A DNA stretch of 64,000 bases from a virus. Taxonomy: Duplodnaviria > Heunggongvirae > Uroviricota > Caudoviricetes. The notes beneath the pieces are model-generated. The model did no database searches and was not told the DNA's origin. It saw nothing but the letters and a program-made list of their open reading frames with translations. The position numbers and the translations under genes were made by a program. The stretch is from the IMG/VR virus record IMGVR_UViG_2861084961_000001; one strand, given 5' to 3'. This document shows, piece by piece, positions 1-64,000 of the stretch (positions within the stretch are counted from its first letter, which is position 1; every line of letters begins with the position of its first letter).

Positions 1-130
1 GTTACGTCACTGGAACCCTATGGCTGTCAGCATAGACCCATCTAGTCAGATTCTCACCATCATCTCCAAAGAAGACCGCCACATTGAAGTGGGTGTTACA
101 ACATTTGATGCCAGGTCTACCAACCACTAA
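1..130 (+). CDS. 3' end of an unidentified gene (partial, open frame ending in TAA at 128-130)
   Basis: Open frame from window edge to stop at 128-130, followed by terminator hairpin. Confidence 0.3.
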   Translation, partial: LRHWNPMAVSIDPSSQILTIISKEDRHIEVGVTTFDARSTNH

Positions 131-138
131 TTCCTAAA

Positions 139-165
139 CCCGCTACGGCGGGTTTTTGTTATTAA
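139..165 (+). terminator. Rho-independent terminator hairpin (cccgctacggcggg + T-run)
   Basis: GC stem cccgc/gcggg with tacg loop followed by tttttgtt. Confidence 0.55.
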
Positions 166-291
166 GTCCTTACCAAATCTATGTACCTATCATTAAACCT
201 TTACACCACAGCCGTAGGCATTTAGGCTATATCACATATAAGAAAACAAGTTGTTTCAGACGATAATTATATACGCAAAGGGAACTCTCCA

Positions 292-960
292 ATGACCAAG
301 ATCTTTGTGGTTGGCGGCACAAAGGGCGGGCCTGGCAAATCCACCGTTGCCCAGCAAATTGCCGTTTGCCTGAAAGTCAAAAAGAAGAAGAAGGTTTATA
401 TCACTGATATAGATATTCAGCGCACGACAACAAGCTGGTGTGAAGACCGTCGACAGAACGAAGACCTTGAGCTGATTCCTTTTGCATACGTTCAGGATGA
501 CATCATTAAGCACCTAAAATCGCTTCAGGGTAGAGCTGAGTTTGTAGTGGTAGATGCTGGTGGCTTTGACTCCGAAATTCAGCGACAAGCGATGCTGATG
601 GCCGACGTTATCATTATCCCGCTTCGCCCTAAGCGTCGTGATTTGAAATCTCTGCGTGACATCGATCCTATTATCGACAATGTTCGCAATATAAACGACA
701 AAGTGAAGGTTCGCGCGGTCATGAACCAATGCCCGGCTTTGCCATCACAAGTGTCTCGCATTCTAGCGGCTAAAGAGATTGTCGAGACGTTTGGCATCGA
801 GTCTGCGCCTGTCAATCTATATAACCGCAACGTCTACGATGATGCGGAAGAGTCTGGTCGTTCTATCTTTGAAATGACCGGTAGCGAACGCGACAAAAAG
901 GCGGAAGCCGAGTTTGAAGAATTTGTAGATTATCTGTTGAGTCTGGAGGAAGAAGAATAA
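292..960 (+). CDS. parA: ParA/Soj-family partition ATPase
   Basis: N-terminal deviant Walker A VGGTKGGPGKST; 222 aa typical small ParA; followed by small overlapping partner gene. Confidence 0.85.
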   Translation: MTKIFVVGGTKGGPGKSTVAQQIAVCLKVKKKKKVYITDIDIQRTTTSWCEDRRQNEDLELIPFAYVQDDIIKHLKSLQGRAEFVVVDAGGFDSEIQRQAMLMADVIIIPLRPKRRDLKSLRDIDPIIDNVRNINDKVKVRAVMNQCPALPSQVSRILAAKEIVETFGIESAPVNLYNRNVYDDAEESGRSIFEMTGSERDKKAEAEFEEFVDYLLSLEEEE

Positions 961-1319
961 TGTCCATGAAAATGGGTGACCTAGCAAAGCGCAAAGATAC
1001 TGATGAACCGGCTAAGAATACAACTCCTTTGCGCCAACCACTCAGACCACAGGGACGCCCGACTCGTGGCAAAGAGAAAATTAAAAGCCGCACAATGTCA
1101 TTGGAAGACGAATACTTCGAACTGCTGGAGATGATGAAGTTCATCCCTCGCTTCGAGAAGTTCACTCGTTCTGACGTGATTCGAGCAGCCATTTTCCATC
1201 TGGCAGAGAAGTCACCGCAGGAAATCGAGGACATCGTGAAATTGAATGAGGCGATCACCGCTGCCGATGTCACGATGCGTACCGATGAAATCAAACGAGA
1301 GTTGATGAAGAAAGGTTAA
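960..1319 (+). CDS. Small partition partner protein (ParB/ParG-like centromere-binding candidate)
   Basis: 119 aa ORF start-overlapping parA stop (ATGA-type coupling); basic N-terminus; position typical of type Ib par operon. Confidence 0.45.
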   Translation: MSMKMGDLAKRKDTDEPAKNTTPLRQPLRPQGRPTRGKEKIKSRTMSLEDEYFELLEMMKFIPRFEKFTRSDVIRAAIFHLAEKSPQEIEDIVKLNEAITAADVTMRTDEIKRELMKKG

Positions 1320-1323
1320 AAAT

Positions 1324-1356
1324 CATGCATTGGCGCGTACATTGCGCCAATGCATG
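1324..1356. terminator. Perfect palindrome catgcattggcgc-gtacat-tgcgccaatgcatg, bidirectional terminator candidate between convergent genes
   Basis: 12-13 bp perfect inverted repeat between convergent parB-like (+) and GIY-YIG (-) genes. Confidence 0.5.
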
Positions 1357-1371
1357 AGTACAATGTCAGTT

Positions 1372-2139
1372 TTATGCCGCGCTAACACTATGTTCAGTCC
1401 TAACCACTCCAACCTTCACAAAAGGGCTACCGTAGCTTGGTGGCTTCTTGATTAATTTGCCTACATACAGTTTTCTAATATGCTCATCGGCTATTCTGCC
1501 AACAAATTCATAACGTTTTGTGTCGGGGCCAAGAGCTATATCCCTTGTAAAGTACTGCTGAGAACCGGCTTTGACCCAGCATTCAATCTGATAAACTTCC
1601 ATTATCAGCCCACCATATGTAGCGTAGGCATATTTGAGATTCTCGTCTCTTGGAACCTTTGCCCATACGCCACGCGTTGCTTCATATAATGCCAGAGCGG
1701 ACATTCCTGACTTGTAGGTGCTGTTTAGCAGGAAGGCAAGACCAGCGTGCTCAGGAGCAATTTCAGTTTCCTCTTGCAGCACTAAGTGATGGTAGGCGTC
1801 CAGTGATATTCTGCCCATCATGGAACCACTTCCTCGTACCTTATTCGTAAGCTCTCCGACCCCCATAAGGTCGATGCATGTCGCCTCAACAAGTTTGGCT
1901 GTGGTTTCATCCATACCATGACGAAGAATATCTATGCCTAATTTTTTATTAGCCAAAAGTTCTTTGATCCGCATGGATTTGGGAGAGTCATCGGGATACT
2001 TGATGTGATCGAGACAACGAGTCGATTTGCCTTTTCCTATGTAAAACGGTCTTTTCATCTTGTCTTCTGTATCATAGAGACAGTAAACATAGTATTTAGC
2101 CTTATCCAATGATCTCGCGTATACCGATAAATCGTCCAT
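1372..2139 (-). CDS. GIY-YIG domain protein (homing-endonuclease-like)
   Basis: N-terminal YVYCLYD...PFYIGKGKSTRCLDHIKY matches GIY-YIG nuclease motif; 255 aa; opposite strand to surrounding operons. Confidence 0.55.
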   Translation of the reverse strand: MDDLSVYARSLDKAKYYVYCLYDTEDKMKRPFYIGKGKSTRCLDHIKYPDDSPKSMRIKELLANKKLGIDILRHGMDETTAKLVEATCIDLMGVGELTNKVRGSGSMMGRISLDAYHHLVLQEETEIAPEHAGLAFLLNSTYKSGMSALALYEATRGVWAKVPRDENLKYAYATYGGLIMEVYQIECWVKAGSQQYFTRDIALGPDTKRYEFVGRIADEHIRKLYVGKLIKKPPSYGSPFVKVGVVRTEHSVSAA

Positions 2140-2248
2140 TATTGCATCTCTTAGCTACTGACTAATGCGTTCTATTTTACACATAAGTTTTTAATCAATT
2201 TAACAGGCTCAAAGTGTAGAGCTTCTGGGCGTCTAAGACGACAAGTTA

Positions 2249-2306
2249 TGCCTGCTTCTGTATATATAAATAATAAGTAACTTATTAAATATATACGGAA
2301 GCAGGT
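2249..2306. repeat. Large hairpin cctgcttctgtatat...atatacggaagcagg (15 bp stem, AT-rich loop); near-identical copy at 48859..48912
   Basis: Inverted repeat visible in sequence; second copy 46 kb away. Confidence 0.6.
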
Positions 2307-2412
2307 CTTTTAAAAGACACCACCAGAACAACTCCCTTCCGTTTCCACTTCCAAAAACTGCCACCAGTCGCTATCATCCGCTTATTGTGATAAGTAAGTA
2401 ACTACCTACCAG

Positions 2413-3162
2413 GTGAGCCACATGAGCCAAATCTTTTTCGACACCATCGACAACGACCAGTACGACTTCATGACAGAGTGGAATACCGCTGTTATGGATA
2501 AGTGGGTTGCTGAAAACATTGGTTTGTCGCGCTGCAAAGACGAGGCTGAACTTTTCGATACGAAGTGGTTTGATTACCGCGACATGCATCCTCTTATGGC
2601 CACCTGTCTATTTACGGAGGCATACAAACGTCAGTACTCAAATATCATGCTGACGCACGGTCGTGAACACTTTGAAACAGCTCCGTTCACCACCGGGTTA
2701 AAACGCCTGCCTTATCAGGAGTTGTCGACTGCCAATAAAACGTCGCTATGGAAAGCACGCCAGTTTGCTGACCGCTATTGCTGCTCATACGACTACTTTA
2801 TCTCCACTGTTCTTTCCGCAGCTGCACGACGTCTGTGGGACAAGCTGCCTCGCCCACAACATTTGTGGCAGCCAGAACTGATTGAGATATTTGAAGAGAA
2901 ATTAGCCAGACGCGCAACAACCCGTCTGGATGACTCTCTGGTTAGCTTTAAGCATATGGGAGACATGCAGTTCAACCCGATCCAGGAAAGCTATTTTGAG
3001 TGGATTCTGGAGCGTTTACGCACCATCCCCCGCAGCAAGCGCATACGCGCAATTTTCTCCGCTATCTGGCTAATGGAAATTGTTCCAGAGCGCCTTATTT
3101 CCGCCCACTTTCCAGAAGAACTGGAAGAAGCACGGCGGTTTATTGATCCCCTATCTAATTAA
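2413..3162 (+). CDS. Hypothetical protein (249 aa)
   Basis: Long ORF in operon context upstream of helicase; no recognisable motif. Confidence 0.45.
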   Translation: MSHMSQIFFDTIDNDQYDFMTEWNTAVMDKWVAENIGLSRCKDEAELFDTKWFDYRDMHPLMATCLFTEAYKRQYSNIMLTHGREHFETAPFTTGLKRLPYQELSTANKTSLWKARQFADRYCCSYDYFISTVLSAAARRLWDKLPRPQHLWQPELIEIFEEKLARRATTRLDDSLVSFKHMGDMQFNPIQESYFEWILERLRTIPRSKRIRAIFSAIWLMEIVPERLISAHFPEELEEARRFIDPLSN

Positions 3163-3205
3163 CTAATACTAGAAAACAATTTGTTTAAAAAACAAAGGAA
3201 AGCAC

Positions 3206-4546
3206 ATGACCGAACTTTGCCATACAGGACGCGGGCTGTCCGAAGAGTTTGATGAAGATTTCCAGAACAGACTGACGGCATATTTTTGTCGTGATCACGA
3301 GTTTCTTACTCGTGCGGGAGATCTGGTTGTGCCTAGCCAATTTGCCAATGCGGCCAATGCCATATTGGTTAATATGGTTTCGGGCTATTACCGTATGTAC
3401 AAGAGCGCGCCCTCTTCATCTGCAATTCTGGATATGCTTAAGCGTGCGAAACGCGATAAGACTATCCGTGAGGAACTATTCGCCGATGTTGTTGCTGCGT
3501 TTAAGCGCATCCTTGCAGAAAAATTGTCCGATACCTCGTACATGGTTGACCAGGTATCAACCTTCGCAAAAAGCGTAGCGTTTGATGATGCTCTGATTAA
3601 GGCTGCTGAACTGAAAGAGAAGGGCGACTTTCAGGGGGCGATGGCAATCATGGCCAAGGTTCAGCAGATTGGATCGAACGAAGCGACCGGAATCTATGAC
3701 TACTACACCTCCGCAAGTGAGCGATTGAAAGCGCGTGAATATGAGGCTTCAGAGGAGTATGTACCAAACAGTATTACAACTGGACTCCCTCTTCTCGATA
3801 GGTTGCTGTACCAAAAAGGCTGGGCAAAGCGCGAAATGGTGCTCTTCATGGGGTTCGCTAAATCCGGTAAATCGACCGCAATGGGTGAGTTTTCCATAAA
3901 CGCAACGCTTGCTGGCTACAATGTTCTGTATCTCTCGCTGGAGGTTCACACCAACATTTTGTCCGACCGCTTTGATGCAAGATTGTCGGAGACGGAAATG
4001 TCCAAGCTGGTGGAACGGCGCGATGAAGTTCATCGTAAGTTGGCAGAGTTGGGAGCCACGAAGGGGATTGGTAGTTTGTGGGTTGTTGAGCGTCCGTCAG
4101 GAAGTATGTCACCGGCAGATCTGGACCGTATGCTTAACAGCATGAAAGCCAATGGCATGGTGCCTGACATGGTTGTTGTCGACTACGCAGATTTGATGCG
4201 TGCCAGTTATGACCTTCGTGATGATCGCGCCAATATTCGTAGTATCTACACCGATTTACGTGCTCTTTATGACAAACATAACGTTGCTGGGATCACGGCA
4301 TCGCAGACAAACCGTGAAGGTGGCGCGTCAGAAGTTGCCACAATGATGCACGCTGCCGACAACATCGAAAAAGTACGTATTGCTGACCTGGTAATAACGA
4401 TCAACAAAACCGAAGAAGAAGAAGCGAAAGGAGAGGCTCGTCTCTACTTTGCTGGTTCGCGTAACCAGCAGGGAGGGATCAGCATTCGCGTTAAACAAAA
4501 TCTCGAACAAATGCGCTTCATTGAGCGAATCTTAGACGTTACCTAA
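3206..4546 (+). CDS. DnaB-like replicative DNA helicase
   Basis: RecA-fold C-terminal domain with Walker A GFAKSGKST and Walker B VVVDYADLM; conserved upstream AAAGGAAAGCACATG start context. Confidence 0.8.
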   Translation: MTELCHTGRGLSEEFDEDFQNRLTAYFCRDHEFLTRAGDLVVPSQFANAANAILVNMVSGYYRMYKSAPSSSAILDMLKRAKRDKTIREELFADVVAAFKRILAEKLSDTSYMVDQVSTFAKSVAFDDALIKAAELKEKGDFQGAMAIMAKVQQIGSNEATGIYDYYTSASERLKAREYEASEEYVPNSITTGLPLLDRLLYQKGWAKREMVLFMGFAKSGKSTAMGEFSINATLAGYNVLYLSLEVHTNILSDRFDARLSETEMSKLVERRDEVHRKLAELGATKGIGSLWVVERPSGSMSPADLDRMLNSMKANGMVPDMVVVDYADLMRASYDLRDDRANIRSIYTDLRALYDKHNVAGITASQTNREGGASEVATMMHAADNIEKVRIADLVITINKTEEEEAKGEARLYFAGSRNQQGGISIRVKQNLEQMRFIERILDVT

Positions 4547-4627
4547 AAAATAAGCGTGGAGAACACCTCCACGCTTGATTCATTGGTGAAACAACTTTTC
4601 TTTTGCCAAACCACAAAAGAAAAACAC

Positions 4628-5809
4628 ATGAGCCTTTATGTTATATCAACATTTAGGTTGGTCACAATATTGCCTGTTAAAAGTGGAATTATCGTGAGCG
4701 AGCTGAAAGAGCTAATTACCGAATTAGATTTTGAACAATGGTTGGATACTGAAGGTATCGTTTATCGACGTGGAGGCGTGAGTGCTCGCGGTCGTGAAGT
4801 GAATATCAAGGAGTGTCCGGTATGCGGCAGCTCCAACTGGAAGGTATATTTCAATCTGACCAGCGGCGTCGGTAAATGCTTCGCTGGTGATCATCCCGAA
4901 GAGATTCAGTTCAATAAGCTGGTCTTCCTCAAGCACTACAGCGGTAAATCACGACGACAGTTCGAGGAATATGTGCAGAACGCTCTTCTTTCCCAGGGGT
5001 GGGCACCAAAGAAAGAAGAGATAGTGCTTGCAAGCACAGTCGAGTTAGAGGGACCACTTGCACTCCCTCGTCATTACGAACTTCCTATAGATGGCCGTCT
5101 TCCAGACTATCTGGTTGAACGAAACATATCGCCTGAAATGGCAAAGTATTTTGACCTACGATACTGCGTCGAAGGCAAGCACGCTTATGTTGACCCGTAT
5201 ACAGATCAGGTTAAAGGACAGATATTCGATATGCGAATACTGATACCGGTTTACGATCTGGATGGGGTAATGAAGACATTTCAGGGGCGAGACATTACCG
5301 GTGCAGCAGAACGTCGCTACCTCTTTCCTATGCAGCTTCCAGCTTCAGGTAAGTTTCTCTACAACGGCCATAATGCGCTCGGCAAACAGACTGTAGTTGT
5401 CTGTGAGGGGGCGTTCGATGTTATGGGGGTTAAACGAGCTATTTTTGATGAAGAAACATTACGTGATTACGTGGAACCGATAGGAACGTTCGGGATGCAT
5501 CTATCTGGCAACACCACTCAAGATGCAGAAGATCAGTTGGGCGCGTTCCTGACGCTCAAGGCACGTGGATTACGTAATGTGATCATGATGTGGGATAGTG
5601 AAAAGCAAGCTATACGCAACACTATGGCCGCGGCCAGGCGACTGACCAGTATTGGTCTTAATGTCAAAGTAGCGTGTTTGGGCGAGGAAGGACTCGACCC
5701 CGGCGATGCAACGCCAGAACAAATTATCAAAGCCTATTATCGGGCAAAACCGTATACCAAACAGTTGGAGTTGCAAAGCAAGGTTTTAGGCATTAAGGCT
5801 CTATCGTAA
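4628..5809 (+). CDS. DNA primase (zinc-finger + TOPRIM)
   Basis: CPVCGSS...GKCFAGDH zinc-binding motif; TOPRIM-like VVVCEGAFDVM; start chosen at ATG 4628 preceded by conserved AAAGAAAAACACATG rather than the longer ORF start 4556. Confidence 0.75.
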   Translation: MSLYVISTFRLVTILPVKSGIIVSELKELITELDFEQWLDTEGIVYRRGGVSARGREVNIKECPVCGSSNWKVYFNLTSGVGKCFAGDHPEEIQFNKLVFLKHYSGKSRRQFEEYVQNALLSQGWAPKKEEIVLASTVELEGPLALPRHYELPIDGRLPDYLVERNISPEMAKYFDLRYCVEGKHAYVDPYTDQVKGQIFDMRILIPVYDLDGVMKTFQGRDITGAAERRYLFPMQLPASGKFLYNGHNALGKQTVVVCEGAFDVMGVKRAIFDEETLRDYVEPIGTFGMHLSGNTTQDAEDQLGAFLTLKARGLRNVIMMWDSEKQAIRNTMAAARRLTSIGLNVKVACLGEEGLDPGDATPEQIIKAYYRAKPYTKQLELQSKVLGIKALS

Positions 5810-5884
5810 CAAGTGCCGCTAAAATAAGTAGATGATTACTTATCTTTCTGTAAGAATACTTTCATCTGTTAGCTAGGAGTTGGT

Positions 5885-6667
5885 ATGAAAGACGAAATTC
5901 AGAAATTAGCCTGCGACATCATTGATAAAACTGGTTTAGAAATCAGCGAGAGCAATCGGCTAGACATCATTGAAAAAGCCGTAAAAACAGCAATGGATCA
6001 TATCGCCACTCGTTTGGTTGAGATCCCGCTACCAGGGCTACCTTATCTGAAGGTTAAGTTGTGCGTATGGGGCGAACCTGCACATGCACGACGTTCTGCA
6101 TTAGTTGTTTTTGTACGCAAAGAAAACTTACGTACTCTAAAAGTGCAGGTTGGGGCGTGGTTTGATGGCAGAGTCATCTATACAGATACCATTATCTGTC
6201 CTCCAGGTGACGAACATATTGAAGCCGTCATTCGAGAGTCAATTCGAGCTATGCGCAGTTTAGCTTTGCTGGAAGACAAGCAAAACTTTGAAGATTACTT
6301 GCTGTCGGTAAAAGCTGAACCAACATTGTCTCTAAAAGCCGATTTCGTCACCCCGACAAACCTATTGGAAGTCTTGCTTAATAAAGGGGCTAATGATGCC
6401 GTAAATGTAATCAGAGAGAGTGAGTATGCGTCTCTTTGCGACATGTGCAAAAGCCAGTTGGATCTGGTGCATATCGTTATTGATGCTGGGAAGGCATGTG
6501 ATGGCGTAATGGCGGAATTTGCTGGGAAGATGGTCAGGATTGCTAACGAATTACCGATGATAGAGCAAGAGGCTAAATCATACGCCACCAATCATGTCAC
6601 AGAGCTTCTTGTCCCCTATCGCTTAGAAAGCAATCAGCGCAAGATGATTAGCTGGGGAAGTTGGTAA
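5885..6667 (+). CDS. Hypothetical protein (260 aa)
   Basis: ORF in operon context. Confidence 0.45.
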   Translation: MKDEIQKLACDIIDKTGLEISESNRLDIIEKAVKTAMDHIATRLVEIPLPGLPYLKVKLCVWGEPAHARRSALVVFVRKENLRTLKVQVGAWFDGRVIYTDTIICPPGDEHIEAVIRESIRAMRSLALLEDKQNFEDYLLSVKAEPTLSLKADFVTPTNLLEVLLNKGANDAVNVIRESEYASLCDMCKSQLDLVHIVIDAGKACDGVMAEFAGKMVRIANELPMIEQEAKSYATNHVTELLVPYRLESNQRKMISWGSW

Positions 6668-6723
6668 TCTCTCCGCGCGTCGTTTTTTTACGCAAACAAT
6701 GATAGGTAAGTACAAGATTATCT

Positions 6724-7206
6724 ATGGTGATGGTTGTGAAAGCTGATTTGTCAAAAATCCCCTCTATTTCAGGAAATAATGGTTATTCACTTCGTTGTGA
6801 GGAAGTAAAGATAAACGGTGAGTCGGCATATTGCAGCTACTCCGTTTGCCAGCACACCATTCTTGCCTTCAAAGAAAACCGTCTTCCTCGAACTTCATTC
6901 CAGTCGTGCGCAACCGCTATCAAAGCAGGCAAATGCAAGGCGTTAAAAATGATGGTTGAAGAGATTCGTAAAGGAGAATCTCTGTATTTCGAAGATATGA
7001 CCGCGCTCATTAATGAGGTTGAAGAACGGAATAAACAAGCCAGAACTATAAAACGAAAACGTGACAGTGTAACGATTAATAGCATGGTTAAGAAGAGCGC
7101 CACATCACAAACAGCGATCACTGACGTGTATGCGGCGTTGCTTGAAGAAACAACAAAAGAAACACATGAGCAAATCGATCAACATATGGAGGCAAAACAA
7201 CAATGA
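6724..7206 (+). CDS. Hypothetical protein (160 aa)
   Basis: ORF; stop overlaps ligase start. Confidence 0.4.
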   Translation: MVMVVKADLSKIPSISGNNGYSLRCEEVKINGESAYCSYSVCQHTILAFKENRLPRTSFQSCATAIKAGKCKALKMMVEEIRKGESLYFEDMTALINEVEERNKQARTIKRKRDSVTINSMVKKSATSQTAITDVYAALLEETTKETHEQIDQHMEAKQQ

Positions 7207-8524
7207 AAAAGTTGATCGCACTTAAGCATAAGCTGGACGAAATGAAAGCTATGGGAACCAATGCAAAAAAAGAGGCATTGGCCAACATGGATGACTTCGA
7301 GCAAAGCATGGTTTCATTGATGCTCAACCCTTTCATCCGTTTTGGGGTAAAGAAATACAAAGTGGCAGAGCCGCTTAGTGAGTCCGTCCCAAGTGACGAA
7401 AAAGCCATTGATATACTGAATAAGCTGGCCTCTCGCGAGCTGACGGGGAACGCAGCAATAGCTGCTGTTGAGTCTATCGTGGCGTCAATGTGCGCCGATG
7501 GGCAGGACGTGTTCCGTCGTTTCCTCTTAAAAGACCCGAAAGCAGGTGTTGGGATTAGCCTATGCAACAAGGTTTTGAAAATCCCATTCCGAAATTCGAG
7601 GTGCAGCTGGCGTCACCGTATAAAGAAAAAGGCGACAAATACCCCTTCAAGCCAAATCCTAAAGCAAAATGGCCGATGATTGGCAGCCTTAAGCTCGATG
7701 GTTTGCGAGTAATTTGCGAGGTTATTGTTGACGAGGAAGAGGTGAACTTCCTTTCTCGTACTGGTAATCCAATCACGTCTCTCGATCACCTAAAGCCAGC
7801 CATGCTCGAATTAGGCAAACTTTCAGGCCACAAACACATCTTCTTCGATGGTGAAGGAACAGCCGGTTCATTTAACCAGTCCGTATCTGCATTGCGCAAA
7901 AAGAACGTGCAGGCAATTGGCGCTATTTATCATGTTTTCGACTTCTTCCTACCGGAATGGTGGGCACAGGCTAAATCCAAAGAGTATGCAAAGACAGGTA
8001 TGAAGCTGAAAGAGCGCCTGGCTATGCTCGTGGCGTTGTTCAAAAACGATCGCAGTGAAGACTATGCGCAAGACATTCACCTGCATCCGTTCTACATCAT
8101 CCATAGTCACGAAGACTTCATCGAACGCTTCATGAAACGCCTGGACGATAACGAAGAAGGGGAGATGGGCAAAGATCCGAACTCTGTTTACGAGTTTAAA
8201 CGTACCCGCAGCTGGTGGAAGTTAAAAGACGAAGATTCAGAAGATGGTGAAATTATCGACTTTGAGCCGGGTGACCCGGACTCTGGTTTTGCCAACACGC
8301 TTGGAAAAATTGTTATTCGCCTTGAAAACGGTGTGATTGTTCGTGCGAGCGGAATTAAGCATAAATATCTGGACGAGATCTGGAACAACAAAGAGAAGTA
8401 CCGTGGTCGTATTGTCGAGGTTCATTGTCACGAGAAAACGCCGGATGGCAGCTTACGCCACCCACGACTGAAATGGCCGCGTTGCTTACGCGATACAGAA
8501 GATCGAATCGGAGATAAAGAATGA
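7203..8524 (+). CDS. ATP-dependent DNA ligase (T4-type), reading frame broken at T-run 7573-7576
   Basis: N-terminal part LTGNAAIAAVE...GISLCNKV resembles T4 ligase N-domain; second frame carries adenylation motif SLKLDGLR (KxDG); inserting one T in the tttt run restores NKVFENPIPKF. Confidence 0.8.
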
Positions 8525-8700
8525 TGCTCGGCTGGATGATTGCATTTTTAGCAGTTGGTTTTTTTATCGGTATTGTGGTGATGTCCAGTTGCATTAATGA
8601 TTACATTAAAAACGGTGTTATAGAAAGACGCGGTCGTATTTATCGCATTGTAGAAATAACCAACACCGTGAAGGAGATTAAGGATGATCGTATTAAGTAA
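8521..8700 (+). CDS. Small single-pass membrane protein (59 aa), paralog of 8896..9048
   Basis: Hydrophobic N-terminus MMLGWMIAFLAVGFFIGIVV then RGRIYRIVEIT motif shared with next-but-one ORF. Confidence 0.4.
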   Translation: MMLGWMIAFLAVGFFIGIVVMSSCINDYIKNGVIERRGRIYRIVEITNTVKEIKDDRIK

Positions 8701-8899
8701 ACGGGAGAAGGAAACACTTCATGAAATCAGTAAGTGGCCGGAGTTCCCTGAGTACTGGAAGCCTAAAACGCGGGCTAAGTTAGAGCGGTTAGGGTTGGTT
8801 GCAAACGTTTCTGAAACGAAGTGTTCGGCCAACTACCAGTTAACTGATAAAGGGAAAGTATTGCTACAGCAATTAGTAGAATCAGGAGCGTTAAAATGA
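8684..8899 (+). CDS. Hypothetical small protein (71 aa)
   Basis: ORF with overlapping start/stop in small-gene cluster. Confidence 0.35.
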   Translation: MIVLSKREKETLHEISKWPEFPEYWKPKTRAKLERLGLVANVSETKCSANYQLTDKGKVLLQQLVESGALK

Positions 8900-9048
8900 T
8901 TCCATACATCTCATTAGCTTTTATGGGTGGCTTCCTTATCGGCTTCGGCATCTGTCGTGATTTAATTAAGCAGGAACTTAAAACCAAAACACTGTGCATC
9001 GGAAAGCGTGTGTATCGGGTAGTTCATGAAACAAAGGTTAGAAAATGA
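8896..9048 (+). CDS. Small single-pass membrane protein (50 aa), paralog of 8521..8700
   Basis: MIPYISLAFMGGFLIGFGIC then GKRVYRVVHET motif. Confidence 0.4.
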   Translation: MIPYISLAFMGGFLIGFGICRDLIKQELKTKTLCIGKRVYRVVHETKVRK

Positions 9049-9335
9049 GCAATTTAACTTCTTGGGACTGGTGGTTGGCCACCTATTTCTTAGCGGCCGG
9101 AGTCGCATTCGCCTTTTACGTAGGTCAGTTAGTCGTAAAACTGCTGCTGATTAAATTTGCCAGTCATAAACGTATCGATGATGGTCTGTGGCGTCTTGGC
9201 ACCCTGGTGGAAACTCGCTACGGGCAACTTAAGGAGAACGAAACCATTACTATCCAAGCGAAACGGTTCACTGCCACCATCACAAGAACACCTAGTCGTA
9301 GAGTGGCCTTGATCAAAAAAGTCACAACCGAATAA
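9045..9335 (+). CDS. Small membrane protein (96 aa)
   Basis: N-terminal hydrophobic segment WWLATYFLAAGVAFAFYVGQLVV. Confidence 0.4.
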   Translation: MSNLTSWDWWLATYFLAAGVAFAFYVGQLVVKLLLIKFASHKRIDDGLWRLGTLVETRYGQLKENETITIQAKRFTATITRTPSRRVALIKKVTTE

Positions 9336-10111
9336 AAATACAATAATAAGTATTTACTTACTTATCTTTTATGTATAAGATGACTTTGTTTTCGTTGAGA
9401 CGCGACTGTTTGAACTTAAATACAAGTGCAAACGAAGAAGTCTATCTGGCAGTAGCCTAATAAGCCAAACACCAGCGAGGTCAGTTTCCAGCCTCGTTAC
9501 CGAAATGGGACACACTGAGCGAGTGTGATTGCAGAACGCAGGAGGGAACATTCATGTTCCCTCCGATGAAGTAACAGAATGGGCGGTTGGTATATTTTCA
9601 ACTCCATATGACTCCCGGATTCTTAGCCACTGACCGCCCATCCTGTTACGTCATTTTGTTCAATTATGTCGTTTATACTGGGTTAAAAAGCGGCGACGTA
9701 GCCCGGCTGGTATGGTTAGCCAGCACACAACGTTGAGGCCATTACATTTTTATCAATTCTAAGGTTCTATTCACAGAGATACCGGCGAGCGTTGATATGT
9801 AACATGTTGGGCAAACATTCAATCGGAGTAGTGGCCTCAACGTTGTGAAGACAGGATTGTTGTGTAGGTTTAACCACTGTTGCCATTGGTGCCTGTTTTC
9901 ACAACAAATGATTCCATACATCACATTGTATAAATAACAAAGTAGGTGCTGTCCTCAGAAACATCATCTACTTAAAGATTTAGCCTTCTATTGAGCGAAG
10001 TCGAAAGCGTCTGGCACTAACGTAAAGTGCAAGTAGCGGTGCGTTTCCTGGCAGAAACTAACACCGCCGCGATTGGCACTGTTGAGTAATAAATACTGTC
10101 AGTGCTGAATT

Positions 10112-10186
10112 GATGGTGTAGCTCAGCGGTAGAGCAGTTGGCTGTTAACCAACTGGTCGGTGGTTCGAATCCACCCACCATCGCCA
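10112..10186 (+). tRNA. tRNA-Asn (anticodon GTT)
   Basis: Cloverleaf by eye: acceptor gatggtg/caccatc, anticodon loop ctGTTaa, T-loop ggttcgaat, CCA end. Confidence 0.8.
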
Positions 10187-10191
10187 ATTTA

Positions 10192-10278
10192 GGGGAGTTA
10201 GTCCGTAGAGGTAGCGGTGTAGACTGTAAATCTACTGTCATGGCGACTCGGGTGGTTCGACTCCATCACTCCCCACCA
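10192..10278 (+). tRNA. tRNA-Tyr (anticodon GTA), type II with long variable arm
   Basis: Acceptor ggggagt/actcccc, anticodon loop ctGTAaa, T-loop ggttcgact, CCA end. Confidence 0.75.
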
Positions 10279-10282
10279 AATT

Positions 10283-10358
10283 GCCGGTTTAGCTCAGTTG
10301 GTAGAGCGCCTGCCTTGTAAGCAGGATGTCAGCGGTTCGAGTCCGTTAACCGGCACCA
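10283..10358 (+). tRNA. tRNA-Thr (anticodon TGT)
   Basis: Acceptor gccggtt/aaccggc, D-arm agctcagttggtagagc, anticodon stem cctgc/gcagg with loop ctTGTaa, CCA end. Confidence 0.75.
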
Positions 10359-10582
10359 ATACAACGATAAGATCATTACGGTTAATCGTCGTTCATGTGC
10401 ACAATGACTGGTCGAAAGGTAGTGATCTTACCGTTGTGGTGGATTCGCAGACTGATGCGATAGCTTTCTTGGATGTTAGGGAAATGCGGCCGCAAATCTT
10501 CCCTTTCGCGAGCGGTGATCGTCCGTAGTCCTAATTGGCTGCACCGTATGCCGGAGATTCAGTACCGGCCACCACAACGGCC

Positions 10583-10669
10583 GGAGAGTAGGGAGCATGG
10601 TGCTCAAGCTGTCTTGAAAACCGCCCCATTGCGCAAGCGATGATGGTTCGATTCCATTACTCTCCGCCA
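10583..10669 (+). tRNA. Type II tRNA-like gene, anticodon TGA (Ser?), imperfect stems
   Basis: Acceptor ggagagt/actctcc, loop ctTGAaa, T-loop ggttcgatt, CCA; anticodon stem and variable arm pair poorly, may be non-canonical or pseudo. Confidence 0.5.
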
Positions 10670-10674
10670 GACAC

Positions 10675-10748
10675 AGCGTTGAGCGGTTTGGCCTTTTAAT
10701 CACCCAGATTAAGACTCCGCTAACATAAACCAGACCGCTCAACGCTGT
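10675..10748 (+). terminator. Long stem-loop (acagcgttgagcggtttgg ... ccagaccgctcaacgctgt) after tRNA cluster
   Basis: 19 bp inverted repeat directly after last tRNA. Confidence 0.45.
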
Positions 10749-10819
10749 GATAGACAATTACGGCAGACGTTCTTAACCATAGCTTGCTAACATCCTAGCA
10801 ACACTTTTTTCAGCGCAAA

Positions 10820-10845
10820 ATTCAAAGGGGCTTCGGCCCTTTTTG
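10820..10845. terminator. Bidirectional terminator hairpin aaaggggcttcggcccttttt
   Basis: GC stem gggc/gccc with ttcg loop flanked by A-run and T-run; lies just 3' of minus-strand gene 10846..11619. Confidence 0.65.
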
Positions 10846-11619
10846 TTAATGATTGCCTAGATATGATTTTAGTTCTTCTTTAATGATTAGTGAGTATTCT
10901 AAAATATCACTTAGTAAAAATTTTGCTCTGTTAAAATAACCACCAAAAGAACCAAAAATTTCAGATGGTCTTTCTAAGAGCATTACAATATCATCTTCTT
11001 GCACTTTAGCAATGTAACTTCTAACAGCTCTTTCTCCAATAACTCTTTTCTTACCGTTTATTTCAGATTCATCTAAAACCTTATTTATAAATTTTTCTGT
11101 ATCATTGAATCGTCCACTATTGTGTACTATTGTATGTCTTAGTAGTTCAATTAGCTTGATGTTAAAGCGATAGTTTTTACCAATCTTGTTGTTTATTTCT
11201 ATCTCTTTGAAGCCAGGTATTTTATTTCTGAAAATTTTAATTATTTTTTTCGATGGGTTACTTTTTGCTTTTAATAATTTGTAATAAACTTCCCCTTTCC
11301 CAATGTCATCATCTTCAACCTTACCAAAATAACTTGAGGACCAGAAATCATTTCGAACACATACAGTATAGACATATATTGCCTCAATATAGTCTTCCAG
11401 TAACTCATAGGCTTCAGTAATAACCCACTGATATTGTTTATTTTTCAAAACATTACACAATCTTATCTTTTCTTCTAAATCAATGGCGCTGTTACCTATC
11501 TCTAATGTTGAACCTGTATATGGGTTTGAACATAAATGGCGAGCTAACGTTGTGCCACACTTAATCTTAATAGTTTCATTAATATTAATAATAGTATCTG
11601 GATTCTGTGCATACTCCAC
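10846..11619 (-). CDS. AT-rich hypothetical protein (257 aa), possible HEPN/Abi-like
   Basis: Clean minus-strand ORF with GGAG RBS; markedly AT-rich compared with flanks; contains R-x4-H motif (LLRHTIVHNSGR). Confidence 0.5.
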   Translation of the reverse strand: MEYAQNPDTIININETIKIKCGTTLARHLCSNPYTGSTLEIGNSAIDLEEKIRLCNVLKNKQYQWVITEAYELLEDYIEAIYVYTVCVRNDFWSSSYFGKVEDDDIGKGEVYYKLLKAKSNPSKKIIKIFRNKIPGFKEIEINNKIGKNYRFNIKLIELLRHTIVHNSGRFNDTEKFINKVLDESEINGKKRVIGERAVRSYIAKVQEDDIVMLLERPSEIFGSFGGYFNRAKFLLSDILEYSLIIKEELKSYLGNH

Positions 11620-11925
11620 TTCTTTTAGAAGACGTTTATATTTTTCTTTGTTGTATCATTTATCTGATTTAAATAGTCAAAAAGTAAAGATATTTCTTCT
11701 CTAAATTCGTTGTATTTTTTTCAATCAAAGAATCAGACAACTTACCAATCATTAAAACCTCTATAAAATGTACATTTCAAGGCAATCCTTACTGTAATCT
11801 ATTGTCATAATCACTTCAATTGTTTACCAGTCAATCAATAAGTTACTACATACTTATCAAAAAAATCTGTTTGTAGTATAGTCTGATATGTTCGAATCAA
11901 TATTTATAAAGGTATTTGTTAGGTT

Positions 11926-12171
11926 ATGACGATCACTATCTACGGACGAGATAACTGCTCATACTGCAAACGTGCAGTCGAGCTGGCGAAGCAACTAAAG
12001 GGACATGGCTACGGTGATTATGAGTACATCGACATCACCACTGCCGGTATCGACAAGGAAAAACTAAGTGAAATTGTTGGTAAACCGGTAGAGACTATCC
12101 CCCAGGTGCTGATCGATGGCCAGCCGATTGGCGGATACACAGAACTGGCTGCATACGTCAGCACCCTCTGA
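11926..12171 (+). CDS. Glutaredoxin (Grx1/NrdC-like)
   Basis: 81 aa; CSYC active site near N-terminus; PVETIPQVLIDGQPIGGYTEL closely resembles E. coli glutaredoxin 1. Confidence 0.8.
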   Translation: MTITIYGRDNCSYCKRAVELAKQLKGHGYGDYEYIDITTAGIDKEKLSEIVGKPVETIPQVLIDGQPIGGYTELAAYVSTL

Positions 12172-12381
12172 TTTTAACGGCTCACAGGAGCCGTTTTTAT
12201 TCCCACCAAACTCACTCCTGTTTCCCTTAAAATTCAAAAAACGACGTCTAAATGATTCCATACCTACTATGTATGGAATCATTACTGAAAATGAGTTACT
12301 TTTACTCTTGATCCTATAAGAATCTATGCCTAATATACTGTTTACTTATACAGTGCATCGGCGTAACTCGGTGATTGTCAT

Positions 12382-13483
12382 ATGAAAAATAGCTTTGACA
12401 GAGCACGCGCTGCGGAGAACACCTCAAAAGAGGCGATTGAGTATCTCGAAAGAGCATCTCAAATGCAGGCCGTTATGATCTCCCAGGTCAGCAATGACAT
12501 GAGATTCTCGGACGCATTCATGTTATTCACTCGCTTATCTCTGCTGATAACCAGACGTCGGCCAGAGATCGCTGTTCATTGTATTTTGATACATGTTTTG
12601 CCGCACATTGCTGATGTAAAAGTAAGTGACATTAATAGGTTCATGGTGAACCAACTGGTCAACCCCCTAATACTGGATGGCAAAATTGTTATGGGCCGCC
12701 GCGTTTTCTCTCTGATGAAGCAGTTCCTTAGCTGGTGCGCCTTCCAGGGGATGATAGACGTGTCACCGTTAAACGATATGTCACTAAACAAAGTTGCCGG
12801 TGGCGCAAAGCCCACACCTCGCGAGCGTAAGCTGACCGACGCAGAGGTATGGGTGTTCTGGAATATATGGGACTACTTCAATGTGTGCGCTGGTACAAAA
12901 TGGGCGGCCAGGCTGTGTCTTGTATCAGCAAGACGACCTGACGAAGTACTGCGGGCTAAAAAAGTGAGTTCAATCTTAAGCGTGGAGTTTGGAATCAAGG
13001 CAAGAGAAACAAGTCAGCACGTGAGCATTCGCTGCCTTTAAGCACATTAATGCGCACATGCATTGAAGAGTTGTTCGAATACGGTAAAAACAGCCAGTGG
13101 CTCGTGCCTTCGAATAAAAAATCGGGAAAGACCTTCCTATGTCTAAAGTGGCAATAGCCCAGGCATTACGTCGTATTCTGGAACGACCAGAACTGATGGA
13201 GCTTGAGCCATTTACACCCCGAGATTTGCGCCGTACTGCGCGTAGTTACTTCCCAGCATTAGGCATAAGCCAGGAGGTATCACGCAAAATCATGAACCAC
13301 AGTCTTGAGGGGATAGATCGGGTCTACGACCGGCACGATTATATGGACGAGATGCGAGACGCCTTAGAAAGTTTCTCGACGTACATCGCATCAATCGTAG
13401 AGCAACCGGATTTAGACGAAATTGACCACAAATTCAAGGGAGATCGTCTATCAACAGAGCTTATTCGTGTAAATTTTTCATAG
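12382..13483 (+). CDS. Tyrosine recombinase/integrase (P4-like), frame broken twice (around 13041 and 13139)
   Basis: C-terminal HSLPLSTLMRT..., FTPRDLRRTARSY..., IMNHSLEGIDRVYDRHDY resemble integrase catalytic region (R..H..R..Y); three frames all shifting -1. Confidence 0.6.
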
Positions 13484-13864
13484 AGACTTTATGGCCTCAA
13501 CAACCTTTTGTGATGCGCCTTTCTCTTTACCGAATCGCTCGTTATATGCAGCAAGAACCTGTTTTTCGTCCTCGTTAAGAGGAGCGGTGCCTTCTTTGTA
13601 TAAAAATGCTGCGAGTTCAGGTTGGCGTTCTTCCAGCACCATCATCATAAGACGACTTGGCTCAATACCCAGCGCCAGCGCCAGCGGACGAACCTTATCG
13701 ATAGGCAAAGGAATTTTGCCACTTTTAATTAAAGAAAGGTTGTTGGCATTTTTATAACCAATAAGTCTGGCTATTTGGGCCTGACTCATAGGTGAGGATT
13801 CAATCAGCCCTGCGATAAAAGCAGCATAGCGACTTTCTATAAATTCAATCTTGTTGTCAGACAT
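13478..13864 (-). CDS. XRE-family HTH transcriptional regulator (CI/Cro-like repressor candidate)
   Basis: Helix-turn-helix SQAQIARLIGYKNANNLSLIKSGK; divergent from downstream operon; palindromic ggtaagtgcttacc in its upstream region. Confidence 0.7.
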   Translation of the reverse strand: MSDNKIEFIESRYAAFIAGLIESSPMSQAQIARLIGYKNANNLSLIKSGKIPLPIDKVRPLALALGIEPSRLMMMVLEERQPELAAFLYKEGTAPLNEDEKQVLAAYNERFGKEKGASQKVVEAIKSL

Positions 13865-13894
13865 TGTTACAACCTTTGCGCGTTTAATTCTCTC

Positions 13895-13908
13895 TGGTAA
13901 GTGCTTAC
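13895..13908. promoter_or_regulatory. Palindromic operator candidate GGTAAGTGCTTACC in the XRE regulator promoter region
   Basis: Perfect 14 bp palindrome; same half-site as dispersed intergenic motif. Confidence 0.5.
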
Positions 13909-14115
13909 CGATATTACATCAAAGGTTAGGGTTGTAAAGCTATTATCATTTTTTTCGGCAGGCACTTGTAAGACCGAGCAAAGGTCCATGCATGGAGAAA
14001 AACTAGCCCCAAATAGGTAAGAAAATTAACTTGCATCTGATATGGATGTATTCAGTATTGATACAAATTTTAGTAGTATTCCTTACCATAGTATAAGTTA
14101 GAATGGATTGATTGA

Positions 14116-14328
14116 ATGAAAACCACTATTTCCAGCCTAATCGCTCTTGAGATCGGACACGTACAGAAATTAGCTGATGAGTGTGTAGCTGACATCCTCA
14201 CCGATCTACCGAATGAGCAGATTCAGGTTGGTGTGAATGACACAACTGGCTTTATATTCGAACTTAACAACAAACGCTTCACACTTCTCAATACCGGCTC
14301 CGGGTCTTTAGCCATCAGAATCTGTTAA
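14116..14328 (+). CDS. Hypothetical small protein (70 aa)
   Basis: ORF only. Confidence 0.3.
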   Translation: MKTTISSLIALEIGHVQKLADECVADILTDLPNEQIQVGVNDTTGFIFELNNKRFTLLNTGSGSLAIRIC

Positions 14329-14426
14329 CCCCTCTTCTCCCTGCGCGAATGGCTTAGTTCCCTGTTCGCGCAGTGCTACATTAAACACACTAGTAAATAA
14401 TTTGTTTTCATAACAAAGGATTAGCC

Positions 14427-16534
14427 ATGTCTAAAAAACGTTCCATCAAAGAGGTTCAGGACTTCCGTGACAGTGTAAAACGAGTAGTCGCTCTCCTTTC
14501 AGGTAAAAACATCCCTGTTGCAGAACGAGGGGACGACGCTTATGTACGCTATAACGATGATGGAGAGCCAATTCTCGTAAACATCCCATCAATCCCGGAT
14601 AACGCAACACCGGCATTGATGAATGCTGTGCGCGGATTTCTCGATCATGAGGTTGCTCACATTTTGTTTACCGATATTCGTGTGTCCAACAAAATGAGAG
14701 AAAAAGGACGCGTTCCTTCCTGGTCACTATGGAATGCCTTAGAAGACGTGTTCATCGAGCGAAAAATGGGGCAGGTCTTTAACGGAACGAGACGTAATCT
14801 GATGGCAACTCAGCGCCTTATAATCGAAAAAGTCTTTAAACCAAAGGCTTCAGAGGCTATTGATTATTGTGGCAAAGATCAGCGCGCGCTTTTTCTAAAC
14901 TTCTTTCTCTGTCCGGTTGTAAGAGCCTGGGATGGCCAAGCACCGTTCGTAGATTTCATGGATGAATACTGGCCTGTCATTGAGAAACCAATTTCATTAT
15001 TAAAAGAACATGGTATCGATGTGGCCGTGCGTAACATGTCTTGCACCGAGGATTGTGTAAAGGTGGCTGCGACCATAGCTAAGATCCTCAAAGACACTGA
15101 AAGTGAAAGCAAAGGTAAGGAGTCAGCTCCGGGAAAAACTTCCGATCCTTCAGATACTGACCAAACGGATGCCTCTGGAGAAAACAATGAAGACAACGAA
15201 GATCATGAGACACCCTCAGCGTTAGATAATCACAAATCTATCGAATCAGAATCACACAGTAAGCACAAACATGATAATAACGACAGTGATGATTCAGATA
15301 ATTCTGAATCATCAGAAACAATATTCGATGATACAGAAAATGATAAAGAGGTATCAGATTCTGATGCTTCTGATAACGCGGCGTCAGAATCATTAACCGC
15401 TGACCACGAAAAAAGAAAAACGACAGAAGACGGCTCTTCAGATATTCCAACTCCGTCAAAAATGAGTCTGGAAGAGGCTTTAGAGGAGCTGGATAGCATA
15501 GAAGATGAAGTCGGAGGCATGACAGAAGATGCTCTATCCGAAACGATTAAAAGCGAGTTAACAGAAAGCTCGAAAGCGAATACAGGCCATACAATCGCTC
15601 ATACGACTTCATCGGCTCGATTGATCAGGCAGAAGCCCATATCAAACGGCTTATTAAAACATTCTCCGATATTGATTTAGGAGGATATCCAATCAGCCGC
15701 TATCGCATCGTTCCTGAAGGCAACCAGCTCTTCGACAAATATATTGAAAAGCATCTTTCGTCAGGTGTTTCGTCGACGCTGGCAAAAGACCTGGAGCGAG
15801 CAATAGCAAGCAGAAACAGAGTTCAGTTTATACCGGGCCAGCGTCGGGGGCGCATTCATGGTTCTAGTATCTACAGATTAGCAATGAATGATGATCGCGT
15901 GTTTCGTAAAAAAGAAGAATCTAAAGCCGTTAACGCCTGTGTTCAACAAGTGATTGATTTATCAGGTTCAATGAGTGGTATAACGATACAATTGGCTCTT
16001 GCAAGTGCATATACCATCGCCGATGCCCTTGATCGAATAAATGTTCCCAACATTATCACCGGCTTCACTACATTTGGTAGTCATATGGCGGCAGGAGAAC
16101 TTAAGGCTGTCAAGTATGAGTTCTCTCGCTTTGAATCTTTAATGCTACCTATCATCAAAAATTGGAATGAAAAGGCAAATTCTCGCGAAGTTCGCTCACG
16201 TATGGGGTGCGTAGGCTACACATTCCCACTTCTTAATAACGTGGATGGTGAAAGCATAGCCAGCCTTGCATCGTTATTTTCTGGTCGCATGGAGGACAAG
16301 AAGATCATGCTTGTTCTAAGCGATGGCGCGCCGTGGGCTGTTGGGAGAGGTTTTGACGCTCATTTGCGTTCGGTTGCGAAGCAAATTGAAACGCAGACTG
16401 ACATTGATTTGATGGCAATTGGCATCATGACTGACGCACCGGAGAGATTTTACGCAAACCATGCCCTGGTAACGAGCGTTGATAGTCTTGGTTCATCTGT
16501 AGTTACTGAACTATCTCGTATCATTTTGAAGTGA
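14427..16534 (+). CDS. CobT-like vWA-domain protein with acidic Ser/Asp-rich linker; frame broken near 15550-15600
   Basis: C-terminal vWA MIDAS motif VIDLSGSMSG; long D/E/S-rich low-complexity region; conserved AACAAAGGATTAGCCATG start context; second frame is open upstream of 15884. Confidence 0.6.
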
Positions 16535-16629
16535 TTAGAACAGCCTTAATGATAAGTAATCACTTACGTTATTTGATGGTATATTTATATAAGAAGTTGA
16601 AAGCTCATTAGAAAACAAAGGAAAAACGC

Positions 16630-16902
16630 ATGACTACTACTGCACTGCAAAATGAAAAAAATCCTTCTGATTACCTTGTTTGCAAGTGGTGCGGAAAATC
16701 ATTTCACTATTTTAAGTCCCATGTAGCCAATGGTAATTGCGAGGGCATTCCTGAGTCAGTAAAAGATGCCGATCCTGACACCGTACTGAAAATGTACACA
16801 ACGCAGTTTCCAGATGAGCCAACGCTATCGAAAAAGGCACTTGATGCAATTCAAGCTAAACGTGCCGAGCAAAAAGCGAAATGGCCAAATCATCTGGCGT
16901 GA
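16630..16902 (+). CDS. Small zinc-ribbon-like protein (90 aa)
   Basis: CKWCGKSFHYFKSH...CEG cysteine/histidine cluster; conserved start context. Confidence 0.4.
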   Translation: MTTTALQNEKNPSDYLVCKWCGKSFHYFKSHVANGNCEGIPESVKDADPDTVLKMYTTQFPDEPTLSKKALDAIQAKRAEQKAKWPNHLA

Positions 16903-17864
16903 CCAATAGCCCAGGCTATACAGGCACAGTTGAGTACAAGACAGATCTGGTCGCAGCTCACGAACTGCTAAATGTAACGGTGAAAGAACTCGGAACAAAA
17001 CGTGGGACGCCGCTCATGGTTAGCGTCAACGTCAATACGCCGTTTCCAGAGTTCGTTCCAGAAGTGAAGAAGGGATACGTATATGGCGACTTCGAACTGA
17101 TCAAAGACATTTTCATGATGCTTGAACTTGGCATACCAGGCTATTTGTGGGGTCATGCAGGAACAGGCAAATCTTCATTGCCTACACAACTATGTGCTTT
17201 GCTCAATCGTCCGTTAATCCGTGCCCAACATACAGCATCAATGGAAGAGGCTCATGTTACGGGACAAATTCTGGCGCGTGATGGCTCTACGTATTTCGAG
17301 CCTGGCTTGCTTGCGCTCGCAATGAAGCATGGCTGGGTTTACCTCGCGGATGAATACGACTTTGCGTTTCCACAGATTCTTGGCGTGTATCAGCCAGTGC
17401 TGGAAGGTGAAGCGTTGGTCATCAAAGAGGCGACTCCAGAATGGCGTCGCATTACTCCGCATGAACGGTTTGCTTTCATTGGCACTGGCAACACGAACGG
17501 ATCTGGTGATGAAACCGGCTTGTACCAGGGTACAAACATCCAGAACGCCGCTAACTTTTCGCGTTTTGGCATCGTTTCGAATGTGAAATACATGAGCAAA
17601 GAGGCAGAGATCAACATGTTGATAAATGCCGGCATCGTGGATGAATACGCTGAAAAGATGGTTAAGTTTGCCGGTATCGTTCGCGATGGATACGAAGAAC
17701 ACCTGATCAGTCAGCCGATTGGCCCTCGTGAACTTTTGTTGTCGGCCAAGATTGGAATGATGCGAGGCGACTTTGTGACAGGTATTGAGCGTTCTTTCAT
17801 TAACAAACTCCCTTCAGCTTCTGCGCAAGCGGCACGTGAAGTTGTTCAAAAAATATTTGGTTAA
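16881..17864 (+). CDS. MoxR/CobS-like AAA+ ATPase
   Basis: Walker A GHAGTGKSS, Walker B WVYLADEYD; size and pairing with vWA protein. Confidence 0.75.
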   Translation: MAKSSGVTNSPGYTGTVEYKTDLVAAHELLNVTVKELGTKRGTPLMVSVNVNTPFPEFVPEVKKGYVYGDFELIKDIFMMLELGIPGYLWGHAGTGKSSLPTQLCALLNRPLIRAQHTASMEEAHVTGQILARDGSTYFEPGLLALAMKHGWVYLADEYDFAFPQILGVYQPVLEGEALVIKEATPEWRRITPHERFAFIGTGNTNGSGDETGLYQGTNIQNAANFSRFGIVSNVKYMSKEAEINMLINAGIVDEYAEKMVKFAGIVRDGYEEHLISQPIGPRELLLSAKIGMMRGDFVTGIERSFINKLPSASAQAAREVVQKIFG

Positions 17865-18043
17865 TCGTGCGTAAAGGATGTTTCGGCTCTCTTATCGCTG
17901 CTTCTGAAACTGGCAAGGCTTGTCTGGTGTGTCCAGACAAGCCCGATTGTCACCAATCAGCAAAAGAAGTTGCGATTTCGATGTATGGGAAGTTCGTAGG
18001 CTTCCCCAATGACAAAATCAAAAAACCAGAAAGGTAAAAACAC

Positions 18044-21000
18044 ATGAAGGCTCTGATGGTTCGAACTGACTTCTCTCTTGGGGAGTCGGCTCTAAAAGCA
18101 GAAAACGCGGTGAAGATTGCCAGAGAAGCTGGCTACACCGCTGTAATTTCGGCAGATAGCATGAATATTGCGAGTGTTATTCCACTACAACGTGCCGCTG
18201 GTGACGACATGGCGGTTATTTGTGGTGTGAAACTAAACATTGTTGATGATCCCACATACGAGCACCGGGCTAAACTTGCTAAAGAGTCTATGGGATGTAT
18301 GGAATCATTAGAGCGTGGGCGGAACTACTCCTTTACCGCTCTAATTAAAAATGAGCAGGGATATCGAGACATCTGCGAACTAATGACGGCGGCCAACACA
18401 CGAGAACAGTTCTACTTTGTACCGCGTCTCTCGCTCGAACAGTTGGTTTCTACATATGCCAAAGGCAACATCATCCTGCTAACTTCCGACATCGGTAGCG
18501 TGTTCCAACGCAACGATTTTGCAAAAATCATAAGCTCACTGATTACAGCGGGTGGAAAAGACAACTTCTATAGTGTGGTTTATCCGCACCCTACCCATTC
18601 TACGACCAGATTAACGTCCGGGCGATGAAAGTCGCCAGCGCACTGAAAATAGAGCCAGTAGCGTTCTATCCCGCTTATTACGAATCGATCGACGATGCAG
18701 ACATTAAAGACATTGCGCACATGGTTACGAACAACATCAAAATCGACCAGCCGCATCGTCTGCGTATCCCCACCAGCGAGATAACGCCGTCAATTGTCGC
18801 CGCCATCTCCTTGAGGCGCTGAAAGCCTTCTCCGTTCGCATGGATGTGCCGGTAACAGCTGCAATGGCCTCAACAACGCAGGATACCATTATCGATGCCT
18901 GCACATGGCGCTGGCATGAATTGCCACCAGCACTGCCAAAGATGGCAGACGACGAGCCTGCAACTCTGATGAAACTGGCCGTTGCTGGGCTGCGTAAACG
19001 TCTTACCACAAAAGAGTTTGGCTACACACCACCGGCTTCTGAGAACAGGGTTTATGTTGAGCGACTTAAGTACGAAATGGATACGCTGACTCGCCTGGGA
19101 TTCTGTGGTTACTTCCTGATGGTGCGCGATCTGATGAATCATAGTCGTGAAACTGGCATTCCCGTTGGGCCTGGTCGTGGTTCCTCTGCTGGCTCTTTGG
19201 TGGCATGGTGCATAGGCATAACCAACGTCGACCCAATCCGTCACGGTCTTCTGTTTGAACGTTTCATCAACCCTGAGCGTCTCGACTTGCCGGATGCGGA
19301 TTTGGACTTCAGCCAGGCACGTCGCCATGAAGTGATCGAGTATCTGAATGAACGCTACGGCGAAGATTACGTTGCGGGTATTCCGAACTTCACATATCTG
19401 GGCGCAGCCTCTGCACTACGTGACACCGCTCGTATTTATGGTGTGGAGTCCGCAGATATGGCGGTATCAAAGAACTGAAGAACGTCGAGGATGATAGCCT
19501 TCCATTGGAAGAACTGCGCGAACAACTGGCAAGTCTCGACAAATACGCAACAAAATATCCTGATGCATTCAATGCAGCCTGCAAGTTACAAAGCCTTATG
19601 CGTGGCTTTGGTAGACATGCGGCAGGGATGATCGTAGCAGGTGTTCCTCTGACAGAACGTACACCGGTTGAACGACGTGGTGACGCGCGTTGTATCGCAT
19701 TTGACAAGCGTTACTGCGAGGCTATGGGCCTAATTAAGCTGGACGTGCTTGGCCTGGCAACTCTCGATTTGCTCGATAGTGCAAAACGCTACATAAAAGA
19801 GAACACAGGTGAAGATATCAATCTTGATGCCATTTCTCTTGAAGATCGCAAGGTGCTGGATGGTTTTGCTGCTGGGTACACTCAAGGTGTTTTCCAGCTT
19901 GAATCAGGCCCAATGCGCAAGCTGCTTAAAGATTTAGGTGGTGGAATTGAGCCAATGAGCTTTAAAACGGTCGTCGCTACGACTGCGCTCTTCCGGCCGG
20001 GGCCAATTCAGTCAGGCATGTTGGATGACTATGTTTCTGTAGCCAAAGGCTTTATGAAGCCGGAATCATTACACCCCGTTCTTGATGAACTTACCGCAGA
20101 AACAAATGGCGTGATTCTCTATCAGGAACAGACGATGAACGCGACTCGATTGCTTGCTGGCTTCACAATGGCTGAAGCTGACGGTGTTCGTAAAGCGATC
20201 GGCAAAAAGGACATGGAAAAATGAAGAGCATGGGCGAGAAGTTCATCGTTCAGGCTCAAGCTGGCTGGATAGACGTTGAGCTGGAAGATGGCACTACACA
20301 GCGCATTCACCGTGCGGAACATTTTAAATGCGAAGACGGAACTCTGAAAACTGTCGAAGAGGCACTTGAGTACGGCGCAAAACTACCTATAAACGCAGTA
20401 CGCGTTACAGCGTCACATCCAGGGCTATCAGAGATGAAAGCGAAGGAGATCTGGACCGCATTCGAAAAAAATGGAGCCTACCAGTTCAACAAATCACACT
20501 CTGTTGCTTACTCCTTAATCAGTTATCAATCTATGTGGTTGAAAACTCATTATCCCGCAGAGTTTTCGCTGCTGCTCTCACTATTCTTGGCGAAGATAAA
20601 CACCAGGGGCTGGTTAAAGATGCGCTGACCTATGGTATTCGCGTATTGCCACCAGACGTTAACGTGTCATCTAACCGAATCGAGATCCGCACGCTTGAAG
20701 ATGGCAGCCAGGTGCTGTATGCGCCCTTCTCTGCTGTGAAGGGGTGTTCTGAGAATGGCTGCCAGGCCATCATGAGAGCGCGAGAAAGGGTTGGCGGCAA
20801 ATTCGAGTCACTGGCGCAATTCGAAGAAGCTGTCGAGAAACGTGCCTGTAATAGTCGAGTGCGCGAATCACTGCAAAAAGTAGGTGCGTTTGCGTCCATA
20901 GAGCCAGGTAGTCTGCCAGCAACTGATCCAGAGCGTCTCCGCGACCAAGCAGAATTGATGGGAAACCTTGTCATAGATGCAGTTAAAGCCTCACGTCCGT

Positions 21001-21556
21001 TTGAGATGAACCCCAAACGTTCGGCTGAGATTAACGTGCTCATGACACGGATGGCGGCTGAAATGGGCTTAGGTGATGAACTAATCCGCCCAGCATTGGT
21101 ATTAAGCCGAAAATCATGATCATTCTGGACAATGCGAACGGCAATGATGCTCGAACCGGTTACTTCATGGAGAACGGATACGACGATTTTAAGGCCAAGC
21201 TATTGACGGCTGGAGATTTACGCATGGGCGATCTCTATGTCACAGGCGTTTGCAAAAAGGTGAAAGACAAAGAAAAGGACTACACCAAAGACGAGATCGG
21301 CCAGTTCACCGACTTTATGCGTGAAGAGATCAATCTGGTGCGTCCGACCTATGTGCTGACGTGTGGCAGCCGGGCAACGGCATTGTTTAACAACAAAAAC
21401 AAGCCATCCGATTTGGTCGGCAGGAAGGAGTATCTTCCAGACCTTGACGTTACTGTCTTTTACGGGTTTAACCCCAACATTCTTTACTTCAGACCTGAAG
21501 AGGGAGAACGACTAGAAGCGATATTAGCCGACGTAGCAGAAACTATTAAGACGTGA
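18044..21556 (+). CDS. dnaE: DNA polymerase III alpha-like (DnaE-type) replicative polymerase, split into 7 frames by -1 shifts
   Basis: PHP-like N-terminus, [42 protein letters not shown] polymerase core motif; summed length ~1170 aa matches DnaE; consecutive ORFs 18044,18625,18840,19505,20221,20535,21116 each shift frame by -1. Confidence 0.7.
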
Positions 21557-21659
21557 TCCAATAAACATGGCCATAAAGGCCATGTTTTCCCTTATCCCCT
21601 CACATCCCCCTATCTTCAAGCTCATTGCCTCATCATTACAATGATATAATCAATACAAA

Positions 21660-22115
21660 ATGATAAGTGATAAGGAAATGCGCATGATCGCCGATATTTA
21701 CGAGAAAATAATGTCTGATCTCGAGTTTGACCGAGACAATCTGGAAGAAGTCTGGCGTAGACAACCCCGCCTGTTGATGGAATATGGCTCAAAACTCGCT
21801 CATGCAGAAAAAAGTGTCGCAGAGGCAAAACTTAACCTTGAAGCTGTTGAAGCAAAGCTATACGACACAGAGCGTAAGAACTTGAGTATGAACGGCATTA
21901 AGTTCAACGAGTCTGTACTGGACGCTAAGGTTAAAACAAACCCACAGTATCTGTCTAAACGGCAGAAGTTGGATGAAGCACGGCACATCGCAGACATATA
22001 CAAACATGCTGTCGCCGCCTTTTCGCATCGCCGAGACATGATCGTTCAGGCGTCGAAGATGGCCATTGTTGAATTGGAGCGATTAGGCTCCGAACGCTTT
22101 ATTACTCCCCGTTGA
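21660..22115 (+). CDS. Hypothetical coiled-coil protein (151 aa), possible recombination mediator
   Basis: ORF between polymerase and SSB; helical/charged composition. Confidence 0.4.
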   Translation: MISDKEMRMIADIYEKIMSDLEFDRDNLEEVWRRQPRLLMEYGSKLAHAEKSVAEAKLNLEAVEAKLYDTERKNLSMNGIKFNESVLDAKVKTNPQYLSKRQKLDEARHIADIYKHAVAAFSHRRDMIVQASKMAIVELERLGSERFITPR

Positions 22116-22232
22116 TTTTTGATAGATAATAAGTAAGTACTGATCTATCATTGAGCAGCTCGAAAGAGCCACGAATGAACGAAAGCCCAACGCGCATAGC
22201 GCCATCGGCCAAATCACAACAAGGAGAAACAC

Positions 22233-23261
22233 ATGTCTAAGACATTACTTGATTTGCTTAACAAAACTCGTGAAGACATTGCCGCCAAACGTGGTAACAA
22301 CGTTGATCTGACTCGCTTAAAAGATGGCGTCAACTATATCCGTATCTTCCCGAATAAGGACGACCCAAACGGTAAGTTCTTCCAGACTTTCGGTATGCAC
22401 TACGTTAAGTATCAGAACGAGGACGGTAAAGAAGCAACCAACGCTTATATTTGTGAGCAACATACTCACGGTCGCGCTTGTCAGCTATGCGAAATGGTGA
22501 TGGAAGGTCGCGCTCGTCACAAGGGTAACAAAGCAATGGAAGAACGCATCGGTCAAATGCGTGCCACTCCTCGCTACCTGGTCAACGGCATTCTTTCAGC
22601 TCGTGAGGATTTCGCCGATGCAGAGAAATGCCAGTTAATCGAACTGCCTTCCACTGTATTCGATGATATCTGCAAAGCAATCACCGAAGACATCGCTGAT
22701 GATATCGGTAATCCACTGAGCAAAGAGGAAGGCTACGCATTCCTGATTAAACGTACTGGCTCTGGTCGCGATACCAAATATGACGTCTCGCCTAAGCGTA
22801 AAGTCTACAAAGGCGATATCGAAGATAAATTCTGGAATACCCAGCATGATCTGATCGCATACGCAAATCAGGCTGATGAAACTCGTCTTCTCTCGACAGT
22901 TCGCACTATGGGCCGTCTGATTGGCATCGCAGCACCAACTGCCTCTGCATCTGCACCAGCAATTTCCTCTACCGCGAAAACATCGGCCGCGGCACTGCCT
23001 GGATTTGGCTCTGTCACTGGTCATACGGAGGGTGCGACTGCTGTAGCAACCGCTCACACCCCAGCATCTGAACCAACCAGTCTGGTTGATGAAGAAATCC
23101 TCCGAGCCGTTGAAACTGAATTTAAACCAGAGGCAAGTTCCGCTGCCGTTGCCGTATCAGTCAAAGAGTCTGAAGCAGTCGCAGCGACATCTGTAGCAGC
23201 CGCATCTGCGACGGAAGATGAAGGTCTGGATGATCTACTGAGAGAGCTTGACTCTCTGTAA
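22233..23261 (+). CDS. gp32-like single-stranded DNA-binding protein
   Basis: IRIFPNKDDPNGKFF and Cys/His cluster CEQHTHGRACQLC resemble T4 gp32 zinc-binding core; acidic Ala/Ser-rich C-terminal tail. Confidence 0.7.
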   Translation: MSKTLLDLLNKTREDIAAKRGNNVDLTRLKDGVNYIRIFPNKDDPNGKFFQTFGMHYVKYQNEDGKEATNAYICEQHTHGRACQLCEMVMEGRARHKGNKAMEERIGQMRATPRYLVNGILSAREDFADAEKCQLIELPSTVFDDICKAITEDIADDIGNPLSKEEGYAFLIKRTGSGRDTKYDVSPKRKVYKGDIEDKFWNTQHDLIAYANQADETRLLSTVRTMGRLIGIAAPTASASAPAISSTAKTSAAALPGFGSVTGHTEGATAVATAHTPASEPTSLVDEEILRAVETEFKPEASSAAVAVSVKESEAVAATSVAAASATEDEGLDDLLRELDSL

Positions 23262-23277
23262 TCCCATTACGTGACCA

Positions 23278-23306
23278 GTAAGGCGTCTACGGACGCCTTA
23301 CTTTTT
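23278..23306 (+). terminator. Terminator hairpin gtaaggcgtctacggacgccttac + T-run
   Basis: Stem ggcgtc/gacgcc, tacg loop, ttttt. Confidence 0.7.
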
Positions 23307-23321
23307 GGAAGGAATGTACCG

Positions 23322-24266
23322 GTGAATTATCTCTTCGTAGATGGCAATAGCCTGGGTTATTACCACCAACAATCTGACAAATTGCACAACGGCGAAATGG
23401 AAGTACAGGCTGCTTTCGGCTTTGTTAAGAACGTCCGTCGTTATGCCTCCATCCTCCATGCCCGACCTATGATTCTTTGGGATGGATTTAGTGACAAGCG
23501 TCGCGACTTTTACCCGGACTACAAAGCAAATCGCGACGACGATCCTGATATGAAAAAGATGAAGGAAGGCTTTGCTATCCAGAAGCCATACATCCTCAAA
23601 ATGATGACCGCGCTTGGAGTTACCCAACTCATTGCAAAAGATGCAGAAGCGGATGATCTGGCCGGGCTGCTGGTATCCCGCATGGCACCGCAGCCAACCG
23701 TTGAACACATCTATCTGTTAACAGGCGATAGCGACTGGCTTCAGTTAGTTCGTGAAAACGTAAGCTGGGTAAGCCTGCGTGAAGACGCCAAAAACAAGCA
23801 GGTTAATTTTGAGCAATTTGCGAAGCTGACAGGATTCGCCACGCCTCGCGCATTTTTGGAAGCAAAAGCATTACAAGGCGATAACTCGGACAACATTAGC
23901 GGTGTTGGTGGCATTGGTGCTGGCGGTGCGAAAGAGCTGCTGCATGAATGGGGAAGTGTCGCAACGATGGTACGCGGCATCAACGACGGCTCAATCGTGG
24001 TTAATAAAGGGCGTCATAAGACCGCCTTCAACAAACTAGCGAAGAATGCCTTCAACGAGAAAACAGGCTGTCGAATGCTCGAAGCGTTCAAGAGAAACAT
24101 CACGCTAATGAACCTGATTGAGACGAAGTTTCCGCCTACCGAAATCGAAACAATCAAAGGCAATCGTGACGTGAAAGCATTCGAGCAACTGTGCTACGAG
24201 CTGAATTTCCGTTCGTTCCTTGAAGACCTTGAAGTGTTTGTTCTTCCATTCGAAAGGTATTGCTAA
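23322..24266 (+). CDS. 5'-3' exonuclease / flap endonuclease (phage RNase H-type)
   Basis: VNYLFVDGNSLGYY N-terminal FEN motif, YLLTGDSDWLQLV; start placed at GTG 23322 after terminator and GGAAGG RBS (longer ORF from 23271 would overlap the terminator). Confidence 0.75.
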   Translation: MNYLFVDGNSLGYYHQQSDKLHNGEMEVQAAFGFVKNVRRYASILHARPMILWDGFSDKRRDFYPDYKANRDDDPDMKKMKEGFAIQKPYILKMMTALGVTQLIAKDAEADDLAGLLVSRMAPQPTVEHIYLLTGDSDWLQLVRENVSWVSLREDAKNKQVNFEQFAKLTGFATPRAFLEAKALQGDNSDNISGVGGIGAGGAKELLHEWGSVATMVRGINDGSIVVNKGRHKTAFNKLAKNAFNEKTGCRMLEAFKRNITLMNLIETKFPPTEIETIKGNRDVKAFEQLCYELNFRSFLEDLEVFVLPFERYC

Positions 24267-24532
24267 TGCTTAAATCGATTATTAATGGCGCTACAACCAC
24301 CCCTGCCCAACTGGCAAAAGAGATTGTCTTTTATCACGGTGAGTACGCTGTCATCGCACTGCCGTCAATTCTAGGCACTGCCGGAATGAAAGCGACAGAT
24401 CGCGAGTTTGGATTAGTCAGCGAGCAGGTCGTAAAAATCCTCGCTCGTGTATCCAGACTCCTTAACCACGATGCGATTGTATTCGACGAATCCGCCGCTT
24501 TAAAACGAATCAACGAAACAAAAGGAGCCTGA
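24260..24532 (+). CDS. Hypothetical protein (90 aa)
   Basis: ORF start-overlapping upstream stop. Confidence 0.35.
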   Translation: MLMLKSIINGATTTPAQLAKEIVFYHGEYAVIALPSILGTAGMKATDREFGLVSEQVVKILARVSRLLNHDAIVFDESAALKRINETKGA

Positions 24533-24534
24533 TC

Positions 24535-25608
24535 ATGGCAAAAGGAAAATCCGCACTGGCACTTGCTCTGAAAAAGAAAATCGGTAGCAACGACGAAATT
24601 CAGAAAGTAACTCATTGGATTGACACAGGCTTTCCTCCGTTAAACAAAGCTATTTCCGGTCGTTACGATGGCGGTTTCCCATGTGGTCGTATCGTCGAAG
24701 TATTCGGGCCGCCAAGCGCGGGGAAAACTTTTTTGGCAACGGCAGCAATGATCTCCGCTCAGAAACAAGATGGCCTGGCGGTATTCCTCGATCATGAGAA
24801 CAGTTTTGACGTTGGCCTGGCTGTCGCCAATGGTCTGAACGCAGATGAGGATGACGGCCAGTGGGTATACAAGCAGCCTGATACCTTCGAAGACTCTGTA
24901 GAGTTGATCGGCACAATACTTAAATTGGTACGTGATGAAGAGCTTATCCCTGAATCAGCACCTATCTGTATCGTGGCTGACTCACTTGCGTCTATGGTTC
25001 CGAACTCCAAAGCCGAGAAGTTCGAAAAGATGGCTGAAGGCACTGCCAAAGACAAAGATCAGCTAAACATGAACGACAATACGGCGCTGGCTCGTGCAAC
25101 GAGTGCGAACTTCCCCACTCTGGCTTTGTGGGCACGCAAATACAACGCCTGCATCATCTTCTTGAATCAGGTTCGCACAAAAATCGGTGTAATGTTTGGC
25201 GACCCTACTACGTCACCAGGCGGCGATTCACCGAAGTTTTACGCTTCTGTGCGCATCCGTCTCGGTGCATCGGTGATGAAGGATGGTAAAGAGAAGATCG
25301 GTCAGGACGTAGGCGCAGAGTGCATCAAAAACAAAGTTGCACCACCGTATGGCAAATGCACCTGGAAATTCTACTTCGATCCTACTCGTGGCCTCGACGT
25401 TATCGAGTCGCTCGTCGAGTACATGCTGGAAGAAGGATACCTGCCAAAGAACGCCAGCGGTCGAGTAGAAATTGGTGACAAGAAATACACCAAATCACAG
25501 ATCGTCGAGATGTATCGGGAGAAGCCACTAGCTGAAATCATTGCAGCTTTACAGGCAATCGACGACCGGAGAGCAAAAGATACCCCCACCGAGTCAGTAG
25601 AAGGGTAA
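24535..25608 (+). CDS. RecA/UvsX-like recombinase
   Basis: GRIVEVFGPPSAGKTFLA Walker A in RecA core context; 357 aa. Confidence 0.85.
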   Translation: MAKGKSALALALKKKIGSNDEIQKVTHWIDTGFPPLNKAISGRYDGGFPCGRIVEVFGPPSAGKTFLATAAMISAQKQDGLAVFLDHENSFDVGLAVANGLNADEDDGQWVYKQPDTFEDSVELIGTILKLVRDEELIPESAPICIVADSLASMVPNSKAEKFEKMAEGTAKDKDQLNMNDNTALARATSANFPTLALWARKYNACIIFLNQVRTKIGVMFGDPTTSPGGDSPKFYASVRIRLGASVMKDGKEKIGQDVGAECIKNKVAPPYGKCTWKFYFDPTRGLDVIESLVEYMLEEGYLPKNASGRVEIGDKKYTKSQIVEMYREKPLAEIIAALQAIDDRRAKDTPTESVEG

Positions 25609-25613
25609 ACACA

Positions 25614-25636
25614 AGGCGTCCATAGGACGCCTTTTT
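25614..25636 (+). terminator. Terminator hairpin ggcgtccataggacgcc + T6
   Basis: Stem ggcgtcc/ggacgcc followed by tttttt. Confidence 0.75.
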
Positions 25637-25700
25637 TATCTCTTGAAAATATATAAGTACTTACTTATTATTTTCGCATAACAACCACATAGGAAAACAC

Positions 25701-25901
25701 ATGATCAAAATCTATCTATTGGCAGTAGCCACAGGCCTTTCTGTGGCTCTCATCTACGGATTACTGGTTCCGTCGCTGATTTCTGCAAAGAGTGATTTGG
25801 CCGTCATGCTTGGAGTTCTCGTTGGTTTTGGCACTCCTGTAATCGGTCTTATTGCTGGTCGTAAGTTTATTAACTCATTAATCAAAGCAAAGGGGAAATA
25901 A
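25701..25901 (+). CDS. Small two-helix membrane protein (66 aa), possible NfeD-like partner of SPFH protein
   Basis: Two hydrophobic segments; immediately upstream of SPFH gene; conserved GGAAAACACATG start context. Confidence 0.4.
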   Translation: MIKIYLLAVATGLSVALIYGLLVPSLISAKSDLAVMLGVLVGFGTPVIGLIAGRKFINSLIKAKGK

Positions 25902-25904
25902 GTA

Positions 25905-26734
25905 ATGAAGAAAGGTTTACTTGCAGTTGCTCTGGCGGCTATTTGCACAATGGGTCTTACTGGCTGTGATCGCGTGGAGCCTGGATACGTTGGCATCAAA
26001 GTAAACAAATTAGGTGAAGACAAAGGGATTGGTGAAGTGGTTGGCGTTGGTCGCCAATGGACAGGTCTTAACACCGAACTTTACGTATTCCCGACCTTCA
26101 AACAAATGAAGACCTACGACGAGCCGTTCACATTCCAGATGAGTGACGGTACTGCTATTGGTCATAAAATTGGCGTTGCGTATCTGGTTAATCGTGACAA
26201 GGTAACGACGGTGTTCCAGACCTATCGCAAAGGCGTAGACGATATCACCGAATCAGATCTGCGTCAGAAAATTGCCGACTCTCTAAACCGTTTGGCCAGC
26301 CGTATGACCACTGACTCATTTATCGACGGTGGTAAGGCGCAATTGCTGGACAACGCACTGAAAGATATTCAGAAAGAGATGTCTCCGGTTGGTATTGAGG
26401 TACTGAGCCTATCATGGGTTGGAAGCCTGATTACCCAAAAACCGTCATTGAATCTATCAACGCCAAAGTAACGGCTAACCAGCGTACTCTGCAACGTCAG
26501 CAGGAAGTCGAACAACGTAAAGCTGAGGCGAATATGCTGCGTGAACAGGCTAATGGTGAAGCTGATGCTATTCGTGCTCGTGCGCAAGCAGAAGCAGACG
26601 CTATTCGTCTGCGCGGTGAAGCTCTGCGTCAAAACCCGAACGTTATGGAACTGGAAGCCATCAATAAATGGAATGGCCAGTTACCGCAGTACATGACTCA
26701 AGGGGCTAACACTCCTTTCATTACAGTGAAATAA
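25905..26734 (+). CDS. SPFH/band-7 family lipoprotein; frame broken near 26400-26470
   Basis: Lipoprotein signal MKKGLLAVALAAICTMGLTGC; C-terminal coiled-coil with EAxA repeats; -1 frame relation between the two ORFs. Confidence 0.55.
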
Positions 26735-26753
26735 CTCTCTTTAAGAAGATCAG

Positions 26754-26778
26754 GCGTCCAGTTGGACGCCGTTTTATT
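26754..26778 (+). terminator. Terminator hairpin ggcgtccagttggacgcc + T-rich tail
   Basis: Same GGCGTCC stem family as terminators at 23278 and 25614. Confidence 0.65.
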
Positions 26779-26829
26779 CTCGTTATTATCACACACAAGA
26801 AAACAATTTGTTAAAAGGTTAAGTTAATT

Positions 26830-27654
26830 ATGCCCAACCACATTACAAACGAAATCCGAGTCATAGGTGGTACAAATAAACAACGCTTAGATTTCATACG
26901 TGCCATAACTAACAAAAAAGGTCTAATTGACTTTAATACCATTTGCAGACGTCCGAAAAGTATAGAAATGGAAGAAAACAATCATATCAGGCGCATGGCC
27001 TCTGCAATGGCGGGCGAAACAGTTTACGACTACATGTTCGGTGAATTAAAGACTCCAGAACAGGTCGAATTAGCTATGCGTGAATCTGGAATGACACGCA
27101 AGGAAATTCGCAAAATCAAAGAGCAGGCTCTTATGCGGCTTGAGAATTATCGTCGCTATGGCTATTACTCATGGTTTGACTGGTCGCGAGCTAATTGGGG
27201 AACAAAATGGAATGCCTACAACATCGAAATGCCCGTAAAACGTATCCCTACACGTATTAAGTACGGCCATAATTTCCGCCATACACACGTTCGAGCATAT
27301 GCAAAACGAATCTATAAAAAACGTCTTGCAAGACATGCCGCAACTGGTGGTGAGTTGGTGATTCGCTTTGAAACAGCCTGGTCTATGCCAAAACCAATTT
27401 ATCAAGCGATGGCTAGAAAGTTCCCGCACCTTGAATTTGTAATACGTTATGCAGACGAAGACTTCGGCAATAACTGCGGATTCATTTTACTTCGCAACGG
27501 CAAATGGGAATATGACTACATTGCACCGGCGAATAACGAACAATCGTCAGAAGAAAAAATCAAATGGCGCAAGTTCGCCTTTGAGTTATGTTGTCCTGGT
27601 ATTACTCCACAAGAATACGGTCTAAATGAAGAATACGAATACGCCGGATATTAA
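26830..27654 (+). CDS. Hypothetical protein (274 aa)
   Basis: ORF preceded by AGAAAACAATTTGTT motif; Trp-rich segment YSWFDWSRANWGTKWNAY. Confidence 0.45.
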   Translation: MPNHITNEIRVIGGTNKQRLDFIRAITNKKGLIDFNTICRRPKSIEMEENNHIRRMASAMAGETVYDYMFGELKTPEQVELAMRESGMTRKEIRKIKEQALMRLENYRRYGYYSWFDWSRANWGTKWNAYNIEMPVKRIPTRIKYGHNFRHTHVRAYAKRIYKKRLARHAATGGELVIRFETAWSMPKPIYQAMARKFPHLEFVIRYADEDFGNNCGFILLRNGKWEYDYIAPANNEQSSEEKIKWRKFAFELCCPGITPQEYGLNEEYEYAGY

Positions 27655-27779
27655 AAAATTGTCATTTAGCTTTACGCATGAAGCATAGAGGTTAATAAGA
27701 TGAAAAGAAAATTGAAGAACCAAAAACAACCCTTAATAAACATGGGGAAAAAATTCAAACACATCCAGCGTTCGGTCTT

Positions 27780-28439
27780 GTGAAAACAAGCCGTGTTAGC
27801 ACAACTGGCATTCGCCTATTTGATTCAGAACTGGAACATAGAGACTATATTGAAATAGGCGTTTACGAGGCAGAGCTGTCCTTAGACAATGAACGAACCC
27901 GGCCACAAAGAAGTAGCAATAGACGGCCTTTAGTTGAAATTAGACTTAGCCAGGCACAATGGGCTGCTATGGTTAGCAGTTTTGGTGTGGGCGAAGGTGT
28001 GCCATGCACTATTTCATATAAAACCATTGGCGACTCAATTAGAGTTCATGATATTGCCGAGCAAAAAAGTATTCGGCAAAAATTCAACGATCAAATAAAG
28101 GCAGCTACGAATAGTGAGATTGATCGACTTAATCAGCAAGTTTCAGAGCTAGGTGAGCTTGTGAAAAAAGGAAGAGCTGGAAAACGTGACCTTGAAGAAC
28201 TATATAGAAAACTTGCATCTGCTGTAGCTAACCTTCCTGAAAATCTGTGCTTTGCTACCGAATTAATGCAGGAGCAAATGGATGAAATTGTCTCATCTGG
28301 AAAGGCGGAGATTGAGGCGTATGTTGCAGGCACTGTTATGCGTAAAGGATTAGCAGCATTAGGTACAGAATCATGCATTAACGATGATCCTACAGTCTCT
28401 ATCACCAAAATGGAAAGCGGTAAAGAATTACTGCCATAA
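27780..28439 (+). CDS. Hypothetical coiled-coil protein (219 aa as given; may start upstream at ATG 27700 via a frame break)
   Basis: ORF; upstream in-frame continuation and ATG 27700 in -1 related frame near an A-run. Confidence 0.4.
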   Translation: MKTSRVSTTGIRLFDSELEHRDYIEIGVYEAELSLDNERTRPQRSSNRRPLVEIRLSQAQWAAMVSSFGVGEGVPCTISYKTIGDSIRVHDIAEQKSIRQKFNDQIKAATNSEIDRLNQQVSELGELVKKGRAGKRDLEELYRKLASAVANLPENLCFATELMQEQMDEIVSSGKAEIEAYVAGTVMRKGLAALGTESCINDDPTVSITKMESGKELLP

Positions 28440-28506
28440 ATGTATCTGAGGTACTGACAATGCTTTTAATTCAACCTGGGTTCGGTTTAAAGATAAAAAA
28501 GGACAT

Positions 28507-28848
28507 ATGTTTGGTGAGAGAGATTCCAAACGAAAAATTCTGTCTATTCGATTGCCATTTATCACCATTCATTGGTTAAACAGAGAGTCAACCGATTATT
28601 GGTATAAATGTGCAAGAGCAGCATTTAACGACCCTGACTGGTTTATAGAAAACCACCACGCGGTTCGTCAGGCAAAAAGAAAGGCAAATACGACATATAT
28701 GAAGGCATATCAGGATGCCTGGGAAGAACATCGTGGTCGATACCAAAAAAACATTGAAAAACTTGAATCTGAAAATATGGACCTAAGAAGAAAACTCGGT
28801 GAAGCACGGCGAGATATTGAAGCATATAAACGTCTTGTATCGGAGTGA
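28507..28848 (+). CDS. Hypothetical protein (113 aa)
   Basis: ORF in AT-rich block. Confidence 0.35.
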   Translation: MFGERDSKRKILSIRLPFITIHWLNRESTDYWYKCARAAFNDPDWFIENHHAVRQAKRKANTTYMKAYQDAWEEHRGRYQKNIEKLESENMDLRRKLGEARRDIEAYKRLVSE

Positions 28849-29010
28849 ATATGACTTTACATTGTTTTTCAAAGGGCATTGCTTTTCACTATACAGAAAC
28901 AGAAATAATAATGGGGCATTCTACATATGTAGTAAATGTGGCAGAACAAAATATCTTCCAGATGTCAAATTTGAAGGTCCTTAAATGTTTGCATTAAATG
29001 GGCAATACAG

Positions 29011-29427
29011 ATGATCGCAACAGACTTTTCTAAATTAAGTGATTTTGAAATTAACAGACGAGTATGTGAGGCTTTAGATATGGAGGAGTATTTCTTCATA
29101 CCTGATGACGAAGCAGATTTCGATTCGGAGATCCCCACTGATGAAAGAGGTCCTGTTTGGCAAACGTCAAAAAGGGATATTAATGGCTTCCGTGCTTCAA
29201 ACGGAAATTGCTTCAATCCTTGCAACAATCCGGCAGACGCAAAGCCTATTATCGTAGAGAATAGAATTGGCATCATTCCAGCGCCAGAAAATGGATTATG
29301 GAAGGCTGCGCATAGAAAGGTTGGTAACGATAATACTCCATACCATATGACTCAAAATGTAAATCCACTCCGCGCCGCTATGATTGTCTTTCTGATGATG
29401 AAAGAAAGTGAGAGTTGTACCGATTAA
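29011..29427 (+). CDS. Hypothetical protein (138 aa)
   Basis: ORF. Confidence 0.35.
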   Translation: MIATDFSKLSDFEINRRVCEALDMEEYFFIPDDEADFDSEIPTDERGPVWQTSKRDINGFRASNGNCFNPCNNPADAKPIIVENRIGIIPAPENGLWKAAHRKVGNDNTPYHMTQNVNPLRAAMIVFLMMKESESCTD

Positions 29428-29725
29428 TGAATATATACGATTTTTTAAAAAACCTAACACATGTGTCAGAAAAGGGTATAGACCGTCAGTCATCGATTGC
29501 TGGTCGCTATCAGCAAATAATCTCAACAATGTATTCAAAATGCATTGGGAGTTTCTTTGTGAAGCGCGCGGCGTTCTCGACATGACAGTCAGAGAAGCAA
29601 TTATCTGGATTCTTTGGTTTCCGGTAAGAACATTTATGACTCTGACGTACCCATTTACCTTCTGGATTTGGGGAACCGTCCTTTATTTCATATTAAAAGG
29701 AGAAGTAAAACATGGCAGCAATTAA
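29408..29725 (+). CDS. Hypothetical membrane protein (105 aa)
   Basis: Hydrophobic C-terminal half WILWFPVRTFMTLTYPFTFWIWGTVLYFIL. Confidence 0.35.
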   Translation: MRVVPINEYIRFFKKPNTCVRKGYRPSVIDCWSLSANNLNNVFKMHWEFLCEARGVLDMTVREAIIWILWFPVRTFMTLTYPFTFWIWGTVLYFILKGEVKHGSN

Positions 29726-30137
29726 GAAACTCTACGATGCCGCAAACGCGGCTCTGAATGTTATTGATGATGAAGTATCAAAAGGCTTTCCTGAACCTGA
29801 TTGGGCGCATCAGCTACGAAACGCTATCGCCGAAATGAAGCCACCAGCTCCGACCACCGACGAGACAGACTGGCAGCGATTTATCCGTATGTACGCTCAG
29901 GAAATAGGTCCAACGCCAACGGCAGAGCAAGCAATGCTGCTGAAATACTTCAAAGAGGCGGGAGAGGATTTACCAATTGATGACTCAGCATATTGGTTCC
30001 ACTGCGCATGGCGTAAATATGACGTGATATTCACACAAGGCATGGGGAGCAAAGATATGGTTGTGTGGCATCTACTCCATATAGACACAGCCGTTGACAG
30101 AGTTATTGAACAGTTTTTCCCTAAACAAGAAGATTGA
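29712..30137 (+). CDS. Hypothetical protein (141 aa)
   Basis: ORF overlapping neighbours in operon fashion. Confidence 0.4.
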   Translation: MAAIKKLYDAANAALNVIDDEVSKGFPEPDWAHQLRNAIAEMKPPAPTTDETDWQRFIRMYAQEIGPTPTAEQAMLLKYFKEAGEDLPIDDSAYWFHCAWRKYDVIFTQGMGSKDMVVWHLLHIDTAVDRVIEQFFPKQED

Positions 30138-30192
30138 TCGCCTATTCATAACTAACAAAATAAGTAAACACTAACCACAAAAGGAAAAACAC

Positions 30193-30468
30193 ATGAGAGT
30201 TTTAGTTCGAATCGTTACCAGCACTGTCTATGACGTGTTTCCGCTTTTTATGGTCAAAGCCGATGGCCTTAACGACGAAGAAACTGACGCACTGATCCAG
30301 CGTATTCTCGTTGAATATACAGGTCATGACGCTGATTCAGTGATGGTTGATGATGATGGTGTTTGTTGGCATAACGGCAACTGTTGGTACGTAGAAGAGA
30401 CTCAACAAATCAGTGATGAAGATGCCGCACATCTTGAGCGTATTCTAAGCATCAGCACTTTTGAGTGA
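30193..30468 (+). CDS. Hypothetical acidic protein (91 aa)
   Basis: Conserved AAAGGAAAAACACATG start context. Confidence 0.45.
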   Translation: MRVLVRIVTSTVYDVFPLFMVKADGLNDEETDALIQRILVEYTGHDADSVMVDDDGVCWHNGNCWYVEETQQISDEDAAHLERILSISTFE

Positions 30469-30682
30469 GTTTACAGTAAAATTTATATAAGTTAGTATCT
30501 ACCTATCATGAAGATTTTATTGAATACTTGTTGCTCATCGTGTCAATAGCTTTTGTCATCGACTGCATTTTCACTGGTGTCATTCGTAAAGTCTTTTCCC
30601 CGGTGAACGACGTAGTCATAAACGCTTTGGCTATCGTGCTCGTATTTAATTCAGCATTTGATGTAATCAAAGAGGTGGCAGC

Positions 30683-31018
30683 ATGAAGGCCATCCCATTC
30701 GCGCTGTTGTTCCTTTCTTCGATCGTTGTGGCCGACACCACTGTTTATCAGTGTGAAATGTCTGTAGCCGACGTTAAGAATGGCGCTCTTACCGACGTCA
30801 TAAAAGCACCATATGGAGCGATGGTCGTAGACAGCGGCGACCAGTTCTATGTTGTGCGTGACGATCGAGTATTGTCATCCCCATATCTCACAAACCGTAA
30901 TGGCAAATTAACCGGCGTCGGAGAAGACCACTTCGTATACAACAAATACAAGGGCTTCTATGGCGTTCACGCTTCTCAGCAAAGCTACCTTTTCGATGAC
31001 TGCAAGGAGGTTGGATAA
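30683..31018 (+). CDS. Secreted/periplasmic hypothetical protein (111 aa)
   Basis: N-terminal signal peptide MKAIPFALLFLSSIVVADTT. Confidence 0.45.
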   Translation: MKAIPFALLFLSSIVVADTTVYQCEMSVADVKNGALTDVIKAPYGAMVVDSGDQFYVVRDDRVLSSPYLTNRNGKLTGVGEDHFVYNKYKGFYGVHASQQSYLFDDCKEVG

Positions 31019-31230
31019 TGGCATTAACACTAGCAGGTCTGGAAATCGAGAAAACAAGCGGATACTGGCGTGCTAAGGGTTTCAAGCAGCCTGGCGTTCT
31101 TGAGCGTCTGGAGCGTGAAGATGGGTATATCGTCCACCAGCGGCGTGAATGGCGCATGTACGATCCAGAAACAGGAAAACTGACTACAAAAGCCGGAACA
31201 CTTTGGGGTCTGTTAAAGAAAATACACTAA
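31018..31230 (+). CDS. Hypothetical protein (70 aa)
   Basis: ORF start-overlapping upstream stop; followed by hairpin actgcggctcgttccgcagt. Confidence 0.35.
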   Translation: MALTLAGLEIEKTSGYWRAKGFKQPGVLERLEREDGYIVHQRREWRMYDPETGKLTTKAGTLWGLLKKIH

Positions 31231-31278
31231 ATGCAAACTGACTGCGGCTCGTTCCGCAGTCATATTTCATAGTCGTCA

Positions 31279-31809
31279 CCGCTGACAGCATACACAATCA
31301 ACTGCCGCTGATAGCATATCGAGAGTCTATCTCACCGCTCACAGCATACTTTACTCGATTTTTACCGCTGACAGCATACTTAAGGCATTGCATGAATAAT
31401 GTGTACCGGTATGGGTATAACCAGAACAAAATTACCGCTGGCAGCATACGAAGGTCTGACATATGCCATTAATTACCGCTGATAGCATATCCAAACAAAA
31501 TTCCTCAATAAAACACCGCTGACAGCATACGTTCTATCAGGGAGCAGCAGGCAATAAATGCCTTTCACTACAAGTAATCAGCGCAATGGCAATAGAATGT
31601 TAGTGAGCGCAAACCTATATGGAATGCACTCTTCGAGGTTAGTAACCACTGGGGAGGTATAAAAGAGCATTGAGTGGTGATAGATGATTTACCGCTCACG
31701 GCATACGTTCATCTCACTATACCGCTGGTAGCATATCTTTAACCGTTCACAGCATACTTTTCAGAAAAATAGCCGCTGATAGCATACATTTCACCGCTGA
31801 CAGCATATC
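31279..31809. repeat. Iteron array: 12 copies of ~15-19 bp repeat CCGCTGACAGCATAC (variants) in two groups (7 + 5), downstream of repA
   Basis: Counted by eye at approx 31279, 31305, 31335, 31366, 31435, 31474, 31516, 31691, 31722, 31742, 31773, 31793. Confidence 0.85.
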
Positions 31810-32901
31810 AAAGCAGTTTGAGACTATTGGAAAGGATCTCAATCATCTTGATATTTTCAGGCGTCAAATTCTGTGAAAGTTCGGTTATCTTATTGATAAT
31901 GTTCTGTTTGGCATCAATTTCCCCGGCTTTCTCATCTGGTTTTTTGGGTTCGATGTCTTCAGGTTTTGGCGGTGCGACTTTGAGTTTTGGATTGCGGCTG
32001 TGAATCTGGATATAGATCGACCGCCCTCGCTTAATCTCGCTGTATTCGAGATAACCCAAATCTTGGAGAGCTTTTAAGCCGTTACGTATAGTCTGATTCT
32101 GCGAGCTGACATTCCTGCTACTCAAATTGAGTCGCGCACGCAATCGAGCAAGCGATACCGGCGCAGGCTTGGTTGGAAGACTTTCGATGAAGGTGTACAG
32201 AGCCTGTGCTGTTTCTTTGCGTGGTAGCTTATTGATAACCTTTAACTGTAAAAGAACCTTATGGTCAAAGCGATATAGTTCGGCCAGCTTCGGTTCTGCA
32301 TAGAACACCACCGTATCTTTCTGCTCGTTGTAGTCCACGCTATTGATGAGGTGCACCATCAGAAGCGAGATCTTGTTAGAGCCGTCGACATTCTTTTCTT
32401 CATACGTTCTCTGGAAAGACAGAGTGGTACGCATAATCTTCAAAAGACTGTTTGTAAGCCGGTCGCGGAGTGTTTTGCGGATCTGTGACGATGGATAGCC
32501 ACAAAACTTCGCAAATTTCGTGATGCTTAACTCGACACGACCGTTAGGTTCGCCGTATTCTGCCAGCGAACGCACAACGCCCACCCACGTTTTGAAATCA
32601 TGATCCATGTCGAGACGAGGACCGGTTATCTTGATATCGGAATAGCCTTCAGAACGGGCTACTTCGAGCTGAACAAGCTCCTTTGAAGCATCGATCTCAT
32701 TTGGCTTGTTACGCTTGCTGTATTTTGTCCCTTGAGCGTTGGCACGAACAACCCCAGCCGCATCAACGCAATTGGTTGGACTGTATTGTTGCTATTAGGG
32801 ACAAGTTCCCCTGTGTACAATTCAAGGGAACCTTCTTCAAAGTTGTCGAGATTATCTTCTACTTCTTTGTTATTTTTACCTTTTTTATTTTTTGTGGACA
32901 T
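31808..32901 (-). CDS. repA: Replication initiator RepA (iteron-binding), probable frame break near 32650-32760
   Basis: Minus-strand ORF 31808..32608 flanked on both sides by iterons; N-terminal Lys-rich segment MSTKNKKGKNNK starting at 32901 is in -1-related frame; larger ORF start at 33021 lies inside iterons and is rejected. Confidence 0.7.
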
Positions 32902-32922
32902 GTGGACACCTTTGTCATTCAA

Positions 32923-33023
32923 CCGCTGACAGCATACTTGATTTGCCGCTGGCAGCATACCAAAAACAGTTGGCAGCATACGGCGAACCGTTGACAGACT
33001 ATCAATTACCGCTGGCAGCATAC
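32923..33023. repeat. Upstream iteron group (4-5 copies) overlapping repA promoter
   Basis: aaccgctgacagcatac, tgccgctggcagcatac, agttggcagcatac, ccgttgacagactat, ccgctggcagcatac. Confidence 0.8.
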
Positions 33024-33059
33024 ATGAACATGGCTTCAGACCAGTCGTGGCGCGGCTTA

Positions 33060-33140
33060 CAGCGATCGGGGATCTTATTTGATCTATACAAGGATCTATC
33101 TATGGATCTCTTTATTAGGATCTATCCTGTGGATATGTAA
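33060..33140. promoter_or_regulatory. Origin-like AT-rich segment with six GATC sites in ~60 bp and a DnaA-box-like TGTGGATAT
   Basis: GATC at ~33064, 33071, 33081, 33093, 33105, 33119; tgtggatat at 33129-33137 (8/9 match to reverse DnaA box). Confidence 0.6.
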
Positions 33141-33221
33141 TAATTAAAACAGGCATTTACTACCTTCGGCGCACCTGGTGGGTTATCGTTGCCTCGGCTA
33201 ACAATCACAGAAAAATGACAT

Positions 33222-33866
33222 ATGGATCTAAAACGCACGCGCTGGGTTCGTCGTCTTGAAGACGGCTCCTACACTATCGAATCAAATTCCAACCTGAATA
33301 AGCAGAAGCTGCTTTGTGACATCTGCGGTATAGCGGCGAAGTGCCCGATCTACGAAACCAGAATTAAACTTGATAAGGCTGGTGTGAATTTTCATTTAAA
33401 CAGTTGCATCAGGTACGTTCCATTGCTCGCATTTCGTAAACCGATCATCGGATTGGATGCCCCCTACTTCAACACACTCCGTTCAGGTGTGACGTGGCGA
33501 GATCGTTTATCACCAGACAAGCTGATTTGCCTTGTATCCGCAGACACAGGGAAAATCATCCGTTTTGGGAAAGTAGACAAGGTTTACTCAGGTCCAGTAG
33601 ACGAAATGTTGCGGAAACACAGCCGGTTTAATCATCTCTGTATGGGGGGTGAGAAAATCGAAAAGGTGGAAGAAGTGATCCGTAAATCCTACGGACACTT
33701 CCTGACCAAAGATAGCCTGCTCACCGCAATCTACATCAGACATGTAAAACGTGAGTTCGACCTCGAATACCACAGTGAAGAAGAGCTTAACCTTGTTGAC
33801 CCACGTCCAAAAGCTGGCGTCATAAGCATAAACGCAGCGCGTAAAAAGCCCACTGACGCGCTGTAA
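33222..33866 (+). CDS. Hypothetical protein (214 aa)
   Basis: ORF. Confidence 0.45.
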   Translation: MDLKRTRWVRRLEDGSYTIESNSNLNKQKLLCDICGIAAKCPIYETRIKLDKAGVNFHLNSCIRYVPLLAFRKPIIGLDAPYFNTLRSGVTWRDRLSPDKLICLVSADTGKIIRFGKVDKVYSGPVDEMLRKHSRFNHLCMGGEKIEKVEEVIRKSYGHFLTKDSLLTAIYIRHVKREFDLEYHSEEELNLVDPRPKAGVISINAARKKPTDAL

Positions 33867-34120
33867 CCCTCCAGATCGCATATTGGCGTAGATAGAATCT
33901 ACGCCCCCTCAAAATAGCTCTCATAGCGTTCTACAGTGATTCTGTCTTATTTTTAGTCATACAGACAAGCAAAGTTGCGCCACGATAAATAGGTATATAC
34001 TTACTTATAAATTTTGTATATTAAGACGCTCGTTTCATTCCTAACATACCGTTATGCATAGTTGTTTACCTTCTCATTGCTCTTAAAATTTGTATCAAAA
34101 TAACCACAAAGGAAAAACAC

Positions 34121-35436
34121 ATGACTTTGCCATACGGCGTCATTTCTGACTGCCACTACCACAAATGGGATGCGTTCTCCACGACGAACGCTGAGGGGCT
34201 TAACTCCAGACTTGAAATACAGTTGGAAGCAACGAAAGAAGCAGCCATCGCCATGAAGAAGGCCGGTTGTAAGTACATGTTGGTTGCCGGTGATACATTT
34301 CACGTCCGAGGAACTGTGTCCCCTTCTGTTTTGCATTACGTAACTGAAACGTACAAGTGGATTATCAACGAGCTTGATCTGACAGTAGTAATGCTGGCCG
34401 GTAATCACGATCTTGAAACCAACGATTCAGTATATAGCGCCAACGCAGCAGCATCGCTGAGTTCTATCGGCGTGGTAATCGTATGTGGCAAGCGCCCACA
34501 CTCAATAAAAATTGGTGATGTCACTGTCCACCTGATTAGCTGGCGTAACAATCATGCGGAGCTTATCAGCGATCTGAAAGCATTACGTAAGAGCGTAGAA
34601 GGTGATAATCATGACGTTGTTATCCATACATCCATTAACAAAGCCATTCCAACAATGCCTGACGTCGGTATCGATGCGCAGGAGTTAAAGGATATCGGCT
34701 TTCGTCTCGTGCTTAGTGGGCATTACCACAACCACAAAGAGGTCATTCCTGGAGTTATCAGTGTCGGTGCACTGACCATCAAAATTGGGGAGATGTTGGA
34801 TCTCTGGCTGGTTACATGATCGTAAACCCGGACGGCAGTTTCAGTCACTACGAAACCAGTGCGCCTAAATTCATTAACCTGGAAGATTATGTTGCCGATG
34901 ATCAAATTCGCGGCAACTACGTGCGTTTCCGCGCCGTAATGAGAACGATGAAGAAGGCATTAAGTACCAGAACATCCTCAAAACAATGGGTGCAAAGGTG
35001 TTGTGTGCAACTTCATCCGTAAGTCATCAATGATGGAAGGGACAGCAAGCACAACGGAAACCAGCAAAATCGATAGCCTGGGAGAGTCGGTATCTGCTTA
35101 TTGCAAGATTGTCCACGATACTGACGGCGGATTTGATCTGAGCAAGTTGGATATTTTGTGTCAGGAAATCCTCACCGAAGCGGAGAGTTCGGAGGCTGTG
35201 TGAGGCAAAGTCGTTATGGGAGCTTTCGAGACTTTGCCATCACGATGAAAAGACTTGAACGAGGCCAGACGGTGATGTTTCACAAGCCCTACCCGCCACA
35301 AGGAAATCCCGTAGCGTTTTATCTTGGAAGGTTAACCAGAAAAGGCGTATTGAGGCGCAGATCCTTCCCGGCGCATACGGAGTTCAGATTGAAAGAAGGT
35401 CAAAAGCTAACACACGGTATCAAAGGTGTTATATGA
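34121..35436 (+). CDS. SbcD/Mre11-like nuclease (calcineurin-like phosphoesterase), C-terminal part frame-broken
   Basis: Phosphoesterase motifs DCHYH, AGDTFH, GNHD, GHYH; conserved start context; C-terminal fragments 34816, 35003, 35158. Confidence 0.7.
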
Positions 35437-37346
35437 AGTTTTTAAAACTCCAGGTTGAGAATTTTATGGCTATCGCCAGCGCGGAGGTCGAGTTAGATCA
35501 GCGTGGTTTAGTGCTAATTCAGGGCATTAATAGTGATGATAGTTCCGCATCAAGTAATGGCTCTGGAAAGTCAACTCTAATGAATAGCCTGATGTGGTGT
35601 CTTTATGGCGAAACAGCTCATGGTGTGAAGGGTGACGATGTGTTGTCTACCGACCATGAAAAGAACTGTCGTGTTGCAGTAACCATCGAGGATGAAGGCA
35701 AGAGATATGCGATCATTCGTCACCGTAACACAAAGAGTTCAAAAATCGTCTTATCGTTCGTGGTGAAGATGGCGATATGACGAAAGGCAAAGATGCGCTG
35801 ACGCAGGAGTTCGTCGAGCGTCTGATCGGTGCATCTAAAGAGGTTTTCATGGCTTCCATCTATGCGAGCCAAGAAGCTATGCCAGATCTACCTGGAATGT
35901 CCGACAAAAACCTCAAAACCATCGTAGAAGAAGCCGCTGGCGTTGACAGACTGACACGCGCCTACGCTATTGCTCGTGAACGAGCTAACGCAGCTGCCGC
36001 ACGCATGGACGTGGTTAAAACCAAATTGGAGTCGACAATCTCGACCATTGAGGCAACACAGTCAGAAATTGAGTCCGCGAAAGCCTCCTCTGAATCATGG
36101 GAACAAGAGCGTTCTAAACGTTATGACGATGCCCTAGCTGGGCTGGCAAGTGCCGAAGTTGAGTTAACGGAAGTTGAACTTGAGATCCGCACTCTTCCCG
36201 AACAGATCCGTGATACCGAGAAGGCAATCGAAAGTGAGCGCAAAAAGTTAGCCTCAAAAGAAGAACATGATGCCAAGTTGCTCAAAGTGCGTGGTGCGAT
36301 AACTGATATTCGGGCAAGCATCAAAGCTACAGAAATAGTCAGGCTGATGCAATGAGCCGCGCGCGCAATTTTAAGACCAAAGCAGAAGAGGTTGGTACTA
36401 AAGTAGGATCACCATGCCCTACTTGTGGCAAAGCCTACTGCGAAGAAGATCTATCAACGGTGAAGGAGAATTTCATTGAACAAGCACGTCAGGAAATTGG
36501 TCAGGCGAAGACACTTGCAGAGGCAATGGCTAAACACAAAACGAATCTTGAGAAGGCGTTAAGCATTGAGTCTGCCCTTGTTAAAACGACACCTGATGTA
36601 ACGGCTATCATTGCCCGGATTGAAGAGCTTACTAAACAACTTTCATCTTTGCGTCATCGTGAGAAGGAGGTTGTTGCTATTGAGTCTCTTGTGACTCGTG
36701 CTCGTACTGAGGTCGATCGTATATCAAAAGAGATTAATCCGTTTATTGCTCTTATCGCCAGACACGAAGATAACCTGGTATCCAGTAAGTCTACCTTCAA
36801 GTCCTTAAAAGATGAGTTGAAGGCTATTCAGGAACAAACGTTGCTATTGGAAAAAGCTCGTCAGGTCTACTCTCCTGCCGGGGTGCGTTCTCATATTTTG
36901 ACGTCTGTTACGCCTTTCCTGAATACACGCACTGCCGAGTATCTCAATACGTTGTCTGACGGGAATATTACTGCTGAGTGGTCGACGATGGATGTCACTA
37001 AAAAGGTGAGTATCGCGACAAATTCAACATTAGTGTGCAGAAGAAAGGTTCAAGTAAGTCGTTCCAAACCCTCTCTGGTGGTGAGAAGCGGAAGGTTCGC
37101 ATTGCGTGTTCTTTGGCATTGCAGGATCTGGTTAGTAACCGGGCGAGTAAAAACATCGATTTGTTTATCGGCGACGAAATTGACGATGCACTCGATACAG
37201 CCGGTCTTGAACGCCTCATGGGTATTCTGGAGTCCAAAGCTCGCGAGCGAGGTACTGTGCTGATTATCTCCCATAAAGAGATGAAGTCATGGTTCCGGGA
37301 AACTATTACGCTGGAAGTTAAAGAGGGGCGCAGCTATGTCGTTTAA
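35433..37346 (+). CDS. SbcC/Rad50-like ATPase, split into 4 frames by -1 shifts
   Basis: Walker A GSGKST, coiled-coil, zinc-hook CPTCGK, ABC signature LSGGEKR, D-loop DLFIGDEIDDALD across ORFs 35433, 35777, 36352, 37035. Confidence 0.7.
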
Positions 37347-38078
37347 ATTAAGCCGCACGCAGTTTTTGCAGGTATTTGCAGTGATGCAGTCGATAAAACT
37401 GATCAATGGGCATACTTCCAATGGTGCGGCTCCACGTATTCTGTGGGGCAGCAACAATATTGACGGAGTACAATTCGCCGCGTTGCTTGGTCTAATATCC
37501 GAGACACCATTGATGCAAAGTTTGAAATCACTACCACCTGGATGTATTGCGCCGATCCTGATTAATCCTTTTGTTGAGGGGGATATCTTCCCAACGTCGG
37601 GCCTGGGTTTATTGCATCCCATGAAACTGAAGATCTTAACATTAATAGCGAAGGGTTCTTTGGGGGAATGGGTGCGCATCACTGTATGGCTTTCACGAAC
37701 CTTATTCGACTTGCCAATAAGCGGGTGGATAGTTTGGCATCTCCAGGTGATGCTTTTACTGATTTCCTTATCCAAAGGAGGGATAAAAAGTACAGTGCGG
37801 ACAAACTACAGTTTATTGGTAAGTATGGAGAAATGGTAGAAATCGAACTTCAGCTCCCTCATGTTTTAGCAAACGATAGTGCAGACAGTCGGAGGCTGTT
37901 GGGCATCATGCGTCATTTCATAGCAAGTGGCGTTAAACATGCCGTAGATAAACGTGTCACGCAGGAAAATGAGTATTCAGACTTTGCAAACTATCCCCAA
38001 CCAACGTTGCAAACGGCAATAATAGCCAATTCGTTGGAGGCGAGATTATTGGAAAACCCTATATGGGGAACATGGTAA
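37336..38078 (+). CDS. Hypothetical protein (two overlapping ORFs in -1 relation)
   Basis: ORFs 37336..37839 and 37668..38078; first frame looks partly non-protein-like, true frame path uncertain. Confidence 0.3.
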
Positions 38079-38124
38079 GGAGACTATATGAGTAAAAAAT
38101 CAGCGTAGTTGGTGTTGATCCTCA

Positions 38125-38654
38125 ATGAGTAACTTTGGGCTTGCTGTGGGCACTTTAGACCTTGAAACGGACGAACTTGAGATTCACGGCCTTACTCTTG
38201 TTGAGACTAAAGCGGGGAGTAACAAAAAGACAGTTCGTGTGAACAGCGACGATCTGCGCCGTGCCAGTGAAATATGGCGTGTTGCGAAGCCAATCATTGA
38301 TAAGGCAAATATGGTTTTTTGTGAGCTACCGGTTGGGAGCCAAACTCTCGTTCGCAGACGTCTTACGGAATTTGTATCGGTGTACTTGCGTGTGTGGATA
38401 AGCCATTGATCCAGGTTACTCCAAACGAAATTAAGCATTTTGTCGGCAATAAACTTACTACATCGAAAGAAGAGATTATCCAGTGGGCTACGAAAAAACA
38501 CCCTAAAGCACCGTGGCTGCGTCGTAAGCAATCTGGACAGGATGTTCTCGTGAACAAAAACGAACATTTGGCTGATGCGGTGGCTGCCATCCATACCGGT
38601 ATGCAAACGGATCAGTTCCGCCAGGTGCGCGATGTTCTTAAGTCTCTCATTTGA
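38125..38654 (+). CDS. RuvC-like Holliday junction resolvase candidate (frame break near 38400)
   Basis: C-terminal EHLADAVAAIHTG resembles RuvC D..DA.A.A..H motif; combined length ~176 aa. Confidence 0.45.
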
Positions 38655-38688
38655 TTTCATTGATAGGTAAGTGCTTATCTATTAACAT

Positions 38689-38720
38689 GGGCCACTATAT
38701 TTAGTGGCCCTCTTTATTTG
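38689..38720 (+). terminator. Terminator hairpin gggccactatatttagtggccc + T-rich
   Basis: 7 bp GC stem, followed by tctttattt. Confidence 0.6.
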
Positions 38721-38727
38721 GTGATAC

Positions 38728-41043
38728 ATGATAAGCATCGTAAAACGTAACGGCCAAACAGAGCCGTTATCCGAAGAAAAATACAACCGCGTCGTAATGT
38801 ATGGCGTAGAAGGCATTCGTGGTGTAAGCGCATCCGCTGTAGCAATGGGAGCTGCGGCCAGCATTTTTGATGGGATTACCACCAGCCAGTTGCATGAGGC
38901 TTTGGTTAAATCTGCCGCTGATTTGATCTCACCAGATGCACCAAATTACTCACAGGTGGCTGCCCGCCTGAACATTTTTAAAATCCGCAAAGATGCCTTC
39001 GGTCGTTACGACTATCCGAACTTCTACCAACACATTGTCAAGAACGTTAACAAGGGCGTTTATGACAAGGATTTGCTGACACATTATTCGTTTGAAGAGA
39101 TCGAAGAACTCGGCAATTACATTAAGCCTAAACGTGACGATCTTTTTGGCTATGCAGCTACGGTGCAATTGCAAAGCAAATACCTCGTTCAAAACCGTGT
39201 TACTGGTGAGATTCATGAGGGGCCGCAACATATCTATATGCTGGTAGGCATGTGTCTGTTCCAGAATTGGGAAGACGACTGCGCTGGCAAAACACGTATG
39301 GAGATGGTCAAAGGTTTCTATGACGTTACAAGTACGTTCAAACTGTCTCTGCCCACACCAATCATGGCCGGCGTCCGTACTCCAACCCGTCAGTTCTCCA
39401 GTTGTGTGCTGATTGAGTCTGGCGATAGTCTGAAAGGGATTAGCGCAGCTTCAGCCGCAATTATCGACTACGTTTCACGTCGTGCTGGAATTGGTATTGG
39501 TTTTGGCCGTATCCGTGCGCTGGGCAGTGAGATCCGCAATGGTGAAGCCACCCATACCGGAGTTATTCCATTCCTGAAGCATTTCCAGACGGCTGTTAAA
39601 TCTTGCTCGCAAGGTGGTGTCCGTGGTGGCGCAGCAACAGCGTTTTACCCGATTTGGCATCTTGAAGTTGAAAGTCTGCTGGTGGTGAAAAATAACCGTG
39701 GTATCGATGAAAACCGCGTTCGCCATCTTGATTACGGTGTCATGAGTAACCGTCTGATGTACCGTCGACTCGTCAGAAGCGAGAACATCACTCTGTTCAG
39801 CCCGCATGATGTGCCTGATATGTACGAAGCCTTCTTCACAGACCAGGATCTGTTTGAAAAGCTGTACCATAAATACGAAGCCGATGATTCAATTCGCAAG
39901 AAGTCAGTGCCTGCCATTGAGCTGTTCTCATCTCTGATGCAGGAACGAGCGTCCACGGGCCGAATTTATATTGCGAACGTCGATCATATTAACGAGCATG
40001 GCGCTTTCATTCCTGCTCTTGCACCTGTCCGCCAGTCAAACCTGTGTATGGAGATCACCCTACCCACCCGTCCACTGACATTTACCGACGACCCGAACGG
40101 TGAGATCGCGCTTTGCACTTTATCCGCTTTTAACCTCGGAGCCATCCGTTCACTGGAGTCTCTTAAAGAGGTGGCGTTCTATGCCGTCGCTGCACTGGAT
40201 TCGTTACTGGATTATCAAGACTATCCGATGGAGGCAGCCGAAGTGCCTGCCAAAGCTCGTCGTAGCCTGGGAATCGGTGTAACCAACTTTGCTTATTACC
40301 TGGCAAAGAATGGCGTTCGTTATTCTGATACCGCTGGCAATAAACTGGTGCATGAAACGTTCGAAGCTATCCAGTATTACCTTCTCGATGCCAGCTGCCA
40401 ACTTGCTGAAGCTAAAGGTGAGTGTGACTGGTTTGAGCAGACCAAATACGCAATTGGTCAGTTGCCGATCGACCATTACCGTTCTTCATTAGACGAAAGT
40501 GGTGAAACCAACTTTGAGTTAAAGATGCCGTGGGAAGAACTGCGTGAACGTATTGCAAAATTCGGTCTTCGCAACTCCACACTGACGGCACAAATGCCAT
40601 GCGAGACTTCCAGCCAGATCACTAATTCCACCAACGGCATCGAACCGCCTCGTGGACCGGTGTCGGTGAAATCTTCTAAGGACGGCATCGTTAAGATGGT
40701 CGTGCCTGAGTTTGAAAAACTGAAGGAACAGTATGAATACCTGTGGGATATGCCGGACAACCGCGGCTATCTGACAAAGGTGGCGATCATCCAGAAGTTC
40801 TTTGACCAGGCTATTTCAGCCAATACCAACTATGACCCTTCTCGCTTTGAAGGCGATAAAGTCCCAATGATGACGCTACTGTCAGATTTGCTTCTCGCCT
40901 ACAAGATGGGAGTTAAAACGCTTTACTACCACAACACCAGAGATGGGGCAGGAAAGCGTGATGACGACGAACCGCAGAATCCACTGACGCAAGCTGTAGC
41001 CGTCGAGCCAGAAGATGAGTGCGACGGAGCCTGCAAAATCTGA
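38728..41043 (+). CDS. nrdA: Ribonucleotide reductase class Ia large subunit NrdA (T4-like)
   Basis: 771 aa intact ORF; N-terminal ATP cone; TPIMAGVRTPTRQFSSCVLIESGDSLKGI and NLCMEI, CETSSQITNSTNGIEPPRGP active-site regions closely match T4/E. coli NrdA. Confidence 0.95.
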   Translation: MISIVKRNGQTEPLSEEKYNRVVMYGVEGIRGVSASAVAMGAAASIFDGITTSQLHEALVKSAADLISPDAPNYSQVAARLNIFKIRKDAFGRYDYPNFYQHIVKNVNKGVYDKDLLTHYSFEEIEELGNYIKPKRDDLFGYAATVQLQSKYLVQNRVTGEIHEGPQHIYMLVGMCLFQNWEDDCAGKTRMEMVKGFYDVTSTFKLSLPTPIMAGVRTPTRQFSSCVLIESGDSLKGISAASAAIIDYVSRRAGIGIGFGRIRALGSEIRNGEATHTGVIPFLKHFQTAVKSCSQGGVRGGAATAFYPIWHLEVESLLVVKNNRGIDENRVRHLDYGVMSNRLMYRRLVRSENITLFSPHDVPDMYEAFFTDQDLFEKLYHKYEADDSIRKKSVPAIELFSSLMQERASTGRIYIANVDHINEHGAFIPALAPVRQSNLCMEITLPTRPLTFTDDPNGEIALCTLSAFNLGAIRSLESLKEVAFYAVAALDSLLDYQDYPMEAAEVPAKARRSLGIGVTNFAYYLAKNGVRYSDTAGNKLVHETFEAIQYYLLDASCQLAEAKGECDWFEQTKYAIGQLPIDHYRSSLDESGETNFELKMPWEELRERIAKFGLRNSTLTAQMPCETSSQITNSTNGIEPPRGPVSVKSSKDGIVKMVVPEFEKLKEQYEYLWDMPDNRGYLTKVAIIQKFFDQAISANTNYDPSRFEGDKVPMMTLLSDLLLAYKMGVKTLYYHNTRDGAGKRDDDEPQNPLTQAVAVEPEDECDGACKI

Positions 41044-41147
41044 CATATGGTGGGGGGTATCCCACCTTCTCTTTGATTTGTAAGCCTTGTTTAAACAAAT
41101 AAGATAACAACTTGTTTAAACACATCAAAAAGCAAAAGGAAAAACAC

Positions 41148-42290
41148 ATGTCATATTCAACGTTCCGTTTGGGTGCTAATGATGCAACCAAAGAGCCTAT
41201 GTTCCTCGGACAATCTGTCAACGTGGCACGTTACGATCAGCAAAAATACCGTGATTTTGAAAAGTTGATTGAACGTCAATTGTCTTTCTTCTGGCGGCCG
41301 GAAGAAGTTGATATTTCGAGCGATCGTATCGACTTCAACACGAAGCTGCGGGACCACGAACGTCACATTTTTCTGAGCAATCTCCGTTATCAAACGTTAC
41401 TCGATTCAGTTCAGGGACGTAGCCCAAATGCAACGTTGCTGCCGCTTATCTCTATTCCTGAACTGGAAACGTGGGTTGAAACATGGTCTTTCTCTGAGAC
41501 TATCCATAGCCGCAGCTACACCCACATTATTCGTGGCATGGTGGACGATCCGAGCATTGTTTTTGACGGTATTGTTACGGATGAAGAAATCATCAACCGA
41601 GCGATCAGTATCTCTGCTGAATATGACAGGCTTTATGGGATGACCTGCGAGCGCCAGTCGTTAGGTGAGAAGGAGTTTGAACGTCTGTACGTAAATGAAT
41701 ATGGCTGGGAGCCATACCCTTTGCACCGTCAGCTTTTCCGCACGTTGGTGTCCATTAATGCGCTTGAGGCGATCCGTTTCTATGTAAGTTTTGCATGTAC
41801 GTTTGCCTTTGGCGAACGGAAGTTGCTTGAGGGTAACACCAAAATTATGCGCTTTATTGCCCGTGATGAAGCTCTGCATTGCGAAGGAACTGAACGCATG
41901 ATCCGCTTCATGCGTACCGGTCGCGAAGGTTTATTGTGGAAAGAGATTGCTGCTGATGAAGAAAATGTCATTTACGACACCATGAAATCAGTCGCCGAAC
42001 AAGAAATGAACTGGGCAGACTATCTCTTCAAAGACGGTTCGATGATTGGTTTAAACGCGGATATTCTGAAGACCTATGTAAAATACCGCACCAATCTGGC
42101 TATGAATCGTCTTGGCCTGAAGGCTTTATTTCCAGAGGTTACCACCGATCCGCTGATCTGGATGAACAAGTGGTTGTTAACCGACACACTGCAAATTGCA
42201 CCACAAGAGGCAGAGCAAAGCACATATCTGGTAGGTCAGATCGATTCTACCGTGGATAAGGCTTCTCTAAGCCAGTTTGCTGACCTGTAA
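41148..42290 (+). CDS. nrdB: Ribonucleotide reductase small subunit NrdB
   Basis: [22 protein letters not shown]-terminus like E. coli NrdB; di-iron motifs in EAIRFYVSF and RDEALHCEG; start at ATG 41148 after conserved AAAGGAAAAACACATG. Confidence 0.9.
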
Positions 42291-42367
42291 ACCGATACAA
42301 AGCATTATGTGGCCTGGCAACGCTGGGCCACAATGGATCACAAGAATTAAGAAGGAACAAAACTAGC

Positions 42368-43237
42368 ATGAACTTTACCAAACTGACTGACCACCTGAAA
42401 CTTGCCACCGATCGACTCATTGGATTTAAACCAGAACCATATGAGTTGCATGAAGGTCATGGTGTAGCTACTGAAAGTATTTACAAGATGGTCGATCAGT
42501 TTCATGAACTCTTCCAGCATCCGAGACGCGTTATGCCGACACCAGAGCTGCTTCGTCTCCGTGCAAGCCTGATTCATGAAGAAGCTGTAGTGGAAGGTAT
42601 TCCAGCCGCAATGAATGGGGATATTGAGCAACTGCTGGATGCAATGGCCGACTTTTTATACGTTGGTGTTGGTACGATGGTCGCCATCAAAGGTGGTATT
42701 TCTACCGGCATGACCTATTACACGCAGGAACAGAGCATTGATCGCTTTATGCAGACAATTTTTGTGCCTGGTAACACTGTTTTCGATGATATGGCAATGC
42801 CATTTCAGGAAGCTCGTGAGGCGTCATGTATGCTCGAAGAGCTGGCAGATAAACTTGAGAACAAGACTGTTAAGGATTCTGAGCTGATTCAGGAACTGCG
42901 CCGTGTCATGAACAAAATCTATGTGGCGTGCATGATGACCTATCGACTGGCTGATTTCCTCGGTATCAATGTCGTCGAGCTGGTTGGCGAAATTCATCGG
43001 TCCAACATGACAAAATTATGGCCTGCAGATGCCGAAGAGCGTCGCCATGCTGTGGCCAACTGCAAATACGACTCTTCTGACCTGGGATTTCGCCATGCTG
43101 ATGGCACCGATAAGATGATCGGTTTTCGAATTTCCGATGGAAAAATTCTGAAGTCTCCAACCTATAGTGATGTCGATTTATCCTCCTTTGTTGAGCAAGC
43201 TAAAGCCTCAGCAATGTACGGAATGATCAAAAAATAA
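42368..43237 (+). CDS. MazG-like all-alpha NTP pyrophosphohydrolase candidate (dCTPase/dUTPase-like)
   Basis: LIHEEAVVEGIPAAMNGDIEQLLDAMADFLYV resembles MazG EExxE...D motif; location inside nucleotide-metabolism block. Confidence 0.4.
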   Translation: MNFTKLTDHLKLATDRLIGFKPEPYELHEGHGVATESIYKMVDQFHELFQHPRRVMPTPELLRLRASLIHEEAVVEGIPAAMNGDIEQLLDAMADFLYVGVGTMVAIKGGISTGMTYYTQEQSIDRFMQTIFVPGNTVFDDMAMPFQEAREASCMLEELADKLENKTVKDSELIQELRRVMNKIYVACMMTYRLADFLGINVVELVGEIHRSNMTKLWPADAEERRHAVANCKYDSSDLGFRHADGTDKMIGFRISDGKILKSPTYSDVDLSSFVEQAKASAMYGMIKK

Positions 43238-43306
43238 TTGTAGGTAGTTATCTATCTATGTATATTGTGTCGGCGCGTTAAATTTCTGAAACAACTATCC
43301 GTTTTT

Positions 43307-43331
43307 GGTGGCCTATGGCCACCATTTTTTT
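43307..43331 (+). terminator. Terminator hairpin ggtggcctatggccacc + T7
   Basis: 7 bp GC stem, tat loop, tttttttt. Confidence 0.75.
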
Positions 43332-43408
43332 ATCTATCTGGTCTTGTTCTCTCAATAAATGTAAACTCACACGATGAATAAGTAATTACTTATCTCTGTG
43401 AGGTTTTT

Positions 43409-44511
43409 GTGTCACTCCTTTTGAATCGTGAGCATACGAACGGTCAGGTAACAAACGCATCGTATGCAAAAGTTATTGAGACGGTGCTTAAAGCGGCGTG
43501 CAGGCTGATGATCGCACAGGCACTGGTACTTTAAGCACCTGCTACGTTCCCTCTTACTACATGCTTACTGGTGGGACTGTGCCGCTTATTTCTGGAAAGG
43601 CGGTAAATCTTAAGCCACTACTTGTCGAACTTGAGTGGTATCTGAAAGGCACGGGTAACATCCAATTTCTCAAGGATAACGGCGTGAAGATTTGGGACGC
43701 ATGGGCCGATGAGAATGGTGATTTGGGGCCGGTTTACGGCAAGCAGTGGCGTCGCTGGGAAGATACCCGCATCGTGAGCCATAGTGAGTATCTGAGCAAG
43801 ATCGATACGTTCCGTGAACGCGGGTACAAAGTCGAGGGATACCTGGGTATCAGTGAAGATCGCGTAGTGCTGTCCCGTGAAATCGATCAGCTACAGCGTA
43901 TTGTCGATACACTGCGCACGAACCCTACCGATCGTCGCATCATGCTTAACGCATGGAACGTAGGCGAGCTTGAGGATATGAAACTGCCACCTTGCCACTT
44001 TGTCTTCTCTTTGTGGAGTCGTGAGCTTGATTTTGAAACCCGTTTAACGATGGCAACTGACATTGGTCTTCAACACAGTCGCCTCGGTTACGAGTCTATC
44101 TATACCAAGATGCTATACGATCTGGAGATGGTCGGCAGTGTTACTGAAACTGAACTGGATGAACTTGGAATCCCCAAACGCATCCTCAACTCCTGCCTCG
44201 TACAGCGTAGCGTAGACACTTTTGTTGGTATGCCATTCAATATTGCTGGTTATGGCATTCTCACTCATTTTCTCGCGAAGATTACGGGTCACATGGCCGG
44301 TGCCTTTGTGCATTTTGGCTTTGACGTGCATTTGTACAACAACCACATGGAAGGTGTGTGTGAGCTAATGAAACGACAGGCTCCAGAGCATTCAGATCCG
44401 GTCGTTATTTTCCCTCATGAATGGTCAGAGTTGGATGATTTCAAATGGGACGAGGTTCTAATTCTTGGCTATGCCCCTCTACCGTGGATCAAGGTTCCAG
44501 TGGCGGTGTGA
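43409..44511 (+). CDS. thyA: Thymidylate synthase (ThyA-type) with two internal insertions; N-terminal frame break at A-run 43490-43492, start uncertain
   Basis: DRTGTGTLS, WDAWADENGDLGPVYGKQWR, catalytic LPPCHF, PFNIAGY (Asn retained); adding one A at 43490-43492 joins VIETVLK to SGVQADDRTGTGT. Confidence 0.8.
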
Positions 44512-44512
44512 T

Positions 44513-44926
44513 ATGGCAAGAGGTATGTATGTCTTATGCGAAATTGAAGGTGTGCTGGCAAATACCAGCCATCGTAAATCTGTATCTGACGCGGATGCAG
44601 GCCAGCTCATTGCCGGTGATGAACTCATTTTCCCCACCAGCCGTATGTTGCGTGGTTTTGCTCGCTCAGGGGCTGAAGTGGTGCTTATCAGTAGCCGCTC
44701 TGAAACTCTTGAAGCGCCCACTAAACGATGGCTGAAAGATTTTGGTGTTGATTACGACTGGCTTCATCTCGTACCGAATGGCATCAGTTATGAGAAGCAT
44801 ATTAAGCGCACATTAGCGGAGCATAAAGGCGATCTGCTTATCGCTGCGCTGGTGCACGATCCTCGACTCCGTGCCGCTTTAGCTGACTCTCATCATAGAC
44901 CGGTCATCTATGAGGTGGGCAAATGA
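44513..44926 (+). CDS. HAD-like hydrolase fold protein (possible deoxyribonucleotidase) with E-for-D substitutions in motif I
   Basis: YVLCEIEGVLAN in place of canonical DxDGVL; VVLISSRSE motif II-like. Confidence 0.35.
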   Translation: MARGMYVLCEIEGVLANTSHRKSVSDADAGQLIAGDELIFPTSRMLRGFARSGAEVVLISSRSETLEAPTKRWLKDFGVDYDWLHLVPNGISYEKHIKRTLAEHKGDLLIAALVHDPRLRAALADSHHRPVIYEVGK

Positions 44927-45398
44927 AGATGATAGCTGCTGTTGGCCGTAACTATGAGATCGGCATAGCGAACGAACTGCCCTGGCGTTGTTCTACCGAT
45001 CTGAAGCTATTTAAGAGACTCACCAAAAACGCCACTGTCGTTATGGGCGTAAAACGATGGAAAGTCTCAAACGTCCTCTTCCAGAGCGTCATAACCTCGT
45101 TTTGACGCGCTCTCATGGCTTTGTACCAAATGGATTCTACCCTGCTGGTGTGGATGATGTGTTGCGATTACCAGAGCCTGTGTGGGTGATTGGCGGGGAA
45201 CAAATTTACTCGCTATTCATGCCGCATGTTGAAGAGATTTGGCTCTCCCACATCGGCGTTGATGTACCAAACGCTGATGCATTCTTCCCGGCAAGCATGA
45301 TGCGTAACTTAGGCTTTGTGCCTGTTGAAACAGCTTATACCCAACGAGCCAGCGAGGAAGAGCCTGGCTTTTCGCAGATCGTATACAGAAGGTCGTAA
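44923..45398 (+). CDS. folA: Dihydrofolate reductase, frame broken at A-run 45051-45054
   Basis: MIAAVGRNYEIGIANELPW and VMGVK...ESLKRPLPERHNLVLT, VWVIGGEQIY match DHFR; adding one A restores GVKTMESLKRPLPER. Confidence 0.8.
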
Positions 45399-46041
45399 TG
45401 GATTACCGGATTGGGATCACTGGTGCTCAGGGCAGTGGGAAAACAACCCTGGCTAAATATATCGACAAACATTACGGAATCCCTTACGTGGATGCTGGTG
45501 TCGGAAGTTTGATGAGCCGCCTCGGTGTTCGAGTAGGTGAGTCTATGCCTCTATATGAGCGGCTTCAGATTCAAATGGAAATAGCAAAGCATATAGAGCT
45601 ACTTACGCGTGGTGTTGAAGGCTTTGTTATCGATCGCACACCTGCTGATGTTATGGCCTACACGTTGGATTTGGTCGGTCATACCAATGAAGATCGGTGT
45701 ATTGAGTTAGCCCTCGATATCGAAAAGTTTTGCCACAAAACTGCTATTTCAAACTTTAACGCCATTGCTGGCCTACGCCCGGAGTCGCTCTCACAGAGCG
45801 AGATTACTTGCGATCACAACGAGCATCATTAGACCGTCTGTATGTTGCTCGTATTGATGCGTTGATGTGCGGGGAACTGACAAAAATTCACCTGCATCCG
45901 CAAAGGGGAGATCTGCAAACCTTCGTCGTTTCCAACCGATATCGCACGGTTGAAGCAAGAGCCAGATCAGTGATGAGAATGCTAGATAACGCTGTAGAAA
46001 AGATAGAAAACCGGTTCTGTGGCCGAGTGACCGTTCATTAG
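45398..46041 (+). CDS. P-loop kinase (dNMP kinase-like candidate), frame break near 45810
   Basis: Walker A GITGAQGSGKTTLA; two ORFs in -1 relation. Confidence 0.5.
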
Positions 46042-46102
46042 AAATTGTTCGCCTCTTCTACATTGCGACAATAAAACTCTCAAAATGGGTTAAGGATAAA
46101 AA

Positions 46103-46522
46103 ATGTTTAGTGAAATGTTGCTTGAAGATGAACTGGATCGGAAAACAACAGAGGCTTTGATTCGTGTAGCGGACGAACATTCCCGGTCGCTTATGACCGA
46201 TCGAGAGGCTCGTCTGGCTATTCGAGCCATATTCGAAACTGCGCAGGGGCTTGTTGGCGCACAAGTAGGTGAAGCCATTAACATCGCCATGTCTCAGTTC
46301 AGTGAAGGCAGTAAAAAGCCTCTGTTTCCTATGCATTTGATGCTGGCTGGTGGCACGGTGCTTTATATCTCTGTTTGTCTGGATAGCAACCAAATCAACA
46401 TTCTCAACACAGCATCAGGTAAGTGGAAAGATCCGATTGTCTGTGAAACCAGTGAAGAAACTTTGAAAAAAGCGGCTCAATTTGTACGTAGCGCACTACT
46501 TAAGGGCGCTAAGAAGTTGTAA
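46103..46522 (+). CDS. Hypothetical protein (139 aa)
   Basis: ORF with RBS-like AAGGATAAAAA upstream. Confidence 0.45.
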   Translation: MFSEMLLEDELDRKTTEALIRVADEHSRSLMTDREARLAIRAIFETAQGLVGAQVGEAINIAMSQFSEGSKKPLFPMHLMLAGGTVLYISVCLDSNQINILNTASGKWKDPIVCETSEETLKKAAQFVRSALLKGAKKL

Positions 46523-46531
46523 GGAGTTCTG

Positions 46532-47088
46532 ATGACAACGATTGTTGCAGGCATCGATATCGAGTCTACGGGACTGGATTTCCTTGCTGGTCATAAAATT
46601 ATTGAAATCGCAATTACCCGCTATGAACTGGAGACACAGAGACATATTGATAGTCTGGAGATGCGTTTTAACCCTCGCAGAAACATAGATCCGAAAGCTC
46701 AAGCCGTTCATGGCATTTCATTGGAACAGCTCGCAGCTGAACCTTTGTTGTCAAATCATGCCAGCGAAATTGGCGCTTATATGGGGGCATGTAGTGCGTG
46801 GATTGCTCATAACGGCGAAGCGTTTGATATACCATTTATTCGACACGAGTTTTCAGGGTATGGAGTAAGACTGCCAGACGTTCCTGTTATAGATACTATG
46901 TTATCGGGATTGTGGCCACAGAAGACGGTAAACGTCCCCGCCTTGAAGAGTTGGCCTTCTCTCTTGGCTTTATATACGATCATGCCAAAGCACATAGTGC
47001 CTTATATGACACAAACTTAATGATGCAATGCTTCTTTAAGGCACGTAATAAGTACGGATTTTTTAAATTACCCTCTGAAATTGTGTAA
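46532..47088 (+). CDS. DnaQ-like 3'-5' exonuclease (DEDDh), frame break near 46940-46960
   Basis: Exo I GIDIESTGLD, Exo II HNGEAFDIPFI, and Exo III HSALYDTNLM in the -1 frame downstream of a cccc run. Confidence 0.65.
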
Positions 47089-47248
47089 AGCAAAAGCCTA
47101 CTTTAAAGAGAGTTTAAAGTAGGCTTTCTTTTAAAGAACAGTCGCCTTTCAATCATTTCCTGCCTGTATTTAATACTTTTCCGCCTGATAGGTTTAGTCA
47201 AAATATAGCCATCGAAACGCAAATGTAACCAAACAGAAGGAGACTTAC

Positions 47249-48057
47249 ATGAGTTCGGTTGAAAATGTAATGACAAATGATGATCTGGACGAACTGACAG
47301 CTATGTTGCAATCACTTGATGAACCGGTAAAAAAAGCTGCACAGGTTGAGAATACTGATGATATTGACGATCTGCTTCTAGGCCTCGATGCTGGCGTAGC
47401 CATGAGTTCTGATGATGTTGCCGAAGAACTGTTCAATGAAGAAAAAGCAGGTGATTTTAGCTCCGCTTTAAATGAGTTGGAGTTAGCGCATGAGCCTATA
47501 AACGTAATTAACGCTGAAAGTGGTGAAGCTGCCGAAAATGAGCCAGAACAGTTGGGGATCATTGAGGTTGAAGAGTGTGTTGAGGTTAATGATGAATTAA
47601 AAGTTCAACAGTCAAATGATAGCAATACAAATAAAAAGCTCGTGCTGCAAGAGGTCCTCGTTTTACTTTAAGTGATAAAGATGATTCGTTTTTCAATAAA
47701 GCAGGCTTAGAAAAAGATATTTTCTTAGACGCTTATGAAAACGCGCCTGTCAAAGCGAAGGATAAGATATTAAACCTTCTTAATTGGTTTAGCGGAGGTC
47801 CAGATATTAGTGTTTACACGGTAATTTCCATGAGACACCTTCTCACAGAAAAGAAGGCTACAAGTAATAGTATTAAGATTGCTTTAATGAGCAATCCAGA
47901 AAAACCGTATCCGCTTAACACTGCGTCAACTCAGGCTGGGCAAATGATGGCTGTATTTCCAGCTACAGGAATTGCCGTTAGAGACGGTGGAAATCTAACA
48001 TTGAACGAAGAATCACCGATCGTTAAGAAGTTTGTCGCGGAGTACACTATTGGATGA
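47249..48057 (+). CDS. Highly acidic N-terminal protein (DNA-mimic-like anti-restriction candidate), frame break near 47650
   Basis: N-terminal 130 aa rich in D/E; C-terminal part continues in -1 frame; sits immediately upstream of orphan methyltransferase. Confidence 0.4.
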
Positions 48058-48227
48058 CGTTCCCCTACTGAAAATAAAGCCCATAGAGAGCTTTATAGTG
48101 CTGGGTAAGCTAACCCATACCCAGCACCACAAAAACGCGCCAGAGAGCTTCTTGTTCGCATTTCTGGCGCGTTTTATTTGATTGCCATACATAAAATCAA
48201 ATGCAAAAATAGGTAATCACTTACCTA

Positions 48228-48833
48228 TTGAGAAAGAAGATGATTGCAGCCGAAAAAATCAAACAGCGAAAGCGCGACAACTCTCTTCGTGACCTCTGGA
48301 GAACACCTGATTGGCTGTTTTCTGCCATTCAACGTTATCTTGGGGTGACATTTGATGTTGACGTTGCCTGCAACAAGGACAATGCAAAGCTGCCTAATTT
48401 CATAGGCGTTGAGCGTGATGCTTTGAAATCTGAATGGGGACAGCCAGGTACAATTGCCTTCCTCAATCCACCCTACTCCAAAATCTCCCCCTGGATTGAT
48501 GCTGCTATACGTGAGCAGGCTCGCGGAGTTACAACAGTGATGCTAATTCCTCAATCCCTCGATACAAAGTGGTATGAGCGTGCAACAGAGTATGCGAATG
48601 AGACGATTATTCTGTCTGGTGGCCGCGTAGCGTTTGTCGAGCCTGACGTCAATTTGGGTCAGGTAGAAGTAAACATCAACCCCGGTGGCAGTATGCTCGT
48701 TGTTTTTCGAGGATTCTGTCAGGACGCTGGGCACTCTATAAGCAAGATCCCTTTGGACGTAATGAAAAGTCTGGGAGGGTATGATCCTGCGAATGTGGTC
48801 AGGAAAAAAAGACCATCAAAGAAGGCTGCTTAG
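48228..48833 (+). CDS. Phage-type DNA N6-adenine methyltransferase (orphan)
   Basis: Catalytic motif FLNPPYS; ~200 aa; no adjacent restriction endonuclease. Confidence 0.7.
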   Translation: MRKKMIAAEKIKQRKRDNSLRDLWRTPDWLFSAIQRYLGVTFDVDVACNKDNAKLPNFIGVERDALKSEWGQPGTIAFLNPPYSKISPWIDAAIREQARGVTTVMLIPQSLDTKWYERATEYANETIILSGGRVAFVEPDVNLGQVEVNINPGGSMLVVFRGFCQDAGHSISKIPLDVMKSLGGYDPANVVRKKRPSKKAA

Positions 48834-48858
48834 TTTGTTCTGGCGAGTGTAATTAACC

Positions 48859-48912
48859 TGCTTCTGTATATAAATAACTACATATTAATTATTAATATAC
48901 GGAAGCAGGCTG
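48859..48912. repeat. Large hairpin cctgcttctgtatat...atatacggaagcagg, second copy of element at 2249..2306
   Basis: Near-identical stems in both copies. Confidence 0.6.
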
Positions 48913-49018
48913 TTTTGTATCAGAGACTCCCAGACCTGAACACCACTACAGAATCCACTAGAACCCCTTCTCAGACGCTTTAAAATCGATTTTATGAACC
49001 ACTTTAAGGAAAACTAAC

Positions 49019-49249
49019 ATGTCATACCCGACCAATGTTGTTGCGCTCGTAGAGAGCGATTTTCTGGCTAAGGCTCGTGAAATGATGAAAGATCGCGAGC
49101 AGGCTTTCAACTTGTACGAATGGGCAATTAAGTGCTTGCATCTTGGGGAGCATCGCGAACTTGTTGAACAGCTTTTAGGTGAGTTGATCAACGAGGTGTT
49201 TGCCTTGAATGTTCAACTACATGGTCGAGAAAATAACCAATCGAAATGA
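49019..49249 (+). CDS. Hypothetical protein (76 aa)
   Basis: ORF with RBS AAGGAAAACTAACATG. Confidence 0.4.
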   Translation: MSYPTNVVALVESDFLAKAREMMKDREQAFNLYEWAIKCLHLGEHRELVEQLLGELINEVFALNVQLHGRENNQSK

Positions 49250-49830
49250 TAGATAAGTACAAACTATTCATAAGATGGATTGTAAGTGCTAAGATCTGAT
49301 AGTTTCCAGTCGTAGACTGGAGACTCGACCTGATGGGTGGGGGTAAGCGTCACTGGCGTCAGGTTTAAAAAAGCTCACTACCAGCGTAGAACCGGTGCCG
49401 TTTAGGTGTCGGGGAAGGGGGAACCAAAGTGAGCGGAGACAAGGGTCACTTTATGATTGTCGAGTCTGGGATGTTTCGAGAGGTTGAATCCAGTACTCCC
49501 CTTCATAAAGTGTGGGAAGATCTCGGTTCTGGGGTGCTGTCATCCATAACTTCCCAAGTCTAAGCTGGCAGTAGACTTAGACCATAGCTTTTCAGGTTAT
49601 GAAACGACCAGGTTGGTGAGGAATTTTATACTCACCTCCCTGGGAGAGTATTACCTGAAAAGACAACCTCTCACTTCGTTCGAGGTGAACTTCACTCACT
49701 TCGTTCGTTCAGTTCAGGTTTATAAAAACCTGTACTGGGAAGTAATTTGTTTATTTTAATAATTATTACACGCACGCGTGTGCGCACGCGCGAGGAAAAA
49801 ATCGGCGCGGCGCTTGATTCAGGAGTTTAT

Positions 49831-50421
49831 ATGACGTCGAAGACACCAGCCCGGTCGCAAGCAAAAACTCGCAAAAAAGACAAAAACAAAAATTCTCCCC
49901 GCACCAATCCCACAACGCCTGTCGTAGAGTTCAATCCCCAGCTTAAAACCGTGAAAATCTTCAGTGATGGCTCTTGCCTTAAAAATCCGGGTGGCCCGGG
50001 CGGTTACGGTATAGTTCTCCAGTATCGTGGTGAGGAACGCGAGTTCTCAGATGGTTTTCATAGCACCACCAATAACCGCATGGAGATGATGGGGGCACTT
50101 ATCGGGCTGGAGCGTTTGAAATATCCATGCAACGTTATTTTGCACTCTGATAGCCAGTATCTGAAAAACGGCATGACACAGTGGATGAAATGGTGGAAAC
50201 GCAATGGATGGATGACTTCTGACAAAAAACCGGTAAAGAATGTTGATCTGTGGAAGCGTCTGGATGAGGCCGCAAGTCGACATAATGTTCGCTGGAAGTG
50301 GGTTAAAGGTCACGCCGGGCATCGTGAAAATGAAATATGTGATCGACTCGCGAAGATCGCAGCTTTTTCCGCAGCAGATATGCCTCACAAGAAAGATATT
50401 GGTTTTGTTTATAACAAGTAG
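49831..50421 (+). CDS. rnhA: Ribonuclease HI with short basic N-terminal extension
   Basis: [62 protein letters not shown] closely match E. coli RNase HI; start at ATG 49831 rather than ORF start 49747. Confidence 0.85.
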
Positions 50422-50569
50422 TAAGTAAGTGTTTACCTATCATTTTAAATCATGTATCTTATCGGCGTCAGGATGACAATGTGTCGGTAAGACACAGTTC
50501 CAGGATGGAACGAGAAAGGCGGCTGGCAATCGCCAGCCGCAACTCTTTCTGACACTGGATGGAGTCCAC

Positions 50570-51064
50570 ATGGCACGTCAAACCTATTTCACTTCTGCAA
50601 CTAAACGTCCTCGTTCTTTACGTCAAATTTTGGCCGAATTATTTAGCGGTCGTGTTATGTCACGTCTTGATGAACTAGAGACTACCGTTCGGTTGCTGAA
50701 TGAACGTTTAGATAATCAAGCGTCAGTTGTTGCGAACGTGGGGGCGATTGTTGCCTCTGGTTCTTCACGCGAAGCGAAAAGTACACGGCCTTTAGTGAAG
50801 GAGAAAAACAACAAGGACAGTTCGAATGGAAAATTTTCAAAGAAAGAGGCTGAAACCAATGGCCTACGTTCTCATTATAGTTTCACTGGCGACGGTAGCC
50901 GTTCCAGCCGGCCAGAGCCTTTTGATGCCGGATTCATCCATCACCACACCTTCGTCGACGACAATTACCACCACTCCAGTGGAGCGTCCTGTCACTCTGG
51001 ATGGGATGGCGGTGGATGCGATACCTCAAGTTCATCCAGTTACTCAGGATCATGCTGTGACTAA
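50570..51064 (+). CDS. Hypothetical Ser/His/Cys-rich protein (164 aa)
   Basis: ORF. Confidence 0.4.
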   Translation: MARQTYFTSATKRPRSLRQILAELFSGRVMSRLDELETTVRLLNERLDNQASVVANVGAIVASGSSREAKSTRPLVKEKNNKDSSNGKFSKKEAETNGLRSHYSFTGDGSRSSRPEPFDAGFIHHHTFVDDNYHHSSGASCHSGWDGGGCDTSSSSSYSGSCCD

Positions 51065-51073
51065 GGCGGTTGT

Positions 51074-51262
51074 ATGAACTGGTTTTCAAATCACTTTGGA
51101 AAAATTTGGCTGGCAATTCTTGCCCTCATGGCCGCCGGTTGGGTATCGAACATTATAAAACTTGTTTGCTCTGGCGATCTCCAGTTTCAGGCTGGCATGA
51201 CCTTGGCTCGTGTAGTTGGGATTTTTGTTTTTCCAGTTGGTTCGGTACTTGGTTATTTCTGA
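51074..51262 (+). CDS. Small membrane protein (62 aa)
   Basis: Two hydrophobic segments. Confidence 0.35.
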   Translation: MNWFSNHFGKIWLAILALMAAGWVSNIIKLVCSGDLQFQAGMTLARVVGIFVFPVGSVLGYF

Positions 51263-51355
51263 CGGCTGTTAGTGCATATGCATTGACCATCTCTGCGTAA
51301 GCAATTTATGTAATTAGAAAACAACTTGTTTTGACAAATAATAAAAGGAAAACAC

Positions 51356-51780
51356 ATGTTAGGTTTCTTCAAAAAGAAAACTCGTAAAGCTGTTATCGAA
51401 GTCAAAAAATGGAGAACCGTGATGCGGTTGAGGCCACCGTGTGGGGCGCGTACATGATCTCCTATGCCGACGGCACATGTGACGCAAAAGAAATTGCCAT
51501 TCTTGAGAAGACAATTGCAGCTCTGCCTGCGTTTTCTCCGTTTGCTGGTGAAATTGCCCAAATGAGCGCCAATATCCGTGCTCGTTACGAAGCGTCCCCT
51601 CGTTCTGCTAATGCACAGGCTATTCGTGAGCTGTCTGATATTGCGGGTACTCCAGAGGCGGTCGATGTTCTGTGTCTGTGCCTTGATATTGCCGATCAGG
51701 ACGGCATTGGTGAACAAGAAGAGCAGGCACTGAAAAAGATCGCCCAGGCGCTTCAGTTGTCACTGGATGCTTATCTCTAA
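51356..51780 (+). CDS. TerB-like domain protein, frame broken at A-run 51404-51409
   Basis: ATVWGAYMISYADGTCDAKEIAILEK...DQDGIGEQEEQALKKIAQAL resembles TerB; ATG 51356 follows conserved AAAAGGAAAACACATG. Confidence 0.5.
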
Positions 51781-52076
51781 TGCTTGAGAGATTCCGGCTT
51801 GTGATCGTCATTGCTCTTCTGGTGATGGCGGTGTTGGTGGATTTACGGGAAAGATGATGTCTGTCATTTCTGATGGCGTCCTCATTGGTTTGGCGATCTA
51901 CTTCGCTTATCCGTTAGTTCGTAAAGCAAAGTGTTAATGACAAGGGCCAAATGGCCCTTGTGTTTCGTTGACCGAAATAGAGAGTTTGCACCTTTACGTT
52001 TAGCTTGCTCCCCTTTTATGCCACATCACAATAAAGCCAATAAGAAAACAACTTGTTTAAGCATTAGGAAAAACAC

Positions 52077-52643
52077 ATGTGCAAGAAATGCAAAGCGATA
52101 GCTGATGAACAAAACGCCTTATTCGAAGAAATGGATGCTAATGAACTGGTCAAAATGTTAGCCATTCTTCGAGGAATAGAAGACGTTTCCATATTTGAGA
52201 GAGTGGTTACAGCACTTAATTTTGAGTCCACCTTTGAAGAGCCAACTCAGGTTGTAGCTTTAGCACATCATTTCGGTGTTCATTATCTTGCTGAAAAAGA
52301 GAGAGCTGATAAGTTGCAAGCGACTTTGGATATGGTGAGCGAGACTCAAGGAACTCATGACGGTAACAAAAGTGAGACGATTATTGCCAGCAAAGATCGT
52401 GAAATTGCCGGGCTTAAATCCTCTCTAACGATGTTGATGTCTGCAATTAACCTTATGTCTTCTAAAGCAGGTTATAAAATGCCATCACTAAACAGCGACG
52501 ATCCGATGGCCGTTCGCCAGCTTTTAGGTGCAATGGCCGACCAGCTCGACGACACAAAGAGTCGCCTTGAAGACATGATGCGGGAGCTCACGCATCGCCA
52601 TGACTTGAATAAGCAGCCACACAAAACGCAATACGCACTCTAA
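52077..52643 (+). CDS. Hypothetical coiled-coil protein (188 aa)
   Basis: Conserved start context. Confidence 0.45.
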   Translation: MCKKCKAIADEQNALFEEMDANELVKMLAILRGIEDVSIFERVVTALNFESTFEEPTQVVALAHHFGVHYLAEKERADKLQATLDMVSETQGTHDGNKSETIIASKDREIAGLKSSLTMLMSAINLMSSKAGYKMPSLNSDDPMAVRQLLGAMADQLDDTKSRLEDMMRELTHRHDLNKQPHKTQYAL

Positions 52644-52784
52644 TACTGCACCAGTCGACAGGGGGCGAAAGCCCCCATTTTTACGCCTTAAATCTGCTGT
52701 AACGCCTATGAATGCAGCTTTTATGCCTTTTCAAGTTTGCGATAATTACACCAATAAGAAAACAAATTATTTAATGGTGTAATT

Positions 52785-54470
52785 ATGAATACAGCCCTTT
52801 CCATCATCGACGATGCCAGCTCAAACACGGCTATCGACTATCGTCAGGAAATGAATGTCATCCACGAAATCGTGGACGAGTGCGAGAAAGAGATCGCCTT
52901 CATGTATCAGGTACACGACTTCGTTTATGGCGACGAACGCCACAACATGATTAATCGCCTGCTGAGACTAAACCATCGACCAGATGAAGATCGCTCGCGT
53001 TTAAATCGAGGTTGGTTGGATAAAGTTGATCTGGAATGGGTGAAACAGAATATTTGGGCCGAGTACTGGAGGAAGGTCACGGACATGACTAACGTTTTGC
53101 TGATCATGCCAGCTTCCCGTCGAGATGAGTGGCGCGAGCAGTTTATAGAGGGCAAACAGGAAGTCATCAAAACTGACAGAACCGGCTACCAGATGAAGGT
53201 TAAAGAGTTCGTTGGTGTACCGGAGTTCAAAGCAGAAACGGTCATACCCACGATGCTTAATTTGCTGAATGACAGGCACAAATATCTCTCTGAGCGCGTG
53301 TATGGCTTGTTTAAGGCGCTGAGTCCTGCGCACAAGACAAATAAGACAAACGGTTTCAGCGAGCGTCTGATAATCGCTGACTGCATTTCTGATTTCTGGC
53401 GGGACAGCGTTAGCGTGAACTATCGCAAAGAGGACTACATCGACGATCTGCGTGTCTTGCTTCATTTCTTCGCGCACAAAGAATTTATTACCATCAACCG
53501 CACTGCTGAGGTGCTATCAGCTGCGTATCGGGCAAACGACTGCCAGACCGGTGACTGGATGAACGTCGATGGAAATCTGATGCGCGTGAAGATGTTCAAG
53601 AACGGCAACGTTCACTTTGAAATACATCCTGACGTGGCCTGGAAGTTGAATGAGGTGCTGGCTTACAGTATGCCTGCTGCAATCCCCGCGCCATGCCGAA
53701 CTGCGCCAAAAACACGGGCACCAAAGCAGTTCGGTTTAATCCAGAAGACGATCTCCGTGCCGGTTCGCACTGCGCTTCGTGACGGGCGATTGAGCAAAGA
53801 CAAAGGCGTATGGTACTTCTCTGATTCAGCTCTCCAGAAGTCGCAGGTGGAAGAGCTTGAGCGCACACTGAGCTTCATTGGCGGCGTGCAGGAGAAAAAG
53901 CACTGGCAGTTCCCGTATGACATCGGCCATACGCTAAATACGATTGTGGCTACCGGTTTAATACCGGATACAAAATCACACCAGTTCTACCCTACCCCAC
54001 GCTTGATTGCTGAGTACGTTGCCAGAGCCACTGAATTGAAGCCTGGTGAGAAGCTGCTTGAGCCTCACGCCGGACGTGGGGATCTTCTGGCCTATATTAA
54101 CGCCGATCTGGAAGATGTTACCTGCATAGAAATCGCACCTCTCTTCGCTGATATCCTGCGTGGAAAAGGGTATACGAACACGATTTGCTGCGACTTCATA
54201 AAGTGGTCTGAGGACAACGCAGGTTATCAGTTCGACAAAATCGTTATGAACCCGCCGTACTCGCTTGGTCGTCATAGGGAGCACACGATGGCTGCGCTGG
54301 GGCATCTGAAAGTCGGCGGGCGTCTTGTAGCAGTATTGCCGGGCACTGCGCCAATACTGGACTGGATGACGATGGATAATTACGTTTATGCCAGAGGGAA
54401 GTCGTTTACCAACGAGTTTGAAGACACAGGGATCACAGTCAGCGTATACGTTTTCAAACGCGTTAAATGA
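52785..54470 (+). CDS. Large protein with C-terminal N6-adenine DNA methyltransferase domain and ~400 aa N-terminal domain of unknown function
   Basis: FYPTP, LLEPHAGRGDLLAYI (SAM-binding) and VMNPPYS (catalytic) in C-terminal third; 561 aa intact ORF. Confidence 0.7.
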   Translation: MNTALSIIDDASSNTAIDYRQEMNVIHEIVDECEKEIAFMYQVHDFVYGDERHNMINRLLRLNHRPDEDRSRLNRGWLDKVDLEWVKQNIWAEYWRKVTDMTNVLLIMPASRRDEWREQFIEGKQEVIKTDRTGYQMKVKEFVGVPEFKAETVIPTMLNLLNDRHKYLSERVYGLFKALSPAHKTNKTNGFSERLIIADCISDFWRDSVSVNYRKEDYIDDLRVLLHFFAHKEFITINRTAEVLSAAYRANDCQTGDWMNVDGNLMRVKMFKNGNVHFEIHPDVAWKLNEVLAYSMPAAIPAPCRTAPKTRAPKQFGLIQKTISVPVRTALRDGRLSKDKGVWYFSDSALQKSQVEELERTLSFIGGVQEKKHWQFPYDIGHTLNTIVATGLIPDTKSHQFYPTPRLIAEYVARATELKPGEKLLEPHAGRGDLLAYINADLEDVTCIEIAPLFADILRGKGYTNTICCDFIKWSEDNAGYQFDKIVMNPPYSLGRHREHTMAALGHLKVGGRLVAVLPGTAPILDWMTMDNYVYARGKSFTNEFEDTGITVSVYVFKRVK

Positions 54471-54531
54471 TAGGTAAATACTTACTTAATTTATGTAAGA
54501 ATGTAGTAACTAAACGATAAGAGAAAAACAC

Positions 54532-55236
54532 ATGAGCAACCTCCAGTTAGAGCATTTTAACGTCACAGGCCATTCCGATTTTCCTTTCAAGTTTACATTG
54601 AAAGGTTATGCGGAGGATGCGGTAGGCCAGATCATTATTGATAAAGGTATCGTTAAGTTTGAGGGGAATTTTGATGAATCCGCGAAAACATTCATAGACT
54701 TCGTTGCCAAACGTTGGAGCGAGCAATGGAAAGACCTGGAAAAGCGCGCCAATGAGTTTGATCGGTTCATGGATGCAATGGATACAGCAAAAGAGGCTCT
54801 GGCTGCCGGGACTCCGTTAGATCTGGAGTCACTTTTCAACGGCACAATGGCCTCTGCGATGTTCGCCACCATGTTCGCGGGTGAGTTCGTCCGCAGCGGT
54901 GCCAAAAACTACCTTGAGCTGGATTACAACGTCCCTGAAATTGGCGATTTCGTCGTTACCATCCAACGAAAAGAAGGTAAGACGCCAGGTGAACGCGTCG
55001 CAGAACTTGAGGCCGTTGTGGAGCAGCGTAACGGCGAGTGCGTTCGTTTGATCAACGAACGTAATGCTCTTCGTGAAGAAAAAATATGCACAGGTAGCAA
55101 TACACGTAATGCAGCGGATATCTACTTCCAGTTAGTTGAGGAATGCCAGATTCCACCAGGTGGCTCTCTTGTCGATTACGTCAGACATTTAATGGCGGAA
55201 GTTAACTCCAGCCATAAAGATGGTGAGGTGCGCTGA
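54532..55236 (+). CDS. Hypothetical protein (234 aa)
   Basis: Conserved start context AGAAAAACACATG. Confidence 0.45.
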   Translation: MSNLQLEHFNVTGHSDFPFKFTLKGYAEDAVGQIIIDKGIVKFEGNFDESAKTFIDFVAKRWSEQWKDLEKRANEFDRFMDAMDTAKEALAAGTPLDLESLFNGTMASAMFATMFAGEFVRSGAKNYLELDYNVPEIGDFVVTIQRKEGKTPGERVAELEAVVEQRNGECVRLINERNALREEKICTGSNTRNAADIYFQLVEECQIPPGGSLVDYVRHLMAEVNSSHKDGEVR

Positions 55237-55616
55237 TGTTTGGCATTGATGCACAGCGTATAGCAGCTTTTGCAAAAAGCCCTCTTGATAATCCCTTGTC
55301 TCGTAGTGAGCAAATGGAGCTGGCAAGGCTTTTTCTTCACATTCAAAAACAGGCAGACGTTTTCAATAACATGCCTGATCAACCTATTCTGGATGGTCAC
55401 ATCCAGATGGTCATTAACAGTCATGAGAAAGGCTGGGCTGCAATCGTCCCCTGCACAATTACATACAAGTTGGCGAAAGAGGTTCAAGAGTTTCGAAAAG
55501 CCAGTGTCGAATCGGAGTCTACCAAAGCCGCAATAAACACTCTTATTCGCATGGGGTTCACATGGGACGGTGGAGTTTACTGGCAAGCACCTCAACCCAT
55601 TTTATCCGGCAATTAG
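55236..55616 (+). CDS. Hypothetical protein (126 aa)
   Basis: Start-overlaps upstream stop. Confidence 0.4.
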   Translation: MFGIDAQRIAAFAKSPLDNPLSRSEQMELARLFLHIQKQADVFNNMPDQPILDGHIQMVINSHEKGWAAIVPCTITYKLAKEVQEFRKASVESESTKAAINTLIRMGFTWDGGVYWQAPQPILSGN

Positions 55617-55735
55617 GCGCTACAAATCCTTCTGCATGAATAAATAAAGGCCATAACTTATGGCCTTAAATAAATTGTTTTCTACCTTTTCTTATTTGTG
55701 AAAATAACCACAACTAGAAAACAACGGAGTTAAGA

Positions 55736-56377
55736 ATGTCTAGTATTTCCGAAGCTCATATGTTCGCCGCTGGCGCTCATGGTGGCGTTGGTCAGAAAAG
55801 AAAATATACCGGCGAAGACTACATCAACCACCCGGTTGCTGTACGAGAGATTGTTGCATTGCATGACGGAACCGTGGATATGCAAATCGCGGCGCTTCTG
55901 CATGATGTGGTCGAAGACACCCATGTAACCATAGAGATGGTTCGTGATCACTTCGGTGAGCGCGTAGCTGAAATGGTTCAGGCTCTGACCAACATTGCAA
56001 GGCCAGAAGACGGCAATCGAATACAGCGTTTCATCATCAATGTCCGGGAGCTGGAGCAAAATCTCGACATGCAGACGCGCATGATCAAGCTGGCTGACCT
56101 GCTCGACAATACCTCTTCTATCGTGAGTCGCGATCCTGAGTTTTCAGCTATCTACCTTGCAGAGAAAGAGCTGATGCTGGACGTACTTTTTAACGGGAAG
56201 GAGATTGGTGCCAACGCTGATGTTGTCGAGTACATGGAGAGGATAGGTATAGAACACCCGTTGCTATTAAGCGCAATGGCGAAAGTCACTGAAGGTATTG
56301 CGCTTCTGAAACCGGAACACATCAAACGTTATGAAAAACACAAATCGCTGATCTGGAGCGCGTGGGAGGCTGCATGA
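55736..56377 (+). CDS. HD-domain hydrolase resembling RelA/SpoT-type (p)ppGpp hydrolase (small alarmone hydrolase candidate)
   Basis: INHPVAVREIV...AALLHDVVEDT HD motif and downstream ADLLDN; ~213 aa, no synthetase domain. Confidence 0.65.
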   Translation: MSSISEAHMFAAGAHGGVGQKRKYTGEDYINHPVAVREIVALHDGTVDMQIAALLHDVVEDTHVTIEMVRDHFGERVAEMVQALTNIARPEDGNRIQRFIINVRELEQNLDMQTRMIKLADLLDNTSSIVSRDPEFSAIYLAEKELMLDVLFNGKEIGANADVVEYMERIGIEHPLLLSAMAKVTEGIALLKPEHIKRYEKHKSLIWSAWEAA

Positions 56378-56520
56378 AGGTAGAAAAAATAGATGTTCTT
56401 TCCTTTGTGCTGACGGATCTGGAACGTCTCGATCCGGTTCGAGTGATGATTGAAAACTACGAACCTGGTAAGGGAAGAATCACCATCACCTGCTACGGAA
56501 AAGCGTGGACTGCGGCTTAG
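56374..56520 (+). CDS. Small hypothetical protein (48 aa)
   Basis: ATGA start-stop overlap with upstream gene. Confidence 0.3.
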   Translation: MKVEKIDVLSFVLTDLERLDPVRVMIENYEPGKGRITITCYGKAWTAA

Positions 56521-56526
56521 TTTGCT

Positions 56527-56916
56527 ATGGGCGGTGATGATGTGCAGACGTTCATCAAGCGAGTTAGCAACGACTATCTAATCGACAATTTCGACCCTCA
56601 ACTGCTAAGCACGGTCGACGATGACAACGATGCAAATCTGCTTTTCGTGAAGTCAGAAATCATAAAGTTACGAAGAGAGAGAGAAATCGACGCCGTACTA
56701 GCTCGTGAAATGTGGGACGAGGCGGAAAACGCCGATGACGTAAAAGAAAGCTGCTGTTGTTTCGGCGTCGGTAACAAACTGTTGAATCTCTTTGGTGATG
56801 ATCCGTGGTATGCCGACTGGCCAACTGTACCAAACCCGAAATACCAGTATCTGGAACGCATTGTGAACGCGGTACGTGAAGGGCTGAAAGAGTTAGACAA
56901 GTTAGAGGCATCGTAA
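56527..56916 (+). CDS. Hypothetical protein (129 aa)
   Basis: ORF in tightly coupled operon. Confidence 0.4.
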   Translation: MGGDDVQTFIKRVSNDYLIDNFDPQLLSTVDDDNDANLLFVKSEIIKLRREREIDAVLAREMWDEAENADDVKESCCCFGVGNKLLNLFGDDPWYADWPTVPNPKYQYLERIVNAVREGLKELDKLEAS

Positions 56917-57371
56917 TGAGAGAGAAAATCAAGAACCCGGTCGTCGTATTGTATAAACGGGAAACCAGCGATTCTTATGCGGTATCCATCACTGATGGAA
57001 GCCAGAACATGCACGATGGTCTGCTAATGGCCGCCGTATCTCCTGATGATTCGGACTACCCTTTCGCCACTTTCGCTATGGTTGGTTACTACATGGCTGC
57101 CGAAATTGAGAAGTTGCGGGCGCAGAGAGACGCATTAGCGGCGGAGAATGCAGCCCTGAAAGAATCTGAGCGAGCATTCGATGCGATGTGTGCCGAGGAA
57201 CACGGAGATAATTGGGTTAGCGAATTAACGGAGACTCCAGCCACCGATGCTTTTCTGGCTGAAGTACGTGCGCAGGGCGTGGAGATGTTTGCGGAGTGTG
57301 CATACACACTTGAACATCATGATCACGCAGTAGCTTTTGCCGCCGAGCTACGTAAAGGAGATAGACAGTGA
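56916..57371 (+). CDS. Hypothetical protein (151 aa)
   Basis: ORF; start overlaps upstream stop. Confidence 0.4.
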   Translation: MREKIKNPVVVLYKRETSDSYAVSITDGSQNMHDGLLMAAVSPDDSDYPFATFAMVGYYMAAEIEKLRAQRDALAAENAALKESERAFDAMCAEEHGDNWVSELTETPATDAFLAEVRAQGVEMFAECAYTLEHHDHAVAFAAELRKGDRQ

Positions 57372-57841
57372 GTGAGATTAACTACCTGGCGTTACGTGAG
57401 CGTTATTCACCAAAACCAGCGCCTAGATGCTCTGTTTGTGGCGAGGAAATGTCAATACAGCGCATATCTGGAGCACATGTCGTTTATGCCTGCTCCGGTG
57501 AGGGTGATGACGGATATTTTAAGATAGGACGTACTTTTGCAGACGAACATTATGAAAAATCACGCGTAACAGTAGTTGATGATAGTGATCCCGATGTGAT
57601 TGCACTGCTGGAAGAACTGGATAAAAGACGACATTACATCGGACGTCTTGAGCAGGAGAACGTAGAGATGGCCCTAACGCTTGAGAAGCTGCGTGTTGAG
57701 ATGAAGGCAGCCAAATCAAAACTCAACGAGCAGCGTGAGTATTACGAAGGTGTTATCTCGGATGGAAGCAAGCGCATAGCCGCTCTTCTTTGCAAGGACA
57801 ATCTTGTCAGCACCACGAACATTGAAGGTGAAAGAAGATGA
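57368..57841 (+). CDS. Hypothetical protein with CxxC pair and coiled-coil (157 aa)
   Basis: ORF; start overlaps upstream stop. Confidence 0.4.
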
Positions 57842-58161
57842 CCACATCGCATTCTGCTATTACCCAGGAAAAAGCCTTCAACATACTCGAACGACTAGAG
57901 ACGCTCGCTACGGAGGAGGAGATATCCCTGGAGAAACTGGTTGAGTTCAGCCGTGTGATATTGCGTCGCAAGAACGATATGGAGCGGCTGACATCTGGCG
58001 CTCCATCCTTATCAGCCAGGCGAACACTTTGTTGCAGCTTCTGCAACAAATCCCAGTACGCCGTCAAAAAGTTAATTGCTGGGGACGCCGTTTTCATCTG
58101 CGACGAGTGTGTGGATGTGTGCAACAGAATTATCCGGGGAGAGAAAGAGGGATCAGCATGA
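57838..58161 (+). CDS. ClpX N-terminal zinc-binding-domain-like protein (stand-alone, 107 aa)
   Basis: [38 protein letters not shown] closely parallels E. coli ClpX ZBD ([37 protein letters not shown]); no AAA+ module follows. Confidence 0.65.
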
Positions 58162-58709
58162 AATTTTCCAAATTTTCTGAGTCGGTGAATCGTATTTTGT
58201 CCAACAACCACAGCCATCGTCGCGATATGGATGTAACGATCGTTGTTCATTCGCCTGGTCGCATCGGTTCAACACCATCAGTTGAGGTTCAGTCAATTCA
58301 GGCGGGTTTTGATTGGGATGCCGGGCAAGTGATGATTTTTCCAGCACAGCCACTGACCACGCTAACACCGGAGCAGGTTGCTGATATTACTGAAAGTGTG
58401 CACAAAGGCCAGTCATGGCACGCGTATCAGGAATACAAGAAGCATAAAGAGCAGTTGGAAAAATTGTCGATGGAGTTGGAAGCCGCTAAACAGAGGGAAA
58501 AAGATCTGTTTATGGAAAATGTTCGACTTAAGTCAGGTATAGCCGGTCTGATACACCTCGGTATTCGATATGCGGATGTCGAGGTCATGAAAATAGCTGG
58601 AGATGCCCAGCTTTCTACTCCCTGTACTGACAGCATCATAAACAGTATTGCATCAGGCGTTTTCACCAAAGAGGGTCAGCATGATGAGAACAGTAGAAGT
58701 TCGCGCTGA
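58158..58709 (+). CDS. Hypothetical protein (183 aa)
   Basis: ATG 58158 overlapping upstream stop; longer ORF start 58029 rejected. Confidence 0.4.
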
Positions 58710-58869
58710 AGATGTAACCCCAGGCGATGTGGTCATAACATCTAAAGGCAAACGATGTGCGGTTAAATCTTTCTGGATGAACGGTGAAAAAGTGACTCTG
58801 TTCGGTACGGATGGTTCCGAAACTGATTATGACTACGACGAATTGCTTGTTGTTGAGAGAGCTACCTAA
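58681..58869 (+). CDS. Small hypothetical protein (62 aa)
   Basis: ORF; internal ATG chosen. Confidence 0.3.
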   Translation: MMRTVEVRAEDVTPGDVVITSKGKRCAVKSFWMNGEKVTLFGTDGSETDYDYDELLVVERAT

Positions 58870-59405
58870 TGACCACCTTTACCAAAGAACAGTTAATCTC
58901 CCATGCACGCGAAAGCGTTAGTTATCTGGAAGACTTGAAAGGACGTGTTAGTAAAGAAGGAGCGGACTGCAAAGTTGTTCATGAGATGGTTGAACGAGAT
59001 CTAAAACTGGCTCGAATTGCGCTGACCTCACTGGAGGCAGAGCCAGTGGCGTGGCAGGTAACACTCACAAAAAACGATCAGGAATCAGTCTCTATTATTT
59101 ACCGTGACTGTGCAGAGAAAGATACATGGGTTCGGATATATGAGTCACTCGGTTCTGTCGCACATGTTGCCCCGCTTTACATGGCGCAGCCAGAACCGTC
59201 GAAGGAGGAGAAAGGACGTTCAGTCATCCAGGGTAAAGCCGATAATTCACCATTGCCGCGCTACCAGGTTATCGAATTAACAATGCTGGTTAAACAATTG
59301 GTCAGCCAACTGAAAAAAGCAAAACCTGATTGCAAATTACCGGATAGGGCGATGGATTATCTTTTGCGGAACGGACTGCTAAGTGTGGAGGATGCCTTAC
59401 GATGA
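58869..59405 (+). CDS. Hypothetical protein (178 aa)
   Basis: ORF. Confidence 0.4.
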   Translation: MTTFTKEQLISHARESVSYLEDLKGRVSKEGADCKVVHEMVERDLKLARIALTSLEAEPVAWQVTLTKNDQESVSIIYRDCAEKDTWVRIYESLGSVAHVAPLYMAQPEPSKEEKGRSVIQGKADNSPLPRYQVIELTMLVKQLVSQLKKAKPDCKLPDRAMDYLLRNGLLSVEDALR

Positions 59406-59680
59406 TTGAAATGACAAAAGAAGAACTAACACAGGCAACAAAGGATTACGGAAAAATGCACATCGCACATCGTATGGCGAATGTGTTACTGGCCTTGTCT
59501 GAACAAAAGCCATCTGCGTTTGTAATGAAAGATGATTTGGCCGATCCGGCAATTGTTTCGACTCCGGCATATTTAGATATTGAGGATGCGGAACAAAAAA
59601 CGATTGGGATATTGTCGCGCTTTATGCCGATCCCTTTCCTGTCATCGGCGACACTACTGCTCTTGTGGACGATATTTTAA
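59402..59680 (+). CDS. Hypothetical protein (92 aa)
   Basis: ORF; start-stop overlap. Confidence 0.35.
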   Translation: MIEMTKEELTQATKDYGKMHIAHRMANVLLALSEQKPSAFVMKDDLADPAIVSTPAYLDIEDAEQKTIGILSRFMPIPFLSSATLLLLWTIF

Positions 59681-59988
59681 ACATTCTCGCGCTTCTTGAG
59701 GCTGGCGATTGGTCAGAACATTGCACTAAAACGGAGTTAGGCGGTCGGCTTGAAAGAGAGATTACACAACTTATTGGTGATGCCCAAAATGATTTGTCAC
59801 CTGAGCATCTCCCCTGCGATGTAGTCCTTGTGCCAGGGATGAGGATACACGAAGGCGTCAGAACGAAAACATTATTAACCGCATTACAGAGAAGAGCCGA
59901 ACTAAGCTCGCGGATAAAGTTGATGCCATCCAAAATATTTGATGTCGTCAAATTTACGCCATCGCAACATACTGAGAGAGATAAATGA
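59665..59988 (+). CDS. Hypothetical protein (107 aa)
   Basis: ORF. Confidence 0.35.
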   Translation: MDDILNILALLEAGDWSEHCTKTELGGRLEREITQLIGDAQNDLSPEHLPCDVVLVPGMRIHEGVRTKTLLTALQRRAELSSRIKLMPSKIFDVVKFTPSQHTERDK

Positions 59989-60611
59989 GCACGGTAGCGA
60001 AAGATCTCACAGAAGATATTCTCAATGAAATTATTGTTGGTGCAAATACCTCGCTTGAGCAACTTCTTGCGTTAGCACTGAGAGCCGAACGTCGAGACAG
60101 AAATCGTTTTTATGAGCGATTACCTGGGAAACGACCAGATAGATCAGATGAAGAAGGTTGCGATATAGACTACATGGAGCCTTCAGAGATTTATCAACTT
60201 GGTAAAGATGACGGCTGGAACGCTTATCACGATGCTGTGATGAAGTTGGATGAAAAAGTTAAACCTCTTTCTCGAACGGTAGATCACGGTTTCCGCGATA
60301 ACTGCGAATGCTCTAGTTGCCAGACCACGGCCCGTATTTGTTCCGAATTGACAGATAAATCCAGCCTAATCTACGAAGTTAATGTAGGCGGTAATACATG
60401 GGTCGAATGCACAAGAGCTGCATACGTAAGAGCAAAAGACAAGGGTGAATTAACCAGAGTTGTTGCCCATCACCCAAATAATGAGCTTAAAGATCACCAA
60501 ATTCGAGAACTGGTGAACGAGTTGAGGGATATTGCGGTTCAGTACCACGGAACGCAGCAATTGCGGGAGAAGATTGCCAGAGCAGTGAACAACTCAGTCC
60601 GTAAAAAATAA
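59985..60611 (+). CDS. Hypothetical protein with Cys cluster (208 aa)
   Basis: ORF; CECSSCQ motif; last gene before noncoding junction. Confidence 0.4.
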   Translation: MSTVAKDLTEDILNEIIVGANTSLEQLLALALRAERRDRNRFYERLPGKRPDRSDEEGCDIDYMEPSEIYQLGKDDGWNAYHDAVMKLDEKVKPLSRTVDHGFRDNCECSSCQTTARICSELTDKSSLIYEVNVGGNTWVECTRAAYVRAKDKGELTRVVAHHPNNELKDHQIRELVNELRDIAVQYHGTQQLREKIARAVNNSVRKK

Positions 60612-60720
60612 GCAATAGTACGATAAAGAGGCCCCATGCTCTTGATGGGGCCTGTAGCAACTAGCGTTATGGACGCTGGTTTACGTACTCAATGATCGCT
60701 TTGATAATCGCGAACATCGG

Positions 60721-61024
60721 CGGCACGATTTTGAACAGTAAGTTAACCATAACAGGCCTCACTTAGTTTTATCGCGCCTAGCTGCAAATACCTTTGGGCT
60801 TGCCTTTGCAGTTGCAATATCTGTAGTCGCCAGATACTTACGGCACGATTTCGAGTTAAGGTAAGGTTTTAGAGTCACCAAAAACCTGGACTTAAATCTT
60901 CTTTGAGAACAACGATGTTTAGTAAATGGTCATTATTACCTGGTATGACCACTCAACGTTTCTTGATGAATCCAGTACATTCGGTTAATCTTAATTCAGT
61001 CGCCAGATACTTATGGCTCAGGAA
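60721..61024. repeat. Interleaved direct repeats: composite agtcgccagatacttacggcacgattt (60825-60851) with its right half repeated at 60721-60731 and left half at 61008-61023
   Basis: Exact 11 bp and 16 bp matches read from sequence. Confidence 0.6.
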
Positions 61025-61049
61025 CAGAGCCGCAAACTCTGTTTCCTTT

Positions 61050-61082
61050 TAAAAAGCCCAGCCTAGTCAACTGGGCTTTTTA
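61050..61082. terminator. Hairpin aaaaagcccagcctagtcaactgggcttttt (bidirectional terminator candidate), preceded by second hairpin ggaacagag...ctctgtttcc
   Basis: GC stem flanked by A-run and T-run. Confidence 0.6.
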
Positions 61083-61379
61083 ATGTCTATTTTTAACCCA
61101 ATGAACCTTCAATACCGCAACATCAGTGTCTTGCGAATTAAGATAGTGTGTATAGGTTATACATGCAAGTGCATAACTCTGTGGATAACTCAGGAAGGAA
61201 AAAGTAGCTTCCGCGCAATTTAGGCCAGACAAGGCTTTCGCAAAAATCAACGGAGAGAAAAAAATTTGTTAAAAATAACGTTTGTTGGAATTGTATATAT
61301 TTATGCCTTTCAATAGTTAGCATCTTATTAACATCTTTTTTAAGAGATAGAGTTCAAAAATATATAGCTTCAACATATA

Positions 61380-61395
61380 CTGTATGCATATACAG
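61380..61395. promoter_or_regulatory. LexA (SOS) box CTGTATGCATATACAG upstream of UmuD'-like gene
   Basis: Perfect CTGT-N8-ACAG palindrome 19 bp upstream of ATG 61414. Confidence 0.8.
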
Positions 61396-61413
61396 TATTA
61401 AGAGGCGAGTATT

Positions 61414-61803
61414 ATGGGCTTCCCTTCTCCTGCGGCGGATTATGCTGAGAGCCGTATTTCTCTTGATCAGCAGATAATTAGACATCCTTCAGCGACCTAC
61501 TTCTTGAGGGCAGCTGATAGCCATCATCGTGAGGGAATATTGCAGGGTGCATTGCTGGTGGTCGATTCCTCACTCACTCCTGTTGATGGATCTCTTCTTG
61601 TATGTGCTCTGGATGGGGAATATCGCGTAAAAAGATACCGGAAGTATCCACGTCAGCATCTGGAGGATTTAAGAACTGGTAAGAAGGAAGCATTGCCAAA
61701 GGATGATGATGGATGCACGGGCAGCAATGCCGTGTTTGGTGTGATCACTCACATTATCAACGACGCAAGAAGTGGCGAGTTTGATGATTGTCCTGTGATG
61801 TAG
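61414..61803 (+). CDS. UmuD'-like protein (HumD-like; starts at the position corresponding to the UmuD self-cleavage site)
   Basis: MGFPSPAADYAESRISLDQQIIRHPSATYF matches UmuD residues ~25 onward; Ser-containing ADS motif; no umuC-like gene follows. Confidence 0.7.
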   Translation: MGFPSPAADYAESRISLDQQIIRHPSATYFLRAADSHHREGILQGALLVVDSSLTPVDGSLLVCALDGEYRVKRYRKYPRQHLEDLRTGKKEALPKDDDGCTGSNAVFGVITHIINDARSGEFDDCPVM

Positions 61804-61815
61804 GAGAACTGTTTA

Positions 61816-61839
61816 GGTGGTGCATTGCACCACCTTTTT
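61816..61839. terminator. Bidirectional terminator hairpin ggtggtgcattgcaccacc + T-run between convergent umuD'-like and mrp
   Basis: 9 bp stem with T-run on plus strand and A-run equivalent on minus strand. Confidence 0.65.
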
Positions 61840-61840
61840 A

Positions 61841-62941
61841 TCACACTGCGCGGAATGCGATTTCGCCAGGTATTACTTCACCTTGCCAATACATTTGGGC
61901 AGCAACGCGATCTGCGAGGTCACGATAAATAGCCGTAAATTCGCTATCTGGACGACTAATAACGGTTGGTGTTCCGTTATCCAGATCCTCACGAAGAGAG
62001 ATATGAAGTGGCATTTGGCCTAACAACTGCGTGTTGTATTTCTCGGCCAGTTTCTGTGCGCCACCGGTGCCAAAAATTGGCTCGTGATGACCGCAGTTAC
62101 TGCAAATATGCACACTCATGTTTTCGACGATACCTAGTACCGGCACTTCGACTTTTTCGAACATCACAATGCCTTTCTTCGCATCGATCAGCGCGATGTC
62201 TTGCGGCGTAGTTACCACAACCGCACCAGTTACAGGAATGTTCTGCGCCAGCGTCAATTGAATATCACCAGTGCCCGGCGGCATATCGAGAACGAGATAG
62301 TCCAGATCAGGCCACAGTGTTTCCTGCAACATCTGCATCAGCGCCTTGCTGGCCATCGGTCCACGCCACACCATTGCATTGTCGTCGGTGACCAGATAAC
62401 CAATAGAGTTGGTTGCCAGGCCATGAGACATGATAGGTGCCATGTGAGTACCGTCCGGTGAGGTTGGACGTTGGTTTTCCGCACCCAGCATGGTTGGAAT
62501 TGATGGACCGTAGATATCGGCATCCAAAATACCAACTTTCGCACCTTCAGCAGCCAACGCCAGTGCCAAGTTTACTGCTGTGGACGATTTGCCTACACCG
62601 CCCTTGCCTGAGCTGACGGCGATGATGTTCTTAACGCCATTAATGCCTGGTTGGTTTTTGACGCGCTTAAGCGTGGCAATGTTGTACGACAGCTTCCAGT
62701 CGATAGCCTTTGCGCCAGTGATACGGAGCAGATCACCACTACATTGCTCTTTCAGGTCTTCAAAAGGCTTATTCCACACGAAAGGCATGATTAGTTCGAC
62801 ATGCAGTGTGTCATCCATCAACGCAACATGGTGTAACGCTTTAAGCGTAGTCAGGTTGTGCTTCAGGGTTGGGTGCTGAAAATTAGCCAGCGTACCGGCT
62901 ACCATTGCTCTCAGGGCATCCGGCGATTTGGACTCGCTCAT
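61841..62941 (-). CDS. apbC: Fe-S cluster carrier ATPase ApbC/Mrp
   Basis: 366 aa; P-loop GKGGVGKS, CxxC; chromosomal gene divergent from metG as in E. coli. Confidence 0.9.
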   Translation of the reverse strand: MSESKSPDALRAMVAGTLANFQHPTLKHNLTTLKALHHVALMDDTLHVELIMPFVWNKPFEDLKEQCSGDLLRITGAKAIDWKLSYNIATLKRVKNQPGINGVKNIIAVSSGKGGVGKSSTAVNLALALAAEGAKVGILDADIYGPSIPTMLGAENQRPTSPDGTHMAPIMSHGLATNSIGYLVTDDNAMVWRGPMASKALMQMLQETLWPDLDYLVLDMPPGTGDIQLTLAQNIPVTGAVVVTTPQDIALIDAKKGIVMFEKVEVPVLGIVENMSVHICSNCGHHEPIFGTGGAQKLAEKYNTQLLGQMPLHISLREDLDNGTPTVISRPDSEFTAIYRDLADRVAAQMYWQGEVIPGEIAFRAV

Positions 62942-63098
62942 CCCGTCTCCTTTATTTTAATTTGCGCAATTGTCGCCTTGTAGTGTACTCCAGCTACGAC
63001 ATTTAATCATTTATGAGAAATGCTGTTATCACATGGCAGACATAAGGCCATTTTGTTACTATCAAGCCCCTTTTCACTACAAAGAAGTAATGCCTACT

Positions 63099-64000
63099 AT
63101 GACCCAAGTCGCGAAGAAAATTCTGGTGACGTGCGCGCTGCCGTACGCTAACGGCTCAATCCACCTCGGCCATATGCTGGAGCACATCCAGGCTGATGTC
63201 TGGGTTCGTTACCAGCGAATGCGCGGCCACGAGGTTAATTTCATCTGTGCCGACGATGCCCACGGTACGCCGATCATGCTGAAAGCACAGCAGCTTGGTA
63301 TCACACCGGAACAGATGATTGGCGAAATGAGCCAGGAACACCAGACTGATTTCGCAGGCTTTAACATCAGCTATGACAACTATCACTCGACGCACAGCGA
63401 AGAGAACCGCCAGCTGTCTGAGCTTATCTATACTCGCCTGAAAGAGAACGGTTTTATTAAAAACCGCACTATCTCTCAGTTGTACGACCCGGAAAAAGGC
63501 ATGTTCCTGCCGGATCGTTTTGTGAAAGGCACCTGTCCGAAATGTAAAGCGCCAGATCAATACGGCGATAACTGTGAAGTTTGCGGCGCGACCTACAGCC
63601 CGACTGAACTGATTGAGCCGAAATCGGTAGTTTCTGGCGCTACGCCGGTAATGCGTGATTCTGAACACTTCTTCTTTGATCTGCCCTCTTTCAGCGAAAT
63701 GTTGCAGGCATGGACCCGCAGCGGTGCGTTGCAGGAGCAGGTGGCAAACAAAATGCAGGAGTGGTTTGAATCTGGTCTGCAACAGTGGGATATCTCCCGC
63801 GACGCACCTTACTTCGGTTTTGAAATTCCGAACGCGCCGGGTAAATATTTCTACGTCTGGCTGGACGCACCGATTGGCTACATGGGTTCCTTCAAGAATC
63901 TGTGCGACAAGCGCGGCGACACTACCAGCTTCGATGAATACTGGAAGAAAGACTCCACCGCCGAGCTGTACCACTTCATCGGTAAAGATATCGTTTACTT
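63099..64000 (+). CDS. metG: Methionyl-tRNA synthetase (5' portion, continues beyond window)
   Basis: [43 protein letters not shown] with HLGH motif and zinc knuckles CPKC...CEVC; essentially identical to E. coli MetG as recalled. Confidence 0.95.

Follow-up and report, generated by a model that had tools for sequence, protein, structure and literature searches.

In phage P1, a plasmid prophage with a genome of roughly 100 kb, a short conserved operator for the C1 protein is found at many dispersed promoters, and lysogeny silences many operons jointly. In the KorB OB (RK2), omega heptad (pSM19035) and SopB (N15) systems, a DNA-binding protein of the partition operon has several to a dozen sites across the replicon, at or near promoters, and segregation is coupled to global transcription control. 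Operators of the lac O1 type are dyads centred at about +11 to +14 in the initially transcribed region of a sigma-70 promoter, with an auxiliary copy across the promoter in some cases. At the RNA level, T4 RegA acts on a recognizable translation-start sequence common to many early and DNA-metabolism genes, while FljA controls fliC in Salmonella phase variation; the founding member of the FljA family reportedly binds fliC mRNA and blocks its translation (Yamamoto and Kutsukake 2006, cited in PMC2652032).

The window analysed here, the whole stretch of 64,000 nucleotides, comes from an SSU5-type phage-plasmid of E. coli, of which it makes up the non-structural half; it is 97% identical to Escherichia phage Cyrano/pLF82. 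T4-like UvsY, gp32-like, UvsW and Pnkp genes are also present in the same phage. Its promoters carry an 18-bp near-dyad, AGAAAACAA-N-TTGTTTAA, which, as in P1, is repeated at many promoters and would allow joint silencing of many operons. In P1, by contrast, a C1 monomer binds an asymmetric site of 17 bp that has no sequence similarity to the dyad; the dyad lies mainly 3' of the -10 box and has a candidate binder. As in the KorB, omega and SopB systems, one site lies 5' of parA and about 20 lie at other promoters, and the half-site arrays of one relative (the AR_0096 plasmid) are similar to omega operators. In place of the large ParB-type HTH proteins KorB and SopB, the candidate here is a small, ParG-like protein with putative binding and a putative centromere role, and the sites would control lytic phage genes. 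The position of the dyad resembles that of lac O1, but the auxiliary copy is 51 bp away and overlaps the -35 region, and the promoters are of the extended -10 kind with predicted start points. We favour, with a probability of roughly 0.55, the reading that the dyad is a DNA operator of a phage-encoded global regulator and forms the operator half of a promoter-operator cassette.

Distribution of the dyad

The strict palindrome AAACAA-N1-3-TTGTTT has four matches in the window against 0.00 expected, and the full dyad, searched as AGAAAACAANTTGTTTAA at up to three mismatches, has 11 against 0.41 expected, a number reached in 0 of 100 shuffles. Every palindrome copy named in an earlier, sequence-only reading was recovered, with coordinates off by 0-5 nt (241, 3171, 26798, 41102 with an extra TTGTTTAAACAA at 41087, 51316, 52043 and 52757), and the half-site it placed near 55710 lies at 55716. 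Three copies were absent from that listing: a full inverted one at 55666-55683, a weak inverted one at 14393-14410 and a weak one at 61256. A further match, at 51153 on the minus strand, is within an ORF and is probably due to chance. The sites and their surroundings are as follows.

241-258, plus strand: dyad AGAAAACAAGTTGTTTCA, 33 nt 5' of the parA start (ATG 292)
3164-3170, plus strand: -10-like TAATACT, adjoining the helicase dyad
3171-3188, plus strand: dyad AGAAAACAATTTGTTTAA, a perfect match, 5' of the replicative helicase gene (ATG 3206)
14393-14410, minus strand: weak inverted copy with three mismatches, 5' of a cobT-like gene (ATG 14427)
26784-26815, plus strand: -10-like TATTAT (26784-26789), 8 nt, dyad AGAAAACAATTTGTTAAA (26798-26815), 5' of ORF 26830, with a terminator hairpin immediately 5' of the cassette
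41087-41119, plus strand: nrdA-nrdB intergenic region with palindrome TTGTTTAAACAA (41087-41098) and dyad AGATAACAACTTGTTTAA (41102-41119), 5' of nrdB (ATG 41148)
51316-51333, plus strand: dyad AGAAAACAACTTGTTTTG, 5' of a TciA-like gene (ATG 51356)
52027-52060, plus strand: -10-like CACAAT (52027-52032), 10 nt, dyad AGAAAACAACTTGTTTAA (52043-52060), 5' of gene 52077
52738-52774, plus strand: canonical cassette with extended -10 TGCGATAAT (52738-52746), 10 nt and dyad AGAAAACAAATTATTTAA (52757-52774), 5' of a DUF4942 methylase-like gene (ATG 52785)
55647-55724, no single strand: two-site promoter, gene start 55736
55647-55667, within the two-site promoter: hairpin, scored as a minus-strand terminator
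55666-55683, minus strand, within the two-site promoter: inverted full dyad
55697-55705, within the two-site promoter: extended -10 TGTGAAAAT
55716-55724, plus strand, within the two-site promoter: forward half-site AGAAAACAA
61256-61273, plus strand: weak copy AGAAAAAAATTTGTTAAA with two mismatches, about 140 nt 5' of a UmuD-like gene (ATG 61414); its membership is uncertain

Promoter anatomy

About 60% of the forward sites are preceded by a -10-like hexamer, with A2 and T6, at a spacing of 8-11 nt (mostly 10); most of these hexamers are GATAAT or TATTAT preceded by TGn, the extended -10 being TGnGATAAT. At every cassette the dyad is 5' of the Shine-Dalgarno, and since the latter may follow as closely as 2 nt 3' of it, the dyad necessarily falls between the -10 box and the ribosome site. 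With the -10 box before it and the Shine-Dalgarno after it, the dyad is predicted to cover roughly +5 to +22 of short leaders, and at a few promoters, e.g., that of the helicase, it would lie over the start site itself. A generic -35/-10 scan did not call the dyad-linked promoters, as they lack a -35. In the proposed cassette, which often opens with the terminator of the gene before it, a sigma-70-type extended -10 (TGnGATAAT or similar), with hardly any -35 or none at all, would be followed by some 10 A/C-rich bases, the near-dyad, the Shine-Dalgarno and the start codon. The sequence-only reading had offered a DNA operator or an early promoter element as alternatives; the anatomy favours a combination of the two, since each stereotyped promoter cassette has the dyad as its downstream part.

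Forward and inverted sites also occur in pairs whose centres are exactly 51 bp apart, flanking the -10 box, with the upstream copy outside the mRNA. Besides the pair in the window, such pairs are found in Cyrano (93112/93162), SSU5 (88317/88367) and pJN2-26 (24757/24807 and 28537/28587), i.e., in all four of these genomes.

The dyad is imperfect, its left arm (AGAAAACAA) being longer and better conserved than its right arm. It points along transcription at nearly all leader sites, and the left arm occurs without the right at canonical positions, both in the window (55716) and, as ATAAGAAAACAA, four times in a Moellerella plasmid; part of the conservation may therefore belong to the promoter or leader rather than to a protein site. 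In an alternative reading, no trans-acting factor is needed: the block of -10 box, discriminator, initial transcribed A/C-rich sequence and ribosome site would be a promoter-plus-leader cassette spread by duplication and kept for its efficiency, with the dyad incidental. Non-orthologous genes do have similar whole cassettes, including GCCTTTTC on the -35 side, the -10 box and AACACCAACA, and leaders of A and C only, which are unable to fold, favour translation. However, orthologous sites retain the right arm TTGTTT although the bases next to it change and the one at the centre varies freely, the hallmark of a dyad site. The inverted extra copies at a fixed 51 bp, the tandem copies 5' of terS, and the dyads at promoters with different -10 spacing and flanks (parA, helicase and nrdB) likewise speak against a mere cassette, and we consider this explanation improbable.

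The start region and possible control at the RNA level

A second feature is the 13-mer AAAGGAAAAACAC directly 5' of ATG, which at up to two mismatches has 10 matches in the window against 0.1 expected, all 10 on the plus strand and all 10 at real gene starts:

4615-4630, plus strand: primase gene, one mismatch
16617-16632, plus strand: cobS-like gene, one mismatch
18031-18046, plus strand: DNA polymerase III alpha gene, two mismatches
22220-22235, plus strand: gp32-like single-strand-binding protein gene, two mismatches
30180-30195, plus strand: small ORF 30193, perfect
34108-34123, plus strand: SbcD-like nuclease gene, perfect
41135-41150, plus strand: nrdB, 3' of dyad 41102, perfect
51343-51358, plus strand: TciA-like gene, 3' of dyad 51316, two mismatches
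52064-52079, plus strand: gene 52077, 3' of dyad 52043, two mismatches
54519-54534, plus strand: Ead/Ea22-like gene, two mismatches

At least 13 starts had been said to share this region. Ten do so within two mismatches (4628, 16630, 18044, 22233, 30193, 34121, 41148, 51356, 52077 and 54532), those at 3206 and 25701 have four, and that at 14427, with seven, is not a member. In Cyrano, a complete relative, the distribution of mismatches is bimodal, with 13 of 123 genes at four or fewer and the others peaking at 8-10. AAAGGAAAAACAC-ATG is a feature separate from the dyad, namely a common, structure-free, A/C-rich short leader with a strong Shine-Dalgarno at early DNA-metabolism genes.

Could an RNA-binding repressor recognize the dyad, the start region or both in the mRNA leader, blocking translation and shortening mRNA life in the manner of T4 RegA? 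The hairpin that had been proposed just 5' of the Shine-Dalgarno is not borne out: its predicted energy is negligible (-0.7 kcal/mol), it is unused in the minimum-energy folds of five real leaders, no pair shows compensatory changes among 61 distinct sites, and 9 of the 61 have lost the one C-G pair outright. No Rfam family matches the dyad. The related suggestion that the palindrome is a translational operator of the RegA or gp32 type fits poorly with a distance to the start codon that varies from about 8 to 40 nt while that to the -10 box is nearly fixed; the start region, in contrast, might still act as such an operator. RegA sites, moreover, overlap the AUG and are poorly conserved, whereas the palindrome is 5' of the Shine-Dalgarno, and a search for a RegA homologue, a weak test, found none.

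The candidate for such a repressor is CYRAN_114, an FljA-like Sm protein whose gene is outside the window and which occurs in all motif-bearing relatives. It matches the FljA family over its full length (PF03614, E 1e-80), and most members of this family are carried by SSU5-like contigs of 105-112 kb; the phage proteins are about 40% identical to chromosomal FljA. The Moellerella plasmid is without the FljA-like protein, the dyad regulon and the stereotyped start region, although this phylogenetic profile has a single negative lineage. The orientation of the motif along transcription, the similarity of its left arm (AGAAAACA) to the start region (AGGAAAAACA), and the fliC start region, UAAGGAAAAGAUC-AUG, which differs from the 13-mer by four mismatches in 13, also agree with reading in RNA. 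On the other hand, reverse-complement symmetry is meaningless to a single-strand RNA binder, and the inverted upstream copies could not be read in mRNA. The dyad of fliC is ATCAA-N7-TTGAT, and against the matrix of the phage dyad the fliC leader scores -8.6 bits at best (p 0.35, not significant), compared with 12.9-28.7 for real sites. In the AR_0096 lineage the motif is unchanged though the FljA-like protein is down to 34% identity. Control at the RNA level seems unlikely to us.

Conservation among relatives

Cyrano, SSU5, pJN2-26 and the K. pneumoniae AR_0096 plasmid each carry the dyad genome-wide, at about 20 sites. The sequence-only reading had named absence of the motif from related elements as evidence against its proposal; orthologous promoters of SSU5 and two Klebsiella lineages do carry the motif. 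In a four-genome alignment of the helicase promoter, the conserved blocks are the dyad and the Shine-Dalgarno, and the flanks diverge; at this and the DUF4942 promoter the dyad is invariant apart from its freely varying central base, and the bases around it differ, in genomes 77-80% identical overall. The DUF4942 cassette is kept in SSU5 and pJN2-26. The nrdB dyad has orthologous sites in SSU5 (70216) and pJN2-26 (7462), and the parA promoter region has no differences among Cyrano, SSU5 and pJN2-26. At the cobT-like promoter, SSU5 has a perfect forward dyad (42726), and the pJN2-26 site is at 91037. The AR_0096 plasmid has half-site arrays 5' of one promoter. The Moellerella plasmid is without the genome-wide motif, nearly all dispersed sites being gone, and its DUF4942 promoter is kept with other sequence in the dyad position.

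Such a distribution might also arise if the dyad recruited a chromosomal regulator of Enterobacteriaceae, the phage-plasmid promoters following host physiology. An identical motif in elements of E. coli, Salmonella and Klebsiella, and its absence from the element of Moellerella, which belongs to a different family (Morganellaceae), would fit. However, identical dispersed operators are typical of element-encoded regulators, and to our knowledge the dyad is unlike the E. coli consensus of PhoP, IHF, KdgR, DeoR, PurR, Fur or NrdR. We give a host binder very little credence.

Candidate binders and expression in the lysogen

Three genes bear on the identity of the binder:

292-960, plus strand: parA, a ParA family match
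960-1319, plus strand: 119-aa gene after parA, putative ParG-like ribbon-helix-helix (RHH) protein, lead candidate dyad binder
8684-8899, plus strand: 71-aa gene, a putative transcriptional regulator in the Cyrano annotation, alternative candidate binder

No candidate could be assigned a DNA-binding domain with confidence. The 71-aa gene is in all motif-bearing lineages and missing from the motif-less Moellerella plasmid. The 119-aa protein, the best lead, would make the operator part of a partition-linked global silencer, a specific version of the DNA-operator model that is compatible with it. A type Ib centromere-binding protein encoded after parA would bind the dyad, the site 5' of parA would autoregulate the partition operon, and the roughly 20 copies would form a dispersed centromere and also put a brake on lytic promoters. 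The highly conserved region 5' of parA contains no repeat or dyad besides this one, which is single there, whereas type Ib centromeres are usually arrays. The protein has the ParG-type layout of a disordered basic N-terminus followed by strand-helix-helix, and five lineages, down to 28% overall identity, have an unchanged IKSRTMSxEDE, its putative DNA-reading strand. It has a weak match to an RHH regulator family, but the fold stays putative, with a low-confidence structure model (pLDDT 65), no Pfam match and no PDB sequence match. The half-site arrays of AR_0096 resemble RHH operator arrays. The Moellerella plasmid retains the protein together with inverted AAGAAAAC half-sites around its parA promoter; against this, it has kept the protein yet lost nearly all dispersed sites, and AAGAAA there may be just the transcript start in this promoter family. 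We give the silencer version limited credence.

RNA-seq of the LF82 lysogen (PMC9928086 supplement) places genes downstream of the dyads, namely the helicase (21), nrdB (13) and CYRAN_58 (5.7), at background, the median being 9.8, in line with an operator, whereas the parA operon is moderately expressed (50-89), the gene after parA reaching 89, and the 71-aa gene is not expressed. Expression of the 119-aa gene in the lysogen is in keeping with a silencer; low mRNA of the dyad-linked genes would equally result from translational repression with mRNA decay.

Implications

In the DNA-operator model that we favour, the dyad would be bound by a two-fold symmetric, phage-encoded protein, either a dimer or a dimer of dimers, which would block the binding or escape of RNA polymerase. 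Where a second, inverted copy lies 51 bp upstream, centred at about -37, the promoter may be clamped through cooperative binding. One regulator would thereby switch about 20 promoters together, among them those of replication, nucleotide metabolism, partition, small early genes and the late-operon leader. Such control is of a known kind; for the SSU5-type plasmid family, which is medically common, it would be previously undescribed.

Gene content of the window

By megablast, the window falls among the SSU5-like phage-plasmids, with 97% identity to Escherichia phage CMS-2020a, Cyrano (the pLF82 plasmid of E. coli LF82) and PhiR41_1, about 80% to Salmonella phage SSU5 and about 78% to Klebsiella elements such as pJN2-26. 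According to the Cyrano annotation it is the non-structural half of the element, with nearly all genes on the plus strand: parA, a replicative helicase, a primase, a ligase, a tRNA cluster, an integrase and an XRE-type repressor; cobT/cobS-like genes, DNA polymerase III alpha, UvsY, a gp32-like SSB, RecA and repA; and SbcCD, nrdAB, thyX and many small genes. Gene calls were taken from that annotation, as the many frameshifts make ORF calling in the window unreliable. Between 14427 and 21556, the cobT-like, cobS-like and DNA polymerase III alpha genes are each split into several ORFs, whereas Cyrano has each of them as one long ORF (cobT, 2109 nt; cobS, 1236 nt; dnaE, 3507 nt), which indicates many frameshifts, due either to sequencing or assembly indels or to decay of the window copy. 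The three-tRNA cluster (10112-10355) shares about 93% identity with the tRNA region of P7 and D6, phage-plasmids that are otherwise unrelated to this element. Over 40-64 kb, compared with Cyrano, coverage by relatives is just 83-89%, and some parts of this stretch resemble lambdoid and Stx phages, with Ead/Ea22-like genes, a pattern that points to mosaic exchange in the accessory region.

A dyad shared by SSU5-like phage-plasmids

The dyad is an 18-bp near-palindrome with AAACAA in its left arm and TTGTTT in its right arm. The palindrome proposed in the sequence-only reading is real: its strict form occurs four times in the window against none expected, AGAAAACAANTTGTTTAA with at most three mismatches occurs 11 times against 0.41 expected, and the left arm by itself occurs 12 times against 1.4 expected. 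The copies first listed were all recovered, and three that had been missed are given below with the copy at parA.

Dyad copies in the window
241-258, dyad 33 nt upstream of parA, in a region identical across three genomes
14393, inverted weak copy
55666-55683, inverted full copy
61256, weak copy

Absence of the motif from related elements, which had been taken in advance as evidence against a regulatory role, is not what we found. Genome-wide, at three mismatches or fewer, there are 21 dyads in Cyrano, 21 in SSU5, 20 in pJN2-26 and 21 in AR_0096 unnamed3, a more distant K. pneumoniae plasmid; a scan of viral contigs returned at least 120 stretches, many of them, judged by length alone, on contigs of roughly 100 kb. 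The dyad precedes parA, the helicase gene, the cobT-like gene, nrdB, a TciA-like gene, a DUF4942 methylase-like gene and a series of small early genes (Cyrano 93-98.5 kb). Upstream of terS, the head of the late operon, it is present once or as two copies in tandem, with a terminator-like hairpin directly after. This late-operon leader, outside the window (Cyrano 54-134, SSU5 53-133, pJN2-26 38625-38700), carries a GC-rich hairpin and a T-run right after the dyad or dyads, only about 20 nt before the terS ATG, a promoter-leader-terminator layout which suggests that the late genes need antitermination or read-through.

Alignments of orthologous promoters show the dyad and the ribosome site as conserved blocks, with variable flanks and a variable central base. 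In a set of 61 distinct sites, conservation is 90% or more at the arm positions, with the centre left free. The two arms differ: the 9 nt of the left arm, AGAAAACAA, form a longer and more tightly kept block than the TTGTTT, with a weaker AA, on the right.

Anatomy of the promoter cassette

When all sites are aligned on the dyad, a whole cassette becomes visible. Its upstream end is a conserved GCCTTTTC-type stretch, in several cases the end of the terminator of the preceding gene, followed by an extended -10 box (TGnGATAAT, TGGTATTAT or TGnGAAAAT), about ten A/C-rich bases (AACACCAACA), the dyad, the Shine-Dalgarno sequence and the ATG. The distance from the end of the -10-like hexamer to the dyad is 8-11 nt, mostly 10, in about 60% of the forward sites; at the helicase promoter the hexamer abuts the dyad, and parA and nrdB have no clear -10 assignment. 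A generic -35/-10 scan did not call the dyad promoters, as expected for extended -10 promoters without a -35 box. Because the Shine-Dalgarno sequence can follow the dyad by as little as 2 nt, the dyad cannot be the -10, the -35 or another upstream element of a later start at such sites, and the only place left for it is the interval from the -10 box to the ribosome site. With start points predicted by the usual 7-nt rule, it would cover roughly +5 to +22 of the transcript.

Five promoters per genome carry a second, inverted copy, centred exactly 51 bp further upstream (about -37). This copy directly follows a hairpin with a terminator score on the minus strand; the example in the window spans 55647-55724. 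One such two-copy promoter in the AR_0096 plasmid also has an array of four GTTTTCT half-sites. At 55647-55683 and the equivalent places in relatives, the inverted dyad and then the hairpin with its T-rich tail give a terminator score on the minus strand only, and the hairpin shows compensatory changes between genomes (GGCCAC/GTGGCC versus GGCTAT/ATAGCC). It is conceivable that a short minus-strand RNA bearing the motif would be made there.

The dyad as a proposed site in duplex DNA

The sequence-only reading expected an RNA hairpin ahead of the Shine-Dalgarno sequence and left open whether the palindrome acts as a DNA operator or early promoter element or as a translational operator, and it is the former option that our results favor. 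The hairpin would contribute -0.7 kcal/mol; none of five real leaders includes it in its minimum-energy fold, and the z-scores are around zero. Across the 61 sites, no double change occurs in any of the five pairs; pairing is lost uncompensated in 26 cells, and nine sites have lost the only C-G pair. Rfam at gathering thresholds returned only the three tRNAs from the window and no leader RNA family. Given the negligible hairpin, the lack of double changes and the silence of Rfam beyond the tRNAs, we do not regard the symmetry as RNA structure. The suggested analogy with a RegA-type translational operator fares no better for the palindrome, which is separated from the ATG by 8-40 nt, lies ahead of the Shine-Dalgarno sequence and overlaps neither. 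No RegA homologue was detected by tblastn against the window and three genomes, which is a weak test. A translational operator in general would be the less likely of the two readings.

We therefore read the dyad as a duplex-DNA site for a symmetric protein, with a probability of roughly 0.55, on the basis of its reverse-complement symmetry around a free centre, the upstream copies that lie outside the mRNA, and a distance to the -10 box that is nearly fixed, whereas the distance to the ATG varies from 8 to 40 nt. A purely DNA reading is nevertheless strained by the asymmetry of the site, by an orientation that tracks transcription at almost all leader positions, and by left arms that stand alone at canonical positions (at 55716 in the window, and in Moellerella). 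In view of these three features, some of the left arm may be promoter or initial-transcript sequence. Two other explanations were set aside: an N4-type hairpin promoter, as no virion RNA polymerase is annotated, and RepA iterons, as no dyad sites lie near repA.

The second palindrome

A second palindrome, GGTAAGTGCTTACC / TAGGTAA-N4-TTACCTA, has 14 matches in the window against 3.3 expected, including the copies given below.

Copies of the second palindrome in the window
161-174, second palindrome
13896-13909, second palindrome, in the control region of the XRE-type repressor gene (13478-13864)
16555-16568, second palindrome
30163-30176, second palindrome
38666-38679, second palindrome
48212-48225, second palindrome
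50424-50437, second palindrome
54473-54486, second palindrome

Its copies precede other genes, and some are placed between a -35-like and a -10-like box; GGTAAG/CTTACC-like half-repeats recur in the control region of the repressor gene. The second palindrome is probably the operator of the XRE-type repressor and the same as the 'first' element of the sequence-only reading. A separate divergence concerns Moellerella wisconsensis pW18-2-b (NZ_CP093251, Morganellaceae), a syntenic SSU5-like plasmid in which the extended -10 promoter of the DUF4942 gene is preserved. There the dyad is replaced by AAGAAATTGATGTTAATTAC, which recurs once more as AAGAAATTGAAAACAATTAC; these sequences may represent a diverged operator.

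The stereotyped start region and the FljA-like protein

The near-identical ribosome-binding region attributed to 13 genes proved strong at ten of them and weak at 3206 and 25701, and the gene at 14427 is not a member. With at most three mismatches, the start region AAAGGAAAAACACATG has 10 matches in the window against 0.94 expected; anchored on the ATG with at most two mismatches, it has 10 against 0.1 expected, all at real plus-strand gene starts. The Cyrano genome has 13 of 123 genes within four mismatches and the others peak at 8-10, so that the members form a distinct mode; all of them are in the early/DNA-metabolism region and none in the structural region. Conservation extends upstream as AATAACCACAAAGGAAAAACAC-ATG, and several members follow promoters with the other palindrome between -35 and -10. 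Apart from the GG of the Shine-Dalgarno sequence, the region contains little but A and C, and so cannot fold. We read it as a shared short leader and optimized ribosome site of early DNA-metabolism genes. It is also this region, and not the palindrome, that overlaps the Shine-Dalgarno sequence and the start codon in the manner of a RegA-type target. In its phylogenetic distribution it co-occurs with the dyad regulon, both being essentially absent from Moellerella and present in AR_0096.

A model in which control acts on RNA, mainly through the start region, would draw on the FljA family. All motif-bearing relatives encode a member of this family, modeled as a tandem Sm/Hfq-like fold; that of Cyrano, CYRAN_114 (PF03614, E 1e-80), lies outside the window and has homologues in SSU5, pJN2-26 and AR_0096.

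FljA-family gene of Cyrano
100780-101301, minus strand, full-length family member

FljA itself is the Salmonella 'repressor of phase-1 flagellin'. Most family members in a large protein database lie on SSU5-like contigs of roughly 105-112 kb, and the chromosomal FljA proteins are just about 40% identical to those of the phage-plasmids; judged from this distribution, FljA may be derived from phage-plasmids. The real S. Typhimurium fliC leader, recovered from published primer tables, has CAAGTTGT and AAGGAAAA in common with the phage leaders, and its start region differs from the stereotyped 13-mer at 4 of 13 positions, which is suggestive only. As a homologous operator, however, the fliC leader fails: it scores -8.6 bits with the dyad matrix against 12.9-28.7 bits at true sites (p 0.35). 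We do not prefer the RNA-level model over a duplex-DNA site.

Expression in the lysogen

Per-gene RNA-seq values for Cyrano in the LF82 lysogen are available (PMC9928086, supplement 2). Background-level values are seen for the genes downstream of dyad promoters (helicase 21, nrdB 13, CYRAN_58 5.7, small early genes 5-25; median 9.8), and the parA operon is moderately expressed (50, 89 and 55) (PMC9928086). The regulators expressed in the lysogen include CYRAN_45 (96), the protein encoded after parA (89), CYRAN_117 (114) and a UmuD-like protein (148), and the FljA-like CYRAN_114 is at 18 in overnight LB and at log2 7-8 in other conditions (PMC9928086). Target genes are thus silent in the lysogen, the parA operon excepted. 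This low expression fits repression in lysogeny at either the transcriptional or the post-transcriptional level.

Candidate binding proteins

Several proteins were considered as the binder. The XRE-type CYRAN_45, encoded beside the integrase, is rejected: its own control region has the second palindrome instead, and its gene is missing in SSU5, which keeps the dyad motif. CYRAN_117, an RHH-like protein highly expressed in the lysogen, is unlikely, as the AR_0096 plasmid with its 21 sites has no homologue. The small early proteins CYRAN_101-111 behind the sites were set aside as autoregulators, since inspection by eye showed short, mostly acidic sequences without an obvious DNA-binding signature. 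The relatives at the edge of the family bear on the rest. In the distant, SSU5-like Moellerella plasmid the dyad regulon is essentially missing, as is the stereotyped start region; homologues of CYRAN_114, CYRAN_37 and CYRAN_62 are absent, and those of CYRAN_29 (the protein after parA), CYRAN_113, CYRAN_117 and CYRAN_123 are kept. The AR_0096 plasmid, which has both features, lacks only CYRAN_117 among these genes, and its FljA-like protein has only 34% identity.

The ParG-like protein after parA is our lead candidate, not a finding. It is laid out like ParG-type centromere binders, with a strand-helix-helix pattern that is conserved; the putative strand for reading DNA, IKSRTMSxEDE, does not vary among the five lineages. 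It gave a weak match to an RHH family, a low-confidence structure model and no Pfam or PDB match. The only repeat upstream of parA is the single dyad, half-site arrays occurring solely elsewhere, in AR_0096, and inverted AAGAAAAC half-sites are kept around the Moellerella parA promoter. Its layout, the invariant strand, the weak RHH match, the sole repeat upstream of parA and the Moellerella half-sites place it first. All plasmids matching the same partition pair were SSU5-like elements or fragments thereof, with no non-phage plasmids among them that could link the dyad to the pair independently. We consider it less likely than not that the binder is one of the two, this partition protein or the FljA-like Sm protein.

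Significance of the dyad regulon

The dyad regulon most resembles the dispersed operators of P1 C1, the partition-linked global regulators KorB, omega and SopB with their dispersed sites, and lac O1-type operators that lie immediately downstream of the start point. Systems of this kind are well known; as far as our literature searches show, the site, the cassette and the regulon are undescribed for the SSU5-like family, and the searches found no description of the regulatory circuitry of SSU5/pHCM2-type phage-plasmids. Such elements abound in E. coli, Klebsiella, Salmonella and Enterobacter, with the protein after parA alone matching 796 PLSDB plasmids, and they can carry resistance genes (PMC9600943).

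If the binder is the partition protein, phage control would be linked with plasmid segregation: the protein after parA would also silence the lytic promoters as their master regulator, acting at about 20 dispersed sites that serve as both centromere and operator, and segregation and the lysis-lysogeny state would be read from the same protein-DNA contacts. If it is the FljA-like Sm protein, phage control would be linked with the origin of flagellar phase variation: the FljA-family tandem-Sm protein would act as a global post-transcriptional repressor of the phage-plasmid on stereotyped leaders, and the flagellar phase-variation repressor FljA of Salmonella would be a domesticated phage-plasmid regulator. 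The 18-bp site on about 20 promoters, together with the second palindrome family, offers a handle on how about 100 kb of lytic genes are silenced during plasmid life, and these sites also bear on the induction of SSU5-type elements by quinolones.

What the first reader, a model, noticed from the sequence alone, without database searches (positions are those of the whole stretch)
1372..2139. GIY-YIG endonuclease on the opposite strand between the partition module and the replication genes
The protein carries a clear GIY-YIG signature (YVYCLYD ... PFYIGKGKSTR ... H) and is transcribed against the surrounding operons. It sits between two palindromic elements (1324-1356 and 2249-2306). Free-standing GIY-YIG homing endonucleases are common mobile insertions in T4-like genomes.
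Basis: partly seen in the sequence, partly recalled or inferred. Interest (0 to 1): 0.4.

Follow-up and report, generated by a model that had tools for sequence, protein, structure and literature searches.

The report
Anti-phage restriction nuclease in phage-plasmid cargo slot
The gene is real, but it is most likely a defence nuclease of the known PD-T4-3/CMoRE family, which cuts invading phage DNA that carries modified cytosines; it is one of several interchangeable cargo genes at a fixed slot of an SSU5-like phage-plasmid, not a self-propagating homing endonuclease.

Summary
A 255-aa ORF lies at 1372-2139 on the minus strand, against the flanking genes, and it has an intact GIY-YIG catalytic set (Y17, Y19, Y33, R41, H45, E85, N99). 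Inverted repeats lie at 1323-1357 and 2251-2305.

The window is an SSU5/pSLy3-type phage-plasmid, not a T4-like genome. The whole protein, including its C-terminal half, matches PD-T4-3/CMoRE, a published single-gene type IV restriction enzyme that cleaves 5hmC/glucosyl-5hmC DNA:
- PADLOC: E 1.3e-23.
- PDB 9U7U/9U75: E 2e-15, 35% identity.

No homing-endonuclease DNA-binding modules were detected.

The gene is a presence/absence cassette (1320-2250). It starts right after the parB-like stop codon and ends at a conserved 55-bp palindrome. The same slot elsewhere holds other cargo (DUF2971/PDC-S31, a KAP NTPase/PDC-S49, several unknown genes) or only 30 bp.

The cassette is 98-99% identical between backbones whose flanks are only 80-91% identical, which points to exchange by recombination. 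Palindrome 1 is the cassette's own terminator. Palindrome 2 belongs to the backbone.

A 2025 preprint already reports PD-T4-3 in SSU5-group phage-plasmids. This is an untested, divergent member of a known family, and interest is low to moderate.

The parts
1372..2139 (-). Single ORF of 255 aa. It is a divergent member of the PD-T4-3/CMoRE family of GIY-YIG type IV (modification-dependent) restriction endonucleases.
1831..2106 (-). [quoted passage not shown] It carries the YxY...YIG motif (Y17, Y19, Y33), R41, H45, E85 and N99. The loop at aa 48-53 is shortened and only weakly acidic (YPDDSP).
1405..1803 (-). C-terminal domain (about aa 113-245), homologous to the modified-cytosine-sensing domain of CMoRE. 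The model also weakly resembles PUA-like readers (EVE/YTH/ASCH).
1323..1357 (-). Perfect 14-bp-stem hairpin followed by TTTTT on the minus strand. It is an intrinsic-terminator-like site for the nuclease gene and may also stop parAB read-through. It is part of the cassette, not of the backbone.
   Evidence: Terminator scan, fold, repeats. It is absent from relatives that lack the cassette; each of those has a different hairpin at this position.
1320..2250 (.). The exchangeable cargo cassette (931 bp): terminator hairpin, nuclease gene and 111 bp of upstream sequence. No flanking direct or inverted repeats were found.
   Evidence: Boundaries from comparison with 8 relatives. 97.9% identical in L009, whose flanks are only 80-91% identical. 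No target-site duplication or terminal inverted repeats.
2140..2250 (-). Upstream non-coding part of the cassette. It presumably carries the gene's own promoter and ribosome-binding site (AAGAG, 9 nt before the ATG). This role is inferred.
   Evidence: Sequence. The strict sigma-70 consensus scan found no site, so the promoter is inferred only from the gene's opposite orientation and from the fact that this stretch travels with the cassette.
2251..2305 (+). Conserved 55-bp AT-rich palindrome with GC-rich ends, followed by TCTTTT. It is a backbone element that forms the right edge of the cargo slot. It is probably a terminator/insulator or a regulator-binding site ahead of the replication module.
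   Evidence: Present in all 9 compared loci whatever the cargo. Fold -30.2 kcal/mol, z = -8.5. Second copy at 48857-48909, in a region that is not variable.
960..1319 (+). parB-like small partition gene (phrog_5111). Its stop codon is the left edge of the cargo slot.
292..960 (+). ParA-type partition ATPase.
   Evidence: Pfam MipZ/AAA_31/CbiA/ParA and phrog_164.
2413..3162 (+). Conserved backbone gene of unknown function (phrog_2500). It is the first gene to the right of the slot, ahead of the DnaB-like helicase and primase genes.

Best explanation
The ORF encodes a single-gene anti-phage defence enzyme of the PD-T4-3/CMoRE family, carried as accessory cargo by an SSU5/pSLy3-type phage-plasmid.

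**Proposed mechanism (by homology with CMoRE).**
1. The gene is expressed from its own promoter while the element is kept as a plasmid prophage.
2. The C-terminal domain recognises hypermodified bases in incoming phage DNA, most likely 5-hydroxymethyl- or glucosyl-hydroxymethyl-cytosine of T-even-like phages.
3. The N-terminal GIY-YIG domain cuts that DNA.
4. Unmodified host and phage-plasmid DNA is spared, so no methylase or antitoxin partner is needed.

This protects both the host and the resident phage-plasmid from competing lytic phages.

**How the gene moves.** It sits in a fixed cargo slot between the parB-like stop codon and a conserved 55-bp palindrome. It spreads among phage-plasmids by recombination in the conserved flanks, not by its own nuclease activity.

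**Shown here:** homology of both domains, intact catalytic residues, cassette boundaries, alternative cargos, and exchange between diverged backbones.
**Inferred:** the substrate, expression, the defence phenotype and the recombination route.
For: **Family match.**
- PADLOC PD-T4-3 model: E 1.3e-23 over aa 11-231.
- phmmer to the crystal-structure sequences 9U7U/9U75: E 2e-15 over aa 12-230, 35% identity (40% in the N-domain, 32% in the C-domain).
- CMoRE's three tyrosines (Y17/Y19/Y31) align with Y17/Y19/Y33. The catalytic Arg and Glu align with R41 and E85. All are invariant in 32 subfamily members.

**Published function.**
- CMoRE is a type IV enzyme that degrades 5hmC/5ghmC DNA and protects against T-even phages by direct defence (PMC12923530).
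- A homologue sharing 48% identity with PD-T4-3 also cuts T4 and Mu DNA, but not unmodified T4-GT7 DNA (PMC12366544).
- PD-T4-3 is active in a native E. coli isolate (bioRxiv 10.1101/2024.12.20.629700).
- DefenseFinder already reports PD-T4-3 in SSU5 clade J phage-plasmids of E. coli/Shigella (bioRxiv 10.1101/2025.09.12.675607).

**Cargo-slot behaviour.**
- The slot has sharp boundaries. Alternative cargos there include the PADLOC candidate defence families PDC-S31 and PDC-S49.
- The cassette is in 107 of 5426 complete E. coli genomes, against 264 that match the surrounding backbone query. All copies are on plasmids.
- It is 97.9-99% identical between backbones whose flanks are only 80-91% identical.
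- 6 and 8 nucleotide differences give 1 amino-acid change each.
Against: - No experiment has tested this subfamily. It is only 35% identical to the characterised enzymes, so substrate specificity may differ.
- The acidic autoinhibitory loop of CMoRE (four consecutive D/E) is 5 residues shorter here and keeps only DD. The loop is variable across the subfamily.
- The one published 5hmC contact is a main-chain atom (Y127, which aligns with L121 here). Sequence therefore cannot confirm that the binding site is kept.
- The global TM-score to 9u75 is low (0.38). I attribute this to a different domain orientation across the flexible linker, but did not verify it domain by domain.
- The consensus scan found no sigma-70-like promoter upstream of the gene.
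Confidence: 0.8

Rival explanations
1. Free-standing GIY-YIG homing endonuclease (Seg/I-Tev-like). It would cleave the empty allele in related phage-plasmids and be copied in by recombinational repair.
For: - The gene is a presence/absence polymorphism at one site, opposite in orientation to its neighbours.
- The cassette is far more conserved than its flanks in a diverged backbone, as expected for a selfish, mobile gene.
- Distant homologues (about 28% identity) in jumbo phages are annotated 'putative homing nuclease'.
Against: - The C-terminal half is homologous to the CMoRE modification-sensing domain, not to the NUMOD, helix-turn-helix or zinc-finger modules of Seg/Tev enzymes. No such Pfam hit appeared at E<=0.1.
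- The same slot holds at least seven other states without a homing nuclease: DUF2971, a KAP NTPase, unknown genes, an IS3 and an empty site. An empty site was seen in only 1 of 60 sampled records.
- Homologues are solitary genes at unrelated sites in Providencia and Salmonella chromosomes and on a conjugative IncFIB plasmid.
- Characterised family members act as restriction enzymes (PMC12923530, PMC12366544).
Confidence: 0.06
2. A lytic-cycle nuclease of the phage itself, like T4 EndoII/DenA. It would degrade host DNA or process replication or recombination intermediates, in the manner of UvrC, Slx1 or LEM-3.
For: - RefSeq names the protein 'LEM-3-like GIY-YIG domain-containing protein'.
- The gene lies next to the replication module.
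Against: - The gene is dispensable. About 60% of related E. coli phage-plasmids lack it, including SSU5 and Cyrano, which are in the phage collection as phage genomes.
- It has a second domain shared only with CMoRE.
- It is transcribed against the replication operon and carries its own terminator.
Confidence: 0.04
3. A CMoRE-like defence nuclease with a different specificity or control from the published enzymes. It might sense another hypermodified base, or act with less self-restraint because the acidic lid is truncated, so that it behaves partly as an abortive-infection or toxic effector.
For: - Only 35% identical to CMoRE, and 32% in the sensor domain.
- The acidic loop is shortened and not conserved in the subfamily.
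- A family member (PD-T4-3Capno) already shows relaxed specificity, cutting both T4 glucosyl-hmC DNA and Mu carbamoylmethyl-adenine DNA (PMC12366544).
- Removing the acidic residues makes CMoRE cut ordinary DNA and become toxic (PMC12923530).
Against: - The gene is stably carried in more than 100 complete E. coli plasmids with an almost invariant protein and no partner gene. That argues against marked toxicity.
- The CMoRE paper says that 'most', not all, family members have the acidic loop, so its absence lies within known family variation.
Confidence: 0.1

Closest known systems
PD-T4-3 / CMoRE (Cytosine Modification Restriction Endonuclease; E. coli ECOR68, APEC O1, O157:H7; PDB 9U7U, 9U7Z, 9U75, 9U8D; PMC12923530)
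   Same: - A single-gene system of similar length (255 aa against 262 aa).
- The same two-domain order: an N-terminal GIY-YIG domain and a C-terminal sensor domain.
- The YxY...YIG three-tyrosine motif, with catalytic Arg and Glu conserved.
- Both domains align over the full length.
- Carried on mobile elements.
   Different: - Only 35% identical.
- It belongs to a distinct subfamily of roughly 246-255 aa that is widespread in Gammaproteobacteria.
- The autoinhibitory acidic loop is 5 residues shorter and has DD instead of DDDE/DDDD.
- Activity, substrate and oligomeric state are untested.
- It sits in a phage-plasmid cargo slot.
Free-standing GIY-YIG homing endonucleases of T4-like phages (SegA-G, I-TevI)
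   Different: - No Seg/Tev-type DNA-binding modules were detected.
- The C-terminal domain is the CMoRE sensor domain.
- The insertion site is a general cargo slot shared with non-nuclease genes.
- The host genome is a siphovirus-type phage-plasmid, not a T4-like phage.
EVE/YTH/SRA-nuclease fusion type IV restriction enzymes (for example VcaM4I EVE-HNH, the McrB N-terminal reader, PvuRts1I/AbaSI-type 5hmC enzymes)
   Different: - Sequence identity is negligible (1-11%).
- The nuclease is GIY-YIG rather than HNH or PD-(D/E)XK.
Defence-gene hotspots of temperate phages and satellites (for example the P2/P4 hotspots described in the defence literature)
   Same: A fixed position between conserved backbone genes that holds different single- or few-gene defence cargos in otherwise near-identical elements.
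   Different: - This slot lies in an SSU5/pSLy3 phage-plasmid, between the partition genes and the replication genes.
- I found no description of it in the searched literature.
- Only three of the cargos match known or candidate defence families; the rest are uncharacterised.
- The comparison with P2/P4 is from my own knowledge and was not tested here.

Membership tests
PD-T4-3 / CMoRE type IV restriction endonuclease | Significant full-length sequence match to the family model or to characterised members | tested here: met
   PADLOC PDLC04031: E 1.3e-23, aa 11-231 against model positions 11-238 of 256. phmmer to 9u7u/9u75: E 2e-15 and 3.5e-15, aa 12-230.
PD-T4-3 / CMoRE type IV restriction endonuclease | 'GIYxY-YIG' motif with three tyrosines, plus the catalytic Arg and Glu | tested here: met
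   Y17, Y19 and Y33 align with CMoRE Y17, Y19 and Y31. R41 and E85 align with the Arg and Glu. All are invariant in 32 homologues.
PD-T4-3 / CMoRE type IV restriction endonuclease | Two-domain fold: an N-terminal GIY-YIG domain plus the family-specific C-terminal modification-sensing domain | tested here: met
   [not shown]
PD-T4-3 / CMoRE type IV restriction endonuclease | 15-residue negatively charged autoinhibitory loop with four consecutive acidic residues (present in 'most' members) | tested here: not met
   The loop is 5 residues shorter. 'YPDDSP' aligns with 'VDDDEL', so 2 of the 4 acidic residues remain, and the loop is variable across the subfamily. The authors do not treat this feature as universal (PMC12923530).
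PD-T4-3 / CMoRE type IV restriction endonuclease | Single-component system with no methylase or partner gene | tested here: met
   The 931-bp cassette holds one ORF of credible size. The other ORFs are short antisense overlaps. Homologues are solitary in chromosomes.
PD-T4-3 / CMoRE type IV restriction endonuclease | Cleavage that depends on 5hmC/5ghmC, and protection against T-even phages | not testable with these tools
   This needs plaque assays and nuclease assays. It is known only for homologues at 35% identity or less to this protein (PMC12923530, PMC12366544).
Free-standing GIY-YIG homing endonuclease (Seg/I-TevI type) | GIY-YIG catalytic domain | tested here: met
   [not shown]
Free-standing GIY-YIG homing endonuclease (Seg/I-TevI type) | C-terminal sequence-tolerant DNA-binding modules (NUMOD, helix-turn-helix, zinc finger) | tested here: not met
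   No such Pfam match at E<=0.1. The C-terminal half aligns with the CMoRE sensor domain instead.
Free-standing GIY-YIG homing endonuclease (Seg/I-TevI type) | Presence/absence at one site between conserved genes, where the allele lacking the gene is a simple empty site that carries the target | tested here: inconclusive
   Presence/absence is real. However, the alternative alleles mostly carry other cargo genes. Only 1 of 60 sampled records was (nearly) empty, with a 30-bp filler.
Free-standing GIY-YIG homing endonuclease (Seg/I-TevI type) | Cleavage of the cognate empty allele, and nuclease-dependent gene conversion | not testable with these tools
   Needs in vitro cleavage mapping and co-infection or co-residence crosses.

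The most novel reading that the evidence does not exclude
The stretch between the parB-like stop codon and the 55-bp palindrome is a dedicated, previously undescribed defence-cargo exchange slot of SSU5/pSLy3 phage-plasmids. On this reading, the uncharacterised cargos found there are new anti-phage genes: a 352-aa protein, a 225-aa protein, a 250+140-aa pair, and the SSU5 214+136-aa pair, none with an accepted Pfam or PADLOC match (only one weak PADLOC hit, E 0.0037). In addition, this CMoRE subfamily, with its truncated acidic lid, would have a different modification specificity or control from the published enzymes. Its sensor domain would be a diverged PUA-like (EVE/YTH/ASCH) reader rather than a new fold.
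Probability: 0.3. Interest if true: 0.5.

Novelty: new member of a known kind. Interest (0 to 1): 0.25.

Why it matters
As an annotation, this replaces two vague or misleading labels with a specific, testable function. The labels are 'hypothetical protein / LEM-3-like GIY-YIG domain protein' and the tempting 'homing endonuclease'. The testable function is a modification-dependent restriction enzyme that a widespread family of E. coli/Shigella phage-plasmids uses to exclude T-even-type phages.

This bears on phage therapy against clinical lineages that carry SSU5-group elements, and on the search for enzymes that read 5hmC.

The sharply bounded cargo slot gives a simple guilt-by-association handle on several uncharacterised genes that may be new defence systems.

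None of this is conceptually new. The family, its mechanism and its presence in SSU5-group phage-plasmids are all published.

Tried and rejected
- **NCBIfam:** no hit for the protein at E<=1.
- **PHROGs:** only a family of unknown function, phrog_5356.
- **Promoter scan:** the sigma-70 consensus scan found no promoter in 1200-2500, so I name no promoter.
- **Transposon signatures:** I looked for direct or inverted repeats bracketing the cassette. Only short matches at chance level turned up, so I rejected transposition or an integron-like site.
- **Palindrome 1 as a partition site (parS):** rejected. It is absent from relatives without the cassette, and each of those has a different hairpin at that position.
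- **The 55-bp palindrome as a general marker of cargo slots:** rejected. Its second copy (48857-48909) lies in a region that is colinear in 205 of 233 E. coli records.
- **Rfam:** only three tRNAs in the window and nothing near the finding.
- **Native-host PD-T4-3:** I checked whether the PD-T4-3 studied in E. coli NILS69 is the phage-plasmid variant. The text searched does not say where that gene lies.
- **Searches not run:** the 1.84-billion-protein representative search and a second homology search seeded with CMoRE. They would refine the family tree but would not change the verdict.

Full report
**1. The observation**

The window carries a 255-aa ORF at 1372-2139 on the minus strand.

Pfam detects a GIY-YIG domain (PF22945, LEM-3-like GIY-YIG): 30.1 bits against a gathering score of 27, over aa 32-104. 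The ORF has 288 homologues at E<=1e-3 in the large protein collection. In an alignment of 32 of them (50-79% identity), the full GIY-YIG catalytic set is invariant: Y17, Y19, Y33, R41, H45, E85 and N99.

The flanking genes are all on the + strand:
- a ParA ATPase gene (292-960);
- a small parB-like gene (960-1319);
- a conserved gene of unknown function (2413-3162);
- a DnaB-like helicase gene (3206-4546);
- a primase gene (4556-5809).

Both palindromes are real:
- a perfect 14-bp-arm inverted repeat at 1323-1357;
- a 55-bp palindrome at 2251-2305.

Both fold far better than shuffled controls, with z = -6.2 and -8.5.

**2. Genomic context**

The window is not T4-like. Bases 1-4500 are 97.8% identical to Escherichia phage PhiR41_1 and about 82% identical to Salmonella phage SSU5. 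The region is found only on plasmids in complete E. coli genomes. This is an SSU5/pSLy3-group phage-plasmid.

**3. What the protein is**

The PADLOC library matches the protein to PD-T4-3 at E 1.3e-23, over aa 11-231. A sequence search of the PDB finds only 9U7U/9U7Z and 9U75/9U8D, at E 2e-15 over aa 12-230.

These entries are the crystal structures of PD-T4-3, renamed CMoRE. CMoRE is a single-component type IV restriction endonuclease that degrades DNA carrying 5hmC or glucosyl-5hmC and protects E. coli from T-even phages by direct defence. [quoted passage not shown]

The HMMER alignment gives 35% identity over 207 positions: 40% in the N-domain and 32% in the C-domain. CMoRE's Y17, Y19 and Y31 map onto Y17, Y19 and Y33 here, and the catalytic Arg and Glu map onto R41 and E85.

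An AlphaFold2 model built from the 32-sequence alignment has mean pLDDT 81.
- **Foldseek against the PDB:** the four CMoRE entries rank first (E 5e-12 to 5e-11, probability 1.0, 261-272 aligned columns). UvrC GIY-YIG domains follow at E of about 0.03.

The global TM-score to 9u75 is only 0.38. I attribute this to a different relative orientation of the two domains across the linker, which is disordered in the crystals. I could not check this domain by domain.

One family feature is not met. The acidic loop is 5 residues shorter, and 'DDDE' is replaced by 'PDDS'. The loop is variable across the whole subfamily. The CMoRE authors state that 'most', not all, members have this loop.

**4. Why it is not a homing endonuclease**

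- The C-terminal half is the CMoRE sensor domain. No Seg/Tev-type DNA-binding module is detected.
- Close homologues (73-76% identity) are solitary genes at unrelated sites:
  - near mutS in Providencia;
  - next to guaA in Salmonella;
  - beside relBE, recombinase genes and IS elements on a conjugative IncFIB plasmid of Citrobacter.
- The polymorphism at this site does not depend on the nuclease (section 5).

**5. The cassette and its slot**

I compared the window with eight relatives. In all of them the variable segment has the same razor-sharp limits. It starts at the base after the parB-like stop codon (window 1320) and ends at the base before the conserved palindrome (window 2250).

Contents of the slot in the relatives:

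| Cargo | Strand | Family match | Example |
|---|---|---|---|
| 267-aa DUF2971 protein | + | PADLOC PDC-S31, E 3e-41 | phage Cyrano |
| Three genes, including a DUF2971 gene | + | PDC-S31 for the DUF2971 gene | SSU5 |
| 567-aa KAP-family P-loop NTPase | + | PDC-S49, E 2.8e-22 | L004 |
| 352-aa protein | - | none | L006 |
| 225-aa protein | - | none | L007 |
| 250-aa + 140-aa pair | + | none accepted (the 250-aa protein has one weak PADLOC hit, PDC-M02B, E 0.0037) | L008 |
| Cargo interrupted or accompanied by an IS3 | | | H143 |
| 30-bp filler only | | | L005 |

Frequency in complete E. coli genomes:
- 264 of 5426 match the 4.3-kb query that spans this backbone region.
- 107 of 5426 match the cassette. 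Some cassette hits sit in truncated or rearranged copies.
- All hits are on plasmids.

Two comparisons show that the cassette moves independently of its backbone.
- In pCUVET18-789.1, the cassette is 97.9% identical to the window (99.0% for the ORF). The flanking genes are only 84% (parA), 91% (parB-like), 85% (phrog_2500) and 80% (dnaB-like) identical.
- Conversely, backbones with 97-99% identical flanks lack the cassette.

The cassette therefore moves horizontally between diverged backbones. Recombination in the conserved flanks is the most likely route, because no target-site duplication or terminal inverted repeats are present. The route is inferred.

The 6 and 8 nucleotide differences in two alleles cause one amino-acid change each. 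The protein is at least 99% identical in 134 plasmid records. Both facts are consistent with purifying selection on a working gene.

Cassette G+C is 43%, against 46-47% in the flanks. The other cargos have 31-42%.

**6. The two palindromes**

*Palindrome 1 (1323-1357)* lies inside the cassette. On the minus strand it is followed by TTTTT, and it is the only terminator-like site the scan found in 1200-2500. Relatives with other cargo have, at the same position just after the parB-like stop codon, a different GC-rich hairpin. The structure is kept while the sequence is not. That fits a terminator between the partition operon and the cargo, and argues against a conserved protein-binding site.

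*Palindrome 2 (2251-2305)* is present in all alleles. It has a second copy at 48857-48909, downstream of an N6-adenine methyltransferase gene. The region around the second copy is colinear in 205 of 233 E. coli records, so the palindrome does not mark cargo slots in general. I regard it as a backbone terminator/insulator or regulator site at the head of the replication module. That reading is inferred.

**7. Mechanism proposed**

This rests on homology with CMoRE.
1. The gene is expressed from the 111-bp upstream region that travels with it. The promoter was not identified.
2. The C-terminal domain binds hypermodified cytosine in incoming phage DNA.
3. The GIY-YIG domain degrades that DNA.
4. 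Unmodified host and phage-plasmid DNA is spared, so no partner gene is needed.

The shortened acidic lid and the 32% identity in the sensor domain leave room for a different specificity or control. A PD-T4-3 homologue from Capnocytophaga already cuts both T4 DNA and Mu DNA (PMC12366544).

**8. Novelty**

The family and its mechanism are published (PMC12923530, PMC12366544). PD-T4-3 has been reported by DefenseFinder in clade J SSU5-group phage-plasmids of E. coli and Shigella (bioRxiv 10.1101/2025.09.12.675607).

This analysis adds three things:
- the exact anatomy of the cargo slot and its alternative contents;
- evidence that the cassette is exchanged between diverged backbones;
- the loop difference from CMoRE.

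I found no description of this slot in the literature I searched.

**9. Verdict**

- The nuclease and mobile-insertion parts of the interpretation are supported.
- The homing-endonuclease and T4-like parts are not supported.
- The gene is an untested, divergent member of a known defence family, sitting in a phage-plasmid cargo hotspot.
- Interest is low to moderate.

Noticed in passing
window 48857-48909 (and 2251-2305): The 55-bp backbone palindrome has a second copy 46.6 kb away. The outer arms are conserved (CCTGCTTCTGTATATA / TATATACGGAAGCAGG) and the centre differs. None of 100 shuffles reached the 4 arm matches found. The second copy lies just after an N6-adenine methyltransferase gene (48228-48833). 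The surrounding region is not variable among relatives.
   Followed up: partly
L006:1696-2754(-), L007:1674-2351(-), L008:1687-2854(+), L003:2184-3228(+): Uncharacterised cargo genes occupy exactly the same slot as the PD-T4-3-like gene in related phage-plasmids: a 352-aa protein, a 225-aa protein, a 250+140-aa pair, and the SSU5 214+136-aa pair. None has a Pfam match, and the only PADLOC hit is one weak match (PDC-M02B, E 0.0037) for the 250-aa protein. They are candidates for new defence genes by association.
   Followed up: partly
first 30-50 bases after the parB-like stop codon in window, L002, L004, L006, L007, L008: Every alternative cargo begins with its own GC-rich hairpin immediately after the parB-like stop codon, and each hairpin has a different sequence. 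The structure is conserved but the sequence is not.
   Followed up: partly
L005:1636-1665 (NZ_CP027369.1): The one (nearly) empty allele keeps a 30-bp filler, CAACTTCCGGTCTGGCAGCTTCAATCAGAA. This resembles the last bases of the SSU5 cargo (…GTTCTGGCAGCTTCAATTCAGAA), which suggests deletion of an SSU5-type cargo rather than a pristine empty site.
   Followed up: no
L016:2968-3732 (Serratia phage Moabite); also phages 2050HW, N1M2 and OBP: Jumbo phages encode distant two-domain relatives (about 28% identity over 85-88% of the query). They are annotated 'G-I-Y Y-I-G endonuclease' or 'putative homing nuclease'. These may instead be CMoRE-like nucleases used in competition between phages.
   Followed up: no
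[not shown]
   Followed up: partly
window 10112-10355: A cluster of three tRNA genes on the + strand.
   Followed up: no
window 49260-49740: About 480 bp without an ORF of 50 aa or more, between a small ORF (49019-49249) and an RNase HI gene (49747-50421). No Rfam family reaches its gathering score there.
   Followed up: no
window 47000-51000: This stretch is 100.0% identical to E. coli strain G749 plasmid NZ_CP014490.1 (109,910 bp). That plasmid may be the source of the window, or a near-identical element.
   Followed up: no

What the first reader, a model, noticed from the sequence alone, without database searches (positions are those of the whole stretch)
2249..2306. Two near-identical large hairpins (15 bp stem, AT-rich loop) at 2249-2306 and 48859-48912
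Both copies read cctgcttctgtatat...atatacggaagcagg with different AT-rich loops. One lies in a divergent promoter region and the other immediately after the orphan Dam methyltransferase. Conservation of the stem at two distant loci suggests a functional element: a bidirectional terminator, a protein-binding site or an RNA processing site.
Basis: seen in the sequence. Interest (0 to 1): 0.4.

Follow-up and report, generated by a model that had tools for sequence, protein, structure and literature searches.

The report
Conserved module-boundary terminator hairpins, phage-plasmid
The two look-alike hairpins are real and belong to a three-copy family of long palindromes that sits at the same three gene-block boundaries in all SSU5/pHCM2-type phage-plasmids, most likely acting as transcription stops that keep lytic genes silent, although their unusually strict sequence conservation is not yet explained.

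Summary
Near-identical palindromes lie at 2251-2305 and 48857-48909; arm matches are 4 observed versus 0.00 expected. The "AT-rich loop" is mostly paired, so each is a 24-27 bp hairpin (RNA -30 and -26 kcal/mol). The window is an SSU5/pHCM2-like E. coli phage-plasmid. The element is a family found in 829 plasmid records. Complete replicons carry three syntenic copies: c1 before the replication operon, c2 after the Dam methyltransferase, and c3 before the terminase genes (outside this window). Copies evolve in concert, and degenerate outer inverted boxes (GGTCTGGGAG/CTCCCAGACC) flank each one. Copies c1 and c2 have a T-rich tail on the gene-sense side only, followed by a C-rich, G-poor leader. 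In published RNA-seq of the relative Cyrano (PMC9928086), expression drops 10- to 230-fold across the 194-nt gap that holds c1. The best reading is strong sense-direction terminators or insulators between transcription blocks. "Bidirectional" is not supported. Unexplained: 12 of 14 lower-stem pairs are invariant across genera while ordinary terminators turn over, and c3 lacks terminator features. A DNA-level protein-recognised site therefore remains a live rival. No prior description was found. Moderate interest.

The parts
2251..2305 (+). Copy c1: inner palindromic hairpin. The lower stem is CCTGCTTCTGTATATAT/ATATATACGGAAGCAGG with one T.G; the upper AT stem is 7 bp with a 3-nt loop.
   Evidence: The covariance model scores 106.6 bits on the + strand.
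2223..2234 (+). c1 left outer box TTCTGGGCGTCT, a degenerate form of the family's GGTCTGGGAG box. It pairs with 2315-2329 in the composite fold.
2306..2311 (+). c1 T-rich tail TCTTTT immediately 3' of the hairpin on the gene-sense strand.
   Evidence: A T-rich tail is kept in all 13 non-redundant c1 variants.
2315..2329 (+). c1 right outer box AGACACCACCAGAAC.
   Evidence: 2 matches versus 0.34 expected.
2306..2412 (+). Leader between c1 and the replication operon. It is C-rich and G-poor (34 C, 12 G), which is a rut-like composition. It contains the conserved promoter-like TTCCAA (2349-2354)-N17-TATCAT (2372-2377).
   Evidence: It is 82% identical to pHCM2. The promoter-like hexamers were read by eye and are conserved in Klebsiella, Citrobacter and the hairpin-less lineage L234.
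48857..48909 (+). Copy c2: inner palindromic hairpin with the same lower stem and the same T.G. The upper AT-rich stem has a different sequence but still pairs.
   Evidence: The covariance model scores 78.3 bits on the + strand.
48837..48850 (+). c2 left outer box GTTCTGGCGAGTGT. It starts 4 nt after the methyltransferase stop codon (48831-48833).
48910..48918 (+). c2 T-rich tail CTGTTTTGT.
48922..48936 (+). c2 right outer box AGAGACTCCCAGACC.
48910..49018 (+). Leader between c2 and the next gene (49019-49249). It is C-rich and G-poor (30 C, 14 G).
1372..2139 (-). Context: GIY-YIG-domain cargo gene in the variable slot to the left of c1. Homology with some relatives breaks 3-10 nt before the hairpin.
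   Evidence: PF22945, E 5.5e-07.
2422..3162 (+). Context: first gene of the replication operon (phrog_2500, function unknown), followed by the DnaB-like helicase (3206-4546) and the primase (4556-5809).
48228..48833 (+). Context: phage Dam-type N6-adenine methyltransferase that ends just before c2.
   Evidence: PF05869, E 2.3e-38.

Best explanation
The two hairpins are copies c1 and c2 of a three-member family of long palindromes. Each has a GC-clamped base and an AT-rich core. The family marks the junctions between the three large co-directional gene blocks of SSU5/pHCM2-type phage-plasmids: structural/lysis/partition, DNA replication and metabolism, and miscellaneous early genes.

Proposed mechanism. 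When RNA polymerase reads through from the upstream block, the 24-27 bp hairpin forms in the transcript right after the upstream stop codon. In c1 and c2 a U-rich tail follows directly, so the transcript is released as at an intrinsic terminator. Any read-through RNA then exposes about 100 nt of untranslated, C-rich and G-poor leader, which is suited to Rho loading as a back-up stop. The downstream operon starts from its own promoter, located after the hairpin. The net effect is insulation: genes expressed in the plasmid-prophage state (partition and cargo genes) do not leak into the lytic replication genes.

The copies are kept alike by gene conversion between sites. Because they are 50-nt identities, they also lie at at least one mosaic junction, the cargo slot to the left of c1.

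Shown: the family, its synteny, the structure, the tail asymmetry, the concerted evolution, and the expression drop across c1 in a relative. Inferred: that the drop occurs at the hairpin itself, the Rho back-up, the promoter position, and that c2 behaves like c1.
For: (1) The structure is very stable on the sense strand.
(2) Position: c2 begins 23 nt after the methyltransferase stop codon. In Cyrano, Klebsiella and Citrobacter a co-directional cargo gene ends immediately upstream of c1, 24 nt upstream in Cyrano.
(3) The tail is T-rich on the sense side only in c1 and c2: mean 5.4 T of 9, against 3.9 (c1) and 3.2 (c2) on the antisense side. This holds across divergent lineages even though the tail sequence differs.
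(4) The leaders after c1 and c2 have 22-23 C versus 6-8 G per 60 nt. The window average is 21.7% C and 23.9% G.
(5) Experiment in a relative (PMC9928086, S1 Table). In ten LF82 transcriptome samples, CYRAN_28/29/30 (parA, parB-like, cargo) read log2 5.2-10.8. CYRAN_31, which is 194 nt downstream on the same strand with c1 in between (Cyrano 31159-31211), reads 2.3-4.2, where the floor is 2.32.
(6) The promoter-like TTCCAA-N17-TAT(C/G)AT lies downstream of c1. It is conserved even in a lineage that lacks the hairpin.
(7) All 118 classified copies fall into three syntenic boundary sites, and there are three per complete replicon.
(8) Concerted evolution: c1 and c3 are identical over 55 nt in E. 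coli. The T.G state is shared by all copies in 11 of the 13 concordant genomes out of 18 multi-copy genomes; pHCM2 is all C-G and one metagenome contig is all T-G.
Against: The hairpin is atypical for an intrinsic terminator: the stem is 24-27 bp and the upper half is AT-rich. The simple terminator scan flags neither copy.

In this window c1 has no co-directional gene ending in front of it, because the neighbouring gene is divergent, so there is little obvious transcription to stop. pHCM2 is the same.

Copy c3 has no T-tract and no C-rich leader. In Cyrano it shows only about a 1-2 log2 drop, so it does not fit the same mechanism.

A terminator needs pairing, not sequence. Yet 12 of 14 lower-stem pairs are invariant across genera, while the window is 78% identical to pHCM2 overall and other terminator-like hairpins are unalignable or diverged. 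The symmetric outer boxes are also not required for termination.

The RNA-seq evidence is at gene level and from a relative. It cannot place the 3' end at the hairpin or separate termination from RNA decay. Both genes flanking c2 are silent in that data set, so c2 is uninformative.
Confidence: 0.55

Rival explanations
1. DNA-level cis site. The palindrome, possibly extruded as a cruciform thanks to its easily melted (TA)n-rich centre, together with its outer inverted boxes, is recognised in a sequence-specific way by a phage-plasmid or host protein. Possible roles are origins of lytic replication, dispersed centromere-like or condensation sites, or a module-level regulator site. Any termination would then be incidental.
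For: The arms are nearly invariant across genera, whereas ordinary terminators turn over. Symmetry extends to about 100 bp through the outer boxes, with 73% pairing and a G-C/U-A double change. In contig 2880329822 the c3 boxes changed in a compensatory way while c1 and c2 kept the standard boxes. c3 lacks terminator features. c1 persists in divergent promoter regions. c1 lies next to the helicase/primase module and c3 next to the terminase genes. G.T-type and C.A-type mismatches occur in roughly equal numbers of independent lineages on the sense strand, so there is no clear RNA-strand signature. The DNA hairpins are stable.
Against: Arm-to-arm spacing varies (element length 49-57 nt), which a rigid dimer on B-DNA would not tolerate. 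No candidate binding protein was identified: the small gene next to c3 and the phrog_2500 protein have no Pfam domain. A related Klebsiella lineage keeps the replication operon and its leader but has no hairpin at the c1 site. Three directly repeated recombination or cleavage sites would fragment the genome. This reading does not explain the sense-side T-tract and C-rich leaders, or the Cyrano expression drop.
Confidence: 0.2
2. RNA processing or stability element. The perfect duplex of 20 bp or more is cut by host RNase III, or it acts as a 3' exonuclease block. This would uncouple the fate of upstream and downstream messages, as at T7 RNase III sites. Alternatively it works as in lambda sib/tI, where the extended stem through the outer boxes forms only in read-through transcripts.
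For: A 24-27 bp nearly perfect RNA helix exceeds the roughly 20-bp length that E. coli RNase III needs (established knowledge). The outer boxes can extend the helix, but only if transcription passes the T-tract. The copies lie in intergenic positions inside long co-directional gene arrays. A multi-copy conserved hairpin family resembles the T7 early-region sites.
Against: There are no cleavage data. Sense-strand mismatches include C.A as often as G.U when independent lineages are counted. Processing alone would not give a 100-fold drop in the level of the downstream gene unless the downstream fragment is also destabilised. No Rfam family matches.
Confidence: 0.12
3. A selfish or neutral palindromic repeat, of MITE/REP type or a recombination relic, with no function for the phage-plasmid.
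For: It is a repeated imperfect palindrome with terminal inverted boxes. Copies are homogenised by conversion. One lineage lacks the c1 copy without obvious consequence.
Against: There are only three copies, always at the same three syntenic sites, in Escherichia, Salmonella, Yersinia, Klebsiella, Citrobacter, Kluyvera and Buttiauxella. There are no extra or ectopic copies. Nothing resembling a target-site duplication or a cognate transposase was seen. The stem is more conserved than the genome average.
Confidence: 0.05

Closest known systems
Intrinsic (Rho-independent) terminators used as insulators between prophage-expressed and lytic operons
   Same: A stable hairpin directly after a stop codon, a U-rich tail on the sense side (c1, c2), and a sharp fall in expression of the next co-directional gene (Cyrano c1).
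   Different: The stem is two to three times longer than usual and has an AT-rich upper half. The same sequence is used at three sites and kept almost invariant across genera. Symmetric outer boxes are present. c3 has no U-tract.
PeSL cassettes of T4-like phages (composite promoter-early/stem-loop motifs; PMC2839356, PMC4122927)
   Same: A repeated, conserved intergenic regulatory hairpin motif within one phage genome. It coincides with an insertion/replacement junction (the cargo slot left of c1), and the copies can recombine.
   Different: No conserved early promoter lies inside the repeated unit. There are only three copies at fixed syntenic sites rather than dozens in hyperplastic regions. 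Only c1 adjoins a variable region. The phage group is different.
Phage T7 RNase III processing sites, and the lambda sib/tI retroregulator
   Same: A family of look-alike long hairpins between genes of co-directional operons. In lambda, a terminator hairpin becomes an RNase III substrate when read-through adds the distal arm, which parallels the outer boxes here.
   Different: The T7 sites carry an internal loop and are cleaved rather than terminating. No cleavage evidence exists here, and there is no sequence similarity.
Dispersed palindromic cis sites of plasmid prophages and viruses (N15 dispersed centromere repeats; HSV oriS/oriL palindromes with an AT-rich centre). Recalled from general knowledge, not tested.
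   Same: A few copies of a conserved palindrome scattered around a plasmid-prophage genome. An AT-rich centre is flanked by conserved inverted arms.
   Different: No binding protein or origin or centromere activity is known here. Arm spacing is variable, and the T-tract and expression data point to an RNA-level role.

Membership tests
Intrinsic terminator | A stable stem-loop with a G+C-rich base in the transcript | tested here: met
   RNA MFE is -30.2 and -26.2 kcal/mol (z -7.6 and -5.4). The base of the stem is CCUGCUUC/GAAGCAGG. The stem length of 24-27 bp is atypically long.
Intrinsic terminator | A U-rich tract immediately 3' of the stem | tested here: met
   c1 has TCTTTT and c2 has CTGTTTTGT. 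Across non-redundant c1 and c2 variants the mean is 5.4 T of 9, against 3.2-3.9 on the antisense side. The feature is NOT met for family member c3 (3.0 of 9). The generic scanner flags neither copy.
Intrinsic terminator | It lies downstream of a co-directional gene | tested here: inconclusive
   c2: yes, 23 nt after the methyltransferase stop codon. c1 in this window: no, the neighbouring gene is divergent. c1 in Cyrano, Klebsiella and Citrobacter: yes.
Intrinsic terminator | Transcripts end there in vivo | tested here: inconclusive
   Gene-level RNA-seq in the relative Cyrano shows a 10- to 230-fold drop across the 194-nt gap that holds c1. 3' ends were not mapped. c2 is uninformative because both flanking genes are silent. 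The window's own element was not assayed.
Bidirectional terminator | A U-tract on both strands (A-tract 5' and T-tract 3') | tested here: not met
   Antisense-side tails are not T-rich in c1 or c2. The genes around c2 are co-directional.
PeSL (T4-type promoter-early stem-loop cassette) | The repeated unit contains a conserved early sigma-70 promoter fused to the stem-loop | tested here: not met
   No sigma-70-like site lies in or next to the repeated unit. The promoter-like TTCCAA-N17-TATCAT is specific to the c1 leader and is not part of the repeat.
PeSL (T4-type promoter-early stem-loop cassette) | Many copies that flank indels or replacements in hyperplastic regions | tested here: not met
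   There are three copies at fixed sites. Only c1 adjoins a variable cargo slot.
RNase III processing site | About 20 bp or more of double-stranded RNA | tested here: met
   A 24-27 bp near-perfect helix.
RNase III processing site | Cleavage by RNase III | not testable with these tools
   This needs a comparison of rnc+ and rnc- transcripts, or in-vitro cleavage.
Dimeric-repressor operator on B-DNA | Fixed spacing of the two half-sites | tested here: not met
   Element length is 49-57 nt, so arm-to-arm spacing varies by up to 8 bp, partly through (TA)n slippage.
REP/MITE-type mobile palindrome | Many copies at non-syntenic sites, with target duplications and a cognate transposase | tested here: not met
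   All 118 classified copies fall into three syntenic classes. The genome-wide scan of species representatives finds the element only in phage-plasmid-bearing Enterobacterales (Kluyvera, Buttiauxella, Yersinia; 6 of 9 stretches), the other 3 looking like chance or contamination. No transposase was seen nearby.
Curated RNA families (Rfam 15) | A match at or above the gathering score | tested here: not met
   Only tRNAs pass in the window. The hairpins give only sub-threshold noise against miRNA-precursor models.

The most novel reading that the evidence does not exclude
The three palindromes are not merely terminators. They would be cruciform-capable DNA sites that a phage-plasmid-specific factor reads in a sequence-specific way to coordinate the three genome modules. 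Examples are multiple lytic replication origins with an AT-rich unwinding centre between inverted recognition arms, or dispersed segregation or compaction sites. The transcription stop would then be a secondary use of the same structure. This would explain the invariant arms, the symmetric outer boxes, the atypical c3 copy and the persistence of c1 in a divergent promoter region.
Probability: 0.15. Interest if true: 0.65.

Novelty: new variant of a known kind. Interest (0 to 1): 0.35.

Why it matters
SSU5/pHCM2/pMT1-type phage-plasmids are common in clinical Enterobacterales: 829 PLSDB records carry this element. They include the Salmonella Typhi and Yersinia pestis plasmids. How these elements keep about 100 kb of lytic genes silent while expressing maintenance and cargo genes is largely unknown.

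A conserved three-site boundary element gives concrete handles for study. The sites can be deleted or swapped to test insulation, induction and copy-number control. They offer a sequence marker for typing this group, and one of them borders the cargo (defence-gene) hotspot.

If the strict sequence conservation reflects a dedicated binding factor, the sites would also point to an unrecognised layer of genome-wide control. If they are simply strong terminators kept alike by gene conversion, the finding is a tidy but ordinary piece of annotation.

Tried and rejected
1. Rfam search at gathering score and at permissive E-values. Nothing matched except generic long-hairpin noise.

2. Searching IMG/VR by the outer boxes alone (GGTCTGGG-N65-95-CCCAGACC). 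Most hits were chance matches in GC-rich contigs. Only a few were family members, and all had the same inner hairpin.

3. A strand signature for RNA function. The raw counts look striking: on the sense strand T.G 67 versus C.A 4. They collapse to roughly 3-4 versus 3 independent lineages once near-identical genomes and copy-to-copy conversion are considered. I do not use this as evidence.

4. Co-variation of all three sites in distant relatives, as a test for a trans factor. The 55%-identity Klebsiella lineage lacks the element at c1. Aeromonas and Acinetobacter relatives have unrelated, unrepeated hairpins there. The test could therefore not be made.

5. LexA box. The arms contain CTGTATAT and ATATACAG halves, but they are 35-43 bp apart and there is no complete CTGT-N8-ACAG box. 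Rejected. IHF, matS and SlmA consensus sequences were compared by eye and do not match.

6. cos or pac site. Only c3 is near the terminase genes, and the identical cores at c1 and c2 argue against cleavage. Records that end about 110 nt after the hairpin simply start at terS by convention.

7. Site-specific recombination site. Three direct copies would delete genome segments. Rejected on logic, not tested.

8. Pfam on the small genes next to c3 and on phrog_2500, looking for a candidate binding protein. No domains were found.

9. Literature searches for a prior description, using SSU5, pHCM2, pMT1, palindrome, stem-loop and inverted repeat. None was found in the held library.

Full report
**1. 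The observation**

Reading the window directly shows the two elements at 2251-2305 (55 nt) and 48857-48909 (53 nt), which is 2-3 nt off the coordinates given. Both have the arms CCTGCTTCTGTATAT and ATATACGGAAGCAGG. The reverse complement of the right arm differs from the left arm at one base. Position 9 is therefore a T.G: a G.U wobble in + strand RNA and a C.A mismatch on the other strand.

With at most one mismatch, the 15-mer arm occurs four times in the window, against 0.00 expected in 100 dinucleotide-preserving shuffles. Both copies fold far better than shuffles:
- as RNA, -30.2 and -26.2 kcal/mol, z -7.6 and -5.4;
- as DNA, -15.2 and -13.8 kcal/mol, z -9.0 and -8.7.

In copy 1, 17 bp are followed by a further 7 bp and a 3-nt loop. 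In copy 2, 24-nt arms are 88% complementary around 5 nt. These are near-complete palindromes, not 15-bp stems with 25-nt loops.

The stated context is correct. Copy 1 lies between a - strand gene (1372-2139) and a + strand gene (2422-3162). Copy 2 begins 23 nt after the stop codon of a methyltransferase (48228-48833) that matches Pfam PF05869 Dam at E 2.3e-38.

**2. What the window is**

The region is 98% identical to Escherichia phages CMS-2020a and PhiR41_1, which are 108-kb SSU5-like phage-plasmids. Copy 1 sits between the partition genes plus one cargo gene on its left and an operon on its right. That operon consists of a phrog_2500 protein, a DnaB-like helicase and a primase.

**3. The hairpin is a family**

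A pattern scan of IMG/VR found 94 stretches. A blastn search of PLSDB found 829 plasmid records and 3,149 places. The hosts were Klebsiella, Escherichia, Enterobacter, Yersinia (pMT1), Salmonella (pHCM2), Citrobacter and others, and nearly all records were non-mobilizable replicons of about 100-120 kb. Phage SSU5 itself and several Klebsiella phage isolates carry the element.

In one-genome-per-species representatives the core pattern occurs only in Kluyvera, Buttiauxella and Yersinia pestis. Three further hits have long spacers and look like chance or contamination.

I anchored every fetched copy on its neighbouring genes with tblastn. Of 124 candidate sites, 118 fall into three syntenic classes:
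- c1, upstream of the phrog_2500/helicase/primase operon (32 copies);
- c2, downstream of the Dam methyltransferase (32 copies);
- c3, upstream of the small and large terminase genes (54 copies).

The six unclassified candidates are truncated loci or chance matches. Complete replicons have exactly these three: E. coli NZ_CP022167 at 39091, 97403 and 73241, and S. Typhi pHCM2 at 27406, 82524 and 57759.

A covariance model built from 29 non-redundant elements finds two copies in the window, three in each complete replicon, and nothing else. The window therefore holds c1 and c2, and c3 lies outside it. The three sites split the circle into three large, mostly co-directional gene blocks.

**4. Anatomy beyond the hairpin**

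Alignment of the flanks shows an outer inverted repeat about 8-16 nt from each side of the hairpin. It is clearest in c3 (GGTCTGGGAG ... CTCCCAGACC). It is degenerate in c1 (TTCTGGGCGTCT / AGACACCACCAGAAC) and in c2 (GTTCTGGCGAGTGT / AGAGACTCCCAGACC).

Counted on 29 non-redundant sequences, the outer helix pairs in 73% of cells. The whole structure pairs in only 26-45% of cells when the 3' partners are slid. One pair shows G-C in 11 sequences and U-A in 8. The overall covariation score is reached by 11 of 500 shuffles, so support is moderate.

In one metagenomic genome the c3 boxes have changed on both sides in a compensatory way (CAACTGGAG / ACTCAGTT), while c1 and c2 of the same contig keep the standard boxes. 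A local change of this kind fits pairing better than a change in a protein's specificity.

The lower stem is almost invariant. Twelve of 14 pairs are identical in all 29 sequences. Position 9 varies as C-G 11, U.G 10, U-A 5 and C.A 3. The AT-rich upper stem differs between classes and lineages, partly through (TA)n length changes, but it stays self-complementary. Element length ranges from 49 to 57 nt.

**5. Concerted evolution**

In E. coli, c1 and c3 are identical over all 55 nt, loop included. In 13 of 18 genomes with two or more fetched copies, every copy has the same state at position 9. This includes the non-Watson-Crick T.G shared by c1, c2 and c3 in the E. coli clade, and C-G at all three sites in pHCM2. 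Five genomes are mixed. Gene conversion between sites tens of kilobases apart is the simplest explanation.

The same fact undermines an apparent strand signal. On the gene-sense strand the raw counts are T.G 67 and C.A 4. These reduce to about 3-4 versus 3 independent lineages. I do not count this as evidence for an RNA-level role.

**6. Features that point to transcription termination**

- In c1 and c2 the nine bases after the hairpin on the sense strand are T-rich: mean 5.4 T, for example TCTTTTAAA, TCTTTTTCT, CTGTTTTGT and CTTTTTAAG. The antisense-side tails are not T-rich (3.9 and 3.2). The feature persists across lineages whose tail sequences differ.
- The following 60 nt are C-rich and G-poor: 23.4 C versus 5.8 G after c1, and 21.9 versus 8.2 after c2. 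The window contains 21.7% C and 23.9% G. By established knowledge, this is the composition expected of a Rho loading site.
- The composite begins within a few bases of the upstream stop codon wherever a co-directional gene precedes it. Examples are c2 here, c3 in relatives, and c1 in Cyrano, Klebsiella and Citrobacter.
- Downstream of c1 there is a promoter-like TTCCAA-N17-TATCAT (2349-2377). It is conserved in Klebsiella, Citrobacter and even in a lineage without the hairpin. This suggests that the replication operon starts after the hairpin, not before it. The hexamers were read by eye; the generic scan reports no sigma-70 site here.

**7. Experimental evidence from the literature**

[quoted passage not shown] Its phrog_2500 homologue is 99% identical to the one in this window. 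Table S1 of PMC9928086 lists per-gene log2 expression in ten transcriptome samples:

| Gene | Role and position | log2 expression |
|---|---|---|
| CYRAN_28 | parA | 5.2-10.1 |
| CYRAN_29 | parB-like | 6.3-10.8 |
| CYRAN_30 | cargo gene, ends at 31134 | 5.7-10.4 |
| CYRAN_31 | starts at 31328, same strand | 2.3-4.2 (floor 2.32) |

Hairpin c1 lies at 31159-31211. That is 24 nt after the CYRAN_30 stop codon and 116 nt before the CYRAN_31 start codon. Expression therefore falls 10- to 230-fold across a 194-nt gap whose main feature is c1.

At c2 both neighbouring genes are near the floor, so the data say nothing. At c3 the drop from CYRAN_123 to terS is only about 1-2 log2 when the upstream gene is on. 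In relatives a separate GC-rich hairpin with a T-run also lies just before terS.

These data are at gene level and come from a relative. They show a boundary but do not place a mapped 3' end.

**8. What does not fit a plain terminator**

- The stem is two to three times longer than usual, and the generic scan flags neither copy.
- In this window and in pHCM2, c1 lies in a divergent intergenic region with no co-directional gene ending in front of it.
- c3 lacks both the T-tract and the C-rich leader.
- The sequence is conserved well beyond what pairing requires. The window and pHCM2 are 78.3% identical over 45.9 kb, and only 19.5% of aligned 15-mers reach 14/15 identity. Yet the four arms score 13, 14, 14 and 15 of 15. 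Other terminator-like hairpins in the window (1323-1357, 61049-61083, 47093-47127) are unalignable or reduced to 12/35.

Conversion between copies explains likeness within a genome but not conservation across genera. This leaves room for a sequence-specific reader, either protein or RNase, or for a DNA-level function. Against a rigid dimeric DNA-binding protein, the arm spacing varies by up to 8 bp. A hairpin or cruciform form would make that variation irrelevant.

A related Klebsiella lineage (55% identity in phrog_2500) keeps the leader and the operon but has no hairpin at the c1 site. The element is therefore dispensable there.

**9. Mosaic junction**

Homology between this window and Cyrano or CP054387 starts at query position 442-449, which is window position 2241-2248 and thus 3-10 nt before the hairpin. 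The slot to the left of c1 holds different cargo in different genomes:
- a GIY-YIG-domain gene here (PF22945);
- a hypothetical gene in Cyrano;
- a P-loop NTPase in Klebsiella;
- DUF2971 in Citrobacter and pHCM2.

This resembles the PeSL cassettes of T4-like phages, which sit at indel junctions (PMC2839356, PMC4122927). However, the junction may simply mark where essential conserved sequence begins, and c2 and c3 do not adjoin variable regions.

**10. Conclusion**

The finding is real, and it is the visible part of a three-copy, family-wide boundary element. The best-supported mechanism for c1 and c2 is a strong sense-direction transcription stop. It would consist of a hairpin plus U-tail, probably backed by Rho on the C-rich leader. 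Its role would be to insulate the lytic replication block and the following block from upstream transcription. I give this a confidence of about 0.55.

A DNA-level, protein-recognised and cruciform-capable site (about 0.2) and an RNase III or stability element (about 0.12) remain open and are not mutually exclusive with termination. A selfish repeat is unlikely (about 0.05).

I found no prior description in the searchable literature and no Rfam family. I classify the element as a new variant of a known kind, a repeated and concertedly evolving terminator-type palindrome, of moderate interest.

Noticed in passing
window 242-256, 3172-3186, 14393-14409, 26799-26813, 41103-41117, 51317-51333, 52044-52060, 52758-52772, 55668-55682, 61257-61271: A separate dispersed dyad motif, GAAAACAAnTTGTTT, gives 15 matches at about 10 sites against 1.3 expected. 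It often lies 15-50 nt upstream of a start codon, for example before parA (292) and the helicase (3206). Two copies sit in the c3-to-terS leader of relatives. It is a candidate operator or start-associated element of the phage-plasmid.
   Followed up: partly
window 31270-31810 and 32916-33025: About 20 iterons with the core ACCGCTGACAGCATAC lie in two clusters about 1.1 kb apart. This is the layout expected of an iteron-type plasmid origin around a repA gene.
   Followed up: no
window 10112-10355, with inverted repeats at 9566-9654, 10356-10442 and 10672-10749: Three tRNA genes lie in a row. Three long inverted repeats (20-24-nt arms, 38-45-nt spacers) lie in the surrounding 9.5-10.8 kb region, two of them just downstream of the tRNA genes; their function is unknown.
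   Followed up: no
window 47249-47671 and 47830-48057: Two adjacent ORFs match the N-terminal and C-terminal halves of one PHROG family (phrog_5235, 274 positions). The gene is intact (810 nt) in plasmid NZ_CP022167. It is probably a disrupted gene in this genome, or a sequencing frameshift.
   Followed up: partly
window 1320-2250: The slot between the partition operon and hairpin c1 is a cargo hotspot. It holds a GIY-YIG nuclease-domain gene here, and unrelated genes (a hypothetical gene, a P-loop NTPase, DUF2971) in Cyrano, Klebsiella, Citrobacter and pHCM2.
   Followed up: partly
window 2306-2412 and 48910-49018: The untranslated leaders after both hairpins are strongly C-rich and G-poor (34 C/12 G and 30 C/14 G). 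This is a composition typical of Rho loading sites.
   Followed up: partly
window 1323-1357: A perfect 14-bp GC-rich hairpin lies between the end of the partition operon and the convergent GIY-YIG gene, with a T-run on the - strand. It is an ordinary terminator that, unlike the family hairpins, cannot be aligned with pHCM2.
   Followed up: partly
L098 23130-23165 (- strand; E. coli plasmid NZ_CP022167) and L224 about 20140-20175 (pMT1): A canonical GC-rich hairpin with a T-run lies just upstream of the terS ribosome-binding site, downstream of c3 and the two dyad motifs. The layout is reminiscent of a late-operon leader controlled by antitermination.
   Followed up: no
window 2258-2265 and 2291-2298 (and the equivalents in copy 2): The arms contain halves of the LexA-box consensus (CTGTATAT, and ATATACAG in T-A variants), but they are 35-43 bp apart and no full box is present. 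Cyrano is SOS-inducible and encodes a LexA-like S24 peptidase. This is probably a coincidence.
   Followed up: partly

Follow-up and report, generated by a model that had tools for sequence, protein, structure and literature searches.

The broken genes in this stretch of DNA almost certainly stem from single bases that were dropped from short homopolymers during sequencing or assembly. When the window, that is, the whole stretch of 64,000 nucleotides analysed here, was aligned with 42 relatives, 46 private single-base deletions were found in it at 45 sites, and at every one of these sites the longer version is backed by 100% of the relatives that cover it. The genes are therefore best treated as intact, and what was noticed is a matter of quality control rather than a biological feature.

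Judged by its sequence, the window is part of an ordinary SSU5/pHCM2-like Escherichia phage-plasmid. It is 97-99.9% identical to more than 170 plasmids of E. coli, Shigella and E. albertii (replicon type rep_cluster_488) and to the phages Cyrano and CMS-2020a, and the public plasmids in this identity range number in the hundreds. It is also syntenic with typed members, and it pairs a Rep3/RepB initiator with replication and nucleotide-metabolism genes of phage type. The stretch covers the replication, recombination and nucleotide-metabolism module of the phage-plasmid; terminase, portal and tail, the structural genes of the phage, are found immediately outside the window in the relatives. The 42 relatives were assembled independently in different projects and include complete RefSeq plasmids, draft genomes from NCBI, metagenome assemblies from ENA and Logan run assemblies; 3-26 of them cover any given site. 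The nearest ones are almost free of substitutions: L041 (window 10036-23474, 13.4 kb) shows 0 substitutions and 15 bases missing from the window, L008 (window 28745-51037, 22.3 kb) shows 5 substitutions and 23 deletions in the window, and L027 (window 42792-64000, 21.2 kb) shows 1 substitution and 8 deletions in the window. The sites are listed below with the run in the window, its true length and the share of covering relatives that have the longer version; the one gene break of another kind, a stop codon, is included.

153..157, intergenic: T5, true T6; 3/3 relatives one base longer, gap placement varies
7573..7576, plus strand: T4, true T5, splits DNA ligase (440 aa); 12/12 relatives; corrected product an exact database match
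10837..10844, intergenic, just 3' of the minus-strand 302-aa gene: C3 then T5, true C4 and T6; 10/10 relatives
11635..11637, minus strand: T3, true T4, 302-aa hypothetical gene; 7/7 relatives
11715..11721, minus strand: T7, true T8, 302-aa hypothetical gene; 9/9 relatives
12958..12963, plus strand: A6, true A7, integrase break 1; 26/26 relatives
13116..13121, plus strand: A6, true A7, integrase break 2; 26/26 relatives; corrected integrase an exact database match
15573..15575, plus strand: A3, true A4, CobT-like (702 aa); 20/20 relatives; corrected product an exact match
16871..16875, plus strand: A5, true A6, AAA_5/CobS-like ATPase (411 aa); 20/20 relatives; corrected product an exact match
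18020..18025, intergenic, upstream of dnaE: A6, true A7; 20/20 relatives
18594..18596, plus strand: C3, true C4, DnaE break 1; 20/20 relatives
18768..18771, plus strand: C4, true C5, DnaE break 2; 20/20 relatives
19469..19471, plus strand: A3, true A4, DnaE break 3; 20/20 relatives
20217..20221, plus strand: A5, true A6, DnaE break 4; 20/20 relatives
20563..20566, plus strand: T4, true T5, DnaE break 5; 20/20 relatives
21089..21091, plus strand: C3, true C4, DnaE break 6; 20/20 relatives
26423..26424, plus strand: A2, true A3, SPFH/Band_7 protein (276 aa); 17/17 relatives
27708..27711, plus strand: A4, true A5, 246-aa hypothetical gene, near start; 13/13 relatives
28495..28500, plus strand: A6, true A7, 129-aa hypothetical gene, near start; 16/16 relatives
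28865..28869, intergenic: T5, true T6; 20/20 relatives
29441..29446, intergenic, after NinX-like gene: T6, true T7; 9/9 relatives
30515..30518, intergenic: T4, true T5; 24/24 relatives
31359..31363, intergenic, 3' to the minus-strand rep gene: T5, true T6 or longer; 23/23 relatives
31497..31500, intergenic, 3' to the minus-strand rep gene: A4, true A5; 23/23 relatives
32729..32731, minus strand: C3 (G-run on the gene strand), true length 4, Rep3/RepB-family replication initiator (404 aa); 23/23 relatives
33138..33139, intergenic: G missing between T33138 and A33139 (relatives GTGAA); 22/22 relatives
34776..34777, plus strand: C2, true length 3, SbcD-like break 1; 14/14 relatives
34940..34940, plus strand: single T, true TT, SbcD-like break 2; 14/14 relatives
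34994..34996, plus strand: A3, true A4, SbcD-like break 3; 14/14 relatives
35727..35728, plus strand: A2, true A3, SbcC-like break 1; 14/14 relatives
36333..36335, plus strand: A3, true A4, SbcC-like break 2; 14/14 relatives
37000..37004, plus strand: A5, true A6, SbcC-like break 3; 14/14 relatives
37578..37582, plus strand: G5, true G6, 247-aa hypothetical gene; 14/14 relatives
38094..38099, plus strand: A6, true A7, 189-aa hypothetical gene, break 1; 14/14 relatives
38120..38121, plus strand: C2, true C3, 189-aa hypothetical gene, break 2; 14/14 relatives
38342..38344, plus strand: A3, true A4, 189-aa hypothetical gene, break 3; 14/14 relatives
41061..41063, intergenic, nrdA-nrdB gap: C3, true C4; 14/14 relatives one base longer
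43490..43492, plus strand: A3, true A4, thymidylate synthase (367 aa); 16/16 relatives
45045..45047, plus strand: G3, true G4, DHFR (158 aa); 16/16 relatives; product after repair at this G-run an exact database match
45781..45782, plus strand: G2, true G3, AAA_28 kinase-like ATPase (214 aa); 16/16 relatives; corrected product an exact match
46914..46915, plus strand: G2, true G3, DnaQ-like 3'-5' exonuclease (185 aa); 16/16 relatives
47633..47637, plus strand: A5, true A6, acidic 269-aa protein; 16/16 relatives; corrected product an exact match
51404..51409, plus strand: A6, true A7, TerB-like protein (141 aa); 7/7 relatives
51842..51844, plus strand: T3, true T4, DUF3927 protein (52 aa); 7/7 relatives
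56518..56520, plus strand: TAG stop, relatives TGG (W49), 180-aa gene 56374-56913; G>A at 56519 private to the window, 7/7 relatives differ
59606..59608, plus strand: G3, true G4, 195-aa hypothetical gene; 3/3 relatives, the nearest one, L027, among them

According to the alignment, every gene break goes back to one nucleotide missing from the window, the only other kind being the TGG>TAG change at 56519, which may be a real mutation or else an error of the rarer, substitution type. Each base lost within a gene would move the downstream frame by -1 and leave a chain of overlapping ORF fragments. When the proteins of the relatives were compared with the window by tblastn, every split gene stepped by -1 at each break, as the original prediction had held. 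The six breaks that it counted in DnaE were recovered (frames 2>1>3>2>1>3>2), and so were the -1 steps that it listed for the integrase (1>3>2), SbcC (3>2>1>3), SbcD (3 breaks), RepA (minus strand, -2>-1), CobT-like and SPFH proteins (both 3>2, like the ligase), and DnaQ-like, kinase-like AAA_28 and acidic 269-aa proteins (all 2>1, like ThyA and TerB). Three of the four repair sites that it named are those of the relatives, namely the T-run 7573-7576 of the ligase, the A-run 43490-43492 of thymidylate synthase and the A-run 51404-51409 of the TerB-like protein. For DHFR (frames 1>3) it chose the A-run 45051-45054, where a repair gives the frame but also R43V, whereas the relatives restore the gene at the G-run 45045-45047. 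Its gene list is correct for the genes it contains but incomplete: the AAA_5/CobS-like gene (16871), the DUF3927 gene and the hypothetical genes of 246, 129, 247, 189 (3 breaks), 195 and 302 (2 breaks) aa are also broken, and there are 11 intergenic events. Most events lie within its range of 7203-51780; those at 153, 51842 and 59606 fall outside.

Restoring one base per site turned every tested gene into one full-length, stop-free ORF, 97-100% identical to the relatives, with the 180-aa gene at 56374-56913 and its nonsense codon as the lone exception. Ten of ten frame-restored products had an exact match among the about 15 billion public proteins searched, compared with none of the ten truncated products. 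DnaE with all 6 bases restored matches exactly a 1172-aa protein on 68 contigs, the corrected SbcD and SbcC have exact matches on at least 1000 and on 142 contigs, respectively, and the corrected Rep initiator is 100% identical to the pEC881_2 protein. At the nucleotide level, the window 32-mer across the deletion of DnaE break 1 had 0 matches in viral, metagenome and genome collections, whereas the corrected 33-mer was found in 60 IMG/VR contigs; the window 32-mer across SbcC-like break 2 was not found in IMG/VR. Wherever the 22 affected genes occur in the relatives (3-24 loci for each gene), all of them are intact and run in a single frame. Comparison with a related element had been proposed along with the original prediction, and the relatives lack all 46 deletions, which agrees with its advice to treat the genes as intact.

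The spectrum of changes is strongly one-sided. Not one private insertion stands beside the 46 deletions (sign test, p = 2.8e-14), and private substitutions number 5 over 63.5 kb; the window has lost about 0.7 bases per kb. Runs of true length ≥3 make up 16% of bases and hold 44 of the 46 deletions (p about 1e-32), and to that extent the earlier claim of single-base homopolymer losses stands; it does not extend to the G after 33138, the sole non-homopolymer deletion, and the deletion at 34940 is TT to T. The contraction rate rises with true run length, from 0.01% at 2 nt and 0.28% at 3 nt to 2.4% at 4 nt, 2.9% at 5 nt, 17% at 6 nt and 35% at 7 nt. There is no sign of selection, and the deletions are blind to coding status: on a crude gene map, 38 of the 46 fall in predicted coding sequence compared with 38.5 expected from run lengths, and according to the annotation of the relatives 35 lie in the 22 genes and 11 in intergenic DNA. 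The parts at 1-10 kb and at 52-64 kb looked poorer in events (3 against about 14 expected) in a post-hoc split that preceded the finding of four more sites; the unbiased test, on event density in 4-kb bins, was not significant (p = 0.16).

These deletions, being private, unidirectional and dependent on run length, point to sequencing or assembly instead of mutation as the cause, and the comparison with the 42 relatives bears out the original reading of homopolymer under-calling, not decay. In all likelihood, the consensus comes from a procedure that calls homopolymers too short, with a chance of loss that increases with the length of the run, and the genes would be intact in the real molecule. 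The likeliest source, as far as we infer the platform, is an unpolished or poorly polished long-read assembly.

The deletions could also be real, in which case replication slippage would have turned many genes into pseudogenes very recently, as might happen in a hypermutator host or once the element had lost its own DnaQ-like proofreader. The frameshifts are present in the sequence as given, true slippage likewise favours homopolymers, and one private nonsense substitution (56519) is found. However, mismatch-repair-defective E. coli accumulates about 5.6 substitutions per small indel (PMC8510543), and the indel excess of the window over that spectrum is large (p = 1.5e-32); moreover, only 0-5 substitutions over 13-22 kb separate the window from its nearest relatives, and 22 events lie in runs of merely 2-4 nt. 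The replication initiator, DnaE (6 times) and the integrase would all be dead, and yet IS insertions, larger deletions and other decay are absent from the element. None of the 42 relatives carries a disrupting allele, and in the collections searched the short alleles occur in no other assembly. Genuine pseudogene accumulation, as in decaying prophages, plasmids and host-restricted pathogens, resembles the window in its many interrupted reading frames, but it involves a mixture of nonsense changes, insertions, IS elements and deletions of varied size, and related isolates have them in common. In the window there is one kind of change, private and almost without substitutions: only 1-nt deletions and one nonsense substitution were found, and the corrected genes are otherwise stop-free. 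We consider such pseudogenisation very unlikely, and it is highly unlikely that the short runs record a burst of pure -1 homopolymer slippage, almost without substitutions, in this copy of the phage-plasmid. Such a burst might arise if the element's own DnaE replicated without the DnaQ-like proofreader and beyond host mismatch repair, and the element would then be freshly dead, with a mutational signature unlike any described bacterial spectrum.

It is extremely improbable that the cell reads through the breaks, whether by programmed -1 ribosomal frameshifting or through transcriptional slippage that would mend the frame in the RNA. The shifts are all -1, as in the programmed frameshifting of dnaX and of the phage tail chaperone G/GT, and a few A-rich runs (for example AAAAAAG at 12958 and 28495) resemble the dnaX slippery sequence. 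Unlike in those systems, an X XXY YYZ heptamer in zero frame was present at 0 of the 25 plus-strand coding sites tested, and the sites are not conserved in homologues, since every relative has an uninterrupted ORF that is one base longer. Eleven identical events lie in intergenic DNA, and six or three successive shifts per gene would leave negligible product. Rescue by transcriptional slippage is known for A/T tracts much longer than the 2-6 nt runs seen here. The chance that the window is correct, and that every site reflects insertion errors in the relatives or a derived insertion which they share, is practically nil. Nothing but the formal symmetry of a pairwise gap speaks for it, whereas each site is backed by 3-26 assemblies made independently in different projects, and the relatives' version gives long intact ORFs with recognised Pfam domains where the window gives fragments.

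The under-calling proposed here has close parallels. Consensus errors of nanopore and PacBio CLR assemblies are, like the changes in the window, mostly false deletions in homopolymers of 2-8 nt, with A/T runs the commonest and the rare loss of a non-repeated base, and they split genes into consecutive ORFs and are detectable against close references (PMC12007338). Published long-read assemblies show a minority of insertions, whereas the window, whose platform we infer, has 0 and is more one-sided.

In gene order and content, the window matches the SSU5/pHCM2-like phage-plasmids of Enterobacteriaceae (PMC7969092), such as Salmonella phage SSU5 and Escherichia phage Cyrano. It has in common with them ParA-like, DnaB-like helicase, primase, ligase, the tRNA cluster, integrase, CobT/CobS-like, DnaE, gp32-like, RecA-like, Rep3 initiator, SbcCD, NrdAB, ThyA, DHFR, DnaQ-like, Dam, RNase H, TerB, ApbC and MetG. 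The DNA identity is 97-99.9% to the E. coli members of the group and about 80% to SSU5, and the window differs from its kin only by the putatively artefactual frameshifts, ordinary mosaicism of accessory slots and one private nonsense codon.

Searches with tblastn of the relatives' proteins against the window recovered each split gene as consecutive pieces, and in every affected gene the frame steps by −1 at each junction, as had been claimed from the sequence. The seven pieces of DnaE likewise bear out the six breaks ascribed to it in the original prediction. Among the affected genes are the following.

DnaE: seven pieces in frames 2, 1, 3, 2, 1, 3 and 2; six breaks
SbcC: three breaks
SbcD: three breaks
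189-aa gene: three breaks
Integrase: two breaks
Ligase, CobT-like, AAA_5, SPFH, Rep, ThyA and DHFR: one break each
AAA_28, DnaQ-like, acidic 269-aa protein, TerB-like and DUF3927: one break each
247-aa gene: one break
246-aa gene and 129-aa gene: one break each, near the start

The window was aligned at base level with four relatives at first and with 42 relatives in the final set, and each frame break was found to be a single base absent from the window. In total, 46 bases are missing at 45 sites (35 inside 22 genes and 11 intergenic), with 3–26 covering relatives per site. Comparison with related elements had been proposed as a check, and it came out in favor of the prediction, the relatives agreeing fully on the missing base at every site. 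The alignment to the 42 relatives contained no private insertion, that is, none found in the window only, and there were only five private substitutions across the 63.5 kb to which three or more relatives align. Bases are dropped at about 0.72 per kb, and a two-sided sign test of 46 deletions versus 0 insertions gave 2.8e-14.

Runs with a true length (that in the relatives) of at least 3 take 44 of the 46 deletions while making up 16% of the bases (p about 1e-32). The contracted fraction rises with true run length, from 0.01% at 2 nt to 0.28% at 3 nt, 2.4% at 4 nt, 2.9% at 5 nt, 17% at 6 nt and 35% at 7 nt, and the sole 8-nt run is also contracted. Runs of 2–4 nt take 22 deletions, including TT to T at 34940, and one deletion, of the G after 33138, lies outside any homopolymer. 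Three of the four homopolymers at which repair had been predicted are exact, namely, the T-run 7573–7576 in the ligase gene, the A-run 43490–43492 in thyA and the A-run 51404–51409 in the TerB-like gene. The fourth, the A-run 45051–45054 in the DHFR gene, has to be replaced by the G-run 45045–45047; both repairs give a 158-aa protein, but the G-run version matches the database exactly, whereas the A-run version carries R43V.

When one base was restored per site, each affected gene became one full-length ORF with 97–100% identity to the relatives and no internal stops. Ten of the corrected proteins, among them DnaE (six repairs) and SbcC and SbcD (three repairs each), match public proteins residue for residue on 9 to at least 1000 contigs each, and none of the ten truncated products occurs among approximately 15 billion public proteins. 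An exact look-up of the CobT fragment of the window also gave no match. Every relative locus that carries any of the 22 genes has it intact and in a single frame, and dnaE is annotated as one gene in the listed records of the 240 E. coli RefSeq genomes with most of the plasmid dnaE region, with the exception of one IS-interrupted copy. The viral, metagenome and genome collections contain no copy of the window 32-mer spanning the first dnaE deletion, and the same junction with the base restored (33-mer) is present in 60 viral contigs. Nor does the viral collection contain the window 32-mer across one of the sbcC deletions, and no record identical to the window was found in the phage, plasmid and E. 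coli collections.

The breaks could alternatively represent real, recent pseudogenisation. However, substitutions are nearly absent, there is no insertion at all, 22 events lie in runs of only 2–4 nt, the alleles are private and the element shows no other decay, all of which contradicts this explanation. The nearest relatives differ from the window mainly by gaps: 15 gap bases and no mismatches against L041 (Logan assembly of run ERR13185810; window 10036–23474), 23 gaps and 5 mismatches against L008 (GCA_023797875.1; 28745–51037), and 8 gaps and 1 mismatch against L027 (GCA_012600915.1; 42792–64000). Mutation-accumulation lines of mismatch-repair-defective E. coli yielded 30,061 substitutions versus 5,324 small indels (PMC8510543), and under this spectrum the probability of at least 46 indels among 51 changes is 1.5e-32. 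The number of coding events was 38, compared with 38.5 expected from run lengths (crude gene map on the corrected sequence); the deletions are blind to function, with the replication initiator and the polymerase struck like other genes. Programmed frameshifting, in which the breaks would be functional, is also contradicted and was rejected: slippery heptamers are absent at the 25 tested sites, the break sites are not conserved in the relatives, identical events are also intergenic, and single genes carry multiple breaks. It might also be argued that the window is correct and the relatives are wrong, but this is at odds with the relatives themselves, which come from many independent assemblies that agree with one another and have intact ORFs bearing recognised domains.

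Apart from the 1-nt deletions, the window has a single gene break, a private G>A at 56519, which changes TGG (Trp49) to TAG at 56518–56520 in a 180-aa gene (56374–56913, plus strand). This change is the sole substitution relative to the nearest relative across 21 kb, and may reflect either a substitution error or a genuine nonsense mutation. The relatives' copies of the gene carry PF26211 (Phage_phiTE_072). A suppressor tRNA for this codon was rejected because the four tRNAs of the window are Asn-GTT, Tyr-GTA, Thr-TGT and Ser-TGA. Checked by eye, the five private substitutions all lie outside GATC and CCWGG. Apparent private insertions at 21679 and 61258–61264 and apparent private substitutions at 7961, 8272, 10610, 13089, 16569 and 21811 vanished with closer relatives and are ordinary lineage polymorphisms.

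A post-hoc split of the window into its ends (1–10000 and 52000–64000) and its middle gave 3 dropped bases in the ends versus 14.4 expected, a difference that seemed significant. This split predates the addition of four further sites at 10.8–11.7 kb, after which an unbiased test in 4-kb bins gave no significant unevenness (p = 0.16), and we build nothing on it. If the unevenness were real, uneven read depth or partial polishing would be suggested.

Megablast searches with window 7–27, 27–52 and 51.5–64 kb found hundreds of Escherichia, Shigella and E. albertii plasmids at 96–99% identity, together with Escherichia phages CMS-2020a, Cyrano and PhiR41_1 and, at about 80%, Salmonella phage SSU5. 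The matching plasmids are of type rep_cluster_488 and non-mobilizable. The window represents the half of an SSU5/pHCM2-like phage-plasmid that is devoted to replication and nucleotide metabolism (PMC7969092), an element of a well-known kind, and annotated relatives keep its gene order, which is as follows.

ParA-like ATPase, DnaB-like helicase, primase, ATP-dependent ligase
tRNA cluster, glutaredoxin, integrase
CobT-like, AAA_5, DnaE, gp32-like, 5'-3' exonuclease, RecA-like, SPFH
Rep3/RepB-family initiator (minus strand)
SbcD-like, SbcC-like, NrdA, NrdB, thymidylate synthase, DHFR, AAA_28
DnaQ-like exonuclease, Dam-like methylase, RNase HI, TerB-like, DUF4942
S24 peptidase, ApbC, MetG

The nearest relative switches along the window, from E. 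albertii pEA26_1 at 1–10.8 kb (99.86%) to ERR13185810 at 10–23.5 kb, GCA_023797875.1 at 28.7–51 kb and GCA_012600915.1 at 42.8–64 kb, which is the recombinational mosaic usual in this plasmid group. Homologues of the housekeeping genes apbC/mrp (61841–62941, minus strand) and metG (about 63100 to the window end, plus strand) are both kept on the relatives' plasmids. The four tRNA genes lie at 10112–10669 (plus strand), and part of the cluster shares 93% identity with the phage P7 tRNA region. In some relatives, the RecA-like gene encodes 779 aa through an intein with a LAGLIDADG domain (12303–14642 in relative L020), and in others a LAGLIDADG homing endonuclease is annotated in the plasmid part matching window 7–27 kb; the window has neither.

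A 255-aa GIY-YIG protein (1372–2139, minus strand) matches the PADLOC anti-phage defence model PD-T4-3 (E = 1.3e-23) as well as Pfam LEM-3_GIY-YIG. Its gene occupies a variable slot flanked by the ParA-like module and the dnaB-like gene, where a KAP-family NTPase, a 352-aa gene or a DUF2971 pair is found in other relatives; because its contents differ among relatives, this slot resembles a hotspot for accessory or defence genes. Between the tRNA cluster and the glutaredoxin gene lies a gene of 302 aa after two corrections (10846–11755, minus strand), for which Pfam and PADLOC searches gave no match; the relatives have unrelated genes of 298–438 aa or a gp49-like gene there.

The worth of the finding, which holds no biological novelty, is practical rather than conceptual. 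The 22 genes, including those for the replication initiator, DnaE, integrase, SbcCD, thymidylate synthase and DHFR, should be annotated and functionally read as intact, not as pseudogenes, and the list of 45 sites is effectively a patch file for the window. The corrected DHFR (44923–45398, plus strand) is identical at 157 of 158 residues to a protein listed at NCBI under the name trimethoprim-resistant DfrA51; dfrA51 confers trimethoprim resistance, with a raised MIC shown experimentally (PMC12217456). The frameshift artefact would conceal this gene in resistance screens. The source assembly should be treated as unpolished, and if its remainder is equally poor, it would contain thousands of false frameshifts, making pseudogene counts, resistance-gene calls and gene-content comparisons unreliable before polishing.

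The observation of the original prediction is thus confirmed, and its reading of the breaks as homopolymer under-calling in intact genes rather than decay is supported by the relatives, the restoration of the ORFs, the privacy of the deletions and their dependence on run length. From these sequence comparisons, we regard it as very highly probable that the frame breaks are a sequence-quality artefact. The sequencing platform is one that we infer from the error profile. Errors in nanopore assemblies are mostly false deletions in homopolymers of two to eight bases, most commonly A/T runs, with a low incidence of non-repeat deletions (PMC12007338), and the deletion profile of the window agrees with this, although with zero insertion errors it is more one-sided than published error profiles.
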